Positions 1 through 64,000 of a DNA stretch of 64,000 nucleotides are shown in pieces (within the stretch, counting starts at the first letter, position 1; every line of letters begins with the position of its first letter). The stretch spans positions 10,935,187 through 10,999,186 of the forward strand of contig OZ316898.1 in the NCBI GenBank assembly GCA_973895155.1, written 5' to 3'. Position numbers and translations under genes: made by a program. Source of the stretch: Marsupella aquatica. Lineage: Eukaryota; Plantae; Marchantiophyta. The notes under the pieces are model-generated. The model saw only the letters and a program-made list of their open reading frames with translations. It did not search any database and was not told where the DNA came from.

Positions 1-1304
1 TGACCATCAGCAAATTGTAACAATGGGGGCTTCCACATCATATCAAGCACCTCAGGTTGTACACAATGTGCCCAAATATGGACCGGAGTCCCCAACTTGA
101 TGCCCTAACACACCCAACTAGAGGCAGAATGGAAATACTACAGTACACTGAGGAGGGAATCACTGAGGAGCACACTCAGGAACAAAAGGATCAGTCCTTT
201 TTTTTAGTCCATAGCTTTGGTTCTAGGCCTCTTTGTTATCATTTAATTTTTGTTAAAATATTGAGGGTACTTGTGTATATGCATAATATTATATATATTT
301 TTTGCCAATCAAAGGTTTTTGCATTCAATCACTGATACCTAAAATAGACAAGTGGTTCATCGGGGATTCGTAAAAATAACAGGGAATTAGATCACATTCC
401 CCACTATATTGTGTCCCCTTATTTGAGCACATCAAATTTAAGCCATTAAGCCAGGTACAGTGCAGCTGCCTACAATGTACCTGGCTATGAACAATGTACT
501 TGGCTAATTGAAAACTAAGCAAAGTGATATAAAAGAACAATCAGATTTATCATGGCTTGTAAAACCTTTCCAATTTGTGGGCACCTGCCACGTGGCATAG
601 TACACCCTATGCTGTTGTTTTTCTATGTGCAAATCACTTGAAGTGATGCTTGAATGGACATGAGAAACCCTGATGGACACAAATGAAACATTTCAGTTTA
701 CTCATAGACCATGATTTGATGGGTAATATGAGGATTTGATGGACTCCTCTGGTACTCTGCCCATGCAGTGGTCTATGTTCTTATTCTACCCAAGGAGTTG
801 GATTCCCGTGTATACCATTGTTACCATGTATATAACTTCTTACGCTTCCATATGATGATATCTTGTTACCATCTATATAACTTCTGACTTACGCTTCCAT
901 ATGATGATATCTTAAGGTTCCGAGAGTATCATGACACTATTGAACTAGCAGGCTGCTCCCCAGACTTGCACTACTTGAAGTTCAATTGTCAGGCTAGCAG
1001 GAGTTGTGTTCAAAATTGACATTGTATTCAAAATTGGTGTGCATACCAGAGGTGGGTGGACTCCTCTGGTATTCTGCCTATGCAAATTGGTTGTGTTCAA
1101 AATTGACATTGTATTCAAATTATATCGGCATGTTGAGTTGAGGCTGCTCAAGTCTAAATTAGTCTCCCTTACTGTAGATGAACTCACATCAAAAGCTTCT
1201 ATAATTGAATATGCAATGGAATTTGTTCACAGACTTGCTGGGTGAAGAACTAGAAGGTCATAGAACTACCAAACAGTCTCCATTGTATATACAATGTTCA
1301 CCGT

Positions 1305-1660
1305 AATTAGTGTGACTAACACTAATTCGAGAGCGCCCATTGTCAGGGTCTATTTGTGAATTAGTGTTAGTCACACTAATTTTGTGCTAACACTATTTTG
1401 TGCAAATGAATTAGTGTTACTATGGTCTTAAGAGTAGCAAAATAGAGAGAAAAAACTATTTTGAAAAATCCACAACAATTAGTGTTACTTTGGACTAAAT
1501 ACTATCCATGTTTTACAAGTAATTTAAACTAAAGTGAAAAACACTGTTTTTAAAACTAACAAAAATTAGTGTTACTTGGACTCAAAATCAATTTTACCAA
1601 ACTTAGTTAGTAACACTAATTTTATACTAACACTAATTCTTGCATAACATTAATTACAAA
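1305..1660. repeat. Cluster of AATTAGTGTTA/TAACACTAAT direct and inverted repeats, including a perfect 24-bp inverted repeat (1305-1328 / 1358-1381); probably a DNA-transposon subterminal region
   Basis: aattagtgtgactaacactaattc at 1305 and its exact reverse complement at 1358; the motif recurs in both orientations to ~1640. Confidence 0.6.
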
Positions 1661-2912
1661 AAGAGTGTACATAACTTAGAACCTTGATATTCACTTTTGA
1701 TTTGCTGAGGTGAAACAAATAACAAATGCCTCATGTGTTACTATCCTAGATCGCATGAGCTACTTGTTAGATGCCAACTACTTGCACATTCAGCCACACT
1801 TAAACCTACAAAAATTCTTGAAGTTCACTTTAGGCCAGCTCAGTAACTATTTGCCAAGAGGAAGTAATCTTAGTACAAGAGTTGGCAAGTGTTGTAAAGA
1901 GATTTTTGTCAAGTCGAACACAATGTCAAAAGCAAACACAGCACCCGGGCATTGTGTTAAAATGGCATTATGTGCGAAGAAAAACATCTTTTTCGTCCAG
2001 AGACCACTTTTCCCATTTTCTAACACTATGCCTCCCATTTTCTAACACAATGCCTGGGCGCTGTGTTTAGGGGAAGACAGTATTATGTATCTAGTAACGC
2101 CCTATTTACAGAGCATTGTGGGATATAATGCAAAATGATGGCTTTGGCCCAAGTTTTGAGAGGCTATATTGCCCTTAATGCCATAGTAACAAGGAGGTAG
2201 TGTGCTTTCATCTGTGAATGCTTTTTCACTTCTACCAATTAATATTTTTGATTCTCTTTCTCTTTGCATTCTCTCCATTTTTTTGCAAATTTAGATTTTA
2301 CAAATAGACAATTACTGTGGTGGAAAAATCTCAAAATGCACTTGGAGTGCGTGCGATGGGCACTCTCTTACATGCATAGAAAAATACAAAGATACATATC
2401 TTGCATTCTCTCCACAAATAGATATATATAATGCGAACGAGAAGTTTGCAATGTTTACGCCAATGATGGGCACTCTCTTCCATACATAGAAAATACAAAG
2501 ATATATATCTTACATTCTCTTCCACAAAGAGATATATACAAAGCTAACGAGAAGTTTGCAATGTTTACTCCAATGAAACCTTGGTAGTCACATTTGTCCA
2601 CAGCACCTATGCATTCCAATCATGCTGTGGCATTACCACGGATTTGACGTTACTTTCCAAGTACAGGAGCTCGAGAGTGCTCAATTCAGTTGCTGGTTTC
2701 GTATAATTCTTGTCATTCTTGTGTTGGTGGGTGATTGACAATGATGAAATCCATGGTCGGTTGAATTCAAAGGCAGTGATCTGAATTGATGTGCTCTCGA
2801 TACTCTTCGAAGCTGGAACGTCCTTTGTAGGGTTTGCTGCAAATCCATTGCTTGGAGAAGCGCTCAAAATTTGTCAACGTTGTGACGAGAGGAAGAGGGA
2901 AGAAGGCCAGCA

Positions 2913-3470
2913 ATGGAGGCTATTGCGGAGGGGGACAAGATGAATGCCGAGGAGGAGGAGGAGGAGGAGGACTGCAGAGACTTATCGGGAAGAAATGCGC
3001 AAGAGGAATTGGCAGAATTGGCATCGTCTCTGATGATGGCGGCAGCAGAGCACTCCCGCAGTGACGGAGAAGTGGAAGAAAACAGCAACAGCAACTACGA
3101 GAACGACATCGACACGGAGACAATGCCGACGAAGCCGTTGGTGAAGAAAACGCGCAAGCTTCTGTTCCGCAGACTGCGCGTTGGAGTTGAGGACAGTCGT
3201 GTGTTCGTTGGAAAGTTCCATTGCCTGGACAAGCAGGGCAATATCATTTTGTATGATACGGTGGAGTTTCGCCAGATCTCTCCCGATCCCTCGTCAGCTG
3301 GCGAAGATGGCAAATCTAGTGGTGGTTCTGCTGTTGTAGACGTGGCTGTGGCTGAAGGGCCGACGACGGAGCAGCGCAGCCTTGGCCTTGTACTGATCCC
3401 TGCTCGTTGCCGCACCTCCTGCCATGTCGAGTGCTCCCTTCAAGAGCAATTCTCGTTGCTCTCGATTTAG
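2913..3470 (+). CDS. NAA38: Sm-like protein, NatC N-acetyltransferase auxiliary subunit (NAA38/LSMD1/Mak31-like), with an acidic N-terminal extension
   Basis: Sm1 motif RKLLFRRLRVGVEDSRVFVGKFHCLDKQGNIILYDTVEFR and Sm2 motif EQRSLGLVLIP; uninterrupted 185-aa ORF in GC-rich coding-like DNA. Confidence 0.85.
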   Translation: MEAIAEGDKMNAEEEEEEEDCRDLSGRNAQEELAELASSLMMAAAEHSRSDGEVEENSNSNYENDIDTETMPTKPLVKKTRKLLFRRLRVGVEDSRVFVGKFHCLDKQGNIILYDTVEFRQISPDPSSAGEDGKSSGGSAVVDVAVAEGPTTEQRSLGLVLIPARCRTSCHVECSLQEQFSLLSI

Positions 3471-6275
3471 GGTTTGTTGTCCCCTTCTTCATTCCTCCCA
3501 GGAACGCTCCCGAGTCCGATACACATACATCAGCAAATGGTGCTGCTAGTCACGAGGATGAGGACGGCGGTAATTGAGATACGAATGAATTCTCTCATTG
3601 CAGGCAATTTTCCCGGCTGTCAATGAATGGTTTGCTGTACTCATCTTCTCTGCCGCCACGACTCTTTCCTGGACAAATGTGTAGACATGAGTTATGGTCC
3701 TTCTACTGCCGCTGCTTATGATGATCATGGATGAACGAACGATTTTTTGTGGAGAAGGCCCTTATGAAAGCTTCCCCTTTTTTAAATTTGATATCCTGTC
3801 GCTTAGCCTCAGTTCGAGTGTTTATCAAATCTGGGGTAATCAGATCTTTCACTTCTGCAAGGACAGGAATGGAAGTTGCATTCTCTGTATACGTACAAGC
3901 AGGTGGGACAGGGTTCCACCCGTCATAGATACTAGAGTTTGTGGTACAGAGGGGAATGATGATGGAGTTGAGTCTTGTCCCATGCAATTTCCTTCGTCTC
4001 TATTTTTTGCGGAATCACCGAGAACATCTCGTCTCCACTACTATTAGCGAGGGCTATTACTAGTCCGTGGAGGCATAGGATTCCTAGCTGCCTTGCATGG
4101 AGAAAGTTCTCCTTATTTTTAGTCGTGTTTAATTAGGTCAACTTAGATGATATTTGATTATTCGACGCTCTCGTAATGTTGTTGGATCAACGTAGAGCTA
4201 AGATGACGGCGAGCATCGCACTATGACCTTGCCAGGAAGGCATGTCTTTGTACAGATTGCGGTTTTGGAAACTTGGGTAATGAGAAACTTTTTCGTGAAG
4301 TGAAAGTGAGCAAGACTCAAGTCGTAAGAAAAAGTGAAACGTCTTGTCAGTAAATTCTTCTGCACTGAAAAAGGGTCTTGTGGTACAATAGTGGATAGTG
4401 CAGGGAATGTCGAGGGCCAGTTCATTGCCTTTGTCAGCTTCTTTCTCGATGCCCCGTCTTAGCATGAGCCATTTTCTCTCCGTCCTGTTGCTCTCGAGGT
4501 CCAAATTAGTAGTTCTTTGCTAGGTTTCATTTGATATTTGGCTCCCCGTCTTCTAACTCGATATGTGTGCTCGTAATTCATTCTAGCGTCTAGAAGAAGC
4601 TGACAGTTAATCACTGGGTCGTCTAAACGTTGGCTAAGGTCTTAATTAAATTTTGGCTAGCATTTTCTTTGGCTAGTCCACTCTTTTGAAGCTGGTTTTG
4701 GAGGGAGGCAAAGGCCAGCTGATGTTGTTATACCATGAAGTAACGTCATTGTTTTGTGCAGTCCTTCAGGACAAGTCGAAGTGTGGAGTTAAGCGTTTAG
4801 GTCTTCCGAGCTCTAGAGTTGATTTTCATGTAAATTGGAGAAACGTTTAGTGTATGTAGATTCCATATACAGCTTTATATACAGCAGTTGTTGAGTAACA
4901 AGAAGTACGGATTCTACCTAGTATTGTTTCGTCAAATCTGCCTTTTCTGACTGTCCTGTGGCAGGTTTAGGGTTGTTTAGGACAAACATTCACGTTCTCG
5001 GTTGTTTTCATTCATGTTCTAATGCCAAGCATTAGCACGTTTCTTCTGTGCGAAATTGGTTTGTGATTGTGCCGTTGGTGACTGTTTAAGTAAATGACGG
5101 AGCTGCTATCTGAAGCAGATGAAATTCCAACACCAAACCGGAAAACTGTGGGAACTGTAAGGGTGGTTGAGCTCCTCGGCTTGTGAGCTTAACCACCCTT
5201 ACAGTTCGATCAGTTTTCCCATCCGTGTAGAATTAGAGAAATCTGGTGGATTGTTTCTGCTTGTACGCTGGGTCATCATCTCTTTGGGGATTTTTTTCTC
5301 TTTGATGTCAAGAGCTCCTCGCTTGAACAAATGCATGTTGATGCAAGGACGGTGATTAGTATTTTTAGTGAGTAGAATGAGGTTTCATATGCTGGTTCAA
5401 GAATGGAAGAGCAAAAATCAGGAACTGGGAAGCCCCATTTGTATTGATGGGTACTTCAACAAACGTCTCCTGCTGCCGTCGCGAAGCAACAGCAACAACA
5501 GAATGGCAATCAGCCCTCAGCAGCAAACTGACGAGCACGAATCTGAAGGCAAGCTGTAAAGGGAAGAGTGAACGCACAAATAAGAAGGAAGGCAAGTTTA
5601 GGATCGACGAGAGGGATTAATACGTGGAGAGGCAAACCGACGATGTAAAATCTACTAGTTTGAAGTCACGGTGTGAGGCTGCAGTGATGATGAGAGGGAG
5701 TTTGCATTTCAACGTGTTGACATTAGTGGCGACTAAGCAACTAGCAATGAAGGGTATACCGTCTAGATTCACGAGTGTGGCATTGGCCTGTAGGGGGAAG
5801 CGGAAACGGTGGGAGGTAGCAAAATAGAGGGGAGCCTTTTGTTGTTTCATCCCAAAACTCTTGTACTGGCAACAACAAGAATTGAGTATCCTTCTAGTGT
5901 AAGAGGCACCACACACAAACACCAGCTTGAGCAGAGAACCCAGGACAGAGAGCTAGCTAAAGAGGGAAAGATAGGTTCACTGACATATGTCAACAGACGA
6001 ACTCAAGTCGAAATTGCAGGAAGGGGGACGAGCACATAGAATATATGAAGGAGAGAGTGGTCGAGGAGGGACGAAAGGAGGACACGCCTAAACCTTAAGT
6101 TTCATGGATATATCCCTTTTGATTTGGGCTGCATTTTGCTTGATCCTGGATGCTGTGTAGTTCTACCAGAATTGCTAGTCAATAGTAATGTTTGTGGATA
6201 CAGTTGAGCTCAACACAAGGAGACTAATTTTGTTTTTAAGTCCATCTGGGTACGCACGATACTGGGAGAACTGTA

Positions 6276-6790
6276 CAGTCAACAGTGCATAAGTGCGTTA
6301 TGTGCAGGCCCACCATGCAGTGCCCTTTGTTAATGCACCAAAATTTGCAGTTTGCAAAAGTGCAGGTTTACTATCTAAACAACCAAAACCGGCACTAAAG
6401 GACAAACACAAGTGCATTTTCGAATATAAGTGAAGATCTGCATGTCAGTTACTGCTACGCATACATGAGAAGCATTGATTGGTAAGTGCATTAAATAATC
6501 ACATCAAGAGGTTTCATGCATTTATCCAGTGTAAATTGTGCACTTTGGGCTTGGGGTATGAGCTGTCTGTGTGTGACCTGACAACACATACAAGGAAGTG
6601 CCTAAGTGAATTTCCATAAACTTATCGGGTAGTGAAACCATGCACTTTCCATAAACTTATTGGGTAGCGAAACCATGCGCATATGAAGTGCATAAATGGT
6701 AACTTAACATTTATAACAAACTGCATACTGTGGATAAGTGCAAGCTTAGGGTGTTCCTCCCGAGAGCCTGCACTTGGACATGGTAGACCG
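6276..6790. mobile_element. Degenerate Tc1/pogo-type MITE; a related partial copy lies in the opposite orientation at 49573-~49940
   Basis: TA-flanked ends CAGTC.../...GACCG; the internal and right-end sequence is the reverse complement of 49573-49810 (e.g. ggcttggggtatgag / ctcataccccaagcc). Confidence 0.55.
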
Positions 6791-7941
6791 TAGTACTTTT
6801 CAGGGCCATGAGGCTAATGACAAACTACATTGTTCACCTAAAATGGTCTCATCTTGGAGTTAGTGCTGTTCCCTAGTTAATGTTGGGAATCCTAATTTAA
6901 GGGTCAGGCAACTTTGAATAGAAAATAACACTAATTGTGGTTAGTTTTTGGGTTAAGATTATGTCGTGACGGAATTCCATGAATTAGAGCATTTCACATC
7001 TGTCAAGTCCTGCCAGTGATTTTTCTAGTGTAGCCTTGTTGAGTGTAGGGCTCTATTCCCTAGCTGTACTTTTCTTTTCTAGTGATCCAGGGTGCATGAA
7101 ACAGGCTCTATCCCCTAGTTGTCAGAGGTCATGCAGCAATGCCTTTGTATGTGTGCATTGGAACAAAAATGAAACATTCCTATTCCAAATGTGGCTCCCT
7201 TGATTATTTTAATTGATGTGCATGAAATAGACTCTGTTCCCTAGCTGTCAGATATGAGGGAGCAATACCTTTGTATCTGTGCATTGGAACACTCCATTGC
7301 CTGAATGAGGAATTGTCTTTGAAATGCGAGCAATGCCTTTGTATTGCATTTGAACACTACATTGCTGAACTAAATCAGTATTACTCCTCACTCTCCAAAT
7401 AGTGTTATGCACAAATTAGTATTTGGAGAGTTACATAGCCCCAAAGTTGATTGAAAAGTAAACATACAAAATTAGGCTACACAAATAATGCTACCAAAGA
7501 CTGATTGGGGTGAACATTGTAGTTACTTTCCAGGCCAGCCAGAGTACATGACAAAACTGAGGCTAGTGCTATCCAAGGCCACCCAGTATACTTTCATAGG
7601 CAAGAAACAGAGTTGTGGGCTCATATTTTGTCCTGGAGGTGAATCACCATGGAACTTAGTTCCCACCAAGCGGAGTGGGAGTCCCAAAAAAACTGCCATG
7701 AAACAAAACTCACAACCCCCCCCCCCCCCCCCCCCAAGCTTGACTCGTCACTGTGAGAGCATAGGAGAAAAACATAAGCTTGACTAGTTGACTCATTAGG
7801 TCCAAAGTTTAACCATTAAGGGTGATTCCTATTCCCCATCAAAAAATGGCATTCTTCACAGGGTTGTGTAAAGCTTTTTTTTTTTTTTTTCAATTTAAAG
7901 GGAAATCTATGAAACCCCACAGAAAAGGAAAAGTGAGTCAT

Positions 7942-8000
7942 AACATTTGAGCACTAGATCTATGAGTCTCAACTCAAGTGAGCTACCACACACCAATGCC
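7942..8000 (-). repeat. tRNA-like (SINE-head-like) dispersed repeat, copy 1
   Basis: Reverse complement of 49961-50020; A-box-like TAGCTCACTTG, with a degenerate B-box in this copy. Confidence 0.4.
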
Positions 8001-8899
8001 TATCTGGACAAAGGTTTTCTTAATTTTAAACGTCTAGCCTGAGTATCCATCTTTGGAAAGTGAATATAAGTGAGGACAAAAATGTGCATTGCCCATGCAT
8101 TCCCCAGGTCGCCGGCTCCTAGCACCAACTACTCCTCAATGTCCTCGTTTGAATGTTAATACCACCTACTCCTCAATGACCTCGTTTGAATGTTATTACC
8201 GACCGGTTGCTTATTCAGCTACTTACATTCAATCCATCTAGTTCACTCATTTGCATTCAATGTTTAGTCACTCTACAAAAATCACCCTAGTGCCCCCCCC
8301 CCCTCATTTTCCACCCCCACTCCAAGTTTGGTTTACGCCCCAGAGTCACCTTTTAGAGTGTCCACTCTAGCCGGTAACCCTCAAGAGTAGGTTTTTGGTC
8401 TGGATTTATTTACTAGTAAGATTTCTGGTCATTGCATGTGCTCATTCCTCATGTGAAAAGTTGGGCTATCTACTAGTACGCTTTCTGGTCATGGCATGTG
8501 TTCATTCTCAAGTGTGAAAAGTCGGATTATTAATTTGAGAGTCCATAACTTTCTAGAGTGTGTTCATAACGGTATGCGTATAACGGTAACGTTGTTATAA
8601 GCTTTCTAGAAAAGAAAATCTTTAGCCGTGATTTATGGTCATGGCTTGCGATCATTTTTGACGGCAAATATAGTTCAATTATTATTATGATTTTGACTGT
8701 CCCTTACCTTTGTTTTTCGAGAACGGTAACGTACAGTACATCAAGTCGTGAGGTTTGAGACTCCTGTAGCTGCTCACTGTCGAATTTCCTATTTCAAGCT
8801 CTGCAGAGTGCAGAATGCAGAATGAGGACTGAGGACAATTGCATCACTGACACTCGTGATAAGACAAGTGTCGGTGAGAAGCGGAGCTGGTGCCTGGTG

Positions 8900-9062
8900 G
8901 GCTATCAAGAGCAAGACCTTGAGCTCGAGAGCTTTCAAGGCGAGCTCATTCATGGCCTGAGCTCTCAAAGTTCAACAAAGTAATTCGTCGGCTATCAAGA
9001 GCTTGACCTTGAGCTCGAGAGCTTTTACGGCGAGCTCATGCATGGCCTGAGCTCGCGAAAGC
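8900..9062. repeat. Two-copy tandem duplication, 90-bp period, upstream of the PPO
   Basis: gctatcaagagc..gaccttgagctcgagagcttt at 8901 and 8991. Confidence 0.85.
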
Positions 9063-9140
9063 TTAACAATGCTCAATTAGTCTGTTGAAGAATCCATCCG
9101 AGCAGAGCAATCTGGCAAAGCAGGCACTGTGGCGAGGTGG

Positions 9141-9540
9141 ACGGCGGAGCTTGCACAGACAATGCCCAGCGTGGGTTTTGTCAGGCGGGACGCAGCGAGA
9201 GAGTTCGTAGCTGCCGTGCATCCAGCCCATAGCACCTGCAACCTCGCGTTTCAAAGAAGGAGCAGAAGATTCAGCTACGGTGAGTCGGTTCAGCCAGCCT
9301 CTCGGATCAACCATTATGTCCTCTCGTCGAAATTCTCCACTTTTGTGACATTCTGCTCTTTTTCGCGTGAACCCGACAGTGCGGAGGAAAATTCGAGCCA
9401 TCGAGGTCGATTTTACTTCATCAAGTTTTACCATTGTTAAGGGAGATGATTGACCCCATGAAGCTGAACAGGTTTTTGGTAGAACGGAACCCTTTTTTTT
9501 TCTGGCCTCGTTGCTGAATGTACTTTGCGATTCAGAACAT
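9141..9540 (+). other. Duplicated copy of exon 1 and the 5' part of intron 1 of the dienelactone hydrolase gene (41336-~41685)
   Basis: AELAQTMPSV...HPAHSTCNLAFQRRSRRFSYG versus MAGLAQTTPSV...HPVHITCNLAFQGRRRRSSCG; same GTGAGT donor (9280 vs 41484); intron similarity continues (gagccatcgag, ctggcctcgttgctg, tgcgattcaga). Confidence 0.85.
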
Positions 9541-9651
9541 AGCCCACTGAGACCTTCTAGGCGAGTCGAGTTATTTGAGAGGGTTGAAGCTGGAGTAATG
9601 TTGCTTCTTGTTGTTCGTGAGCAACTTACTGGTCGAGGTTGTTTGGGTCCA

Positions 9652-11466
9652 ATGGCAGAAGCGGATCAGCAGCGAGGCACTGCTCTGACTGCTGCAGGAG
9701 GGATGAAATTGAAATGGTGGTGCATTGCAGCGGTAGTAGTATGGCTAAGCTTGAGCTCGACAGTCTCAGTACAGGTCGAAGGAGCTCCAATTCTGGGCCC
9801 TGATCTCGCCAGTTGTAAGCCAGTCATCCCGCCGAGGAGAACTGTAGTTGATTCAGTGGATTGCTGCTTCCTTGACACCGGCAAGCCTATCAAGGAATTC
9901 AAATATGATACAAATCTTCCCATGCGAGTTCGCAAAGCTGTGCATAAATTGGATAAAGAGTTCATCAGCAAGTACGAGCGAGCTTACGAGCTAATGCGAG
10001 CTCTCCCAGCACACGATCCTCGCTCCTGGAAAGCCCAGTCCAATCTCCACTGCTCCTATTGCGCAGCCGCGTACTCGCAATTCAATTCGTCAGAAGATTT
10101 GGACGTGCATCATGGCTGGTTTCTCATGCCGTTCCACCGGTGGTACGTCTATTTCCACGAGCGCATCTTGGCCAGTCTCATCGACGACGATACCTTCGCG
10201 ATCCCCTACTGGGCCTGGGACGTGCAGAATGAAACCTTGCCGCCTGCCAACATCATGCCACCCATGTTCACGAACGTGAGCTCTTCCCTGTTCGATCCCT
10301 TCCGCTGCCACATCCATCGGCCTCCGCACATGGTCGACCTCAAGATTCAGGTGGAGCCACACAACAAAGATCCTGAGCAGCTGATTCGTAACAATCACTT
10401 CAACATGTGGAGGGTGATGATCGGCGAGACCAAAACGCCCGAGGCCTTCTTCGGTAAGAAGGTCTCTCTGGGAGACGAGGTCTCGAGCAAATCAGGGCGA
10501 TTTGAGACGGGTCCGCATGGTGCTGTCCACGGATGGACCGGCGACGACACCACCCCATTCGGAGAGGACATGGCGCCCGCGTACACAGCAGCGAAGGACC
10601 CTCTCTTTTTCGCGCACCACTCTCAAGTAGACAGGCTCTGGACGATGTGGAACAACTTGGGAGGGCGCAATTTCGACCACCCTGACTGGCTCGACGCCGA
10701 GTTCCTCTTCTACGATGAGAACGCGGAGATGGTGCGGGTCAAGATCCGGGATTGTTTGGACATCGAAAAGCTCCGGGTCTCGTACGAGCAAGTGCCTGCT
10801 GAATGGCTGGAGTACACTCCGAGATCGCTCCGTCAAACGAATCCCAAGTACCGCCTCCTCCGCAACGAAGGCATCGTGGGACGATTGTGGCGGCAAATGC
10901 TAAATTTGGAAATGGTGAGAAACATGGCTGTGACTATAGAGAGCATTTTCCAGCGACTAGTGAAGGTGAAGCGGACCGATGTCGTCTTGGGAGGAGGAGG
11001 AGGGAGAGCAGCGCTGACCTCGCGAGTCTCTCGGCCGAAGGTGAGCTCACAGAGTGGGATCATGGGGGAGAGCAGCAGCATCAGCAGCGCCAACAATGTG
11101 TCTACTTTGGTGTACGACGAGGTGTTAGTGATCGCAGGAGTCGTGCAAAAGCCTTTCGACGCAATGGTGCTTTTCAACCTCTTTCTGGAGCTTCCGGAAG
11201 CAGACGAGAGCACTCCTCTCGACTGCGCAGAGTCACTAGGCGATGTGTACCTCGAGCCAGAAGGCTTGCGGATGGGAGAAGACACGTCTGTTACGCGGGA
11301 ATTCACCCATACCATTGGCATCGGAGACAGGTTCCAGATTCTAGATTTGAGTCACCATAATTCCGTGTCGGTCACCTTTGTTCCGGCATGGGACCCGAAG
11401 CACGACTCAGACATATCGATAAGATTCAGAGAGCTGAGAATCGAGTTCCAGTTAGCTAGATGGTAA
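9652..11466 (+). CDS. PPO: Polyphenol oxidase (type-3 copper tyrosinase/catechol oxidase) with a predicted secretory signal; start at 9652 or 9703
   Basis: CuA HCSYC...VHHGWFLMPFHRWYVYFHERIL; CuB PHGAVHGW...DPLFFAHHSQVDRLW; DWL domain (PDWLDAEFLFYDEN); diverged C-terminal domain; hydrophobic N-terminus followed by APILGPDLASC. Confidence 0.95.
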   Translation: MAEADQQRGTALTAAGGMKLKWWCIAAVVVWLSLSSTVSVQVEGAPILGPDLASCKPVIPPRRTVVDSVDCCFLDTGKPIKEFKYDTNLPMRVRKAVHKLDKEFISKYERAYELMRALPAHDPRSWKAQSNLHCSYCAAAYSQFNSSEDLDVHHGWFLMPFHRWYVYFHERILASLIDDDTFAIPYWAWDVQNETLPPANIMPPMFTNVSSSLFDPFRCHIHRPPHMVDLKIQVEPHNKDPEQLIRNNHFNMWRVMIGETKTPEAFFGKKVSLGDEVSSKSGRFETGPHGAVHGWTGDDTTPFGEDMAPAYTAAKDPLFFAHHSQVDRLWTMWNNLGGRNFDHPDWLDAEFLFYDENAEMVRVKIRDCLDIEKLRVSYEQVPAEWLEYTPRSLRQTNPKYRLLRNEGIVGRLWRQMLNLEMVRNMAVTIESIFQRLVKVKRTDVVLGGGGGRAALTSRVSRPKVSSQSGIMGESSSISSANNVSTLVYDEVLVIAGVVQKPFDAMVLFNLFLELPEADESTPLDCAESLGDVYLEPEGLRMGEDTSVTREFTHTIGIGDRFQILDLSHHNSVSVTFVPAWDPKHDSDISIRFRELRIEFQLARW

Positions 11467-12059
11467 TTTAATATCCTCCGAGGCTGTTACTACTTGCAAA
11501 TTGTTCCTTTCGAGACACCGACTTTGAAGCGTATCCTTGCAAACTTGGGTGACAGAGTTCCAGTGTTCAGGGTGATCCATTTTCCAGCAATGAAGTCCTT
11601 CACCACACAGCAAACCCCTTGGACTTATTTTTTCACAGGGACCCACATGTTCTGGCCCCACGAAAAAGTTCAAAGAAAACCTCAGCGTTTACAAGCTTTC
11701 CGGGGTCCATTCACAGAGTCTCTCGATCGATGGCATTCAACGAACAAGCTGAGAATTGACTGGCTCTCAGCAGGCAGGTGACAGTAAGCTGTGATGTTCA
11801 CGGGGATGGGTGTCGACACCCTGTGCAATTTTTATGTTCATTTCGTTTCGTTGAGAGTGACAGCGGTGGTCTCTACGTATTGTGTAATCTATGAAAACTG
11901 GTCGCTAGAGAACCTCTGCCTCTTCTGTTAATTAATAAACGGGGTTCAAAGGTTTGTTGTCGCGAAAGCCTCCATCTGCGGACAGCAGAGTCAGGAATTC
12001 AGTGAACCTCCGTTTCAATATTTGCCTATCTCACAAAGCAACTGATTCAAAATTCATTA

Positions 12060-13380
12060 GACGATTGTTGACACTTGAAACATGTATCACATCTAGCAGG
12101 CGTGCAGAGGTCCAAACAGAGCTGACATTAAGTAGTAACGTTAACGCTTACGAACAGTTCTTTTCCCTGAGCTTCTTAAGCTCATTCAGTACTACGACGT
12201 CAAACGATGAACATGCGTTGCAGATAACCTTGCTCAGTAAATGCGTTAAGTCGTTGCAAATCTTCCTGAAATTAATCAGATTCTCTTCGAGAGTATAAAA
12301 ACTAGCTCACATCCAGGCCACCCAGGTGCTTGACAAACCTGAGACTTCATTAATGTATCATATCTAGCCAGGCGTGCAGAGGTCTTACCCCAACATAGCT
12401 GATAAGAAGAAGCATCAACGCTTACGAACAGTGGTTTATCCTGAGCTTATTCAGTAAAACGACGGCAAATTATGGAAAATGCGTTGCAGAGCCTTGCCCA
12501 GGAATTGCATTAACTCGTTGCCTATCTTTCTGAAATCAGATTCTTTGAGACTGTGAAGACTAGTTCATTTCAAGGTCATCCAGGTGGATGACAAAACTGA
12601 GACTCCAAAACTGTATCATATCTAGCTAGGTGTGCAGAGGTCTTACCCCAACAGAGCTGACAAGAAGAAGTAACGTCAACACTTACGAACAGTCCTTTAT
12701 CCTGAGCATCAACGCTTACGAACAGTGGTTTATCCTGAGCTTATTCAGTAAAACGACGGCAAATTATGGAAATGCGTTGCAGATAGCCTTGCCCAGGAAT
12801 TGCATTAACTCGTTGCCTATCTTTCTGAAATCAGATTCTTTGAGACTGTGAAGACTAGTTCATTTCAAGTCATCCAGGTGTATGACAAAACTGAGACTCC
12901 AAAACCGTATCATATCTAGCTAGGTGTGCAGAGGTCTTACCCCAACAGAGCTGACAAGAAGAAGTAACGTCAACACTTACGAACAGTCCTTTATCCTGAG
13001 CTTTCCTGAGCTCATTCAGTAAAACGACGTCAAATTATGCACATGTGTTGCAGACAACCATGCCGAAATAATGCAGTTATTAACTCGTTGCCAATCTTCA
13101 TGAAATCAGATTCTTCGAGAGTATGAAGACTAGTTCATATCAACGCCACCAAGGTGCATGACAAAACTAAGACTTCAAAACTGTATCATGTGTAGCCAGG
13201 CGTGCAGAGCCCTTACCCCAACGGAGCTGACACTTAGTAGACGCAACGGTTTAGCTTACAAACAGTTCTCTTCTTTGAAGTTTTTCTGAGCTCATTAAGT
13301 AACACGACTTCGAAAGGTGGACATGTGTTGCAGTTAACATTGCCAAGAAGTGCATCAACTTGTCTTCATGCAATCAGACT
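12060..13380. repeat. Diverged tandem array of about 5 copies of a ~260-295-bp unit
   Basis: gtatca..t.tagc..gg.gtgcagag recurs near 12084, 12355, 12613, 12907 and 13183. Confidence 0.9.
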
Positions 13381-14383
13381 CGTTGATAGAGGATTTTTTG
13401 ATTGATGGACCCCAAAATGAAAAGTATTTCTTGATGGACCCTTGAGGTTCCTTGATGTGTAGTTGATTGAAGGTCTATCAAGGGTGCCCAAAATGATCAA
13501 CATTTAAGCTTCATAAGGTCTTCTCTCCTCAGTTCTTTGCAATTGAAGACCATCCCAGGTACAGGAATCTGGGGTTGTACCGTGTGACGTTTGGTCCCTT
13601 AGGTGTCTGTCCTTTGGATGCCCTGTGTATATCTATGAATGAAATTCTATAAAATCCTTCAAGGTAAATATAAATAAAGGCCACCTTGTGTACATGAGAA
13701 GAGTAGGGCTGTCAAAGGCCATCAGGGCTAATTTCATGGGCACAAGACACCCTAATGCAAATGAGCGAATATTCTAAGTATTTTGATGTATACACTGACT
13801 ATTCAGTGTGTGCATTATTTTTAGATTGAAAAACGAGAATAGTAGTTTGACCTCAATTGCTGATTGCTAGAGCTAATCTTACATGCAGGGAACACGAGGT
13901 TGAAGTAGAAAGAACACTTTCAGTTGCTGATCTTAAATGAAAATTGCAGGGAACACGAGGCCACAGTTGAAATGCCGGGAACACGAGGCTACAGCAGAAG
14001 AATGATTTGGTTGTTGAGTTAAGAGATCAGTTTGGACATCTAATTCACGTGGTAGAGCATTCAGCACTGGGGTGACACCGGTCACCGGGAGTGCCCGAGG
14101 AGATGCCAGAGGCAATGATGGTAAACCTCTTCGTTTACTGGCAGCGCTGAAATTATAAAGCACTACAGCAGTAGCTGTCTTTCTGGTGGCGAGTAAATGC
14201 GAGTAACATAATTATTGCCAGAATCCTCCTAAAAATCTGGGTGCTTCTTGGGTGTTCTGACATTGTGACTGGGGAATCTGGGAATATGGGGAAAAAATAT
14301 TATGCAATCCCTATTGTCGATTTTCATCGAATGGCTGTGAAAGATTGTGAACAAATCCTTTATTCACCCAAAACAAGAAAGTA

Positions 14384-15361
14384 CAGTGAACTCTGGATAA
14401 ACGCACACTCCATAAACGCTTACCCTCGAGTACTGCATGCCATCTTGTTCTTCCCTTTTTTTAACACGGGATAAGCAGTTTTTAAGTGTTTTTCTAAGCG
14501 CACATAGGGCTAAAATCATTTTGCTAAAAGACAACTTTCTAAGCACTTACCCTGGATAAGTGATTGAATGCGCTTATATGTAAATGCATAAACTCCAGAA
14601 ATGTTATTTACCTATAAAGGCATGCCCATTATTAGTAGAGTACATAATGCACTTAAGGAGTTTGGGCAAAGAATTAGGGCAGGGATCAAGGTACGAGGCT
14701 GACTAGCTACAGGGTCCATAGCACATGTGAACATTGCTGCGCACTGTAACTTGTGGTACTGTAGCTCGTGAATCATTGGGGTAGTCAAGTGGAATCAACA
14801 TGGAGGAAAGGAAGGTGACAACACTAACTCACAAGCAGAAGAGAGAAATGTGTCGCCACAAGCAAAAGCATCCAGAGCTCACAAACAAAGCTCTAGTTGA
14901 ATGGACTTCAGAAACATTTGGCGCTAAGGTAAATCAAATTACTGTTGGTAGAATCTTGAAGAAATCTTTCTTGTTGCTTTCCAATGTGACTGCAAATGAA
15001 GTCAAACTAAATCGTAGTGCACTTTGCCCAGATCTGGAAGAAAGCTTGTATCGTTGGTTCATCACTGCCCAGGAAGCTCGAGTGACAATTTCTGAGGATT
15101 TGATTGTTGAGATAGCTAAGGGATTGCAAGCCTGACTCTTGGGGAAGGTACTGGCTGTCAAGGATTGCGAGTTTAGCTCTGGTTGGTTGCATGGATTCAA
15201 AACCCTGGATAATTACACATTTAACAAAGCATCCCAAATTAAGCATACTTATCTATTACAGCACTTTTAGCGGGATGTGCGCTTATCAAGTCATGCAACA
15301 CCTGGTTTAGTGCACGCCAGATCTGTCTTCCCGAGAGGGTGTGTTTATCCAGAGTTCACTG
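14384..15361 (+). mobile_element. Non-autonomous pogo/Tigger-like (Tc1/mariner) element
   Basis: TIRs CAGTGAACTCTGGATAAAC at both ends, TA TSD (14382-83, 15362-63), internal CENP-B-type HTH ORF. Confidence 0.9.
14800..15200 (+). pseudogene. Truncated pogo transposase with only the CENP-B/HTH_Tnp_Tc5 DNA-binding region; DDE domain deleted
   Basis: LTHKQKREMC...LEESLYRWF...ISEDLIVEIAK, a stop at 15133, then FSSGWLHGFK. Confidence 0.85.
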
Positions 15362-15434
15362 TATACAATAGAAATTTGTCTAAGTATTATTAGAGCATCT
15401 CCAGCTGTGTCTTTAAGGATAACCAGCTCTACAC

Positions 15435-16302
15435 GAGGTATGTGCTTGATTAGATCCCTACTAAAACAAATTTAATTGGTAGTCACTTATGAAACTTTTG
15501 TTACATACTCCTCCCCCTTAGTGTCAAATGTTCTTGTAAAGTTAGGATAATAAGTTTTAATTTGATATTATCACCAATAAGAGTTACTGTCAAGTTAGAA
15601 TCCATGACAAAACTACATGGTTGGGGGAACCATGGAGTAATGGAGACCATTGTGCAAACTACAAGTTACGGAGTGACAACAATATGGTTCATGTTTTCAG
15701 GTTACAATTTCTACCATACCGACCACCTTTAGATTGCTTCATGCAGCTTATGCACAGGGTTTGCATGATGATTTTTTTATGTTTCTCTTTGTTTTTCTTG
15801 TCTAAGTATGGAATGAATACTCTACTTTTGGTCATTGGCCCCTACTACAATGTTCAGAAAATTTCTAAGCATGGAACGAACCAAGGATCTTTTACATTTG
15901 GCCGTTTGCCCTTGTTGCAACTTTCAAAAATTGTCTAAGTTTGAAACAAAGACAACATGAAGTCAATCCTAGCGGCAAAATTTTGAAACCTGTAAGAATT
16001 GGGCTAAATGTTGTACAAACCCGCTATCATGCGCATAGCAGTGGATCCCCTAAAACTCTATAATCATGTGAAGACATAATCAATATGTCTTCAAGCATAG
16101 AGGCACGCACAATGGATTGCAGTGGGAAATGTATGGTTGCCCATGTAGTCAAACACCACATAAGAACCATGTGTACGGAACCTATGTAGGGGGCCTAGTT
16201 TGTAACAATATATTTTTGTGGGGTGCATAGTTTGTAACAAAATTTTAGTAGGGGCCTATCACTTAAATTTTTTTGGCAAGGGTACCATCAAGCATATACC
16301 TC
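15435..16302. mobile_element. Non-autonomous Mutator-like element (MULE)
   Basis: ~80-bp imperfect TIRs starting GAGGTAT(G/A)TGCTTGAT; flanks agctctacac / aactctaaac match 8/10 (decayed 9-10-bp TSD). Confidence 0.75.
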
Positions 16303-17270
16303 AACTCTAAACCCAAAATTTAGCCCATCATTTGTGAATCAAGAAGCATTGCTTTGGCCTTCCCAGTGATAACTCCATTTGCTCATTCCGCAATCCCATT
16401 TTGAGTGTGATGGTAAGAGCATCTCCACCCGTTCGGGCACTCGTGGCCCCTATCCCAAAAATTTGCCTTGCGTTTATTCACGTCTGAAGGATGCTGGCCC
16501 AAGGCTCTCCTCGCTGATCCCCATCGGCACCCCACAAAATTTGCACGAAAATGTTTGTCGAGTGCGGGAAACTCTCCAAGCGGGAACTCAAGCTTGAGCC
16601 AGATTATGCCCAGTGTACACATTCAATCCGTCGATCCTTCTGGGGTCAAAATGGGGGCACATTCTCTGACCGCCAACGCGTATGAATCTGGCGGTCAGGG
16701 TCTGCAACTTTTCGGTGGGCCGCCATCAGTTTAGGGGTTGCAAGGTCCTGGTGGGACATCCTGCCCGCATATGTGAAATTGCCATATGCCTAAATGGAGG
16801 TTACGGGGCTATTTGCTGGCCCCGGTGGAGATGCTCTAAGGAGCCAAATGTACGACACACACTCCTTCAGCCATGAAGAATTTCTTGAAACCAAGCATGC
16901 AAATTCTAATCCATTGTCCCTGTGTAACTCGGAAATTGGGGTCAAGTATTGATTGTGGACAGTTGCAAAGTATTGTTCACGAGTGGGAACACTTGAAACT
17001 TATTTTGCAGAAAATACACCCAACGATACCCAAAGTAGCCATCGACTGACAAGAAATATCTTTGATTAGCAAGACCAGTAGTAGAGATTGGTCCTACACT
17101 ATCAAAATGCACTTTATGGAACAGATGAGATGCATGAGTATGAGGTTCTCAGCAAACTGTTCGAGAGGACTTAGCTAATGCAAAGCTTCACAGGGTTTCA
17201 ATGGTGTAGAAGCAGCAAGGTTAATGTGCTCTCAACTGAGAAAATGTCTAAGACCATCAACGTGGAGGTG
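16303..17270 (-). mobile_element. Decayed Ty1/Copia retrotransposon, integrase portion (3' part, separated from gag by the giant transposon)
   Basis: Minus-strand translation KVHFDSVGPISTTGLANQRYFLSVDGYFGYRWVYFLQNK; APYHHTQNGIAE* is restored after removing the MITE. Confidence 0.85.
16417..16836. mobile_element. Tourist-like (PIF/Harbinger) MITE, 420 bp, inserted in the Copia integrase
   Basis: 13-bp TIR GAGCATCTCCACC; TAA TSD (16414-16, 16837-39). Confidence 0.92.
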
Positions 17271-17335
17271 AACCCCAATTTAAGGAAAACCGAACTTTGG
17301 AAATTCCAAAAATCACTAAATATTATTATTTTAAT
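17271..17335 (+). repeat. Left TIR of the giant transposon
   Basis: First 17 bp are identical to the reverse complement of the right end; similarity continues through ctaaatattatta. Confidence 0.9.
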
Positions 17336-17537
17336 AAAAAGGGGGCGACATGACGCGTGGCTGCGCGTGAAACCCTGAAAATGACTGCAACGCCACATTT
17401 TAACCAATCCAACTTGACGGGACCAAGAGACATGCTCACGCGAATAATAATAATAGAGAAATAAATCTTTGAGATCCTTTATATATGATAACCAGTATAT
17501 AAGGAGTTTACAAATAGTTTCTAGAACGACATACAAA

Positions 17538-18266
17538 TTAATCTGATCTCATGCCGACTATTATTTTGGAAGCGTCCAAAATTGGGCGTCTATTAAATTG
17601 CTTTACTAGATATCTATCTCCATGCCTCTGAATCACAGGGTCTTCCCATAGAGTATGATTATAATCATAATCTTTAAAAATAGATTTAACTGACCAATCT
17701 GGATAATCTCTTCCATTGGCAATGACAAGCGGCTCACAAGAGTTTGCTAGCTTGCTAAGATACGGAATCAGCAAGTTAATCAGGAAACTGTCGTCGACCG
17801 ACCCAAAATATTTGGGCGGAAATAATGATCCAACAACAGGATCTAAACAAGCATGAAATGCATCGGATTCGATAAGCATTATATTTTGCTGCAGATACGC
17901 CTTCGTATAAATTCCAACCTTCTCAAAATACTTCAAAAATATCCGCTTATTTGATGTCACCCCATCGCATAAGTAACAATGAGACTGATCCCAAATATAC
18001 TTAAATGAGGCCATTTCCATCGCAGTAAAAATAGATGCTAAAATCTGATCTAAAAGGTTCTTCCCAAGAGAGGACCAAATCCCTACATCGAAATTCTCAA
18101 AACAGAATCTCAAGAATTCGTGAAGATGAGGCCTTGGAAAAATGTATATATTCCCAATCCAAATTCCAATTGAGACCGCCATCAATCGGGAATGCGGTGC
18201 AGTGTAACAGAGTAGATGCTCCACGTCTAAAACTATGAGTCCATTTTCTCTGCTGCAATGAATCTC
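17538..18266 (-). CDS. FCP1/SCP/NIF-like HAD phosphatase domain 3 (probably the last exon of the cargo gene)
   Basis: LIVLDVEHLL...PRPHLHEFLRFCFENFDVGIWSS...WDQSHC...FLKYFEKV; acceptor tttctctacag precedes it; the DxDxT motif is degenerate (DVE). Confidence 0.8.
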   Translation of the reverse strand, partial: EIHCSRENGLIVLDVEHLLCYTAPHSRLMAVSIGIWIGNIYIFPRPHLHEFLRFCFENFDVGIWSSLGKNLLDQILASIFTAMEMASFKYIWDQSHCYLCDGVTSNKRIFLKYFEKVGIYTKAYLQQNIMLIESDAFHACLDPVVGSLFPPKYFGSVDDSFLINLLIPYLSKLANSCEPLVIANGRDYPDWSVKSIFKDYDYNHTLWEDPVIQRHGDRYLVKQFNRRPILDASKIIVGMRSD

Positions 18267-18352
18267 CTGTAGAGAAACACAAGAAGATGCATGAGCCCGT
18301 ATGGATGTAGTCACGCAAATGGTCGCGTCACATATTACAGAGAAAACATCCT

Positions 18353-19060
18353 CTACACTCTGGCCATTGATAAGTGACGTCTGTTGAAGTGCTTGATAAG
18401 AACTTGATCCGCATGTCTCTGCACGTACAGATGCTCCCATATATCCTCGTTCAGATCCCAATCTTGATGTAGATTTCTAATCGACCAGATGGGATAATCA
18501 AACTTGTTAGCGAACGCAAGACAAAGCCCTGAATTTGATAGCTTTCGTAAATATGGAATGAGGTCATCCCTCAAAAAGATATCATCCAACGATCCTTGAA
18601 ACGACTTAGCGAACAATAATCCGCATACAGCTGTCTGGCATGTATGGGAAGGACAGGCATCAATCTGGATTATATTCTCTGGTCGATAATCTTGAAACAT
18701 ATCACGTAGTCTCTCGATAGATTTGAAGACAACAGTCTTATAATTTTTCTTCACATAACCAAGATTCCAGCAATGATCCCGCGTGAACACATATATCAGC
18801 TGCGACAGGTCGGTGCTCGACAACACTTCTGAAAGTATCTGATAAACTAGTTTATCGTCGAGAATAGACCAGACCATCACATCAAAATGATCATAACAGA
18901 ATTTTATAAGATCATGAAGATGCGGCCTCGGAACGACACATAGAGATCTGATACGAATTCCGGGTGCCGACTTGAGCTGAGGAGTATATTTTGAAACAGA
19001 GCACAGGAAGTTTTCCAGTCCTAAAACTAGAAGTTGACGCGACCTGCTCCACTTAGACAC
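18353..19060 (-). CDS. FCP1/SCP/NIF-like HAD domain 2 (no catalytic Asp; frameshift at its 3' end)
   Basis: LLVLGLEN...PRPHLHDLIKFCYDHFDVMVWS...VFKSIERL...ENIIQID; acceptor tttatttacag at 19061; clearly paralogous to domain 3. Confidence 0.8.
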   Translation of the reverse strand: MSKWSRSRQLLVLGLENFLCSVSKYTPQLKSAPGIRIRSLCVVPRPHLHDLIKFCYDHFDVMVWSILDDKLVYQILSEVLSSTDLSQLIYVFTRDHCWNLGYVKKNYKTVVFKSIERLRDMFQDYRPENIIQIDACPSHTCQTAVCGLLFAKSFQGSLDDIFLRDDLIPYLRKLSNSGLCLAFANKFDYPIWSIRNLHQDWDLNEDIWEHLYVQRHADQVLIKHFNRRHLSMARV

Positions 19061-19185
19061 CTGTAAATAAACAATTCGATTCTCATATTATGCAATTGCA
19101 AACAACCACGCGACTGGGCGCGTCACTCCCAAAAGTTCAATTTCAATCAATTTATAAATAATAATTGATAATAAACAATAAACGT

Positions 19186-20091
19186 TTACTTATTGGACTT
19201 ATCCCGGGCTTCTATAGCACGGTCTTTTTCGGCAGATAAGTATTTCATAAATTTGTCAAACTTTTCTAAATGGTCTTTATTCCCCTGATTACGAATGATC
19301 ACGTTTCTCCTCCAAAGATTCGTCTTATCAATATAATCTTTCTCAAGATTTTCTTGAGAGAACGTTGGAATCCCATATCCACTAAGGAGCTCGCGGAATG
19401 TCAACTTGTCAATTGACATGTCGCATAGATATGGATATAGTTTCTTTCTAAAAAATAGGTCATCATCGAGCCCAGAATATGCATCGGGATACAACGATGA
19501 ATAGAAGTCATTAAGGCTCGTCTTATATGCAGCGTCATCGATAAGAATGACATTCTCGATGTTGTAATCTTTAATATCGGCGGCAATGTCCGAGAGATAT
19601 TTGACAAATAAAGGGATGTCATTATTATTCTTCCCAATAAGTCGAGTTGATTCTTGTCCCCATATAAATTTAATACGTTTCAAAACTTTGGGTCGAAGTA
19701 TCAGCCTTACACAAGATAGAATATTCCGTTTGAACATGCACGACCAGATCGCAATGTCGTATAGATCTGCCACCTTCTCAAGAAATTCTATTAAATCAAG
19801 CCTTGGATAGATAACCTTGTGCATCTGTCTCACACCCCTTGACCGAATGGGCATCCCAAGGCTGATCTTCTCTGACCAGATAAGTACCCGATTCAGATCA
19901 AAAATTACAAGTCTCTTTTGAACCGGTGACTTCTTTGCCGATGGATTAGGCGCCATCTGTACCTGTGATTTTTGTGCCGCAGGGTTTGGAGAATGTACTA
20001 GAACGGTCTGTTTGTTTCCCGCCTCCGGACGATCACCGGACTTCCGGACTGGTGCCTTCGATACTCGATCAGGGGGTTTCGGGATAGGCTT
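19186..20091 (-). CDS. Exon encoding FCP1/SCP-like HAD domain 1
   Basis: LVIFDLNRVLI...PRLDLIEFL...YDIAIWS...WGQE...FVKYL...NVILIDDAAYK; in-frame acceptor at 20092. Confidence 0.85.
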   Translation of the reverse strand, partial: KPIPKPPDRVSKAPVRKSGDRPEAGNKQTVLVHSPNPAAQKSQVQMAPNPSAKKSPVQKRLVIFDLNRVLIWSEKISLGMPIRSRGVRQMHKVIYPRLDLIEFLEKVADLYDIAIWSCMFKRNILSCVRLILRPKVLKRIKFIWGQESTRLIGKNNNDIPLFVKYLSDIAADIKDYNIENVILIDDAAYKTSLNDFYSSLYPDAYSGLDDDLFFRKKLYPYLCDMSIDKLTFRELLSGYGIPTFSQENLEKDYIDKTNLWRRNVIIRNQGNKDHLEKFDKFMKYLSAEKDRAIEARDKSNK

Positions 20092-23000
20092 CTGTAAAAC
20101 ATTAAGAAATGAAAATAAGTTTATAACGCGAACGGTCGCGTGACTACAAAGAGAGACACTGAAATGAAGTGTATTACCTGTACAAGACGGTCGTTCAGTG
20201 TTGGAATTCCGCCGGAAATGTCAATCATAGCAGCACGGATCCCGGTAACTAGGTTACTTGCGGACATCGACTTGCTGAAGTCCATGTCAAATAACGACAA
20301 GACTATCTCCCTATGGAATTTCTCAATTTGATCCGCGGCAAAATTAATTCCGTTTCCTTGACACAAGCACTTGGCGTATCTCAAGATAAACACACCACAA
20401 TTGTGGCCGTCACTCTGGTGAGGAATATCATTCCGATATATCCGTTCCCAACCTGAGAGATCCAAGTTGACACCACTTCTCCAGCCAATTTCGTCGGCGT
20501 AGTACTTCCCAACAATATCTAGCACCCCAGGATTTTGTCGATTATGAACTAGAGAATCTAGGTACTCCAGCCGTTTCTCCTTCGGATACAAGACTACCAA
20601 TGACCAATGTTCTTTCACAGCATTGTGTACTGGAAAGACCAGTTTCTCGTATTCACTGATTTTTAGCGGAAACTCCTTTGTCCAAGCTGCTCTCTCCTCG
20701 TCAAAAATGGTAGGATCCATGGAGAGAAGCTCAAAATGGTGTGTTTGGAAGAATTTGACAAGGTCTGACTTTCCAACTCTATCGAGAATCAGTTCGAGAA
20801 AACTCAAATAAGCGTTAATTATATCATCGGTGAGCAACTCGCGCGGTCTCAAACACATCATATGTTTCCTCTTGATCGAGTGTTGTAAGAACTTGGTCAA
20901 TAGCTCTTCCATATCCTTAGAAGGATCAAGGCATTGATCTATTCGACTAGCCAAATTTTCAAAAAACTGCAAAAAACAGAGATTTCAGAACGCCTTCAAA
21001 TAACGTACTGAGGTTGTAGCCTAAGGGTTGTAGCCTCAGAAAACAGAAATAATAACAGATCAATAATAAAATAATGACGTCTATAATAGAAACTTTAAGC
21101 TTATAGCTTGCGAATGACCTTTGGATTGGGTGGATCCGGCCTTTTCGCAGCTGATCTCTTGGGTGCCTCAATCGCAACAACATCCTTCAGCCCTCCTCGA
21201 GACCGCAGTGATCGCTCCACCGGACCAGTTTGCGAAGGTTGGAGCGATGAGGCGGGAAGACCTTCAAATGGTTGTGGCATTTGATTCAAATATTCCACAA
21301 TCTGGGAATCCGATTCCAAAATATCCGGTGCCACAATTTCTGCGCGAGTCACCTCTGCAATATATCGGGGTCGAGACCACGAACCCGGTCGCGTCAAGTC
21401 AGCTGTTAGTCTCTTAACGACTTGAGCCGAGTCTGGTGCCAAAAACGTTCCCAGGTCTTGCACTCGATTCTCGGAAAAGCGGACATTATTGATGATTGTC
21501 TCCATTCTGGATGCAGTGGCAGTCTTCTCCTCGGTAATCAAAAGACCCTTCCAATATTGCAAAGCAAGGACTGCCTGGACTCGGAGCTGCTCCGGTGAAT
21601 ATTTATTCCAATCATCCAACGACACCGTACTTAAGGGTGGATCGTTAAATTCAAACTCCGGGCGAAGAAAATAGTCTAATATTTTCTTCTTAACTGCAAC
21701 TGAGGGTGAAGAAGGCTTCTTCAAATTCAGCCTTATTTTCGGTAGACGTTGTGCCTCAGGAATAAGCGAAAGATCCTTGGCCCTCTCGGCCTCCTTCCTC
21801 GCTGCCTCCAGTCTTGCGGCTTCTTCTCTCTCCAGTCTTGCGGAATCCACCTTTTCTGCCTCCAACTTCTTCGCCTCCACCCTCTCCGGTCTTGCGGTCT
21901 CGTCCGCCATCCTCTCGGCCAGAAGCCTCTCAGCCGCCTCACTCTCCGCCTTGGCCCTATTTTCCTCTGTCACTAAAAGGACTCTCGCAGCCTCCGCTTT
22001 CTCAGCCTGGGCTTTCTCCGCCTGGGCTTTCTCAGCCTGGGCTTTCTCCGCATGGGCTTTCTCAGCCTGGGCTTTCTCAGCCTGGGCTTTCTCGGCCTCC
22101 GCTTTCTCAGCCTGGGCTTTCTCGGCCTCCGCTTTCTCAGCCTGGGCTTTCTCGGCCTCCGCTTTCTCAGCCTGGGCTTTCTCGGCCTCCGCTTTCTCAG
22201 CCTGGGCTTTCTCGGCATCCGCTTTCTCCGCCTGGGCTTTCTCGGCCTCCGCTTTCTCAGCCTCGGCTTTCTCCTTCTTCTTCGCGGCAGTTGCTTTTCT
22301 AGCTGCTGCCTTTTTCTTCTTAACCTCCTTCTTTTGAAGCTGCTCTTGCCGGGCCGCCTCTTGTCGGGCCGCCTTCTCCTGCCGGGCCGCCTCCTTCTTT
22401 TGAAGCTCCTCTTGCCGGGCCGCCTCCTGCCGGGCCGCTTCCTTCTTTTGAAGCTCCTCTTGCCGGGCCGCCTCCTGCCGGGCCTCCTCCAGCCTGGCCT
22501 CCTCCTGCCGGGCCGCCTCGTGCTGGGCCGCCTCGTGCCGGGCCGCCTCCTCTCTGGCCTCCTCCTTCCGGGCCGCCTCCTCTTGGTCCACCTCATGTCG
22601 AGGCTCCTGTGTGGCCTCTTCATCAGAGTCCTCAGCGTCCTCAGAACCCTCCATCTCCTCGTCCTCTTCATCAGCGTCCTCAGCGTCCTTCATCTCCTCT
22701 CTGTCACTCTCTTCATCTCCTCTATTGTCGGAATCTCCGACGTCGTTCTGCGTATCGGTCATCCACTCTGGATCTTGGTCATTGACATCCCCATCCATGT
22801 CACCTTCCGCGTCACCTTCCCCCTCACCATCCGCATCACCATTGCTCCCTGCATCCTCAACATTGAAGCCGCAGTCGACTTGATCTGAATAAAATCAGAT
22901 CATTTGATAAGAATGACTCACGCGTGAAAAGAAATGTTATGAATGTCCACGCGCATGTTCGCATGACGCAATAAAAAGTAAGAGGTTTCAAAAGTAACTT

Positions 23001-26000
23001 ACCTTGGATTGGCCCACTAGGGTACTCCGTTGGTCGAATGTACAATCGATCGGAATCTTCAGAGAGTGCATACTCTTGCAATAATTGATTACAAATATTA
23101 TCAGGGATATGTTGTTCGTGGAGGACATCCAAAACATCAGCCCTGAGAGCAGTTACGGATGGACGGTACTTCATTAATTTATCTATACATTTTTCTATAC
23201 TAGCCCGTACTGGGTCAATCAATGACAGCGTTGTATCAATTGTTGCCGTGGTGTGTTGCAAGAAACAAGACAACTCCCTATGCGTTGCCACAGGGCAGTA
23301 ATATTTTACATTGGATCCAGCATCCTGTAAAAAAAGCCGAAATTAGTTCACAATATTAATTGAGAATATAATAATCTACATAATCTTAAAATCAAAACCC
23401 CAAAATATAAATCTCAAAACTTACCATTAAGCACTGGATCAAGTTCGTTCCCTCACCGAAGCATATAGCCCATTCCCCACATTGGACGAATTGACTAACA
23501 ATACTTTCAAAGAATGGAAGTATCTTTTCTGGGGAAGGTGTCGTGAACTCGTCGCTCTCTTCAAAATTGGATATTTTTTCAATCTGATATTTGGAGACCA
23601 ATTGGAACTCAAGGGCTTGTGGATCGCCCATTGTGCTGAAGGCCAAGCTGTGAAAAGCGTAGGTTACAATAAGCTTCTTCTCCTTCGGCCTCTTCTGAAT
23701 ATAATGGCTATCGACAGCAACGTAGTGTGTGTACTTCCCTAATTCCCGTTTGATTAAGTAAGACTCAATGGGAGAGGCTACAATAATAACCACATGGTGT
23801 GGTTTTGCCCCTATCTCGCTAGTAGCACGAAATAACCCCTCATAGAATGAGCAATTTGGCGGACGCAAATCTCCCATTGATGAGGGATCAAAATAAATCA
23901 AGCTCACAAGGTTCTTGTCTTCACGTATGATACAGTCTGCAAACCCAGCATTTTGTATATCCTGCAGGGATCGCAATTTCAGCCTCTCATCGACCGGCCG
24001 CACTAGTTGGTTTCCTTGACTATCAACTGATTTCTGTATTCCTTCCACCAACCTATAGAATATAGGGTCGATCTCCTTCAACAAATTATCATTACTAATA
24101 TTTACATTTAAGCACTTCTTCAGATAACCACTCAACGCATCTCTCAACTGCTTCAGCACCATCTTGTCGAGCTTAAAGCGATCAATCATTCCTTTGACCC
24201 GCAATTTCCGCGCTGAATCTGTCAGACTTTTCAACTCCGTTCGGGTGGATGTTTCCCCGTTGAGTTTACTCAATAATAAAATCTCAAACTCAACTTTTGT
24301 CTTCTTCTTTATACAGAATTGCTCCAAACTCATGTTGGTTGTTGACAACACTGGAGCCTCAAAGGACTTCCTCGCCTTCCCAGATTTCACTTTGATGCTT
24401 CGGTTTTTGAGTATAGACAGTCTTCCGCTCAACATATATTCCGCTGCCTTTCGAAGAACCGAGTCTGAGCACCCTTGACAAGAATGGAACGTCTTCTTCA
24501 GAAGATGATAAGCACACGGATTATCCGCAATTTTGACGGCGTCCCTCTGTAAAATTCCGTTGTAAATTACAAGCTCTCCTGTCCTTGATAGTTCGTAGAC
24601 CTCCATCCACTTCTTGAATGTTTCGTCCTCCATTGTAAAGAGAAACGGAGCCAATTCTCCAAATTTCATCATTTCGTTCTTCCCCATTTGAGCCCATGGG
24701 CAGACAAAACTCGTAGCTCTCATCAATACCTGAAAAACAATGGAAACATGACAATTCTAAGCTTGATGCGACCGTTCGCATGACAAAAGTTTATACGATA
24801 ATGTGATCGAAGAGGGTTATTTATATACCTTCCAATTTGGATGACGATAATATGATCCAGGCTGCCCAAATGAGTTCCAGATATTACGACACTGTCGTAC
24901 AATGGTGAGAAACTGTCCTTCTTCCATTGATGTTTGATGACAATGGTTCAGAGCTTTCGATAATCCCATCAAATGAACATTATTGTCGTTGTTGAGCGTT
25001 GCCCAAAACATTACAGCTTCTATAGTACCGCAAGCGTCTCGTACAACTTGGCTGACTTTGTCGTCCTCTCTCAGCAATTTGTACGCCATTATTGTGTGCT
25101 GGCCTCCGAGTATCCAGAAATGACTGGTCATAATGTCCTCCTCCTTTGGCGATGAATCGTAGGGCGTCCCATTGTAGTCGGGATCTCTGTCGGCCTCCGA
25201 CTGAACCCACTTCATAGGGACTAAAAAGCAGCATCGCTTCTCGAACTTTATAGCCGAATGAGAGAGGAGTGAATTCTTTAGCCTATCTGTGTAATCCTGA
25301 TTCCACTCTCGGCACTTGATGTGGTCCGGTGCAAGATGACAACGTGATGTCTCAACAAAAAATGACTTGCTGTTAAATATATTCACAGCACTATATTCTT
25401 TGAGGAAAGAATCAAACAGAGCCCCGACATTCGCTGAGGTAATTACTTTCGGAAGATTCTCCGCCGAGTATACTTCAACCTTGCTCACTGGCGGGGCCTT
25501 TCCCAAGCGAAATCCCTGGTTGAAAGGAACTCTCTGGAACTCAAGTACGTCAATAATGTATTGACAAATCAAATCTCCCATTGATGCCTCGGGAGGATAT
25601 CCCACACTAGTAACCTTTTCCAAGGCGTGCCTTGCACCTAGAAGATCATCGATTCTGGGCTGATTGAAGGTTACATATTGCGTTCGATCCAAACAAATGC
25701 TTATTTTGTCTTCCTGCTGGTCGTTGCTGACTAGCAGAACCAATCCCTCTGTACACTCTTTAACTTTCATGTTCTTCTCAAAGAAACACCCAAGAATTTT
25801 TGATCTCTCCAAAACTGTAGCTTTATCATTTTTTGCCACCACAAGACGGACAGCCCCATTGCGAACGACTATTCCAAAATCGGATATCTCAGTCGATTCA
25901 AAGAGATGGATACTCTTTGTCTCCGTTGTTCTCTCTCTGATTGACTTTCCTCGATATGCAAGTATGGATGTCTCCGCGGGAGTCATTTTTGTCTTGGCTT

Positions 26001-26061
26001 TCTTTCGAGAAGCAGCTTTAGACGAGTCTCTTTTCCACTTTGAGGTTCCGGTAGGATCCAT
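19186..26061 (-). CDS. Spliced multidomain cargo gene of ~2,106 aa: ParB/Srx-like + degenerate amino-MTase-like + acidic/coiled-coil repeats + Ulp1 protease + FCP1-like domain 1. Exons: 26061-24829, 24729-23425, 23324-23003, 22884-21119, 20966-20178, 20091-19186
   Basis: All five predicted GT-AG introns (99, 100, 118, 152 and 86 nt, AT-rich) join the ORFs in frame; the donor at 21118 (AAG|GTCATT) is weak, so the gene could be split there. Confidence 0.7.
20178..20966 (-). CDS. Exon encoding a Ulp1/SENP (peptidase C48) SUMO-protease domain with an intact triad
   Basis: LTDDIINAYL, PVHNAVKEHWSLVV (His), EYLDSL (Asp), PHQSDGHNCGVF (Gln/Cys). Confidence 0.92.
21985..22582 (-). repeat. Coding minisatellites (AEKAQ/AEKAE)n and (EAARQ)n within cargo exon 4
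   Basis: 15-bp units such as gctttctcagcctgg and ccgggccgcctcctg. Confidence 0.95.
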
Positions 26062-26136
26062 TCTAAAATAGACAAATATTGAAAGTTAAACGTTTATTAT
26101 AAAATACTAACACGCGCATGGTCGCGTCCTGCCGAA

Positions 26137-26667
26137 TTACATTTTAGGAACATTTATCCTGACCCAATCTTCTCGCTCATCTTCATCTAACCAAAACCAA
26201 AGGTTCCTAAACGTGTCAAGTTCAGATCCTTCAAATCCACCCAGAATGTCCAGCGGCGGGAGAGTTCTGATGGATTCTGTAAATCTTAATGCTACACTCC
26301 GTGAAGTCAAATGCCTTCGAAGCGATTCATATCCTGGTCTATCAGTGAAGTCGTAAGCTACCAAGGTGACCGTCGCCTATGTACTACTATAAGTAACTAT
26401 GTGGCACCACTTCTTACTGACTGTTCGAATGGCGATCAAGTCCATGACCCAATTTTTAATCGCAGTATCCGACAAATTCCCAAGACAGTGGAAAAACTCT
26501 TTGACTAATGGCCAAATATATTTCTCGACAATATCGTCCGGAAGACCGGGTATCAGGTCTTCAGCTTGACTCCATATCATGTTTCGGTTCATAACCTTTG
26601 CACGTGCAATGCGCTCCATCATCATTTGACGATGAGATTTTTGATTCATGTCAAAGGACTGCAGCAT
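26137..26667 (-). pseudogene. F-box-only ORF 3 with an in-frame premature TAG at 26377-79
   Basis: DLIPGLPDDIVEKYIWP...IRTVSKKWCHIV; the frame continues after the stop, which aligns with Trp in paralogue 2. Confidence 0.75.
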
Positions 26668-26701
26668 AATATGGAAAAGATTAAGAACAAGAACCTATCC
26701 A

Positions 26702-27268
26702 TTAAGAACTGGGACCACCAAGATTCTGAGAAAATCTACCAAACCTTTCGATTAGGACATCTCGTTCTTCCTCATCTAAATTCTCATATTTGTTCGTAAA
26801 CAATGCGATTTCGTCAGAAGTAGTAGTCCCAAGAACAGATATTTCTGGAAGCATAGAAATATCCTGTCGAATAACTCGACAGACTGAGTCAAACTCCAAC
26901 TCCTCAGTTTCAGGTATGTCGTAAAGAGCATCATTTGCGACATCGACAATCCGGTTTGCTTGTTTGAGGATAGCCCATAACCTTGTATTTGTAACTAGAA
27001 AGTTCCACTTCTTGCTACAAGCTCCAAGCTGAATAAGGTCTCGGACCCTATCGATAACCAAATCGTTATCGAGGTGTCGATATCCACGCAATCTTTCAAT
27101 TGAAATAAAGTGTTCGTAGAGTATTGGCCAAATGTTTGAAATGACCAAAACATCTGGTATTCCTCCAATGAGACTAGAGGAGGTTTCATCCAGCGTATCT
27201 CATATTGTTTTCTGTTTCTTTTCATGAGATGAAAGGAAATCTCGAGCCTCATTCAAAAGTTGGTTCAT
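26702..27268 (-). pseudogene. F-box-only ORF 2 with an in-frame premature TGA near its 5' end
   Basis: MNQLLNEAR...KTI*DTLDETSSSLIGGIPDVLVISNIWP...LGACSKKWNFLV. Confidence 0.7.
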
Positions 27269-27333
27269 CCTGCTTTTATCATATCACAAAACATTGTTAG
27301 AAGATATACGACGCGCTTCGTCACGTAAGTTAA

Positions 27334-27885
27334 CTAGAATTCCTTAAAAGCGTAGATGTCACCCTCAAGGTATCCAACTTCGTGGCATCTGACTGTAAAT
27401 TTCCATTTTTCAAGAGGGTGAAGAGCATCGTAAGTCTTCGTGAAGAGTTCCCTAAGATCTCTGGACATTGACCCCATGAATTTAATTCTTGGGTATTTCT
27501 GGAAGAAACTTTGAACTGTCGATGAGAGAGACTCATTTCCGATCGGTTTAGTAGGATTTCCTGGGAAAGCCAAATCTAATAAACTCAACTTGATTACACC
27601 CAGAAGATAGGTATTCCCAACAAGGTGGCGCCATCTGCGACACACCGAAGATAGTCCTACAAACTCATCCAATTCCTTTATTGAGAAATTTCCTGCATTA
27701 GCCGAGGAATTAAAAGTCTCCTGGATCCGAGGCCATATCAATTCCGCGACAATGAAATCTGGAAGTCCAGGTAGTAGTGTTTCAACAAATACAGAATATC
27801 CCGCAAGTAGACCATCTTGGCTTCTATCCAAAACGTCAAATATTGGGCATAGATATCTGAAGCTCTCCAGACCAGGTTTGCCCAT
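27334..27885 (-). CDS. F-box-only ORF 1 (183 aa, intact)
   Basis: LLPGLPDFIVAELIWP...LSSVCRRWRHLV is a split F-box signature. Confidence 0.8.
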   Translation of the reverse strand: MGKPGLESFRYLCPIFDVLDRSQDGLLAGYSVFVETLLPGLPDFIVAELIWPRIQETFNSSANAGNFSIKELDEFVGLSSVCRRWRHLVGNTYLLGVIKLSLLDLAFPGNPTKPIGNESLSSTVQSFFQKYPRIKFMGSMSRDLRELFTKTYDALHPLEKWKFTVRCHEVGYLEGDIYAFKEF

Positions 27886-28029
27886 GACTCTTTTCAGCCA
27901 AATGATATATCCCAGAGATTATTTTCACGCGACTGGTCGCGTCTACAAATCAGAATGCATAAACAATTCTTTGAGAGACTGATTTTTTCGGGTCACAACG
28001 TGAAATCATAAATGTTGCTTCGTCCTCTA

Positions 28030-29710
28030 ATAGAACCAGTCAATGAGAGAGCAACCTCAGACGCGACTGGTCGCGTCAACTGAACCTAAACAACTATATC
28101 CACTGAACCTTCTGTGGAGATTTGGATATGGTACGCGCTCAGTAAATCTATCCAGTTTCCTTCTCACACGACTGGTCGCGTCAACTGGTCCTAAAAGGAA
28201 CCCTACCTCCTCTAACAGAACCAGTCAATGAGAGATCTACGTCAGACGTGACTAGTCACGTCAACTGGTCCTAAAAGGAACCTTACCTCCTCTAACAGAG
28301 CCAGTCAATGAGAGATCTACGTCAGACGTGACTAGTCACGTCAACTGGTCCTAAAAGGAACCTTAACTCCTCTAACAGAACCAGTCAATGAGAGAGCAAC
28401 CTCAGACGCGACTGGTCGCGTCAACTGAACCTAAACAACTATATCCACTGAACCTTCCTTGTGGAGATTTGGATATGGTACGCGCTCAGTAAATCTATCC
28501 AGTTTCCTTCTCACACGCGACTGGTCGTATCAACTGGTCCTAAAAGGAATCTTACCTCCTCTAACAGAACCAGTCAATGAGAGAGCAACCTCAAACGCGA
28601 CTGGTCGCGTCAACTGAACCTAAACAACTATATCCACTGAACCTTCTGTGGAGATTTGGATATGGTACGCGCTCAGTAAATCTATCCAGTTTCCTTCTCA
28701 CACGCGACTGGTCGCGTCAACTGGTCCTAAAAGGAACCCTACCTCCTCTAACAGAACCAGTCAATGAGAGATCTACCTCAGACGCAGCTGGTCGTGTCAA
28801 CTGAACCTAAACAACTATATCCACTAAACCTTCTGTGGAGATTTGGATATGGTACGCGCTCAGTAAATCTATCCAGTTTCCTTCTCACACGCGACTGGTC
28901 GCGTCAACTGGTCCTAAAAGGAACCTTACCTCCTCTAACAGAACCAGTCAATGAGAGAACAACCTCAGACGCGACTGGTCGCGTCAACTGAACCTAAACA
29001 ACTATATCCACTAAACCTTCCTTGTGGAGATTTGGATATGGTACGCGCTCAGTAAATCTATCCAGTTTCCTTCTCACACGCGACTGGTCGTATCAACTGG
29101 TCCTAAAAGGAACCTTACCTCCTCTAACAGAACCAGTCAATGAGAGAGCAACCTCAAACGCGACTGGTCGCGTCAACTGAACCTAAACAACTATATCCAC
29201 TGAACCTTCTGTGGAGATTTGGATATGGTACGCGCTCAGTAAATCTATCCAGTTTCCTTCTCACACGCGACTGGTCGCGTCAACTGGTCCTAAAAGGAAC
29301 CCTACCTCCTCTAACAGAACCAGTCAATGAGAGATCTACCTCAGACGCAGCTGGTCGCGTCAACTGAACCTAAACAACTATATCCACTAAACCTTCTGTG
29401 GAGATTTGGATATGGTACGCGCTCAGTAAATCTATCCAGTTTCCTTCTCACACGCGACTGGTCGCGTCAACTGGTCCTAAAAGGAACCTTACCTCCTCTA
29501 ACAGAACCAGTCAATGAGAGAACAACCTCAGACGCGACTGGTCGCGTCAACTGAACCTAAACAACTATATCCACTAAACCTTCTGTGGAGATTTGGATAT
29601 GGTACGCGCTCAGTAAATCTATCCAGTTTCCTTCTCACACGCGACTGGTCGCGTTAACTGGTCCTAAAAGGAACCTCACAGTATTTTCACGCGACTGGTC
29701 GCGTCAACAG
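28030..29710. repeat. Tandem array A: 185-189-bp units, two 80-bp subunits and a 563-bp higher-order repeat, with about 20 copies of ACGCGACTGGTCGCGT or close variants
   Basis: The ATG of gtcaatgagag falls at 28043, 28228, 28308, 28388, 28577, 28764, 28951, 29140, 29327 and 29514. Confidence 0.97.
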
Positions 29711-32204
29711 CTCAAACAACTTTTGGACAATAGGATAATACAGTGATACAACTGTGATTACTGACCCGTACGGACAAAGAAATCCGAGGAAGCATAATCA
29801 TTCATTTGTATTCATTCATGAACTTTACAATAATTCAGATGTTTGAGCTCTGTCATTGTGAAACTATTATATATTAGAAGTTTAGAGAATGATCCAGCTA
29901 AGATGATTCAATTTAGCAGTCTACTAGTTGTATTCGTCAATTAAAGGATTCAGTGTAATGAGATTCACATAACATGAGAGTTTATATGATTAAATTCACA
30001 GCATGCAAGTTTGTAATGACTTACTTAAGACGATTCAGGTTGTATTTTAATTAGTGAGTTTGTATGATTCACACATATTTGAGTTTACAAACAAACCGCA
30101 TTATGAAAACTGTGCTTAACAATCAAGAGAAATTTTAGCAAACCACAATCAACACCAGCAGAAAATGTAGAAATTACACCTGAATTCTGAAAAATTGATG
30201 TAATCGTCTGAGAGATTGACGTCCAAGCACTTGAACACCTTGCTGCGGCATTCCAGAAAGTAAATATAAGATTGAAGATATTAATATGCTAAGCAACAAC
30301 AACACAACTTCTATACTTCTATACATAGAGCTTCGCTGCCACCAATTGAATAACATGTGCTAAGGAGCTCATTATGTCGAGTTAAAAAGACTCTTTGAGA
30401 AGTACAATCAAAGCTGTGGATAGGCAAACTGAGCATGAATAAAAGTGCACTAAACCTGAAGATTCAAAGAGGTGAAACAAACCTGAATGCTGAATGGAAG
30501 GAGCTAAAACAAGCTGCCAAAAAGTAGTTTGAGCTGCTGAAACACGTTGATCGAGCTGATATGAGCTTAAAATTGGCTGACACGAGCTGATACAAGCACT
30601 CCCAAAAAGCTAGCTGCAACGAACTAGCAAACTAGAAGTGAATACGAGCTGTAAATGCGAGCTGCAATGCACCAACGAGCTCCTGGTCAAAACGATGGAT
30701 AACTACTAAGAGCTGCAACACGCCGACAAGCACCTGACCACAACGAACGAGTTGCACGAACGAGTTGCAGGAGCGAGAGCGAGAGCGACGAGAGCAGGCG
30801 CGCAAAAGTCTAGGGAGCGAGAAACAACAACAATGAACTCGAGACCGTGGGCGCCGACACTAAGGAAGGACTAATTAGGGTATTGTTTTAGCATAACCCT
30901 AATAACAGCCTAGCGACGAGAAGGTTCCAGATGATCTCCGTACACTCCACCATCGACTGAACAAACTATGCAATCGTGAAAAAAAGATTACCGGATTCCT
31001 TTTGATTTTCCGTACTAAAGGAGATTTCTATTTGATGGCCAATTTGAAATTTAAACCGGTAATTATGCAACTACGAAAGATTGTTAGTGGGGACCCCCGG
31101 ATCCATATCTTCACTATATCTGCCAATTCAAATCCAAAATGTGAACGAACGACAACTTTCTCACGATCGTTCCATCACGTAGTGGAGGCAAACTTCAAAA
31201 TCATTCCATTTTGGTAGTGGAGACCGTCGGATCCGGATCCGTACTCCACTCTCTATCTTGCCAATTCAAAGCCTTACTCTAAACAACGTAAAACGATTCT
31301 CACGGTCGGGGAGAACCGATATTCAAAATCAATCCTATACAATGATTCTCACGACTGGAGACTCAACCAATTTTCAAAATCAAAATCGAGTCCAGATGAA
31401 CACATCCTCCATGGAGTCAATAGACTGATCTCATTGCTCACGGATCATTCTTCATTTTCAGTTTCTCCTGACCAGGATACTAGCTGGGCTCTCAGCGGAG
31501 GCTGATCCAAGGCACATTTGAGGTGGAGCAGATTGGATCATTCGACTATTCCAGTCGGAGGCGGAGCTCATTCAAGCAACGCTGGCGCAGTTCTTGTTGT
31601 ATCACCTTCAATCTTGGGGAGAGCACATCCGATCAAGCGGGAGAGTTGCGACGAAGCGAGACGACAAACATTTAGAACCTCCATAGTCTGCCTCATTCAT
31701 CGAAGCATTCTAGCGGACCAACAAAGAGCGGCTATTCTGAAATCACAGTCTGGTCAAGGATTTTGATCTTGATACGATCAACAAGTTGTCATTCTCTGGT
31801 GGTGGGATTCGATCACGATACTCAAGGAAATTGGAGTTCGAAGGAGGAGGCTTAGTTGGCTGGGATGAGGAGGCTACGCTGGAAGGAAGAGGCTTGGCTG
31901 GGAGGAGGGTTTCCGCCAACATCGAAGGGTTGCCGCCAACATTGCTGAGACCACATGCAACTGAATAACTTGTAAGTATCAATCAGCATTAATTCCACAA
32001 TAAATGAGGAGAGTAGTTGCCTTAAATCACGCATTCAATGCATGAATTGAGTCAATGAAGTTATGGTCCAATTTTTCACTCCGATTTTGATCAATCCGTG
32101 TTTCAAGTCCAATACAGAAGCAATGTATCAGAAGTACTAGTAAAGGATCCGAATGAATTCTCTAGTCTAAAATTGTATGGCGTACGCGTATAGTTGTCCA
32201 TACA

Positions 32205-33155
32205 TTTTGCTATTGTTTATTGTAGTCGACGGCCTAGCAAAACGAAACGTAATCGAGGTCCATTTTTCAGATCTTCCTGATCTCAACTTGTTAGTAGGAT
32301 GACCTGTTTTTTTGTTACACATGCAGTTCGTCACGCGCACAGTCGCGTGAACCAATGTATCTCGTGTCTTTTGATATTGTTTATTGTAGTCGACAGCCTA
32401 GCAAATTGGCCAGAAATCTATTTTAAAACCAACGTCTTCGTTTCATCACGCGCACGGTCGCGTTAATGTTTTAGAGGTCAACGAAAGTTCTGCACTCTTA
32501 GACGTAATCGCCCTTTATTTCAGAGATCTTCCTGATCTCAACTTGTTAGTAGGATGACCTGTTTTTTGGTTACACATGTAGTTCGTCACAGTCGCGTGAA
32601 CCAATTTATCTCGTGTCTTTTGATAATGTTTATTGTAGTCGAAAGCCTAGAGAATTGGCCAGAAATCTATTTTGAAACCGAGTTCTGATTCACGCGACCG
32701 GTCGCGTTAATGTTTTAGAGGTCAGCGAAAGCTCTGCACTCTTAGACGTAATCGCCCTTTATTTCTCAGATCTTTCTGATCTCAACTTGTTAGTAGGATG
32801 ACCTATTTTTTGGGTTACACATGTAGTTCATCACGCGCACAGTCACGTGAACCAATTTATCTTGATATTGTTTATTGTAGTCGACTGCCCAGCGAATTGG
32901 CCAGAAATATATTTTAAAACTGAGGTCTTTGTTTCATCACGCGCCCGGTCGCGTTAATGTTTTAGAGGTCAGCGAAAGCTCTGCACTCTTAGACGTAATC
33001 GCCCTTTATTTCTCAGATCTGCCTGATCTCAACTTGTTAGTAGGATGATCTGTTTTTGGTTACACATGTAGTTCATCACGCGCACAGTCGCGTGAACCAA
33101 TTTATCTCAGGTCTTTTTGATATTGTTTATTGTAGTCGACAGCCTAGCGAATTGT
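32205..33155. repeat. Tandem array B: about 3.7 copies of a ~245-255-bp unit, each with two ACGCG-N6-CGCGT-type sites
   Basis: gatctcaacttgttagtaggatga at 32279, 32534, 32778 and 33025. Confidence 0.95.
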
Positions 33156-33356
33156 CAGTCAGAGGAATCTCGATTTTTCCTTGATTGCAAAAATGGTTAC
33201 ATCGATCCCGAAGAACTTCGGATGTGGAATCCATATCCACTAGCACTATCCAGGAATTTAAGCTACACAGTATCTATAACAAGTTCTAACTTGAACTACT
33301 CTTGAATCTGTAGTTCTAATCTTCGACTACTCAAAATATTGTTGACTTCGATCGAG

Positions 33357-33899
33357 TCAGTCATTCCAAGATGAAGGCATCCACTCATCGGTGTCTGGTG
33401 TGGATTCCCTTGAATCCAGAAATTCTTCCTTTGCCCAAGTCCTAACGTCCATAGATTTTCTCGGCTTGCTCTTTCTGTAATACAAATCAGAATCTTTGTT
33501 CATCTCTAATTGCCTTTTCTTCGGTGCGTCCACTTTCCTTGCCTCCTTCTTGACTGTCTTAGCGTCTGCTGCTGCTTCCCCCGAAATGGATTCGACGCAT
33601 GCTCTGGCCTTCAACTTCTCCCCCCTCGAAACGGATTCCACGAGGGCTTTGCCCTTTAACTTCTCCCCTGATGCCATCTTTGTAGTCATCTCTGTCGGAT
33701 TGGTCTCCATCTGATCTTCCATCAACAAATGTGACGAACAATGTCGTCTCTCACAAAACATTTGACCCGATTTAGTCACCGTAAACATTATATTACATCG
33801 CTGACACATTCTGTAAGGAGTACCCCGAATTCGATACGTCAAACCTTCTGAATCGTCCATCGAAACATCCTCATTCTTCGAGCTCAGCGGAGTAGTCAT
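33357..33899 (-). CDS. Hypothetical 180-aa cargo protein with a putative Zn-binding CxxC-x14-CxxxHC motif, a basic region and an acidic/Trp tail
   Basis: Intact ATG-to-stop ORF; MCQRCNIMFTVTKSGQMFCERRHC; short internal duplication (SGEKLKGKALVES / SRGEKLKARACVES). Confidence 0.6.
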   Translation of the reverse strand: MTTPLSSKNEDVSMDDSEGLTYRIRGTPYRMCQRCNIMFTVTKSGQMFCERRHCSSHLLMEDQMETNPTEMTTKMASGEKLKGKALVESVSRGEKLKARACVESISGEAAADAKTVKKEARKVDAPKKRQLEMNKDSDLYYRKSKPRKSMDVRTWAKEEFLDSRESTPDTDEWMPSSWND

Positions 33900-34169
33900 C
33901 GCCCTTCAAACAAGAGATGTTGACCGAGACTAAGAATTGGGAGAGAGCTGATGTGCGAATAGATTATCCAGTAGCCAGAAAGTGGAATGCGTGGGGGAAT
34001 GAGCAATAGAGATCATCTCAATGCTTTATACTGTTTAGTCTCCACTAGCCATTGTACATAGTGGTTTCTAGAAGAGGGTGCGCGTTTGACTGGCGCGTAT
34101 TAGAATTGGTGGGAAGTTCAGTTGTCTGGTGTCCACTCATTGGTAAACTGGTACTGTCCACCCATTTTT

Positions 34170-34935
34170 CCTGAGTGGAGTTGAAATGATTGTTCGTAAT
34201 CGATTGTAGTCGTTCTCATTCACTTGAAATGACTGACGGACCATGCATTATCTTTACCGGTATGTGTGATGCCTTTAGATCCGTAATTGTATCTTCTTGT
34301 CTCGCGCGCAATCGTATCTTACTTATGAAGTACCAATTACGAGCTAGAGTTTGGGCCTAGCCTTCTAGCTTCTACGTCGTAGACCCTGTACCCTCTGACT
34401 AAGGTCACGCGACATGCCTTTAGATCCGTAATTGTATCTTCCTATCTCACGCGCAATCGTATCTTACTTATGAAGTACCAAGTACGAGCTAGAGTTTGGG
34501 CCTAGCCTTCTAGCTTCTACGTCGTAGACCCTGTTATCCCTACACCCTCTGACTAAGGTCACGCGACTAGTCGCGTGCAGGGCAGTGCATTGACTACATT
34601 CTGCCTACTTATTGACGGTTGTGACAGGACAATGCAGTTCACAGACGTTTTACTGGCGCTTATTAGCACTACTGTCCTCAGTAGTTACTGACTGTCCACT
34701 CATTTGTTCTGAGTGGATGTGAAATGATTGATCGTAATCGATTTGGTCATTCTCATTCATTTGACATGACTGACGGACCATGCATAGTCTGTTGCCCGGT
34801 CTGTTGCCGGTATGTGTGGTACCTCTAGGGTCACGCGACCAGTCGCGTGCAGCGCAGTGCATTGACTACATTCTGCTTATTGACCAACGTGAGAGGACAG
34901 TGCAGTGAAATTGATGGACGTGACAGGACTATACG
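34170..34935. repeat. Mosaic of short duplications in the divergent region between the cargo and the transposase
   Basis: atgcctttagatccgtaattg at 34269 and 34414; gactgacggaccatgcat at 34231 and 34768; tcacgcgac(t/c)agtcgcgtgcag at 34559 and 34831. Confidence 0.85.
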
Positions 34936-35056
34936 CTTACAGTGATATTCTCTGATGTGCAGGATCATAATTATTATGGTGACATCGACAGTCTGGATCA
35001 GGGAAGGCGGATAAGTAATTATAGGCATACGTGAGAAACAGGTTGGAAAAGGTCGC

Positions 35057-38000
35057 GTGATAAGTCTTGATCCTTCCAGGGTTTGTCACAATGTTCCTTT
35101 TGGGGCGGACAGAGGAGTTCTTCTTTTGGAGGAAGTTTTTGACGAGACCATTCTATGCGAAGATGGCGAACTTTTGAAGGACATGATTGGGGGTTACCTT
35201 GTATGGGAAAGGAATCAGCTTTTTCGAGCTCCCATGGAATCGGAGGATGTGTTTGGCACTGTTGGTGATGATCAAGATCCAGTCAATCAAAATTCTGATG
35301 GGAACAACCATAATGAGAGTCGGTCTGGTGTGGAAGTAGTTTTACCAAAGGCCTTGTGGATGGGCATGCCTGTAAAGGTGGTGGATGAGAACAAGTTGAT
35401 ATTTGCAGTGGCAACTATACATGTTCTAGATCCTATAGTCAAGCTTGGGGATGTCACCCTTGGGAATACACATGTGGGAATTCTGATCAACGATTTTGTC
35501 GAGGGAGCTACCATAGATCATCTGAAGCATAGAGATTGCTTAAAAGCTTGGTCGATGGACCAACTCATTGCCAAGGATGGCAACTTGTTGTCTTTCCACA
35601 ACATCAGGCAAGCTGTGGGAGGGAACACATCTCCAACAAGTGGCAAGCGGTCCTACGTCCATAAAAGTAGGAAAAGAAAGAGTCCATCTTCCCAGACATC
35701 TAGAAGAGACACATCTTTGGCACGTCAAGATGTGTTGTTGATAAACACTAAGGACTGTTGTAGTGAACATTGTTGCCAATATTTGGACCGCAACTTGGCT
35801 ATGGCAATTAGGCAAAAGTGGTGGTCAAAATCTTTTGCGGAGCGCAAGGAGGAGGAAATCAAGGCTATTAAAAATACAATACACTTAGGTACTGGAGAAA
35901 GGATTCTAGCAGTGGAGGGCAAAGTATTGTGCTTGGAGGCATGGAGAATCATTCATTCAAGAGGAAAGACTCAATTTTATGCCTTGAAGAAGACTGTGAT
36001 GGCTGGAATGAACATAGGTACCCATGGTAATGCTGGAAAAAAGGCGTATGTCCGAGAAAGTATCTCAAGCGTTCATGTCAATGAAAGAGATTATTGAGGA
36101 GGCAGCTGATCATCATCCAGCCAAGTTGAGAACCATGGTAGATAATACAAGGATGGTTTTGAGGGAATTGCCAACAAATCTTACTTGGGAGAATATTAGA
36201 AACAGGGTTAATGTTGTCAACCAGGAGGCTGGTCTTCCTCCAATTTCCCAACCCACCTTGAGTCATCTACATCAGATGTATTTCAGGGAGTTCTCACGTC
36301 ACAAAAAGGGTAACAACTTTTCAAAGTGTACAACTTGTAGTGAGTTGCTTCAACGGAAAGCAAACCTTACAGGAGCTAAGGAAGAGTTAGAGGGCCTAAG
36401 GCGTGACGAGGAGGAACATCACCAAGACCACACACAACAAAGAATGTGCTATCATACCTGGAGATATGAGTCCATCCATCGTCCAAAGGAAGTGTTATGC
36501 CTTATTCATGATAAGATGGATCATTCAAAGATAGCTCTCCCAAGAATGCCCTTCAATCCTAAGCATGTGGATGGTGCCCAAAAGTTCCCAATTACTGTCA
36601 CTGGTATCCTTACTCATGGTCATGGTCCCAAGGCCATAGCCCAATATCATGTTGGAGTGTGGCCAGGTGATGTCAACATCACTATTGGGTCAATTGATTC
36701 AATACTAAGGATGTTGGAAAACCCAAATCCAATGATCAAATCACTTGTGGAGGGGCCAGACTCGACAAGTCTTTTTAAAGACCTCCTTTTTGGGAGAGCA
36801 GATATCTTGGAGGCAAGTGTCCTTAGAGCATTTGAGGATGACATTGCCTACATCTCAAGCCTAGGTACTTTACTCACAATCCTTTAATTTATTATTATTT
36901 AATAATATAAGCTCACACACACTGACACTCTACTTTGTGTAGTTGTTGCTCCTCCTAGCCAAGGTTTCATTAATAGGGTTTAAACCCTAAACCCTAAATT
37001 GGGGTTTAGGGTCTGACTAGGGTTTTGTTTAAAAGCATTCTGAGATTGTTACATTGTGATGCAGCACCTGAGGCACCAAAGTTCAGGCCCCTTCCACGAG
37101 TATTGAAGCTACAACTGGATAATTGTGCCTCAGACAACAAGAACAGATATATGATGGCTTATTTGTCATTGTTGACGGCAAGGGAGGTGTTTGAAGAGGT
37201 TCATCTTGGTTTTATGGTGGTTGGGCATACTCATGAGGACGTTGACGGTATGTTCGGGCATTTTTCAGAGTCTATGATGCATAACCCCACATACTCATTG
37301 CCTAAGTTAATGTCCTTGTTCATGAGAGCAAGGACACCCAATGCAGTCCCACATTTTCTACAGGAGGTCCCAGATTTCAAAAACTACTTAGCTCCATTCA
37401 TGTTGAAGGGCCCTGAGGCATTGGTGGGGCATTTAAAACCCAGGCTGTTTAGGTTCTATGTTCGTCATGATAGTATGCCATGCTTCCAATACAAAATGAA
37501 GTCAACTGATCAGGGATGGTTACCCAAGGAAGGTATTGAAATGTGGTCATGGAAAGATGACAAAAGTCCTCACATCCCAATTGGGGTGCCCAAACGGCTA
37601 CCAATGATGGAGTTGAAAATGCTTCCTGAAGTGCTGACAGGGTTGAAGAAGCATGTGTCATTCTTTGAGTTTATTCTAAAGCGAACAAAAGAGGAAGAAC
37701 CAAAGCGACGTTGGACAACTCTCATCAATTATTGGAATGGCATTGTAGATACTCTACAGGGTGAGCAGGTGCAATATGAACCTGAAGGTGCACACAACTT
37801 GGAATACGGGTTTTGGCCTTTATCAATATGGAGAGAGCACGTTCCACCAGAATATCGAAATGTGGTATGTGAGTTGGAGGCAACAGTGGATTATGTGGGA
37901 CCAGCAAAAGATAAACCTCCTGAGAGTTTTAACCCTAGGGTTGATGTTGTGAAGGGCTGTTATGTGTTGGTACGGCCGGACGACTCAGACCTGGATGTTT

Positions 38001-38353
38001 ATCCCGTCCATATGGGGTTAGTTGTTACAGATGTGGTAGAAGGACCAGTGAATGAACAAAACCTTCTTACTCATGTATGTGGCGTTGAGTGGTTTAGACC
38101 ATTTATGGCAAAGAAGCAACGTGGTCAATCAGACTGGCAGCCAAGAGAGCGGTGGGCAGATTCTTGGGATAAGAAATGGGAACGTGATCCATCTCCAATA
38201 TACAAGGAAGCTGAGACAATAGATGTTTCCTCTGCCTTGTGGTGTTTCAAAGCACGCAAAGGACCAATGACAGGGCTGGTAGGAATTCCAAAGAATGTTG
38301 CTGTCAAGGCAAGAGACTATCTCTTGACATGCATAGCAAGTGACAAATCCTAG
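35057..38353 (+). CDS. Sola-like (DUF7869-type) DDD transposase with one frameshift in an A-run (~36037-42) and an intron at 36865-37064; the true start is probably further upstream
   Basis: DCCSEHCC, THGNAG, FSKCTTC, LIHDKMD, LQLDNCASDNKN and FMVVGHTHEDVDGMFG; the phase-1 intron joins the ORFs in frame; two N-terminal TnpA/DUF8039-like repeats. Confidence 0.88.
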
Positions 38354-38444
38354 ACAGTAATGAAGCATGTAGTTTAGCATACAGTTTAAAAGGCAACTCA
38401 GAATAGTAGTAGCCAGAGAACTCGAGTTTAGACAAGTCTTATCG

Positions 38445-39025
38445 TCTAAGTTAGTTAGTTGGTTAGTTTATTTAAGATATAATATTAGTTAGTGGGGCCT
38501 TAGTTTGGTGATATTAAGGCATGATATTATTGACATTCAAATGAATGTCCAGTAGACATTGTAATATACAACAATCCTATTAATAAATAATAATTATAGT
38601 TACACCCTCAAGTGAACTCAACTTTCAATGATTTCTGATTTTATATGGTTCCATGCCTGATTGAGTCAAAGCAATAGAAACTAACTAATTAAAGGGTGAT
38701 ACTATAATTGTAGGTCACGCACCCTGGTGCGTGTCAATCTTTTTTGTATTCAACCCTATAGTAATTAAATAGACAAGTTAGTTAGTTGGTTAGTTTATTT
38801 AAGATATAATATTAGTTAGTGGGCCCTTAGTTTGGTGATATTAAGGCATGATATGATTGACATTCAAATGAATGTCCAGTAGACATTGTAATATACAACA
38901 ATCCTATTAATTGTTGTAAAGAAACTAATTAATTAAAGGGTGATACTTACTATGATTGTAGGTCACGCACCCTGGTGCGTGTCAATCTTTTTTGTATTCA
39001 ACCCTATAATAATTAAATAGACAAT
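38445..39025. repeat. Two-copy ~325-bp duplication downstream of the transposase; each copy has a decayed palindrome ACGCA-N6-TGCGT
   Basis: aagttagttagttggttagtttt at 38448 and a near-identical copy at 38775; tcacgcaccctggtgcgtg at 38715 and 38963. Confidence 0.9.
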
Positions 39026-39175
39026 TGAAACAATGAATGATAGTTTAATTAAGGATTTGTGCATGGATCAAGAGGTACTTGATGTCATTTAGTGATGCAT
39101 TGTTATAAAGATCTTGCAACAAAACATTTGAAGTTTTTGACTATCCCACCAAATGTTAAAGAGGTTGATCATTCA

Positions 39176-39241
39176 TTAACTAATAATATTTAGATAAAAT
39201 TGGAATTAATCTAATACTTCAGTATTCCTTAAATTGGGGTT
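39176..39241 (-). repeat. Right TIR of the giant transposon
   Basis: ...ttcagtattccttaaattggggtt followed by the GGTG TSD. Confidence 0.9.
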
Positions 39242-40540
39242 GGTGTGCAAGTCTACAATGCAGACTAATAGATTGTGTAACAAAACAACTAGCCGGAGTA
39301 GTAGGAATATCAGCTTAATTTGTGCACAAAGAGAACCTTGAGGCCATCAATCTTCTTGGCGGAAACAAATTCCCCCCTGTAACACAAGCAACAAAATGTG
39401 ACTCCCATCCACGCAATAAACGCCTATTTGTTCTAGAAGATGCTCGGGGAGAGTATTGAGGACACTGGTAGGCATGTAACAAACAACATGCAGTTGGACT
39501 AGTTGAAAAGAACAAACACTGTGTTGTAGTCACAAATGAACTTCACCATATCCTGGTGAAATGGTTTGGACCCAATCCGGTATTGATGGACATAGATCTG
39601 AAATATAATTTTGAAAAGTGATTTGTTGTTGCAAAAATCCCCTTAGCGCCTGAGTCAACAATCCATGTCGAAGTATCACTCACTGGACCATCCTCAGAAT
39701 GTGCTTGAAGAGAGAATTGAACAGAATCAAAGAGAGTAACAAAAGGGGGCAAAGATGGCAGCAGAGCAAAAGTAGATGCCTGAACATTAATGTTACCCTT
39801 TGTTCTCTGCTGAATGCGCTGCAGTGATTGGATTTGGTTGCCATCCAGGCCTGCAAAGATGTACATGTTTGTAGAAGAGATGCATCAATCAGCAATATTG
39901 CGGTATTGCTCACCAAACACTTCCATCTCTTCACCTTTGTATTTATATTTCACAAATTGAACCCAAAGATCATTTTTTGCACGAGTCCCTGTGGTTCATA
40001 TTGCTTCTTCAATTTATCCCAACAAGCTTTGGTGGTAGGAACTTTAGCAAGTGAGGTTTGAATGTGTGACTTACAGGTAGACAAGATAATCATACAAGCA
40101 TGAGCAGCTTTCTCGTGATCTGTTTCAAACCGAGCCTGAAACTGATATGCCTTTTCATTAGCTTCACGTGGAGGTGGAATTGTAGTGCCATCCATGAACT
40201 TTCACCCGCCCGTAGATGCCAAGCTTGCAGAAACAAGATTCTGTCATGTCTCATAATTGGAATTACCATCGAGCTTAGGAATAGTGTGGCTAGAATTGCG
40301 GGACCCTTATGCCATGTTATCACACTTTAAAGAAAAAAAGCAACTAGAATGTGACTATGTGCAAGCTTAAAATGTGTGTTGTTTCTTGGCCCATAACCTG
40401 TGATTGGTCTCAATAGAGCAAACAAAAGGAAAACAAACTTGAGCACACATCAATGGATTAAGAAGGAAACATGTGTACAGATCTTTATTTTCCGCCTTGT
40501 CCTTGAAGAGGAACAATAGACAAACTTATAAATGTTCTCT
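39242..40540 (-). mobile_element. Decayed Copia 5' part: LTR end, PBS, gag and protease
   Basis: ...ATCACA then PBS GGTTATGGGCCAAG (40398-40385); gag TTKACWDKLKKQYE; protease WIVDSGA; no matching 3' LTR found and the LTR extent is uncertain. Confidence 0.8.
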
Positions 40541-40545
40541 GATCC

Positions 40546-40909
40546 AGGCTAGGTTCCATGGGCCAGGGGCAGGGAGTACAATCACCCCTTGGGCCCCAAA
40601 TACACCGTATGCCAATGTGTACCCAATATTTTTAATGTATAATTGGGCCCCAAATACACCATATGCCAATGTGTACACAGTATTTTAAATGTCTAATTTT
40701 TTACTTTAGAACCAATGAGAATGCACTTTACTGTCACTATACAAGGGCAGGGGGTGCCCCTAGAGTTTAACAGGGAGTGTGAGGGAAATCATACTCCCTA
40801 CTACCATATATGTACACTACTCACTTTCTTGAAAAGCTGTGATCTTATTGGCTCAAACATGCTGACACACATATGCACTCCTCACTCCCAACCGCATGGA
40901 ACCTTGCCC
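40546..40909. mobile_element. Possible Harbinger-type MITE
   Basis: aggctaggttccatg / catggaaccttgccc, a 13/15 inverted match; TSD not conserved. Confidence 0.4.
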
Positions 40910-41335
40910 TTAGGCAGGAGTGAGAGAGATGATCCTTAAGAGCTAAACTCCCAGTAGACATTTGAAAAGACATGAAGCTCCTTAACGAAAAACATATATC
41001 ACAATGCCCAAAGGCAATGCAACCCTATGAAGGGGAGGAAAAGAGGGGAAAGGGCCCCAAGAAAAACAAGTGAATGGGTCCCTAACCAAAAGCCTACTAA
41101 AATGTAACCTATAAACGAGATGTGAAGGCTAACACTTACTGAACTCATAACTGAAAAACCTAGTAGAGCTCCAAATCCTTCACACAAATTGACACATTGA
41201 CACCTAGTGAGTTAAACTACTTATTACACCAGTGGCACTTCACATGAGTAACAAGTAACCGGAGAACTCTGCACGAAAGATAGCAGTCGATCACAAAGAC
41301 GACAGAGAAACCTGTCACACATTGTAACGAGGGCG

Positions 41336-43492
41336 ATGGCGGGCCTTGCACAGACGACGCCCAGCGTGTATTTTTCCCGGCGGGACGTAGCGAGCTGGTT
41401 CGTGGCGACTTGGCGCTGTCGGCATCCAGTCCATATCACCTGCAATCTTGCGTTTCAAGGAAGGAGACGACGATCCAGTTGTGGTGAGTCACTTCGGCCA
41501 GCCTCTCCGATAAATCACTCCATTTTCGTCACAGATTTCTGATCTTTCTCGCGTTAACTAGTGCGGAGTATGATTTGAGCCATCGAGCTAGATTTTTCTT
41601 CCTCAGATTTATAGCTGTTGAGGGAGACTAACCGAACGATTTTTGTCGCTGGCCTCGTTGCTGCACATTGCGATTCAGATCATCGTCAAGTGAGGAATCC
41701 ATGTTCCATGATGTCGTCGGCATTGGGTTCTGATCTTCTCTCAGTAGTTGGCTTCAATTGAGCAAGCAATTTTTGTTTGTGAAGGTCATCGTTCTTTGCT
41801 CACTTCATCCTGTCTGCCACTTGTTCACAAAAAATCAACAAACTGTGTGGATTTTCTACAAGTTCATCATTTCCTCGGTGCTCATTCTCTTGTGGGACAT
41901 GAATCCCTGCAAATTCCGCCGCCTGCTTGTGTGATCGAGTTTCTGGAGCCCATTCCGCCATGGGCGATAATCATCAGTCTTAAGCTTTCATTTTATCGAC
42001 CCAATTCTGAAGCAATGCCGTGCCAAATGTCCAATTGGCCAGCCACCTCTAGCCATGCAGAAGTATATTAGCGCGCATCCTCTTTAAGCCTGAAAGACGA
42101 TTTCAGGCTAATTCAGAACTCCATGTCAACTCTGTCCTGTGAACCTATCCTTGATATGAGAATCTGTCCTGGACCGTCGGATTTTTTGTTGAGGTTGAAA
42201 TATCTGATGTTCAGTATTTAGATACATTAAGCTATTGAAGGTCTAATAGTCGAGCAGGTGCATTGCATTCAGGTGTTTCTCAACTGTTTGACATCGGGCA
42301 CTGAACAAATGGTCTGAGTATAAACACTCTGTGCTGCTCATTCTGGAATTTCAATATAGAGCCGTATGTCGATCATGGAACCCCTTTGCTACGCTCCCCT
42401 TTCTCAACAACATAGTTCTCACTCACTGAGCTCTTGTGAGCTGCAAAATGGAGGTCATCTCACTGTGGATGCTAATATTGTGTTGCGACGGGGCTTCAAA
42501 TCTGGTCATGAACGGTACATGGATGAGGCAAATGATTAAGAGGAAACATTGGACGACACTGGTGGGGAGATTAACAGAACCCCCGTCGCATAAACTTTCT
42601 TGGGATGCGTCAAATGCTTTGACATCAACAGTCTAATGATGTTCTGTTCCTCTGTAGAGATATCGAGCAAGACCCCCACTGCACGGGAAACAGGAAGACA
42701 GGATGCATGCCGACTAGCCGTACCAGCGAGTGAACGTCCTCCCGCCAGCATGCTAACAGACAACGAGATTAAAGACACGGACTCGGATACATGTGAGATT
42801 GTTCAAGGTTCTGATGTCACCCTTGGTGAAAGGCCATGTACGTTCCAGGCATATTTGGTTAAAGCTATCAAGAACAACAGTGGAGTGTCAATTTTGTTTC
42901 TGACTGACGCTCTCGGATACAGTAACGGGGACAGCAGAGATTTTGCTTATCGTTTGGCATGCTTCGGATACAAGTAATCAACAAACTCTTCTCACCCTGC
43001 TCGTCCTTGGAGTAATTTGTCTAGCCTAAACTTTGGATGGGTGACTCAGGAATCTTATGAATGAATGCTATTAAGTTACAAGTCCAGTTTTTTATGCTCC
43101 TCCTTTGGAATATGAGATCGGCAAGTTTTCAGCTACGTTTCCGAGTGGTGTTGCAAGTCTATGGGAGAGAGCGCTCTATAAAGAAACGAAATTCATAGGA
43201 CCGAATCGTTCAATTTTGAAGGTGAAATGAATTTGGCATCGAATAATGTGTACATTGTTTAATAGTGTCCGTCTAAATGGGGAAGAAAACTATGATACAG
43301 ATGTGAGAGCCGAAAGCGACGATAAAAGATCTTGAAGAAAGAGAAACACTGCCCTGGTGGCCGGTTTTTATAATAAAATAAACAACAAGAAGAAGAAAGA
43401 AAGAGAACGTTGAATAACATGACTCAGTTCTCTGGCAGGTCTAGTGTCTGAAGAATTAAATTTAGTGCCCATTGTTAGTTGTGTCCCGTCTC

Positions 43493-43523
<31 letters not shown>

Positions 43524-44173
43524 CGATACAAGGTTTTAATCAGGGATAAGGTCCCAACCAGCAGCTTTGAATGGATATCAAACCGAACGCAACTGACAAC
43601 TGCTTTTGGCTTATCTGATTTCTCTTTCTCGCATCTGTACCTTCCGACAGCGTTCTGGTTCCAGACTTGTTTCGAGGAGTACCTTGGAGCAAAGAGAGGA
43701 CTAAGGATGAATATGAAAAGTGGCGTGAGCTGCATTCTCCGGATAGAGTTGCCAGAGACATAGATGTCGCCATTGAGTACTTAGTCAAGCACCTCGGTTC
43801 AACTGGGAAACTTGGTGTGATTGGTTTCTGCTTTGGAGGCGGACGAATGATCGAGACTCTTGCCAGGGATACTGACACCCTCTTCGCTACAGGGGCATTT
43901 CTGTACGGTACGAGATTTGACAGCTCCTTAGCAACACAAATTAGAGCACCCTTGCTTCTCATAGCAGGAGACGGTGATGATCTGTGCTCCCCAGCAATTG
44001 TCCGTCACCTTGAGCAGACAGTGCGGGGATCGAAGGCGAAGATCTATCCTGGCTTTGGTCATGCCTTCGCTCATCACCCTGGTACTCCTGAGGAAGATGA
44101 CGCTGCTGAAGATGCTTTCGCTGAAGTTAGGCAGTGGTTCCATGATCGCCTAATATCCGATTCAACGGACTGA
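41336..44173 (+). CDS. Dienelactone hydrolase family (carboxymethylenebutenolidase-like) protein with a probable organellar transit peptide; exons 41336-41483, 42658-42973, 43651-44173
   Basis: GT-AG junctions are in frame and rebuild GYNVLVPDLFRG; nucleophile motif GFCFGG; GDGDD; GFGHAF. Confidence 0.9.
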
Positions 44174-44293
44174 AAGATTGAGCTGTGCACGCGCAGCAAT
44201 GTACACTAAACAGTAAACTAGCATTATCATGCTTGACATGCGGGTCCAGGTAGTCGCTGTGGATTGCCACGGTTGGTATGCTCATGCTCATGC

Positions 44294-44387
44294 TCTGTTC
44301 TGTTCTGTTCTGTTCTGTTCTGTTCTGTTCTGTTCTGTTTTCTGTTCTGTTCTGTTCTGTTCTGTTCTGTTCTGTTCTGTTCTGTTC
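44294..44387. repeat. (TCTGT)n pentanucleotide microsatellite downstream of the hydrolase stop codon
   Basis: Seen directly in the sequence. Confidence 0.97.
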
Positions 44388-47300
44388 TACATGGCGCTGT
44401 GTTTATGTTCTGTTCAACATGATACTGTCCACCATTCAAGTTGAAATTGTTTGATCTAAAGGTGGAGGTAAGAAAGAAGGTGCGGACATCATAAAATAGC
44501 TAGAAACTAATCTCAAGGCATTGATATTTCCACGAACAGATAGATGCCGTTCACTTAACACGTGTTCTCTTCTCAATTATCATTAGATGGATGGATACGA
44601 GAGTGAATTTGAGGACGGCTACAACGCCTGGCAATTTCTTCCAATTATTACTGTAGTTAACATACTTTCCTGAATTCGATATCAGTAAACTTTGCGTTGA
44701 TTTTCTCGCTAGCGGAAAGCCTTCTTGCAGACTTTGCAGATCTAGCGTAGCGATTCCTCATAGTGTCCACACTCATCTCCATGGACTTCAGGAGCTCAGG
44801 AATAGAGGTCTTCGTAACTGCACGTGCGAACAAGTTCTTAAAATGATTCAGTCCCATAGATTCAATCCCGTAAGTTATGCGAGACGTGCATCTCAGAAGA
44901 CAGTGACGGTTCAATAGTAATGTTCGACGTAGTTCTTGGTTAGCTTGAAGAGCTTTAAGAATTCTTAGACCTCTAAGGAAGTCTCGAACGAAGGCTGGAC
45001 AGATCAGTGTTTGTACTATTGCGGAAACCTTCTCCTGTGAACTGTAAATTTACGAATAACGTTCTGATGCGTGTAATCTGCTCTTGTAAAGCAACTTACA
45101 GTGTGTCGCTGAAGCCTCGACTTTGGAGAACAGAACCTCAATGGACTTCTGAAATTACAGGCCGCGATTTTAATAAAACTGTTTCAAAATGTATACATTG
45201 AAGCTTGTCCCTCATCCCCTCCACGACAACCTTCAGAAACGATGTGTCTTGAAATGAAGGTGGCTTGACGTACTGCAGGTAGCAGGGCGAGCTGCATTTT
45301 AAGGCAACAGGGTGTGTGGAGACCTAGCTTGCCGTTGGGACTAGTTACATCGGAGAGAAGGATGACGGAAATGCTGAACACTATTCAGATGCTTGTCCGA
45401 GCTGAGATGATTACTGAAAAGAAGATAATCGAGCCTCATTTCAATCAAGTAAATAGAACTCACATTCTGACGGAACGGAAAGCCTTAATGTTCGACATGG
45501 AGTTGGAATACCTCGAAGATGACGGTCTATCACGTGATGTGCGTACCTGATGCTCGTGTGTATCTTCTTCATGATCCGCAAGAAAGTTTCTCCAATCCGT
45601 GTCAGCTGCCTCACCGGTCGCAGTCAAAGTCTGTGTCTCTTGCTGGAGATTGTATCGTTACAGCATGTTTGCGTGCAAGTCCAAGTTAGAATACACAGTA
45701 AGTACCAAGGCGTTGTCTTGGATAACTCCTGTGTAAGAGCAGCTACACATTGTGCTCAAACTCTGTGACAGTTGCTGTACGTTGCAGTGTCATGTTTCTT
45801 TTTAACTTGAGTGCTCCGGAAAAACTTTGAAGCATTCGATACCAGTCATGATATGCGTACAACTACAGTAGTTAGTATGTAACATTCGTCCGACAATATA
45901 AAATCTAAAGAACAGGTGTTCTAGTGCGTGGGATGGACACATACTTTCCATCGCTTTTTCAGCTTAGAGCCTTGAGAGTCGATCAGTTTAACTTGAGATG
46001 CATGCTGTTGATCAATGTACTTCTTCAACGCCTGAAGTTGCGCCTCCACATCATTTCTCAGCTGGCCAAAATCACTGATGTTGCATTGGTAAGGGATAAT
46101 AGCGGACAGAGGACGCTTGCCAATCACCACGGCCCCGATGGCACCCTTGCCAGAGGACGCCTTGATTCTGTGTCGTCGTCCAGTCATACTTGCTCAAACT
46201 GCAACAATGAGCAAGGAACCACGACATCTTCAGGAAGTAGGGCCAGAGGGAAACATGAGAAAACTGTCTCTATTCACATAGATGTCTGCGAATGAAGCTA
46301 CACTAGACGATAGAACGAGTAATAATTGAGTTGCAGAGCGACCAAACAAACGACAATAAAACAAGTTCAGACCAGCGCAGCGTAGGAAAGCTACTTTATG
46401 CGAATTACAATTCGTGCAAATAGTGGCACTCCATTTTTACAGCATTCGCAAGAACTGTACGTTGAAACTTAACTCCCGAGCGAAGGAGGGATTTCACTAC
46501 CAAGAGTGTTGTCCCTTTGCAGGGACCTTCGTCCGCAGGACGAACTCGCACGGGACAGGGGAAGAAATCGGGCGGGCTTCTTAAATTTGTCACTCGCTTG
46601 TTAGACCATTATACCCGGGAGTCCCGCTTGCCGCAGAGTATTCCAGGTGATCTGCAGAAGCTATCATTGCAGGAAATTCATTACGTTAAATTCAAAGATG
46701 ACTGAATGCTCGAAAAGCCCGTGCACAGAGTAATTTATAAAGCTAAGATATATGTGCTGAGTTTCGAAGCAATTCTTAAATTTGATGGAGTAGCGAACGA
46801 AACTGAGACAGTGTGTGAGTCGATCGAGCCAAGATTTCTCAGGGGGAGCTTGAGAAAACGCTTCGACCTACAGTAGTTGCAAACAACTTGAAGTAAACAG
46901 AGTGTTAATTACCAGAGCTCAGATTGCTGCGCGGAGCCTCAGCAAAATGCTTCAACCGACGATTGTAGTTGCAAGAATAGGCGAATCCAGCGAGTGCTCC
47001 CAAGGACTCAGTGAGAGAATGCAAACGAATAGACGAGTAAAGCGAGTGTTCCCAAGGACAGAGTGAGAGAAGGACAGAGCTCACAACGAAAGGTGACGCT
47101 CCTGCACTAGCACCAACACTACATTGAGAGAACCAGAAGGCTTTTCGAGCATCAGCACCAATGCTCTCTGTAACCGGTATAATTCGCCATCGTCGCCAGG
47201 CGACCAAATTCCCGCTTACACAAGCGTAAATGCTCCAAGGAATACAGGTTCCCTGTAACCATTCGGGAGGTCTTGCTATTTACATCATCTATTCTCGAGA

Positions 47301-47494
47301 ATTCTTGATAGGTATTAATTGTTTGTCCGAATAGCATTTACGGTCTGGGCACATAATGCGTTACTAGGCCGTAATAATGTGAACGGAAAGTTTAGAAAGG
47401 CTAACTTTTTGAGCATTCTCTGAGCCTGGGTTAGGACTAGAACCCCACCCCAGACGGGCTGTATAGTACACTAGCTCAATATCAGTGCGTTACA

Positions 47495-48360
47495 CAAAAG
47501 AAGATGTTGTGAAGAAAAAAGATGTATTGTGGCCCAAGATGTTGTGTCATTAAGAAAACAGATATTGTGTCAACTAAAATATAGTTAAGAAAAAAGATGT
47601 TGTGGCACCCAATATGTCCTTAAGAAAAGAGACATCATGTTGCCCAAGATGTTGTCAAGAGATAAGTTGTAGTTAAGTAAAAAGATGTTGTTAAGACAAA
47701 AGTTGCACAAAAGATGGTGTGGTGAGAAAAAAATGTTGGGGTGAAAATAGATGTTGAGGTGAGAAAAAGAAGTTGAAGTGAGAAAAAGATGTCGAGGTGA
47801 GGAGAAGAGACCGAGGTGAACAAAGATGTTGATGAGAGAAAAAAGGAGATGTCCAACTCAGAAAAGAAGTAAGAAAAAAATATGACTGAAAGAGAGAAAA
47901 GATGACGAGGTGAGAAAAATATGTGAAGGTGAGGAAAAGATGTCGAGGGTGAGGGAAAGATGTTATGGTGAGATAAAAATGTGAAGGTGAGAAAAAAAGT
48001 CTGATGTCGAGGTGAAAAGAGGTGAAAAGAGATGTTGAGGTGAGGCAAAGAAGTCAAGATGAAAAAAAGATGTCGATGAGAGAAAACATGGCAAGGTGAG
48101 AAAAAAATGTAACTTAGATGAGTGAAAGATGTTGAGGAGAGAAAAGATGTCGACGGTGAGGGAAAGATGTTGTGGTGAGATAAAGATGTCGATGTGAGAA
48201 AAGATGTGGAGGTGAGAAAATACATCAAGGAGAGAAACAAAAATCAAGGACCTAAAAGATGTCGAGGGTGAGAAAAAATTGTCGTGGTGAGATAAAAATG
48301 TAAATGTGAGAAAAAATGGCGAGATGAGAAAAGGATGTCAAGGCAAGATAGAGTTGTTGT
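47495..48360. repeat. Degenerate purine-rich minisatellite (~20-bp units like GAGAAAAAGATGTCGAGGT)
   Basis: Dozens of aagatgt and ggtgaga motifs; strong purine skew on the + strand. Confidence 0.85.
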
Positions 48361-49169
48361 GGTGGTGTTCAACAACTTGTGCATTGCACATAAAAATTGT
48401 GTCACTATTCTTCTATTATTGTACCTCAACTTCATGCAAATATAGATGAACGCAGAATGAAAAGGACCTGCTGCAATTGAATGACAGGTGAACAATTCCA
48501 AAACAAAGAATCATGGAAGCACACTAGACTAGTTGTCCTCAATCTAGTGCTCAGAAGGCCTTCATTTTCTGGTTACTAGTATATATTATCCATTTCCATC
48601 ATGACAACAGATCTGGTTTATCTGATGGTCACCACTACCTCCCTAAAATTTAGAGTGGTGTGGTACTCAATCGATTATGTAAATGGGGCCTCCTGTCAAT
48701 GACAGTCCAAGCTTACTTGGTGTGATGGGCACTCTTACTAGTTGGTTGCTTTCTTTGTGTATCATCCCTATTCTCCTCCTTCTTCCAATTATTGTGTAGG
48801 CTATTCAGATCACAATGCTTAGTGGATCTGGTGAAGACCAATTGTGTGTCCATCTGCCACACCTGGCTAAATCTATTGGTCATCCACATGATACTGGAGA
48901 AAAGGCGTGCTAATTCTATGAGAGATCCATCTGAACTGGATTGCTTGTCCTGCTGCTTCTTATGTGTAGTATTGTGATAAATGTTAGGCTTCCTACGCGT
49001 AGTGGCCCATACTACTACCAGATCTACAGTTATTCAGTTTTGTCTTTTTGTGTCATTGCATAGGAGACCTCATTGTGAGTCCAAGGCTTGAGAACAAATT
49101 CAAGTTCTGCCATAGAACACTGGAGTTGTCTTGATTTCCTAGGGGTCTGGCTTGCTGACGGCATTGCTT

Positions 49170-49457
49170 TCAGGTGATCAAGGGTGGACTAAGCATCACC
49201 CAACTAGGAAGACCACCCAGGAATTTTGAGTAAACTTGGGCATTACGTTCATTCCAGATCGTCTTACGTATCTCCATCAGAAGCACAATCGGACCAGAGT
49301 TTCTTTTGTGAAGCATAATTGCCACTTGAATCAACTCAAACAAAGTGCCTGCCAAGCGCTTTAGTGTTGCCTTGTTGCGGAGAAGAACTTTAATCTCTTG
49401 CCATCTGTCTCCCACCTTGTTGCAGCCATAGAAGAGATGTTCTATGTTTTCTGGCAA
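49170..49457 (-). mobile_element. LINE (non-LTR) ORF2 C-terminal zf-RVT remnant
   Basis: ENIEHLFYGC...W and IWNERNAQVY motifs. Confidence 0.75.
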
Positions 49458-49572
49458 AAGGTGGTACCTTTGAAGTCACTTTTAATATCATCATGTTTTC
49501 TGATAGAAGGTGGCATGTTCATGTTGATAACACACAAGCTAGCCAATGTGTTATGCCAGTTCCAGTAAACTA

Positions 49573-49940
49573 CAGTCTACCCTATTTAAGTGCAGGCTCC
49601 CGGGAAGACATCCCAAACCTGCACTTATCTACATTATGCACTGTGTCATAAGTGCATGGGAATCATTTATGCACTTCTCAATATGTTCAAAAATTCTGCA
49701 CTATCCCTTAAGTGCAACTGAAATCTCTTATTTGATCACTTCCTCATATTGTCTTGTCAGGTCATACACATCAGACGCCTCATACCCCAAGCCCTCCTAG
49801 TGCACAATTGAACTGGATAAGTGCACAAAGGAACCTACTTTGTGTAACTCCCTGCTGCACTTGTCAAGAAATGTTCTTCTATGTGCGTTGTAGTGATTGA
49901 CAAATGCACGTGTACACACGTAGACAAACATGCACTAATG
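49573..49940. mobile_element. Partial pogo-type MITE related to 6276-6790
   Basis: TA|CAGTCTACC end and inverted internal similarity. Confidence 0.55.
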
Positions 49941-49960
49941 TATTTGTAATTTGACAAGAG

Positions 49961-50020
49961 AGACATGGTTGTGTAGTAGCTCACTTGAGTTGAGACTCAT
50001 GGGTCTAGAGTTCAAATGTT
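49961..50020 (+). repeat. tRNA-like (SINE-head-like) dispersed repeat, copy 2
   Basis: GTAGCTCACTTG...GAGTTCAAAT; matches 7942-8000. Confidence 0.4.
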
Positions 50021-50275
50021 TTATCAGCAGTCATGATTTTTGATTTAATCTCTTAATGTTGTCTGCTGAATGGTAGAGATCTCAATTGTCTCCCAAATGA
50101 AGTATAGGAAGTTGTTTCGTAATGAAAGCTTCATGAACTTGTTTGGCTTCTTTGTAAACTCCAAGAAAATCATAGTTGCTGCAGGTGTCATGATACACAT
50201 TAGGATACTTTGAGAGGTATAGGTCAGAACTAGACATTCTACTCACAAGTAGGCTTACTTCATACAAACTGTCAG

Positions 50276-50464
50276 TGAAATATCTCTTGAAAGCTGTGAG
50301 AGTCTCTTTTGGTACTCCATTCCATAAGGTCTGTCTATCAATGGTGGAAAAAGTAACTATGGCAACAACTGAAATATCTCTTGAAAGCTGTGAGAGTCTC
50401 TTTTGGTACTCCATTCCATAAGGTCTGTCTATCAATGGTGGAAAAAGGAACTATGGCAACAACT
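50276..50464. repeat. ~94-bp two-copy tandem duplication
   Basis: tgaaatatctcttgaaagctgtgagagtc at 50276 and 50370. Confidence 0.9.
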
Positions 50465-51649
50465 GGTTCACTGGGATACCTAGTTTTGGTTAAGTCTAAG
50501 GATTTATTGCTCTGCTGGAAAAATGTTTGCATAAAACTCAATGAGTAGGCTGGTAAATTGCCCATAACAGCAGGTAGTATATCTGGAGTTTCTACTTCTA
50601 GGTCTCCATGCAAAATCATCACAGCCAGAATAGGTCTGTAGGGTTCACCATTTGCCCATATCTGATAGAATCTACCTAGGGTGGTTATGAGAGGTGCAAA
50701 ATGAATAAGTTTAAAGATATAGAGACACTCCCTTTTCTTCTAGTAATAATACCTCCAGAATTCCCTCACAGGTGAAAGTTGAGCTTCAAATGCATTACTG
50801 AACTCTGCATATTGTGTCACAATATCTTTAGTTGGCAATGGATTCACAACGATAGTGTAGACTGGTGTAGGTTCAACTTCAAGTTCTGGTGTCTGCATCA
50901 AATGATTTGCTGGTGCTTCTTGTTGTTCCCCTAGAACAATTTGACTGCTTGAGGTAGTAAGACCTTGTGGAGTTCTGTCCAATACTTCTATAATTGTGTA
51001 GGAATCTTCAAGAATTCATGGAAATAGTATCACAGCTTGGATGAAGTTGAAACTTGTTTGAGATGGTTGCAAATATATCATGGAAGCTCTCATTCAAATT
51101 TCCGGTCATTCTGAGTTCGGAAAGGTCTTCTTATGATTCCCAAATAGTCAGAATTTGTTTGTAGAAACTTTGCCTTAGGCACTTAGCGCAAGGGCGCATT
51201 GCGGTAATGTTTTAATGTTGTGTACTATAGTTCCCCTACTTTTTAGAGGGTCAACTTAAAAGGGTTCTGATGTCCTAAATGGTTTCTAACCTTAGAGCAT
51301 CCGCACCGGACCGCCATTCAAGGTGCCCAGCAGTGAAAATGCCGGGATTCCTTTGGGAATCCACTTTTGGACTCCCCACCGGAACACAACAGGGTTCCGC
51401 TAACACCCAGGGCCCGCCGAAACTCGCTCCCGCCACACCACTTCTGCCCTACAGTAGCGGCCCTGGCTTTGCCCGCCAACAGACCTCCTGTTTGGCTGAA
51501 TGGTCAAGATTGAAGGTCGCAACTGGATCTGACGGATGGAAGGAGGCAATGCTAGGCCCAAAATCTGTGAACACATTTGATGATGACAGAATTTCTGCCC
51601 GAGCTCCTTGTGGTGCTACAGTTTTTGGGGCTGTCGTCGCGGGATCACC

Positions 51650-52515
51650 ATGGCTGGAACCAATGCTCGGGGGAAAAATTTTGCTAATGCAGAGTTGAAG
51701 CAAGTGTGCATGTCCTGGGTGAACATTTCCGAGGACCCCATTGTAGGCGCAGGGCAGAAAATGCAACATTTTGGGATTGTGTTGCTGCTCACTACAACCA
51801 TCACCGACCGAAGGGGACTCAAGAGAGGGGAGCGAGATCATTGGAAAGCAAGTGGCAGGACTTGAAACGTGATGTTGCAAATTTTTTGGGTGTATATAGT
51901 GCAGTAGAGGACCTGAGGTTGTCGGGAGCAAATCAGGAGGACACTCTACAGAAAGCTCTGGAATTATATCAACAAAAGAATGCAAAGGGGAAGGAATTTG
52001 CCTTCATAGACTGCTGGTACATGCTCAAAGACTGCCCTCGATTTTCGCAGACAGTGGAGGACATGGCATCCAAGGGGAAGGGCAAATCTCAGAGCAAGGG
52101 GAAGAGTGGGCTGCCAGACAAATCAAATGTGCCTCCAACACCACATTCACCAACAAAAATCATTAACCAGCATGGTGGAGGTCTCTCAATAGTAGATGGA
52201 GTGGAATTCAGCTCAAATTCACAGCAGAGGCCGATTGGCAACAAGTCTGCCAAGAGGCTTAAGTCTGAGGAGTGCTCTTTTTGCATTGCAGCTTATGCTC
52301 AACGGGATATGGCAGCCGCCAATGCCAAACGAATGAAGATATTGGAGGATCAGAGCCTACACAACCTGTTTAGTATGAGAGCTGCAGATGTAGACGACGA
52401 ATGCAAGGAATTCTTTCGAGCTTGTAGAGCCCAAGAGCTTACCAAATTCGCACAGAGAATTGAACAGGAAGAGGCTGAGGCTGCTAGAGCTAGTACTAGA
52501 CGCTTGGGGGGTTAA
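51650..52515 (+). pseudogene. Harbinger ORF1 (Myb/SANT-like, NAM-associated) with a frameshift near 51760
   Basis: RGKNF...SWVNISEDPIVGAGQK / ATFW...RSLESKW...FAFIDCWYMLKDCPRF...RPIGNKSAK. Confidence 0.88.
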
Positions 52516-53190
52516 CTAAGTGTATATTTTGGGATACCACGTGCGATCCTAGCCTAATATAAATAGACCTATTTTATAAAGAAAATATTCCAAGAATATT
52601 CTCTATTTTCAATATTAATAACCTATTTTACTTTATAAAGGGTATATATTAAAGAATATTCTATAAACATGAGTTTATAATACCTTCTTTTGCCTCCTAC
52701 GCAATGTCAACCTATCCTATGTACTACGTCCTATCCTAGGACTGGACTAGTACGTCCTATCCTATGTACTAGGACTGGACTAGTACATAGGATAGTCAAC
52801 CCCCCGAGACTAGACGTAGTACATCAAGTTCCTCCCAGGAGGTGCCAATTAGTGAGCAGCCTGTTGTTCCAGAATTAGTCCAGACTCCAGAAGCCACTGG
52901 CCCTGCTGGTAACGAGAATTTCTTCATGAGTCAACTGGAAGTGGAACAAGCATTAGGGAAGGGAAGTCCAATTGAGTAAGATCCAGGACATTTCGTAGCT
53001 CATAGCTCAATTTTCCACTGCAGATTAACTAATGTGTCTGTCCAATTTTGGAAGTTTAGACCAAATTTCAGAATTCACATTGTACATGCAGAAATGAGAT
53101 CAGAATTTGCTCAGAGAATTGTGAAATTGTGATGTTGTGTCCATTTGAATTCAACTCTGTATGTACAATCTCTGGTGTTGAACTAAATCA

Positions 53191-54471
53191 CTACATCTGT
53201 CCAACATAATCGAATCGATGACCTCTACCTTTGAGAGCCCACAAATGCTCAACTAGATCATTTTGCAGCATGTAGTGAGTGTCTGAATCCTCAATGACTC
53301 GAGTTGCAGCCAAGTACTCTTTCCAGTCACTAGTTGTGAGTCTCTCTCCTTGCCTATTGCTTCCTTGCTGCTGTTCCCATTCTTGTGGCAAATTCTCTAG
53401 TCGCTCATCATTTATTATCATATTATGTAAAATTACACAAGCAAGAAGGATGTCTTTGATCACAGCCTGGTTGTGAATCCTCACAGGATTCCGAATAATG
53501 CTAAAACGAGCTTGCAACACACCAAAAGCTCTCTCCACGTCCTTCCGTGCACCTTCTTGGCATTTGGCAAACCACTTTCTGGCTTCACCCTGTGGCAATG
53601 CTATTTTCTGAACAAAAATTGACCAATCTGGGTAGATACCGTCAGTGAGGAGATAATATCTGTCATACTGAGACCCATTCACAGTAAATTTGAGCTCATG
53701 AGCCTGACTTCTTAGCAAATTGTTCACCAATGGGGACCTGTCCAAAACGTTCAGATCATTGTTGCCTCCAAGAAGGCCAAAATATGCATGCCAGATCCAT
53801 AAGGACTGGTCAGCAACTGCTTCCAACACAATGGATTTCTATCTGTCCTTGTTTGTAAAGAGCCATGCAACAGGGCAATTTTTCCAGACATAATGCATGC
53901 AATCTAATGAAGCAAACATACCCGGGAATCCTCTCCCCTCATTGATTTCCAGTTGTCTCTCCATGTCTTCCTTGGTAGGCTGCCTCAAGTATTTTTCCTG
54001 AAAAACCTCTTGAATGGCTCTGCAGAATCTCTTCAGAGAATCCATAGCTGTGGTTTCTCCAATGCGGCAATACTCATCCATGGCATCTGCTGAAACACCA
54101 AGTGAAAGCTGTCTCAGTGCTGTTGTAACTTTCTGAATTGAAGATAGGCCCTTCACTCCAGCAGCATCCCGTTTTTGGACAAAATAATCGTCAGCTTCAC
54201 ACACTGCATCATGGATTTTCCAGAAAAGATGTCTTCTCATTCTATATCGCCTTCTGAATTGAGCATCTGTGTACACTGGATTCTCTCAAAAATAGTCCTT
54301 CCAAATTCTCTCATGCCCAAGCTCTTTGTCTTGATCAATGTTCTTGCTTTTTCCAGGCAATGATCCACCTTGTTTCTTCCTATTGTGTCGTCTGTAGAAC
54401 TCCATGAGAGCGAAAGGTCCAGAAATAGTGGTGTGCTCCCACCACGTCTGTTCCTGATCCAGCTCTTTCAA
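53191..54471 (-). pseudogene. Harbinger DDE transposase broken by two frameshifts
   Basis: FRRRYRM, GFPGMFASLDCMHYVWKNCP, LEAVAD, NNDLNVLDRSP, YLLTDGIYP, RKDVERAFGVLQARF, ACVILHNMI. Confidence 0.93.
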
Positions 54472-56041
54472 TTCATCTCAAATTTGCTGATTCAATTGAG
54501 CCCGCCACTCGTCATGAGAGGTCATTATCTCCAAGCAATGCTGCAAATGCGACTAGTCGATCGTAGCCCTAATTTACCCCCTTTCTCGTGCAATCTTTGG
54601 AGCAATGGAGGCTGCGCGCTACTCCGCCCCTCTCGAATTGAGCTATGGTGGCCAGGCCTCGGTTGAACCTGTGGAGGTATGGCCTCGATTGAAGGTCCGC
54701 AACTATGGTGGTCGAGTCTCATCAGTCGCGGGCCTTGCGTTCTGTCCTTGGAGTGTCGAGTTGGGTTCCTGTGATTGTATGGCCGCAGCACCCGAAAATG
54801 GCGGCCAAATTTAGCGGGATGGGTGGGGGCCCCGTCGAGCCGGCTATACTGTCTGGGCGAGTGAGTGCCCAACAGCCTTGCTAATCTTGCCTATAGCGGG
54901 CCATTTTTGGCCGCATGGGTGTGGATGCTCTTATAGGGTTGTTTCCTATACAACTATAAAGTAATAAAAATTGCTAAATAGTTCATTGAACTTATAGTGA
55001 CTTAACTAAAAATGTTCAAAATTTCAAAATTTTGAGGTAATTTTTGTATTTTGACATTTGCGCCTTACTACATACTTCTCATTGCTTGATATATTCACTC
55101 TAGAGGGGCACTTACATAGTTCAATATATCCACTCTAGAGGGACATTCACATAGTTTGTGCTCTAAATTTGGAGCACAATCAATCCGTCTTTGGTGGATA
55201 AAAGTTGTTATTCTTTTGTAAGATATCACACCCGGAACTTCAAAAGACTCTTAATCTTGAACGCAATAAAAATCATGGTCTGGTGGCTGATCCTTTTGCC
55301 AGTCCGTAACTCTGCTTGATTCCTATTCCATGAAATAGAAATTGGAGCGACACACTGATTGACATGAAGTAGACCAATCAACTTGTGGCCATCAATATTG
55401 GCGTATCCATGCTGACGACAGCGGATGATCCAAGCTTGTTGTGAGCAAAGTTGGTGTAGGCAAGTTTGTTTTGCCCCATAGTTTGGCCATAACTGAACTG
55501 CTAAAGCTTGGGCAGTGCATCAGATACTTTGGAAAAAGTACAAGCTCCTTCACTCAGATTGAAAATGTCCCTATCTTCTTGCAAGAAGTGATTACGACTT
55601 ATACAATGAAAGACTGCAAAATCAGGATCAACAGCAAGGACGTATCTTGTTGGCATGAGCCCAATACTGCAAATTTGAATTATTACTTGACCTTTTGGTA
55701 GTGCACTGAGTGTTGCCTTGCTGATCCTCATCAGTACGTCCCTGTCCCAGTAAAGTACTAATCTCTAGCATATCACCTGACACCTATTTCTTGTGTCCCT
55801 CATCATGTACGGACTTAGGCTTTCCATTTGAAACATTCAGAGTGTCCACAGACTTTTGATTGTTTAGCAGAAACTATTTGCAAAACTTTCTCATGTGTTG
55901 TTCCAGCTTCAAGTACAAACTCCACTCTGCCACAGAAAGGTAAAGTGAAAAGAAGTTTGTTCCCCGGTTTGTTCACGACTTGAGAGAAATTAAGTGATTT
56001 ACTAGCATACTCAATTTATATGCATGCCTTGCCACTTTGTA

Positions 56042-56258
56042 ACAAAGTGCATATCAGGCCCTCAACACCTATTTCTTTGAAAGAGAACGTGGTAAACAAA
56101 TGAAGGGTAGTCAGTGTGCTATTGTCCACCTAGTGAAAGCTAGGCCAAGTTACAAAGTGCATATCAGGCCCTCAGCATCTATTTCTTTGAAAGAGAACGT
56201 GGTAAACGAATGAAGGGTAGTCAGTGTGCTATTGTCCACCTAGTGAAAGCTAGGCCAT
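56042..56258. repeat. 110-bp two-copy tandem duplication
   Basis: acaaagtgcatatcaggccctca at 56042 and 56152. Confidence 0.9.
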
Positions 56259-56661
56259 GTTGAGGAATGAAACAACAGCAGGAATCTGTCCTACAATAAA
56301 TGTTGAGATATTGAAAAAGTCTCCGATGAAGTAGTCGGAATGGCTGTGATGTGAACTAATACACAAAAGAGTATGAATGATATATATCTGCAAGCTACTC
56401 AAAGTGGAGCCATTTGATTAGGATCTTCTTCTCCTCAATGTCCAGACTCTTTTGTTCAAACTGTAGTGCTTTTATGGCCAGGAAAAAAGTGCTATGGGTT
56501 ACCAACTTATGAACCCCATAAGGGTGGTAAAAAATTGCTATGGGCTACCAAATTATGTGTCCCATAAGGGTGGTAGAAACAAGGTCAACTTTTGCTATGG
56601 GCTACCAATTATGTACCCCATAACGGTGGTGGGTTAAAAAATAAGGACAACTTTGCTTACA

Positions 56662-56862
56662 GGAGAACTTTGACACCACTATTGAAACTGCTTTACAACA
56701 AACCCTGGACAGACCATATCTTTTTACGACTAGTGTACTTTCCCATGTGGGCTGGCCGACTTTGCATATGGGAGAACTTTGACACCACTATTGAAACTGC
56801 TCAATGACAAACCCTAGATGGACCATATCTTTTACAGACTAGTGTACTTTCCCTTGTGGGCC
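56662..56862. repeat. ~109-bp two-copy tandem duplication, preceded by short tgctatggg(t/c)tacca repeats (56489-56625)
   Basis: ggagaactttgacaccactattgaaactgct at 56662 and 56771. Confidence 0.85.
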
Positions 56863-59800
56863 CAGGATAAAATTAGTTATGAGACCCCCTATTAGCAAAC
56901 TTGGAAAAACCACGCATTAACAGTAGAGCAAAGCGGAAGAAGTGGAAGAGCTCTCACCTTTCACTTGTAACAGAGTAATTCTGGTTGAGCAAAGACTCGT
57001 AAATTGTTGCAACTGAGGGAAGAGTAGCGAGCCTGCCTGAGGCGGAGTTAAGGCTTCCGAGCTGGAGCTGTCGCACCCTCTGAACTGAGGCTCGGCGGAG
57101 CAAGTCTACTAGAGGCGGGGCGGAGGCTTCGTAGTCTCAGGCTGGAGGCGTAGCGTTCTAACCACAGAGCCGATGCGTACATGGTTTCCCTCCACCAAGA
57201 GGAAGTGGGGCAGTCAGTGATCAGTGCAATGTCACAGTGTCACAAACAACTTCCTCAGACGATGACAAAACTGTCACCCCGTTGCACATTCATCATAAGT
57301 GCACTTCGTCTGCCCGGATTGTAGCTTGTGGAAGTGATGCTGAAGGTTTTCATTCAGTTGCGAAATTGGCCCTGCAATATTTGCAAGGTTTGGACATGTA
57401 GTACTTGAAAGATGTGGATACTTCTTGCCTACCGTGGAATACCTTGGAAACAGCGTTTGCCGACTCTCTGTGGGGATCCGTGATTTGTCTTTGTCAAAAG
57501 CCTTCAATACAGCCTACTCATCCTATGGCTTTCAGAGTACTCTCGAGGGCCCGGACAGTGAAAAAGTTGAAGGGATGTCTGGGAAATTCTATTCAAGCAG
57601 GCTCTAAGTCAGCTGAGGATGTGGCGTCGTTGTTGGGAGTATTGCTATCCACCGCTACATTACTTACAGAACACGATAAAAGATGGAGAAAGACGCTGGA
57701 TACGGTTGTGAATTCTGCTTCTGGGGCCCTTATGGAAGCTGTTGATTTTCTCGAGGAAGTAGATCCAGAGACATACGGAGATGTTTGTCAATTAGTTCGG
57801 GACTATTGAAATCCCACCATAATTAGTTGTTAAGAGTTTAGTGTTTTAAGCATGCAAATTATATTTATCTGGACCGTTAAGTTTCCTAATTCCCTGAAAG
57901 TACGTACTTCTCATGATGTGTGGGGGATCATGAAAATTGATAATAAATTTCTGGCAGATGTTGTCTTATTGATCTGGACAGACATGTTTCCTAGTTCCTT
58001 AAATGTATATTCCACGATGTTGAGGGAGCTTGAAAATTGATGACGGATTCATGGGAGATAGACAGTGAGGTTCTCCTACAGTAACAATATTGACAAAAAC
58101 GAAGTCAGTGGCATATATCTTGGCTTTGAGAAATGAAATCTGAGAAAATTTCTTCGAGTTAGTGACGCGGCCATTCATTTATCTCAAAGACACTTGAATG
58201 CTTGAAAGCTATTGGAATTGGTGGTACCCTTGGACCTAGCTTGTATCAGTTTCACAAACTAACTAATAGTGAGTTTCCATCAACAAAAAATAGACTTCTC
58301 CGGGGGAGAAGGTTTTGCTCTGAGCTGTTGCTGACCAATTCTGCTAGGACATCACTTGAAATTCTACCCTGCGAATCGTCCTCCTCAAATCCAATGCAAG
58401 CATATGCTTGCTTTCTAATGACTAAAAGACCTTTATGATGTTTAGTGATGAAACTGACGTACCTGATGACATTGGAAGGACTAATTGTCAAAAAAATTAT
58501 GTCAGATCTGATCATGGTAATTGCGCGTCTGCTTGCGTCCACAGGACGCCACTAGCACATTTGCCTCAATTCTGGACGATACATCGCGGCATCCTACCTT
58601 ATTTTTCAAGTAACTAAAACAATTTAGCAGCACTGACGCCAATGTAGAGGAGTAAGCGCAACTGGAAACATGTCGGGGCACCTTACTCTAAGCCATTTAC
58701 TCCATGATGACATTCATTTGAAGGTATGCTTGATGGGTGGCACACGTTTGACTTCGAGTACGAATTGTCTACCGTAACTTTATGTAGGATTGGAGTCCCA
58801 TGATGAGTAAGGGACTTTCTTCTGAGAACGTCGGGATAATTTGAGCAAGAGACTGTCCGCCACTTTCGTCGCAGGATGGTTGCACATGTAACCTAAGGAC
58901 ATGAAAGCTTCCTTCCCAATGAAAGGTTTACAGGCATAAGTCGTACTCAAGGTCAAACTGTGTGCGTAAAAACTAGGAAGGTGATCATATTGTCATGGGT
59001 AATTCTGTACATCCGCCGATACATCTCAAACTTATGGATCATTCCAGGAGAATTGACCCAGTGAATAGTTTGGAATCAAATTCAGGTTTGTTGTCGAAAG
59101 AAGCGCAAGTGGCAACTTGCAATGATCATCGCATGAATGCATTCCTTTCTCAGTACGAGCATAAGCGTTGGACTGTAAGAAAGACTATAAGCTTGAGAAG
59201 ATCCCAACGGTGGACTAGATTTACCTGAAGGGTTTTTCATGGTCCATTTGGATTCTGTTTTGCAAGGCAGGGAGGCTCTAAGGTGGACGCAAGAAAGATG
59301 CGTGCTTACATGAAAATTGCGCATGGGAGTCTCTAAGATGGACGCGAGAAAGATGAGTGCTTACATACGTAAATACTTTCCTGACTTTTCTTTTTGTATT
59401 CCTGACTTTTCTTTTTGTATTTTTCAATGCATTAATTCTCCATAATACACCCCTTTTTCTACGAGTGGATTATACAAAACATCATAAATATAGTAAAAAT
59501 AAAAATTAAATATAGTTTTACCATATAAGACAAAATAATTTATTTTATTCAAGATCCCAAGATGATAACCAAATCTTATATGATGATAGTAACAAAATAT
59601 CTATGAATAAAATCTAATATAATTAAAGAACATATATTTTTGGCCAATTCCATAACAACCATTTCTTGGATGACCCGTTTATTTTAATTTTCTATTTCAG
59701 GGATTCACTTTTTCTTGTTTGTTACCAAAAAGTCACTCAAGTTTTTCCGTACATTAATGTCCTAGTTACAAGGGTTAGAGGGCATTATATCCCACAATGC

Positions 59801-61675
59801 TTTCTAACCAGGACATTATCCTATTCAAATTGTGTGTAAGTGATATCGGTCACATCTTTTTGCAGTAATACTCCATATAAAAACATATCACACCAACAAA
59901 TAATGTCTGCACATAGTGCAATGCGAAGAAACACAAACTTAAAAAAAAATTGAACTCTTACAACCTTTGTAACATGTTCTATCAAAAGGTAGGGTATATA
60001 GAGTTGGTGACAGCTGTTGTGAGACAAGCCACAAAAGTCCCATTGTCGAGGGCCTCCCCTTCCACCTAGTATCTAGAAGCCGTGCGCTGAATCAAGCATT
60101 GCTTGCGAGACCTTCAATTCGTAGGGACGACACTGGCGCAAAAAGTGGAGACTGAGCTTGTCAGGTTGTCTCTATTGGAACTAATAGGGTCTTCCTGTAT
60201 TAGTCACTCATAAGGAGGCTACGGCTAGCTTATCTCAACTGACTCTACATTCGGCGCCCCCTCCTTGTTTAGCTGTACTGCCACCTAAGTTGTTGATCTT
60301 AGGTTAGCATAGCTCTACCATTGATTCAGGTTCCTTGCTCTCACTCTTGCTCACTACTTATAGTACTCACTCTGTCTCGTTCCATGTAGCAACAGATAGT
60401 TGTTACCAACAATCTCAGCATTCATCGAGTTTCAACAATATCGTGGTCTTATCGCATTGACACCTACCATCAATCAAGGTTCTCATCTCCTTCTCAAAGA
60501 AAAACTGCTGAAACAGCTTAATTAGTGAACGTAAGTAGCATCTCCCCTCTCTCTTCAATGCCCAAAGCCTCCTTCCCATATTACTAAGAACTTTGTTTAC
60601 AGGGTAAATGTTGACGTCGGGAGATCAAAGGTGTTTTGGGTGATGTCAGGCTAACCTTGGGAGGTTGACGATGTGTGGAGTGATGTTAGGTGCATTGGTG
60701 TCACGTTCATCCCACTAGCTTGATTCCCCTATAGCTTCTTCGACCAGAAGAGTGGGGTCGTTTGGTCCCTGTCTATGTCCCAATGAAATCAATAGATCAT
60801 CGTTTGCAAATCTTATGCGTCTATTTTTCTCTGCCAACGTCTTGTTCACATCTATCAATCTTGCGTTCTCCAATTGGACATGAATCAATTTCTTCTGATA
60901 CATTCCCAATCTGGATGCAGATTGGGCTAGGAAGTCAAATTGGTAGAGCAATAAGAGATTACAAGTTGAGTTATAAAACTCCATGAGTCTTTGTGCATCC
61001 TGCGCCATATTGTGAAGAGGACAAGCTTCAGTATTACACTTCATTACAAAAAGATCGGACAAAAAATCTGCTGCAGTGTCCGACATTTTTGTGTTGTGGT
61101 CAAACAATTGTGATCTCCTTTGGACGCATGAGAAATGGGCTCCGGACAAGCAGACCTTTTGTGATTCTCTTGAGTGTATACGCTGAGAATGCAAGAAGTG
61201 ACAGTGTGTGCAACAAAATACTAGACAAGACCAATTGATTCGGTATATATAAGTCTTTCATGTCAACTGGAAATGAGTGATGAAGACCCCGCTATACTAC
61301 TTGGAGTGACCTTATTCTTGTGCACAAATAACACATTCCATTCATGTTCTTTTGTTATACTCACTTTATAAACTCACCATTCACCATGTTAACATTAGAA
61401 CACATAGAGTTTTAGAAAGCCTTCTTCTATACCATGTACACTAATATGAAAGGACATATTCAAACATCATAGACCAGCACGATAGGTCACAAAGCATTCT
61501 TCTATACCATACACACTAATCTGAAATGATACAAAACAGATTCAAGTATCATAGACAATCTCCATATATAGAGCCATAGTTTGACATCAATCACTTGTTT
61601 CATACATACACACAGAATTCAGAAATATGCATGTCACACATAATGACAACGGCTCCTTCATCCTCTTTACCAAAT

Positions 61676-62011
61676 CTCAGGGGGGGGGGGTCACTTCCAC
61701 GGAAGTGGCACATCACGTGCGATAAAATATAGGCCCATTTAAATAGGTGTGGCAGAAGACTTCCAAAGTTTGGTGGAAGAACACATAGGGCATGTTTTAT
61801 TGACTAATCAACTTTAAAGAACACATAGGCCTATTTAATTGTAAAAAATATTTTCCTTAAAGTTTTTAGGGGTTTTTTAGGAAAAGATGACAAAATTTAA
61901 ATAAAGAAAGGGTTTTGCAAAAAAATATTTTTCACTTATAAGTTAGGGGGGTCAAACCCTAAAACGTTGCACGCGATGTATGGCCCTCCATGTAGTGACC
62001 CCCCCCCCAAG
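61676..62011. mobile_element. MITE with G-rich TIRs and an 8-bp TSD (hAT-like)
   Basis: GGGGGGGGGGTCACT / AGTGACCCCCCCCCC; TACCAAAT at 61668-75 and 62012-19. Confidence 0.7.
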
Positions 62012-62112
62012 TACCAAATTCAAAATTGGTACATGTATTTCTTGCATCCTTCTAAGGCAATGTCAAAATGTAACACAATTCACATGATTCTATCTATATT
62101 TTCATTCAGTCA

Positions 62113-64000
62113 CTACGAGAGACAAACACACTCTGATGGCCAGAGCACAAGAGATCCTCTTGCATCTGCAATTACTTCCTGAGGTGGATCATCTGCTCTA
62201 TTCGAAAATGACAAATTACAATCAGATACAATGACTGTAGTCAACAACACTACTACATGGTCATTCGGGACCACTTTGCCATGGAATTTAGCATGATCCG
62301 GTCGCAAAATGCCTGTACCCACACATACCTGTGAGTCATCCTCCCATGATAGAAGATTATGGACTGGCTCTGCTGTGGCTATCACCTCCACCTTACCCTA
62401 GCTGTTTTTCTTGGCTTTCCTGGGTGGCTTATACATGACATTGTTCATACCTTGGTTGCAAGACATCACTTTGGCACAAGTGTTTTGTGTTGGTGATCGA
62501 GAATCGGGGACACTCTTTTTCAAAGAATCTGCATCCATATTTGACACTTTTGATTGTGTAGCAGAATTTCCCTACGACATCATCTCAATATCTGCCAACA
62601 TTGTACTTGCTTCAATTGAAGCATCTACAATCTTACTTGCATCCAATGTTGCTCCCAAGTTTTGACGTCACTTCACCCTGCTCCCACTTGGTTGAGAGTC
62701 TATCAACTTTGCATCAACTACAATTCAGTGCATTGTCCAACATAAGTCAATCACTAATCACATGTACTAAATGTACATGTCACCAACCACAAAGTTGTCA
62801 CTATCACCTTACCATTATGAACAACCTTCTTCCCCTTCTTTGCCATTTCCACATCCTCCATGTCTATTTCTGCTGATCAATAAACACACCACAACATTCA
62901 GGTTGAATCTATTAACCAAAGAATTGTCTCACAACATTCATATAGAGGAATTTAAAGCATAAGCTTACCTGATACCTCCTTGGCTATGGTCACCGAGGCA
63001 CTAGGTCCATCTTTCTCATTATTTGTCTTTGAATCACCTAATACATCAATCATGATGTCACTTCAGATTTTGTTCATCCAACCAGTTCTTACAGAAAAGA
63101 TTACCTTTCACAACTTAAGCTTCACAAAACTCCATGCACTTTTCAAATGTAAACTACTGAATCATAGCAGGTTACCAGTCTCAAGGACCTTGCCCTTTTG
63201 CTTACAAGAAACAGGCGCCTTCAATGCCATTGTTGTTCCTACATTCAAACCATTCACTCCATTCATGAAAACCTACTTCTAACATTTCAACATAGGGCAC
63301 AATGAACAATGGGCCGGTGTCATTTCCATATCTGTGTCAGATTTGCCAATTCCCTTTTTTGTTAACAAGGGCACACGTTGTACAAGGTTGCCCTCATTGT
63401 TTGGCTGGGAACCTGTTTAGATTAGATTCCATTGATGCAAGAAGGTTTGCTACAAATGCCTCCACAATATCCAAACAATCACCCAATTTACTTTCCACTC
63501 GAGGGAGTCCACACTCTAATGACTTCAACCGTTCACACCGGGGTTCACACATCTCTGTGAGAGTTGTAACAGTTCCCTATCATAACACAACTTACATATC
63601 TCAGATAACTGTCCCCAAGAACTGGTTGCTTACTTCCTACTACATTTCCTACTAATGCTCAAGGCCAAATAGTCTACTAACATAACAGAATTACAACATA
63701 TTCATCACCTGTTTGGAAGTCACGCTTGTCACCTCACTCCTTTGTTTCATGAACTCCTCTCTCACTTCTTGTGCTGATGGTTTTTCACCTGTCAATTTCT
63801 TCTGCATGCCACATCAACATACATATGAATGAAACCAAGTGTTGATTGTCAATGAGAATGTAATAATGGTAGCAAGATGATAAGTTTGAGGCTTACTATC
63901 AGACATGTCACTGCCTTACCAATTGTTTTTTCACTGGAGCATAACTTCCTCTCCCAGCCTGTGAAAGGTGTTTCACTTTGCCTAGAGCATTTGACATCAG
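62113..64000 (-). pseudogene. Decayed, intron-containing CACTA TnpA-like (Tnp1/En-Spm, DUF8039-like) gene running off the window
   Basis: C-terminal VGTG...FHGKVVPNDHVVV...VIADARGSLVLWP motif; upstream frames are interrupted; CpG-poor. Confidence 0.55.

Follow-up and report, generated by a model that had tools for sequence, protein, structure and literature searches.

The 64-kb stretch of the Marsupella aquatica genome that was analysed here (the window) contains a 22-kb segment in which a transposase and a large set of other open reading frames (ORFs) lie between inverted repeats. The question raised by this locus is whether the segment moves as one unit whose cargo belongs to a transposon family, or whether it is a composite assembled by chance. 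The evidence set out below favours the former, and we assign a probability of about 0.8 to the reading that a single liverwort transposon of the Sola1 cut-and-paste type, intact in its structure, occupies positions 17271-39241, where it is inserted in a decayed Copia element and equipped with a family-level accessory module on the opposite strand.

Boundaries and Insertion Site

The transposon spans positions 17271-39241 (21,971 bp) of the window. It starts at 17271 with AACCCCAATTTAAGGAA, and its end at 39241 is the exact reverse complement. The terminal inverted repeats (TIRs), at 17271-17294 on the plus strand (terminus 5′-AAC) and 39218-39241 on the minus strand, are perfect over 17 nt and paired at 92% over 24 nt. 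In the 64-kb window, exact matches to the 17-mer occur solely at the two element ends, where 0.24 matches with up to three mismatches would be expected by chance. Further inward, a left subterminal inverted repeat (17302-17331) pairs with 39178-39207 at 80%. An internal TIR-like match at 36990-37006 was considered as a second end and rejected, as it is a telomere-repeat-like palindrome whose similarity stops at the edges of the match.

The TIRs are flanked by GGTG on both sides (17267-17270 and 39242-39245), representing a 4-bp target site duplication (TSD). On the minus strand, the right flank encodes WIVDSGA followed by SLHCRLAH, and the left flank continues with HLHVDGLRHFLS. Joining the flanks with a single copy of the TSD yields LHCRLAHLHVDGL, located within a decayed Copia protease/pre-integrase region, and in silico excision of the element restores the Copia pol reading frame. 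The claims of an earlier note on this DNA, that the segment is one TIR-bounded unit with exact ends and that its empty site rebuilds a Copia motif, are thereby confirmed. Within the element, the transposase exons account for 3.3 kb, minus-strand cargo ORFs for approximately 10.3 kb, and arrays and other non-coding sequence for approximately 7.2 kb. As the boundaries and the empty site are unambiguous, this copy is a good reference for genome-wide definition of the family.

Assignment of the Transposase to Sola1

The three plus-strand exons of the transposase gene (35057-38353) lack internal stops, and full-length homologues of 1,101-1,250 amino acids align collinearly with them. Exon 1 (35057-36097) encodes the N-terminal region with a CCSEHCC motif, and exon 2 (36024-36887) carries the first catalytic block, LIHDKMDH. 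Exon 3 (37025-38353) encodes the Pfam domain DUF7869 (E 1e-36) together with the second and third blocks, LDNCASDNKN and GHTHEDVD. The predicted product would be a DDD-type transposase of about 1,100 amino acids.

The blocks of this protein (HDKMD, LDNCASDNKN and VGHTHEDVD) correspond to FDLEK, SDNCGGQNRN and RGHT in the published alignment row of Sola1-1_AP, and to MDGAN, VDNTVAENKN and VGHTHIQID in Sola1-1_Ec32 (PMC12477816). The second Asp is spaced 35 residues from GHT here, in Sola1-1_Ec32 and in all but one of the 12 homologues examined, and 34 in Sola1-1_AP, as counted by hand on the alignment row. All three blocks and the spacing thus agree with two published Sola1 sequences, and the alignment rows for Sola2 and Sola3 differ. 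The termini of the element, AACCCC...GGGGTT, resemble those of its relatives (AACAAC and AACAC) and of the curated Sola1-1_Ec32 (AACCG...CGGTT), and TSDs of 4 bp are found here (GGTG), in a Riccia relative (TTTG) and in a metagenomic relative (ATAT). An origin of the transposase from another superfamily with short TSDs, such as CMC/Chapaev, KDZ, Ginger or Academ, would make the Sola label wrong. This would fit with the noncommittal name that Pfam gives to the domain, DUF7869, and with a faint precomputed Transposase_23 match in a single relative. However, the catalytic blocks and their spacing fit the two published Sola1 sequences and not the Sola2/Sola3 rows, and the termini and TSD length agree with the curated Sola1-1_Ec32, which leaves such an origin very improbable. 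The motifs, read by eye, together with the termini and TSD length, support a Sola1-type transposase, narrowing the earlier proposal of a Sola-type enzyme with a 4-bp TSD. For annotation, this means that DUF7869 genes in liverwort gene sets, for example those of Riccia, would be Sola1 transposases.

The Accessory Gene on the Opposite Strand

Inside the TIRs, the strand opposite to the plus-strand transposase probably carries one long spliced gene, beginning with a ParB/Srx-like region and continuing through conserved exons and charged repeats to a terminal Ulp1 SUMO protease. The N-terminal exon (24817-26061, minus strand) was recognised by the motif FWILGGQHT, which fits the ParB/Srx/DndB signature and reads FWLLDGQHT in L002, a homologous locus from a separate sample; a palindrome lies 51 nt upstream of its ATG. 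The language-model resource Atlas gave DUF3723 (0.92) and ParB_N (0.88) as leads for this exon, and its L002 homologue matched a PHROG ParB-like profile weakly (E 0.074); the exon of the present copy has no match in Pfam, PDB, NCBIfam or PHROGs. A GT-AG intron of 99 nt in phase 0 (24730-24828, minus strand), assigned by splice consensus and containing a degenerate palindrome, joins it to a conserved 444-aa exon (23392-24726, minus strand). This exon occupies the position of the methylase domain in related accessory genes. Searches with it of Pfam, PDB, PHROGs and NCBIfam yielded no methylase match and no match of any kind, a metagenome scan with it found no relatives, and the AlphaFold models of this exon (pLDDT 48) and of the ParB-like exon (pLDDT 33) are unusable. 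A further conserved exon without assigned function (22857-23291, minus strand), flanked by consensus introns on both sides, is 38% identical to its L002 counterpart. It is followed by a low-complexity ORF of charged repeats (21101-22798, minus strand), which has repeat units of 15/30 and 48 nt in its coding sequence and is probably a linker or coiled-coil exon. In the protein searches, exons were used singly; the cargo exons retrieved short Logan contigs only, and length limits probably exclude long fused products.

The gene probably ends with a Ulp1/Peptidase_C48 domain (20121-20972, minus strand; PF02902, E 7e-18). The catalytic His, Asp and Cys and the oxyanion Gln are kept in both the window and L002 (HWSL, LDS, Q.DG and CG), and with its triad intact the Ulp1 of this copy looks active.

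NIF-Like, F-Box-Like and Other ORFs

Three NIF/FCP1-like ORFs lie on the minus strand near the left end, at 17538-18461 (PF03031, E 1e-14), 18353-19060 (E 4e-11) and 19186-19956 (E 4e-9), and their mutual identity is 23-38%. Despite these significant PF03031 fold matches, the DxDxT catalytic motif is absent from all three domains, being replaced by D-V-E-H-L, G-L-E-N-F and D-L-N-R-V, respectively; judged by these residues, the domains are probably not active phosphatases. Three short paralogous ORFs, also on the minus strand (26377-26667, 26702-27148 and 27334-27885), resemble F-box proteins with sub-threshold E values of 0.003-0.014; the best Pfam scores of 15.7-17.8 bits, covering only half of the profile, do not reach the cut-offs (20.5 and 24.3). 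An additional 180-aa minus-strand ORF (33357-33899) had no matches and may not be a gene.

The cargo had been proposed in the earlier note to regulate SUMO, ubiquitin, phosphorylation and possibly DNA methylation. The SUMO part stands on the clear Ulp1 domain, whereas a regulator of DNA methylation finds no detectable methylase domain in this copy. For phosphorylation, the NIF domains themselves are clear and their DxDxT motif is missing, and the proposed ubiquitin regulators fall below the Pfam thresholds.

A Private Palindrome and Its Arrays

A 16-bp palindrome has 30 matches in the window, all within the element, against an expectation of 0.01. It is concentrated in two central inverted-repeat arrays adjoining the accessory gene, and further copies precede several ORFs, that of the transposase among them, by a few tens to hundreds of bases. 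Repeat analysis resolved Array A (27927-29704) into higher-order repeats of 80/107/187 bp with the palindrome ACGCGACTGGTCGCGT, and Array B (32205-33154) into repeats of approximately 245 bp with variants of it. A 55-nt block occurs in duplicate at 34553-34879 and contains perfect palindromes at 34561 and 34833, which precede the transposase ORF by 220-500 nt. Variant palindromes are present in both subterminal regions; on the right (38448-39024), they occur in duplicated blocks, with CACGCACC..GGTGCGTG and GACATTCA..TGAATGTC each found twice. The palindrome differs by lineage, as the Riccia relative, the metagenomic relative and several cargo-less relatives each have their own. No repeated palindromes were found in the gene body of L002, which bears the ParB-like gene.

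Relatives and the Origin of the Cargo

Among bryophytes, relatives were found in Riccia and Calypogeia. The Riccia element (L086) is a TIR-bounded unit of 9.6 kb with the TSD TTTG and 28 private palindromes, in which a DNA-methylase-like ORF (Pfam E 0.002, PHROG E 2e-8) is divergent from the transposase. A metagenomic element (L056/57/58) of 11.3 kb, likewise TIR-bounded (TSD ATAT) and with private palindrome arrays, has a divergent NIF-like ORF in the position of the Riccia methylase-like gene. At another locus (L087), a NIF fragment lies approximately 10 kb upstream, accompanied by palindromes of its own. Comparison of the Riccia accessory ORFs with the cargo of the window detected no similarity apart from a NIF fragment. 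In L002, the order of the ParB-like exon, 444-aa exon, 144-aa exon and Ulp1 is the same as here. The nearest relative of the transposase, from Calypogeia (L001; 50-63% identity), has no cargo in the 7.8 kb readable upstream. In this locus and in a 3-kb contig (L029), palindromes flank the transposase ORF on both sides, and no accessory gene was found near either transposase in the sequence available. An automated TIR and TSD scan of all loci was discarded as too noisy, because palindromic tetranucleotides in long inverted repeats mimic TSDs. One terminus (L084) was ambiguous.

The Riccia element, the metagenomic element and L002 support the view, also taken in the earlier note, that divergent cargo is a family trait and not a one-off capture. 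The full set is another matter: of Ulp1, the three NIF and the three F-box ORFs, only Ulp1 was matched outside the window at a single locus (L002), and the relatives compared come from other sources. It could be argued that these genes arrived by a one-off capture or nested insertion, which would make the 22-kb form a composite at a dead end and not a propagating family, the more so as the delimited relatives measure only 9.6-11.3 kb and the 64-kb window holds no further copy of the element. We consider this improbable. From 18313 to 27942, the private palindrome recurs in front of the cargo ORFs and in the gaps separating them, neither internal LTRs nor a further TIR pair were found inside the element, and L002 retains the order from the ParB-like exon to Ulp1 in another sample. 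Moreover, the low identity of the NIF and F-box paralogues (23-38%) shows that they are old and have been maintained.

Possible Roles of the Palindrome and the Cargo

In the proposed mechanism, the transposase would bind to the inverted ends (AAC...GTT), cut out the element over its full 22 kb and integrate it again, creating a 4-bp duplication. The private palindromes would be recognised by a DNA-binding protein that the element itself encodes; the ParB-like accessory protein is the likeliest candidate, the N-terminal part of the transposase the other. Through this recognition, the element's own copies may be marked and regulated together. Host pathways of SUMO, the RNA polymerase CTD or ubiquitin would be the targets of the Ulp1, NIF-like and F-box modules, whose action may favour expression or escape from silencing. 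A fuller version of this scheme, combining self-recognition with host manipulation, is offered tentatively. The ParB-like protein would read a palindrome that co-evolves with each lineage and nucleate on the arrays and ORF-upstream regions; its fused Ulp1 and the NIF-like and F-box-like partners would then remodel the chromatin locally, or the control of RNA polymerase II, such that the element's own copies alone are expressed or shielded from silencing. Such a system, if true, would be an equivalent, in a eukaryotic transposon, of the loading of ParB at parS in bacteria.

An alternative, about as speculative, is that the palindromes are transposase-binding sites for synapsis of the ends, comparable to the repeats that Ac or En/Spm carry subterminally and internally, or ordinary promoter elements for host factors. 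The Calypogeia locus and the 3-kb contig, where palindromes flanking the transposase come without a detected accessory gene, are consistent with this alternative, as are the variant palindromes in both subterminal regions of the present element and the lack of a repeated palindrome in L002, which has the ParB-like gene. By contrast, the majority of the palindromes lie in the central arrays, distant from the ends, and published algal elements likewise pair ParB-like genes with adjoining inverted-repeat arrays, and binding by host factors leaves the lineage-specific palindromes unexplained.

Comparison with Known Systems

The earlier note regarded described Sola elements as usually a few kb long and knew of none with this architecture; both views are weakened. 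Sola elements measure 2-9 kb, some exceeding 15 kb (PMC10741241), and Sola1-1_Ec32 from Ectocarpus is 21.5 kb long and carries a ParB-like/DNA-methylase gene on the opposite strand (PMC12477816), so that the basic architecture is already catalogued. The two elements resemble each other in several respects: the sizes are close (21.5 kb vs 22.0 kb), both elements have a 4-bp TSD and AAC-starting termini, the blocks DN..(E/D)NKN.Y and MVGHTH...D are shared with identical spacing, and in both an accessory gene, with a ParB-like start in Sola1-1_Ec32 and a putative one here, runs opposite to the transposase. Sola1-1_Ec32 differs in its brown-algal host, in a TIR of 282 bp compared with approximately 24-60 bp here, and in a 1,104-aa accessory protein with a recognisable N4/N6 methylase domain, which is undetectable here; Ulp1, NIF or F-box genes and palindrome arrays are not reported for Sola1-1_Ec32 in the text examined (PMC12477816). 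The Repbase Sola1 elements (Sola1-1_AP and Physcomitrella Sola1) share DDD motifs, a 4-bp TSD and TIRs, extend to bryophytes and include some of more than 15 kb (PMC10741241, PMC9033089).

Plavaka elements of red algae carry ParB-like genes with adjacent inverted-repeat arrays, and the ParB-like protein was proposed to bind and modify its own transposon (Petroll et al., bioRxiv 10.1101/2025.02.11.637652). The common features are the fusion, putative here, of a ParB-like N-terminus with a module that modifies chromatin or DNA, and the adjoining tandem inverted-repeat arrays. Plavaka differs in its Plavaka/CACTA-like transposase, in the fusion to a 2OG oxygenase instead of Ulp1 or a methylase-like region, and in its red-algal host. 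In the Mutator-like VANDAL elements of Arabidopsis with their VANC anti-silencing proteins, and in En/Spm with TnpA, accessory DNA-binding proteins encoded by the element read short repeated motifs internal to it; these motifs vary between related families, and plant MULE relatives carry Ulp1-like protease genes. Their transposases and DNA-binding proteins are unrelated to those described here, and the analogy is functional only.

Giant DNA transposons with their own chromatin-directed genes have been described recently and, to our knowledge, so far from algae and fungi alone. The present copy places the same giant design in a land plant, with exact ends and an intact-looking transposase. Its cargo, comprising the ParB-like gene, Ulp1 and three NIF-like and three F-box-like ORFs, is the largest set among the relatives examined. 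It would provide a reference for asking whether ParB-like proteins bind element-private palindromes, as predicted, and how SUMO and CTD-phosphatase-like modules might counter host silencing. Relative to the known systems, the novelty lies in the host being a land plant, in the larger cargo and in the palindromes directly upstream of several ORFs.

Boundaries and insertion site

The left end of the element, starting at 17271, reads AACCCCAATTTAAGGAA, and the exact reverse complement of this sequence closes the right end at 39241, giving a length of 21,971 bp. Pairing between the two ends extends over 24 nt (92%), and a second, subterminal inverted pair lies at 17302-17331 and 39178-39207. One copy of the target site duplication (TSD) GGTG borders each end (17267-17270 and 39242-39245). 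Exact matches to the terminal 17-mer in the window are confined to the two ends; the chance expectation for matches with up to three mismatches is 0.24. Translated on the minus strand, the right flank gives ...WIVDSGA...SLHCRLAH and the left flank carries on as HLHVDGLRHFLS; the empty site rebuilt with a single TSD copy is LHCRLAHLHVDGL, and the insertion target is a decayed Copia protease/pre-integrase region. The ends and flank translations bear out to the single base the boundaries, terminal inverted repeats (TIRs), TSD and empty site described in the earlier note. No further copy of the element or of the interrupted Copia was found within the window, no internal LTRs or additional TIR pair marking a nested element were found within the element, and an Rfam search gave no matches. 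The element is a real, complete and well preserved giant Sola1, and the whole 22 kb would move by cut-and-paste. An internal 14/17 match to the TIR was rejected because it belongs to a telomere-repeat-like palindrome (TAGGGTTTAAACCCTA then AACCCTAAATTGGGGTTTAGGGT; 36974-37012, within the intron that separates exons 2 and 3 of the transposase), which has no other relation to the ends.

Transposase and superfamily

The transposase is encoded on the plus strand by three open exons (35057-36097, 36024-36887 and 37025-38353), which are collinear with full-length homologues (1,101-1,250 aa) and lack internal stops; this DDD transposase looks intact. DUF7869, matched by exon 3 (E 1e-36), is the only name obtained from Pfam, and a literature search returned no paper mentioning it. 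The catalytic blocks LIHDKMDH, LDNCASDNKNRY and VVGHTHEDVD were compared with the RNase-H-core rows Sola1-1_AP, Sola2-1_HM and Sola3-1_HM in the supplement of Majorek et al. 2014 and with the curated Sola1-1_Ec32 transposase in the supplement of the Ectocarpus paper (PMC12477816). They match the Sola1-1_AP blocks (FDLEK, SDNCGGQNRNRF, RGHT) and, more closely, those of Sola1-1_Ec32 (MDGAN, VDNTVAENKNNY, MVGHTHIQID), with no match to the Sola2 and Sola3 rows. The second Asp lies 35 residues from GHT in the window transposase and in Ec32, as it does in 11 of 12 homologues compared. Sola1-1_Ec32 ends in AACCG...CGGTT and the window element in AACCCC...GGGGTT, both with a 4-bp TSD. From catalytic motifs, spacing, termini and TSD, rather than from a scored search or tree, we would file the element under Sola1. 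The proposed Sola-type assignment is supported, and narrowed to Sola1, by the blocks, the 35-residue spacing, the AAC termini and the 4-bp TSD.

The transposase family comprises 2,951 clusters at E <= 0.001, with many members from Riccia and Calypogeia and others from amphioxus and bivalves. UniRef names the homologue P0167 of the bivalve Pinctada imbricata 'OTU domain-containing protein', a hint that animal Sola1 elements may be associated with another cysteine protease. The P0169 cluster of Riccia sorocarpa holds at least 16 DUF7869 proteins, near-identical to one another, that are annotated as ordinary genes; these are Sola1 transposases.

Minus-strand accessory genes

Along the minus strand from 27885 to 17538, the cargo opens with three short paralogous ORFs with sub-threshold F-box matches, followed by a 414-aa exon (24817-26061) and a 444-aa exon (23392-24726), neither with a family match, a 144-aa exon (22857-23291), a 565-aa low-complexity ORF made of coding repeats (21101-22798), a Ulp1 (Peptidase_C48) domain (20121-20972; E 7e-18) and three NIF domains (E 1e-14 to 4e-9). 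Three introns with consensus GT-AG borders (99, 100 and 118 nt) connect, in frame, the 414-aa, 444-aa and 144-aa exons and the low-complexity exon. Ahead of the Ulp1 exon there is an acceptor whose pyrimidine tract is good, but a clear donor for this junction was not found. These introns and the acceptor suggest that the five ORFs probably form a single long gene. The fourth of them is the low-complexity ORF. The coding repeats of this ORF (15/30 nt and 48 nt, up to 19 copies) run in tandem and in frame through 21846-22840. They encode a charged product rich in Lys/Glu/Ala that resembles a coiled coil or a linker connecting Ulp1 to the conserved exons.

Ulp1 keeps all four conserved residues, His, Asp, Gln and Cys. 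At the DxDxT position, the NIF domains carry DVEHL, GLENF and DLNRV; their mutual identity is only 23-38%, and the triplication is therefore old. SUMO, CTD or ubiquitin pathways of the host would be the targets of Ulp1 and of the NIF-like and F-box-like products. Of the regulatory cargo functions suggested earlier, that of Ulp1 agrees with its retained residues, whereas the NIF domains lack DxDxT, the F-box matches are sub-threshold and a methylase was undetected in the window copy. The 444-aa exon showed no detectable methylase similarity in searches of Pfam, PDB, PHROGs and NCBIfam (structure model pLDDT 48), and a methylase in this copy is unproven. The 414-aa exon had no matches in Pfam, PDB or NCBIfam. 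Its motif FWILGGQHT (FWLLDGQHT in L002, a contig from another sample) and the conserved basic segment preceding it agree with the ParB/Srx/DndB signature, an Atlas language-model lead points to DUF3723 and ParB_N clusters (0.88-0.93), and the L002 homologue weakly matches a PHROG ParB-like family (E 0.074). A ParB-like identity for this exon is plausible.

Cargo and palindromes across relatives

Whether cargo is a family trait was judged on relatives from other genomes or samples. The 9.4-kb contig L002 keeps the order of the 414-aa, 444-aa and 144-aa exons and Ulp1 at 38-58% identity. A 9.6-kb TIR-bounded Riccia element (L086; TIR 33 nt, TSD TTTG, terminus AACAAC) has a divergent upstream gene matching DNA methyltransferase families (Pfam E 0.002, PHROG E 2e-8) and its own palindrome, CCATGA-N3-TCATGG (n=28). 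One 11.3-kb element found in three metagenomes (L056/57/58; TSD ATAT, terminus AACAC) carries an opposite-strand NIF-like ORF and arrays of TTTGGTGGCCACCAAA. A second Riccia locus (L087) has a NIF fragment that precedes the transposase by ~10 kb, together with palindromes of its own, and in Calypogeia (L001), the source of the closest transposase, CACGAACCATGGTTCGTG flanks the gene on both sides and lies within an intron. Contig L029 carries CGGGTG-N2-CACCCG (n=11). Opposite-strand NIF/methylase-type accessory genes, 4-bp TSDs with AAC termini, and lineage-private palindromes thus recur across lineages. The delimited relatives (L086, L056/57/58) uphold the view of cargo as part of the family; of the window's own set (Ulp1, three NIF, three F-box), recurrence outside the window is established for Ulp1 alone, in L002.

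Several relatives have further features. Two distinct long palindromes in L087 (3300-9230 and 15360-16090) are centred on GGCACGGACGTGCC, within ~45-nt hairpins, and on GGAACGGACGTTCC, also found downstream of the transposase; a pair of recognition sites in one element, if such they are, merits comparison with its accessory genes. In L029 (3 kb), seven perfect palindromes form a very regular array at exact 47-nt spacing (53-349) upstream of an intronless 687-aa transposase ORF, and a further three follow it. The L001 transposase is directly followed (12200-20700) by a retroelement of the Ty3/Gypsy chromovirus type (gag, RNase H, integrase, chromodomain), which may have truncated the right end of the Calypogeia Sola1 element.

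In the window, the palindrome ACGCGACNNGTCGCGT (up to two mismatches; chance expectation 0.01) occurs 30 times, all within 18313-34848, and is absent from the remaining 42 kb. Most copies form two arrays (27927-29704 and 32205-33154). Single copies precede the ORF starting at 27885 by 42-57 nt and the ATG at 26061 by 51 nt; others are found directly upstream of two NIF ORFs and at 220-500 nt before the transposase ORF, and the 99-nt cargo intron holds a degenerate copy. This distribution ties cargo, arrays and transposase into one unit. Variant palindromes occur in both subterminal regions. On the right (38448-39024), a block of ~250-330 bp is duplicated at 97-99% identity and contains CACGCACC-CT-GGTGCGTG and GACATTCA-AA-TGAATGTC, unlike the main palindrome.

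An element-encoded protein would recognise these palindromes. The ParB-like protein is favoured as the putative recogniser. Its chief competitor is the N-terminal part of the transposase, because transposases have palindromes on both sides even in relatives that show no accessory gene.

Comparison with known Sola elements

A review places most Sola elements at 2-9 kb and some above 15 kb, and records them in Physcomitrella (PMC10741241). Giant Sola-1 elements are described in Ectocarpus, where the 21.5-kb Sola1-1_Ec32 is singled out; its opposite-strand gene encodes a 1,104-aa protein with ParB-like and N4/N6 methylase parts (PMC12477816). A Bostrychia preprint (bioRxiv 10.1101/2025.02.11.637652) reports ParB-like accessory genes adjoined by tandem inverted-repeat arrays and proposes self-binding. 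The core architecture is therefore already catalogued. The earlier interpretation was largely right in seeing one unit, a Sola element and family cargo, but overstated the novelty, which stands for the land-plant variant. With directly observed boundaries and TSD, an intact-looking DDD transposase, conserved accessory genes and private palindromes, the window element is a new land-plant form of a type of element recently reported from algae.

Follow-up and report, generated by a model that had tools for sequence, protein, structure and literature searches.

The window, a 64,000-nucleotide stretch of DNA from the liverwort Marsupella aquatica, raises the question of what a protein resembling both prokaryotic ParB and DNA methyltransferases is doing on a plant transposon, and how far either resemblance holds. 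The sequence strings quoted in a preliminary description of the window were all found on the minus strand where that description had put them. On this strand, ORFs and splice signals define an intact four-exon gene spliced by GT..AG introns. Exon 1 (E1; 24829..26061) is read in phase 0 from an ATG at 26061 to a donor GT at 24828 and encodes 411 aa. Exon 2 (E2; 23425..24729) encodes 435 aa, of which the N-terminal two-thirds are helical and the C-terminal third is the methyltransferase candidate, while exon 3 (E3; 23003..23324) comprises 107 codons plus 1 nt. Exon 4 (E4; 21101..22884) encodes an acidic, KAEAE-repeat (coiled-coil-like) linker toward the Ulp1 and FCP1-like ORFs described below; it contains tandem 15/30-nt repeats and gave low-complexity matches only against Pfam. 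Intron 1 (24730..24828; GT..AG) has a degenerate palindrome inside, intron 2 (23325..23424; GTAAGT..CAG) interrupts the candidate domain right behind its motif-I-like element, and intron 3 (22885-23002) keeps E4 in frame with E3.

Homologues in other samples continue the ORF past the end of E1 as 'WK|VS', and a 'VS' read-through is found at the same intron 2 position at the end of E2 in P0001, P0002, L001, L027, and L034. Because the read-through into 'V S...' occurs exactly at the E1 and E2 ends in every homologue, both donor sites are conserved. The gene is spliced, and its intron positions are kept in relatives down to <20% identity. A low-depth joint from 23317 to 23437 was discarded, as it disagrees with the GT..AG borders.

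E1 encodes a PH/PTB-like beta-sandwich domain (25501..25956, minus strand; E1 residues 36-187) followed by a ParB/Srx-fold domain (24928..25377, minus strand; E1 residues 229-378). The E1 structure model (pLDDT 82.7) contains the alpha/beta fold of the ParB N-terminal domain, and the top 13 Foldseek matches were all ParB/Srx proteins. The best structural matches were ParB, Noc, and KorB of the DNA segregation type; Srx and SerK were also retrieved, with Srx giving the highest identity (16-18%). Matches in BFVD were ParB-like proteins, one of them a phage DNA methylase. At the sequence level, neither E1 nor seven relatives matched Pfam ParB_N (PF02195) or its clan models at E<=1, and an E1 profile retrieved nothing from PDB sequences. 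Searches of Pfam, NCBIfam, PHROGs, and PDB sequences with E1, E2, E3, and relatives likewise returned nothing relevant, neither ParB_N nor N6_N4_Mtase.

The defining feature of the domain is a GGQHT motif (25093..25107, minus strand), the counterpart of GERRxRA in ParB, GGCHR in Srx, and DGQHR in DndB/DUF6551. It sits at a strand-to-helix turn in the model, and its G, Q, and H do not vary across our alignment (A7). The E1 homologues comprise 30 cluster representatives, and FWI[IVL][GD]GQH[TS] and LSxxLN are kept in these far beyond chance. The family consensus is [GD]GQH[TS][IV]xA and LSxxLN, without a conserved Arg. The domain missed by Pfam has a ParB/Srx fold, apparently of DUF6551 type, with GGQHT standing in for the nucleotide-binding arginine box. 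The preliminary description had proposed a ParB/Srx-type domain with Thr in place of Arg, to be checked by structure prediction; the fold was recovered, and together with the family-wide motif it bears this proposal out. The CTP-binding clamps ParB, Noc, KorB, and PadC carry GERRxRA and ENLQR boxes, whereas the window family has GGQHT and LSxxLN instead. With both boxes replaced, CTP binding and hydrolysis by the window protein are doubtful, and without an Arg box the protein is unlikely to form a canonical CTP-dependent sliding clamp. No ParB helix-turn-helix (HTH) domain was recognizable downstream of the window protein's ParB domain.

The suggested prokaryotic or phage affinity of the ParB part is supported through DUF6551 (PF20188). 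DUF6551 proteins appear to share the same ParB/Srx-type core, and a near-identical FWIxDGQH[RT] box is common to the window family and to phage DUF6551 members. The phage sequences read DGQHT or DGQHR, so that several of them also have Thr for Arg. One phage ORF (in L018) matches PF20188 at 1.4e-38 and carries FWIIDGQHT. By hhalign, the family aligned to a bona fide DUF6551 member over 86 columns (86.8%, E 4e-6) and to a seven-member DUF6551 alignment over 45 columns (88.5%, E 2.7e-6), with the C-terminal helical part of DUF6551 left unaligned. Against the PF20188 gathering threshold of 26.8 bits, the window protein had no match, and the relatives P0024 and L027 scored 13.5 and 11.3 bits. The window protein also differs from the phage and bacterial DUF6551 proteins in having an extra PH-like domain at the N terminus and long extensions at the C terminus; it is spliced, is carried on a eukaryotic transposon, and falls below the Pfam threshold. 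DUF6551 phage records are annotated either as 'ParB-like partition protein' or as 'ParB-like nuclease domain protein.' The ParB box had no relative in a scan of bacterial and archaeal genomes, tblastn of phages with the window protein's ParB part gave no match, and no annotated full-length relative was present among 1.84 billion cluster representatives.

The second resemblance, to a beta-class DNA methyltransferase, fared differently. The C-terminal third of E2 and the start of E3 appear to form a separate conserved alpha/beta domain, whose E2 portion covers residues 260-435 (23425..23952, minus strand). Homologues of E2 were found in P0001-P0003, L001, L017, L027, and L034; a word-index search retrieved only three, an alignment query none beyond these, and the C-terminal piece alone none, and a metagenome scan with the E2 alignment found no homologue. 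The contigs of P0001, P0002, P0004, P0007, P0024, and P0026 contributed nothing more, being too short or lacking DNA sequence. E3 shares 43% identity with its L001 counterpart and showed neither a family match nor a motif II signal. E2 was folded on its own, and E2 and E3 were searched as separate sequences; the candidate domain straddles intron 2. The resulting E2 model is confident for residues ~70-240 only and unusable for residues 243-435, with a pLDDT of 30-45 in the candidate domain. Since the C-terminal half has a pLDDT of <50, Foldseek and VIA-align output for it is noise. Helices in this low-confidence model coincide with the expected places of alphaD, alphaE, alphaZ, and alphaA, and the ESM Atlas held no usable match for whole E2 or for residues 255-435.

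No methyltransferase signal was found in the candidate domain with Pfam, NCBIfam, or PHROGs. Twelve genuine PF01555 enzymes served as the reference set for hhalign and position-specific scoring matrix (PSSM) tests; hhalign of E2 and E3 against them returned 0.1-0.25%, and a custom PF01555-type HMM run with --max failed to single out E2 from the 468 ORFs of the window. The string 'VSLIYFDPSS' (23878..23907, minus strand), which the preliminary description had read as resembling catalytic motif IV, is indeed the window protein's best motif IV PSSM match, with a score of 8.0 versus 18-21 in real enzymes (shuffle p=0.08). Its DPSS is replaced by DCSV or DSTL in close relatives and is absent in the distant L027 and L034, and no family member contains a (D/N/S)PP(Y/F/W) motif. 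Block tests for motifs IV, X, and II were at chance level, with motif X undetected, and for motifs X-I and I the window protein matches best at places other than those proposed earlier. The beta-class fold, for which all sequence tests were negative and the sole structure model is of very low confidence, is not supported by these data, and the motif resemblance does not rise above chance. The check by structure prediction set out in the preliminary description came out in favour of the ParB fold and decided neither way on the methyltransferase.

One element of the domain is conserved. 'GEWAICFGEGT' (23446..23478, minus strand) is motif-I-like and follows the family pattern G[DE]x7G[ST], which is kept in relatives <20% identical and in which G427 is invariant in our second alignment (A9). 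The top motif I PSSM match falls at the homologous column in 3/6 members (L027, L034, and P0002; p=0.09-0.2 each), and the family-mean motif I score at this column ranks 2 of 421 windows. The Asp/Phe/Gly-x-Gly residues of motif I are not conserved in the family, and as a sequence-level hint of methyltransferase ancestry we consider the pattern suggestive only.

We regard it as about evenly balanced whether the alpha/beta domain formed by the E2 C terminus and the E3 start represents what is left of a beta-class DNA amino-methyltransferase. Quite plausibly, E2 residues 260-435 and the E3 start instead form an unrelated or novel alpha/beta domain, with both motif resemblances due to chance. All profile and block tests at chance, the unconserved DPSS, and the lack of fold evidence agree with such a domain, as does the occurrence of the beta-alpha-beta pattern in many folds. 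Against it, G[DE]x7G[ST] follows an amphipathic helix, persists to <20% identity, and ranks first among the motif I matches of three divergent members; the strand/helix order and ~140-residue spacing fit minimal beta-class enzymes (such as the 216-aa phage enzyme in L007); and ParB-methyltransferase is a published architecture among algal transposon accessory genes (PMC12477816). Negative sequence tests carry little weight in this protein, given that sequence methods also missed the ParB domain, which its fold reveals clearly.

Phage and plasmid ParB-N6_N4 methylase fusions and ParB-terminase loci (PMC4738411, PMC5512222) have the same order as the window protein, with ParB followed by the (candidate) beta-class methyltransferase. 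In contrast, genuine fusions match PF01555 at ~1e-50 where the window protein scores nothing, and ~260 helical residues separate its two parts. A methyltransferase remnant, if real, would be catalytically dead because no member has (D/N/S)PP(Y/F/W); the earlier suggestion of a dead enzyme thus stands only if such a remnant exists, and the methyltransferase identity on which it depends is itself unsupported. The other option offered at that time, a strongly diverged enzyme that is still active, is very unlikely, also in the form of an N4C/N6A DNA methyltransferase marking the palindromes: all that speaks for it is the order of the motifs as first proposed and the existence of 4mC enzymes of bacterial origin in eukaryotes, whereas no member has the (D/N/S)PP(Y/F/W) motif, the motif I residues are unconserved, and there is no PF01555 signal. 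It is too early to attach the label 'methyltransferase' to this gene family on motif resemblance alone.

What the gene does may be better judged from its surroundings. A downstream cassette on the minus strand contains a Ulp1 protease ORF (20121-20972; Pfam PF02902 at 6.7e-18) and three NIF/FCP1-like units (17538-19956; PF03031 at 1e-14, 4e-11, and 4e-9). The strand opposite the ParB-like gene carries DUF7869 ORFs, and a putative transposase ORF (37025-38353) had no PDB sequence match. A private palindrome, ACGCGACnnGTCGCGT, occurs in 30 copies between 18313 and 34848 (no strand assigned; <=2 mismatches), compared with 0.01 expected. It forms arrays at 27927-29704 and 32333-33093, both confirmed by TRF, and stands as single copies between the cassette ORFs and at 26112, upstream of E1. 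Four runs from two studies point to high copy number, with very high depth and diverged contigs in the hundreds. The earlier placement of the gene on a transposon that bears palindromes is borne out by these counts, and this mobile element occurs in high copy number.

Relatives lack this palindrome, and each lineage has one of its own. L027 contains 13 copies of TGGGTCGatCGACCCA, and L033 and L034 contain 9-11 copies of ACGAACGnnCGTTCGT. Each palindrome has an architecture of 7-8+2+7-8 nt, is lineage specific, and also occurs in arrays. Positions are equivalent across lineages (upstream of the gene, within intron 1, and within intron 2), and no palindrome is common to the lineages; intron 1 of L027 and of L034 holds two copies of its own palindrome in each case.

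We consider it unlikely, on these data, that the locus is a dead transposon relic whose ORFs have no present function. Such a relic would agree with the finding that no RNA run contains the stretch, the four matching runs being DNA contigs that span the introns. Conversely, the four exons and the Ulp1 and FCP1-like ORFs are all open in this copy, and the introns are conserved even in distant lineages. Compared with copies in public runs, the gene shows 17 synonymous and 16 non-synonymous differences, a synonymous excess over the 9.2 expected (p=0.003).

The palindromes also bear on whether the ParB/Srx-fold domain is instead enzymatic (a nuclease or NTP-dependent kinase-like enzyme, as in some ParB-like nucleases, SerK, or Srx), with the palindromes read by another part or another protein, for example the transposase. 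This is unlikely. The structural matches include Srx and SerK, the Srx GGCHR box is similar to GGQHT, and phage DUF6551 is annotated 'ParB-like nuclease'; moreover, canonical ParB reads parS with its HTH domain and not its N-domain. Nevertheless, the best structural matches are the segregation-type ParB, Noc, and KorB, and the palindrome varies along with the protein lineage. The window domain also lacks the catalytic Cys and Arg of sulfiredoxin (Srx), from which it further differs by sitting within a large multidomain transposon protein.

Transposon ParB-methylase genes are already known from algae, as published in 2025. Sola1-1_Ec32 of Ectocarpus has a transposon accessory protein with ParB and a DNA methyltransferase (PMC12477816), and Plavaka PAG3 of Bostrychia combines ParB with a 2OG oxygenase, with inverted-repeat arrays adjacent (10.1101/2025.02.11.637652). 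The authors propose that these accessory proteins bind and modify the element's own DNA (PMC12477816; 10.1101/2025.02.11.637652). By their published description, the algal genes are likewise transposon borne, on the strand opposite to a putative transposase, and accompanied by inverted-repeat arrays. The window gene, in contrast, comes from a land-plant lineage, its effector half contains no recognizable methyltransferase, and it has an extra PH-like domain and linked Ulp1 and FCP1-like modules.

Genomic context favours a transposon self-recognition module. The locus is probably an accessory gene, in an apparently intact copy, of a high-copy plant DNA transposon that recognizes itself via private palindromes. 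The ParB-like protein would recognize the palindromes of its own element, as ParB does parS, and would deliver the Ulp1 SUMO-protease and FCP1-like modules, whether fused to it or encoded downstream, to the DNA of that element. The methyltransferase remnant, if it is one, would serve as a DNA-binding or scaffolding module rather than as an enzyme. Co-occurrence is what points to palindrome binding by this protein, and the palindromes might instead be read by another protein or by the helical part of E2. More tentatively, the system may be a land-plant ParB-parS analogue, with a DUF6551-type protein nucleating on the DNA of the element, a coevolving palindrome, SUMO-protease/CTD-phosphatase-like delivery, and a pseudo-methylase clamp or reader, which would control the element's own chromatin or transcription.

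We know of no experimental demonstration of such a self-recognition mechanism for any eukaryotic transposon. If the palindromes are read by the protein, bryophyte and algal transposons would carry a ParB-parS-like addressing system that acts on their own copies only. Such addressing, if true, would bear on the ways in which giant DNA transposons evade host silencing or turn it to their use, and could supply programmable pairs of protein and site.

The gene lies on the minus strand, where long ORFs are connected via canonical GT..AG introns. The first exon, E1 (26061-24829; 411 codons, phase 0), is followed by E2 (24729-23425; 435 codons), E3 (23324-23003), and E4, which runs from 22884 to a stop at 21101; past E4, the minus strand also carries one Ulp1 protease ORF as well as three NIF/FCP1-like ORFs, and these ORFs together with the gene are referred to here as the cassette. 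All strings quoted in the preliminary description are present in this gene. In all homologues from other samples, prokaryote-style ORF calls at the ends of E1 and E2 continue into "V S..." (i.e., GTnAGn), after the WK or WE that closes E1 and after the last residue of E2. The same read-through points across relatives thus support the exon borders. One low-depth contig in run X4 lacks 119 nt around intron 2 (23317-23437), not matching the GT..AG borders; this contig is probably a deleted DNA copy rather than a transcript. Within E4 (21988-22581, minus strand), tandem repeats with units of 15/30 nt and 48 nt give rise to helical repeats of the KAEAE and AARQEE types, and the region looks like a fast-evolving coiled-coil linker. 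Among the ORFs upstream of E1 (26063-27885, minus strand), the one at 27334-27885 returned no Pfam match at an E value of ≤0.01.

Exons were searched singly, each on its own sequence rather than as a spliced product. E1 gave no match in sequence libraries. HMMER, run in full against 1.84 billion cluster representatives, retrieved 30 relatives, all of them short ORFs in unannotated assemblies, with the motifs FWI[IVL][GD]GQH[TS][IV]xA and LSxxLN in common. The AlphaFold model built on this 30-relative alignment was confident (mean pLDDT, 82.7), and its top 13 Foldseek matches in the PDB were all ParB, Noc, PadC, or sulfiredoxin; a viral structure library again returned ParB-like proteins. The ParB/Srx domain proposed from the sequence is therefore borne out, with the coordinates originally assigned (24950-25330) falling inside the domain (24928-25377) and the GxH box with threonine in place of arginine correctly read (GGQHT, 25093-25107). 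The sequence lacks the arginine boxes to which ParB owes its function as a CTPase clamp, and canonical CTP switching is therefore not expected.

Scanning viral contigs with the conserved box retrieved a phage ORF (contig L018) that carries FWIIDGQHT and clearly belongs to Pfam DUF6551 (1.4e-38). With hhalign, the plant family scored 86.8% against this ORF and 88.5% (E value of about 3e-6) against seven aligned phage DUF6551 proteins. Threonine instead of arginine also occurs in several phage members, which phage records label as ParB-like partition or nuclease proteins. This similarity supports a prokaryotic derivation of the ParB half. The window protein does not reach the Pfam threshold, and full DUF6551 membership is thus not established. 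Directly upstream of the phage DUF6551 gene (L018, 1390-4810) are two further ORFs, one ParB_N-like and the other for an SNF2-type helicase, such that two different ParB-like genes stand in tandem.

Exons 2 and 3 had been described as containing a degenerate beta-class N4/N6 DNA-methyltransferase fold. Neither profile tests nor motifs IV, X-I, and II support this assignment. In ungapped block tests, the proposed motif IV string is the best such match in the window protein, but it scores 8.0, compared with 18 to 21 for authentic enzymes (P = 0.08), and PSS is not retained, relatives having DCSV or DSTL; neither the motif X-I block nor the motif II block rose above chance. No member has (D/N/S)PP(Y/F/W). 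Because this catalytic motif is missing throughout, the alternative that the protein is a divergent but active methyltransferase is very unlikely. A metagenome scan yielded two far more distant lineages (L027 and L033/L034) with complete E1 and E2 ORFs, their E2 being <20% identical to that of the window. The motif-I-like region reads GDCIFNVFGGSK and GETVYNVCGGSK in these lineages. For L027, L034, and one further homologue (P0002), this column is precisely where motif I matches best over the full protein (P = 0.09 to 0.2 per sequence), and the family-mean score here ranks second of 421 windows; the conserved column hints at a methyltransferase, albeit not significantly.

Only three E2 homologues were found in the initial search. 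The E2 model from a five-sequence alignment had a pLDDT of 30 to 45 across residues 243 to 435, and its fold-search output is thus noise. Against 12 genuine PF01555 enzymes (Escherichia coli YhdJ and 11 phage enzymes), hhalign gave the E2 family 0.1 to 0.2% probability with nothing aligned in the expected register, and still 0.1% once the distant lineages were added. With every filter disabled, a PF01555-type HMM did not single out E2 among 468 window ORFs. Because the ParB domain escapes sequence methods just as fully, these negatives count only weakly against a methyltransferase fold, and we consider the case for a methyltransferase remnant roughly evenly balanced.

The palindrome ACGCGACnnGTCGCGT occurs 30 times in the window (0.01 expected). 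Two arrays of it separate the cassette from opposite-strand DUF7869 ORFs, and further copies lie just upstream of E1 and between neighboring downstream ORFs. Relatives in the distant lineages carry palindromes of similar build and different sequence, none common to two lineages: TGGGTCGatCGACCCA in L027 (13 copies) and ACGAACGnnCGTTCGT in L033 and L034 (9 to 11 copies). In both lineages, these lie upstream of E1 and within introns 1 and 2 of the ParB-like gene, two per intron (3506, 3579, 5043, and 5076 in L027; 1657, 1712, 3109, and 3183 in L034). For the window copy, the intronic versions are all degenerate and are confined to introns 1 and 3.

Hundreds of diverged fragments at very high depth in four public runs from two studies indicate that the unit is a high-copy repeat. 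The best-supported differences comprise 17 synonymous and 16 other changes, with 9.2 synonymous expected (P = 0.003). Facing the cassette across the palindrome arrays are three DUF7869 ORFs (35057-38353, plus strand; Pfam, 1e-36), presumably the transposase; they had no PDB sequence match, and no mention of DUF7869 was found in the literature. An ordinary host gene, encoding an intact polyphenol oxidase with Tyrosinase, PPO1_DWL, and PPO1_KFDV domains (9511-11466, plus strand), lies about 6 kb past the cassette 3' end. An ORF at 51706-52515 (plus strand) matches a NAM-associated C-terminal domain and DUF6818, typical of another plant transposon-associated gene.

ParB-type accessory genes of algal transposons have been published (PMC12477816; 10.1101/2025.02.11.637652). 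Ectocarpus Sola1-1_Ec32 bears a 1,104-aa ParB and DNA-methyltransferase protein, and the authors of that study proposed that proteins of this kind bind their own element and modify it (PMC12477816). PAG3 of Bostrychia Plavaka combines ParB with a 2OG oxygenase and adjoins inverted-repeat arrays (10.1101/2025.02.11.637652), and phage ParB-terminase loci are a known source of eukaryotic methylases (PMC4738411). Our literature search found no liverwort paper. Taken together, the observations in the preliminary description are partly confirmed and their interpretation is partly supported. New from the window are an apparently intact copy of the cassette, the DUF6551 link of the ParB part, the PH-like N-terminal domain, and the finding that protein and palindrome change together in three lineages. 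The simplest reading is self-recognition, in which a ParB-like accessory protein of the transposon would recognize its own element via private palindromes, by analogy with ParB and parS, and would either bear Ulp1 and FCP1-like activities itself or recruit them.
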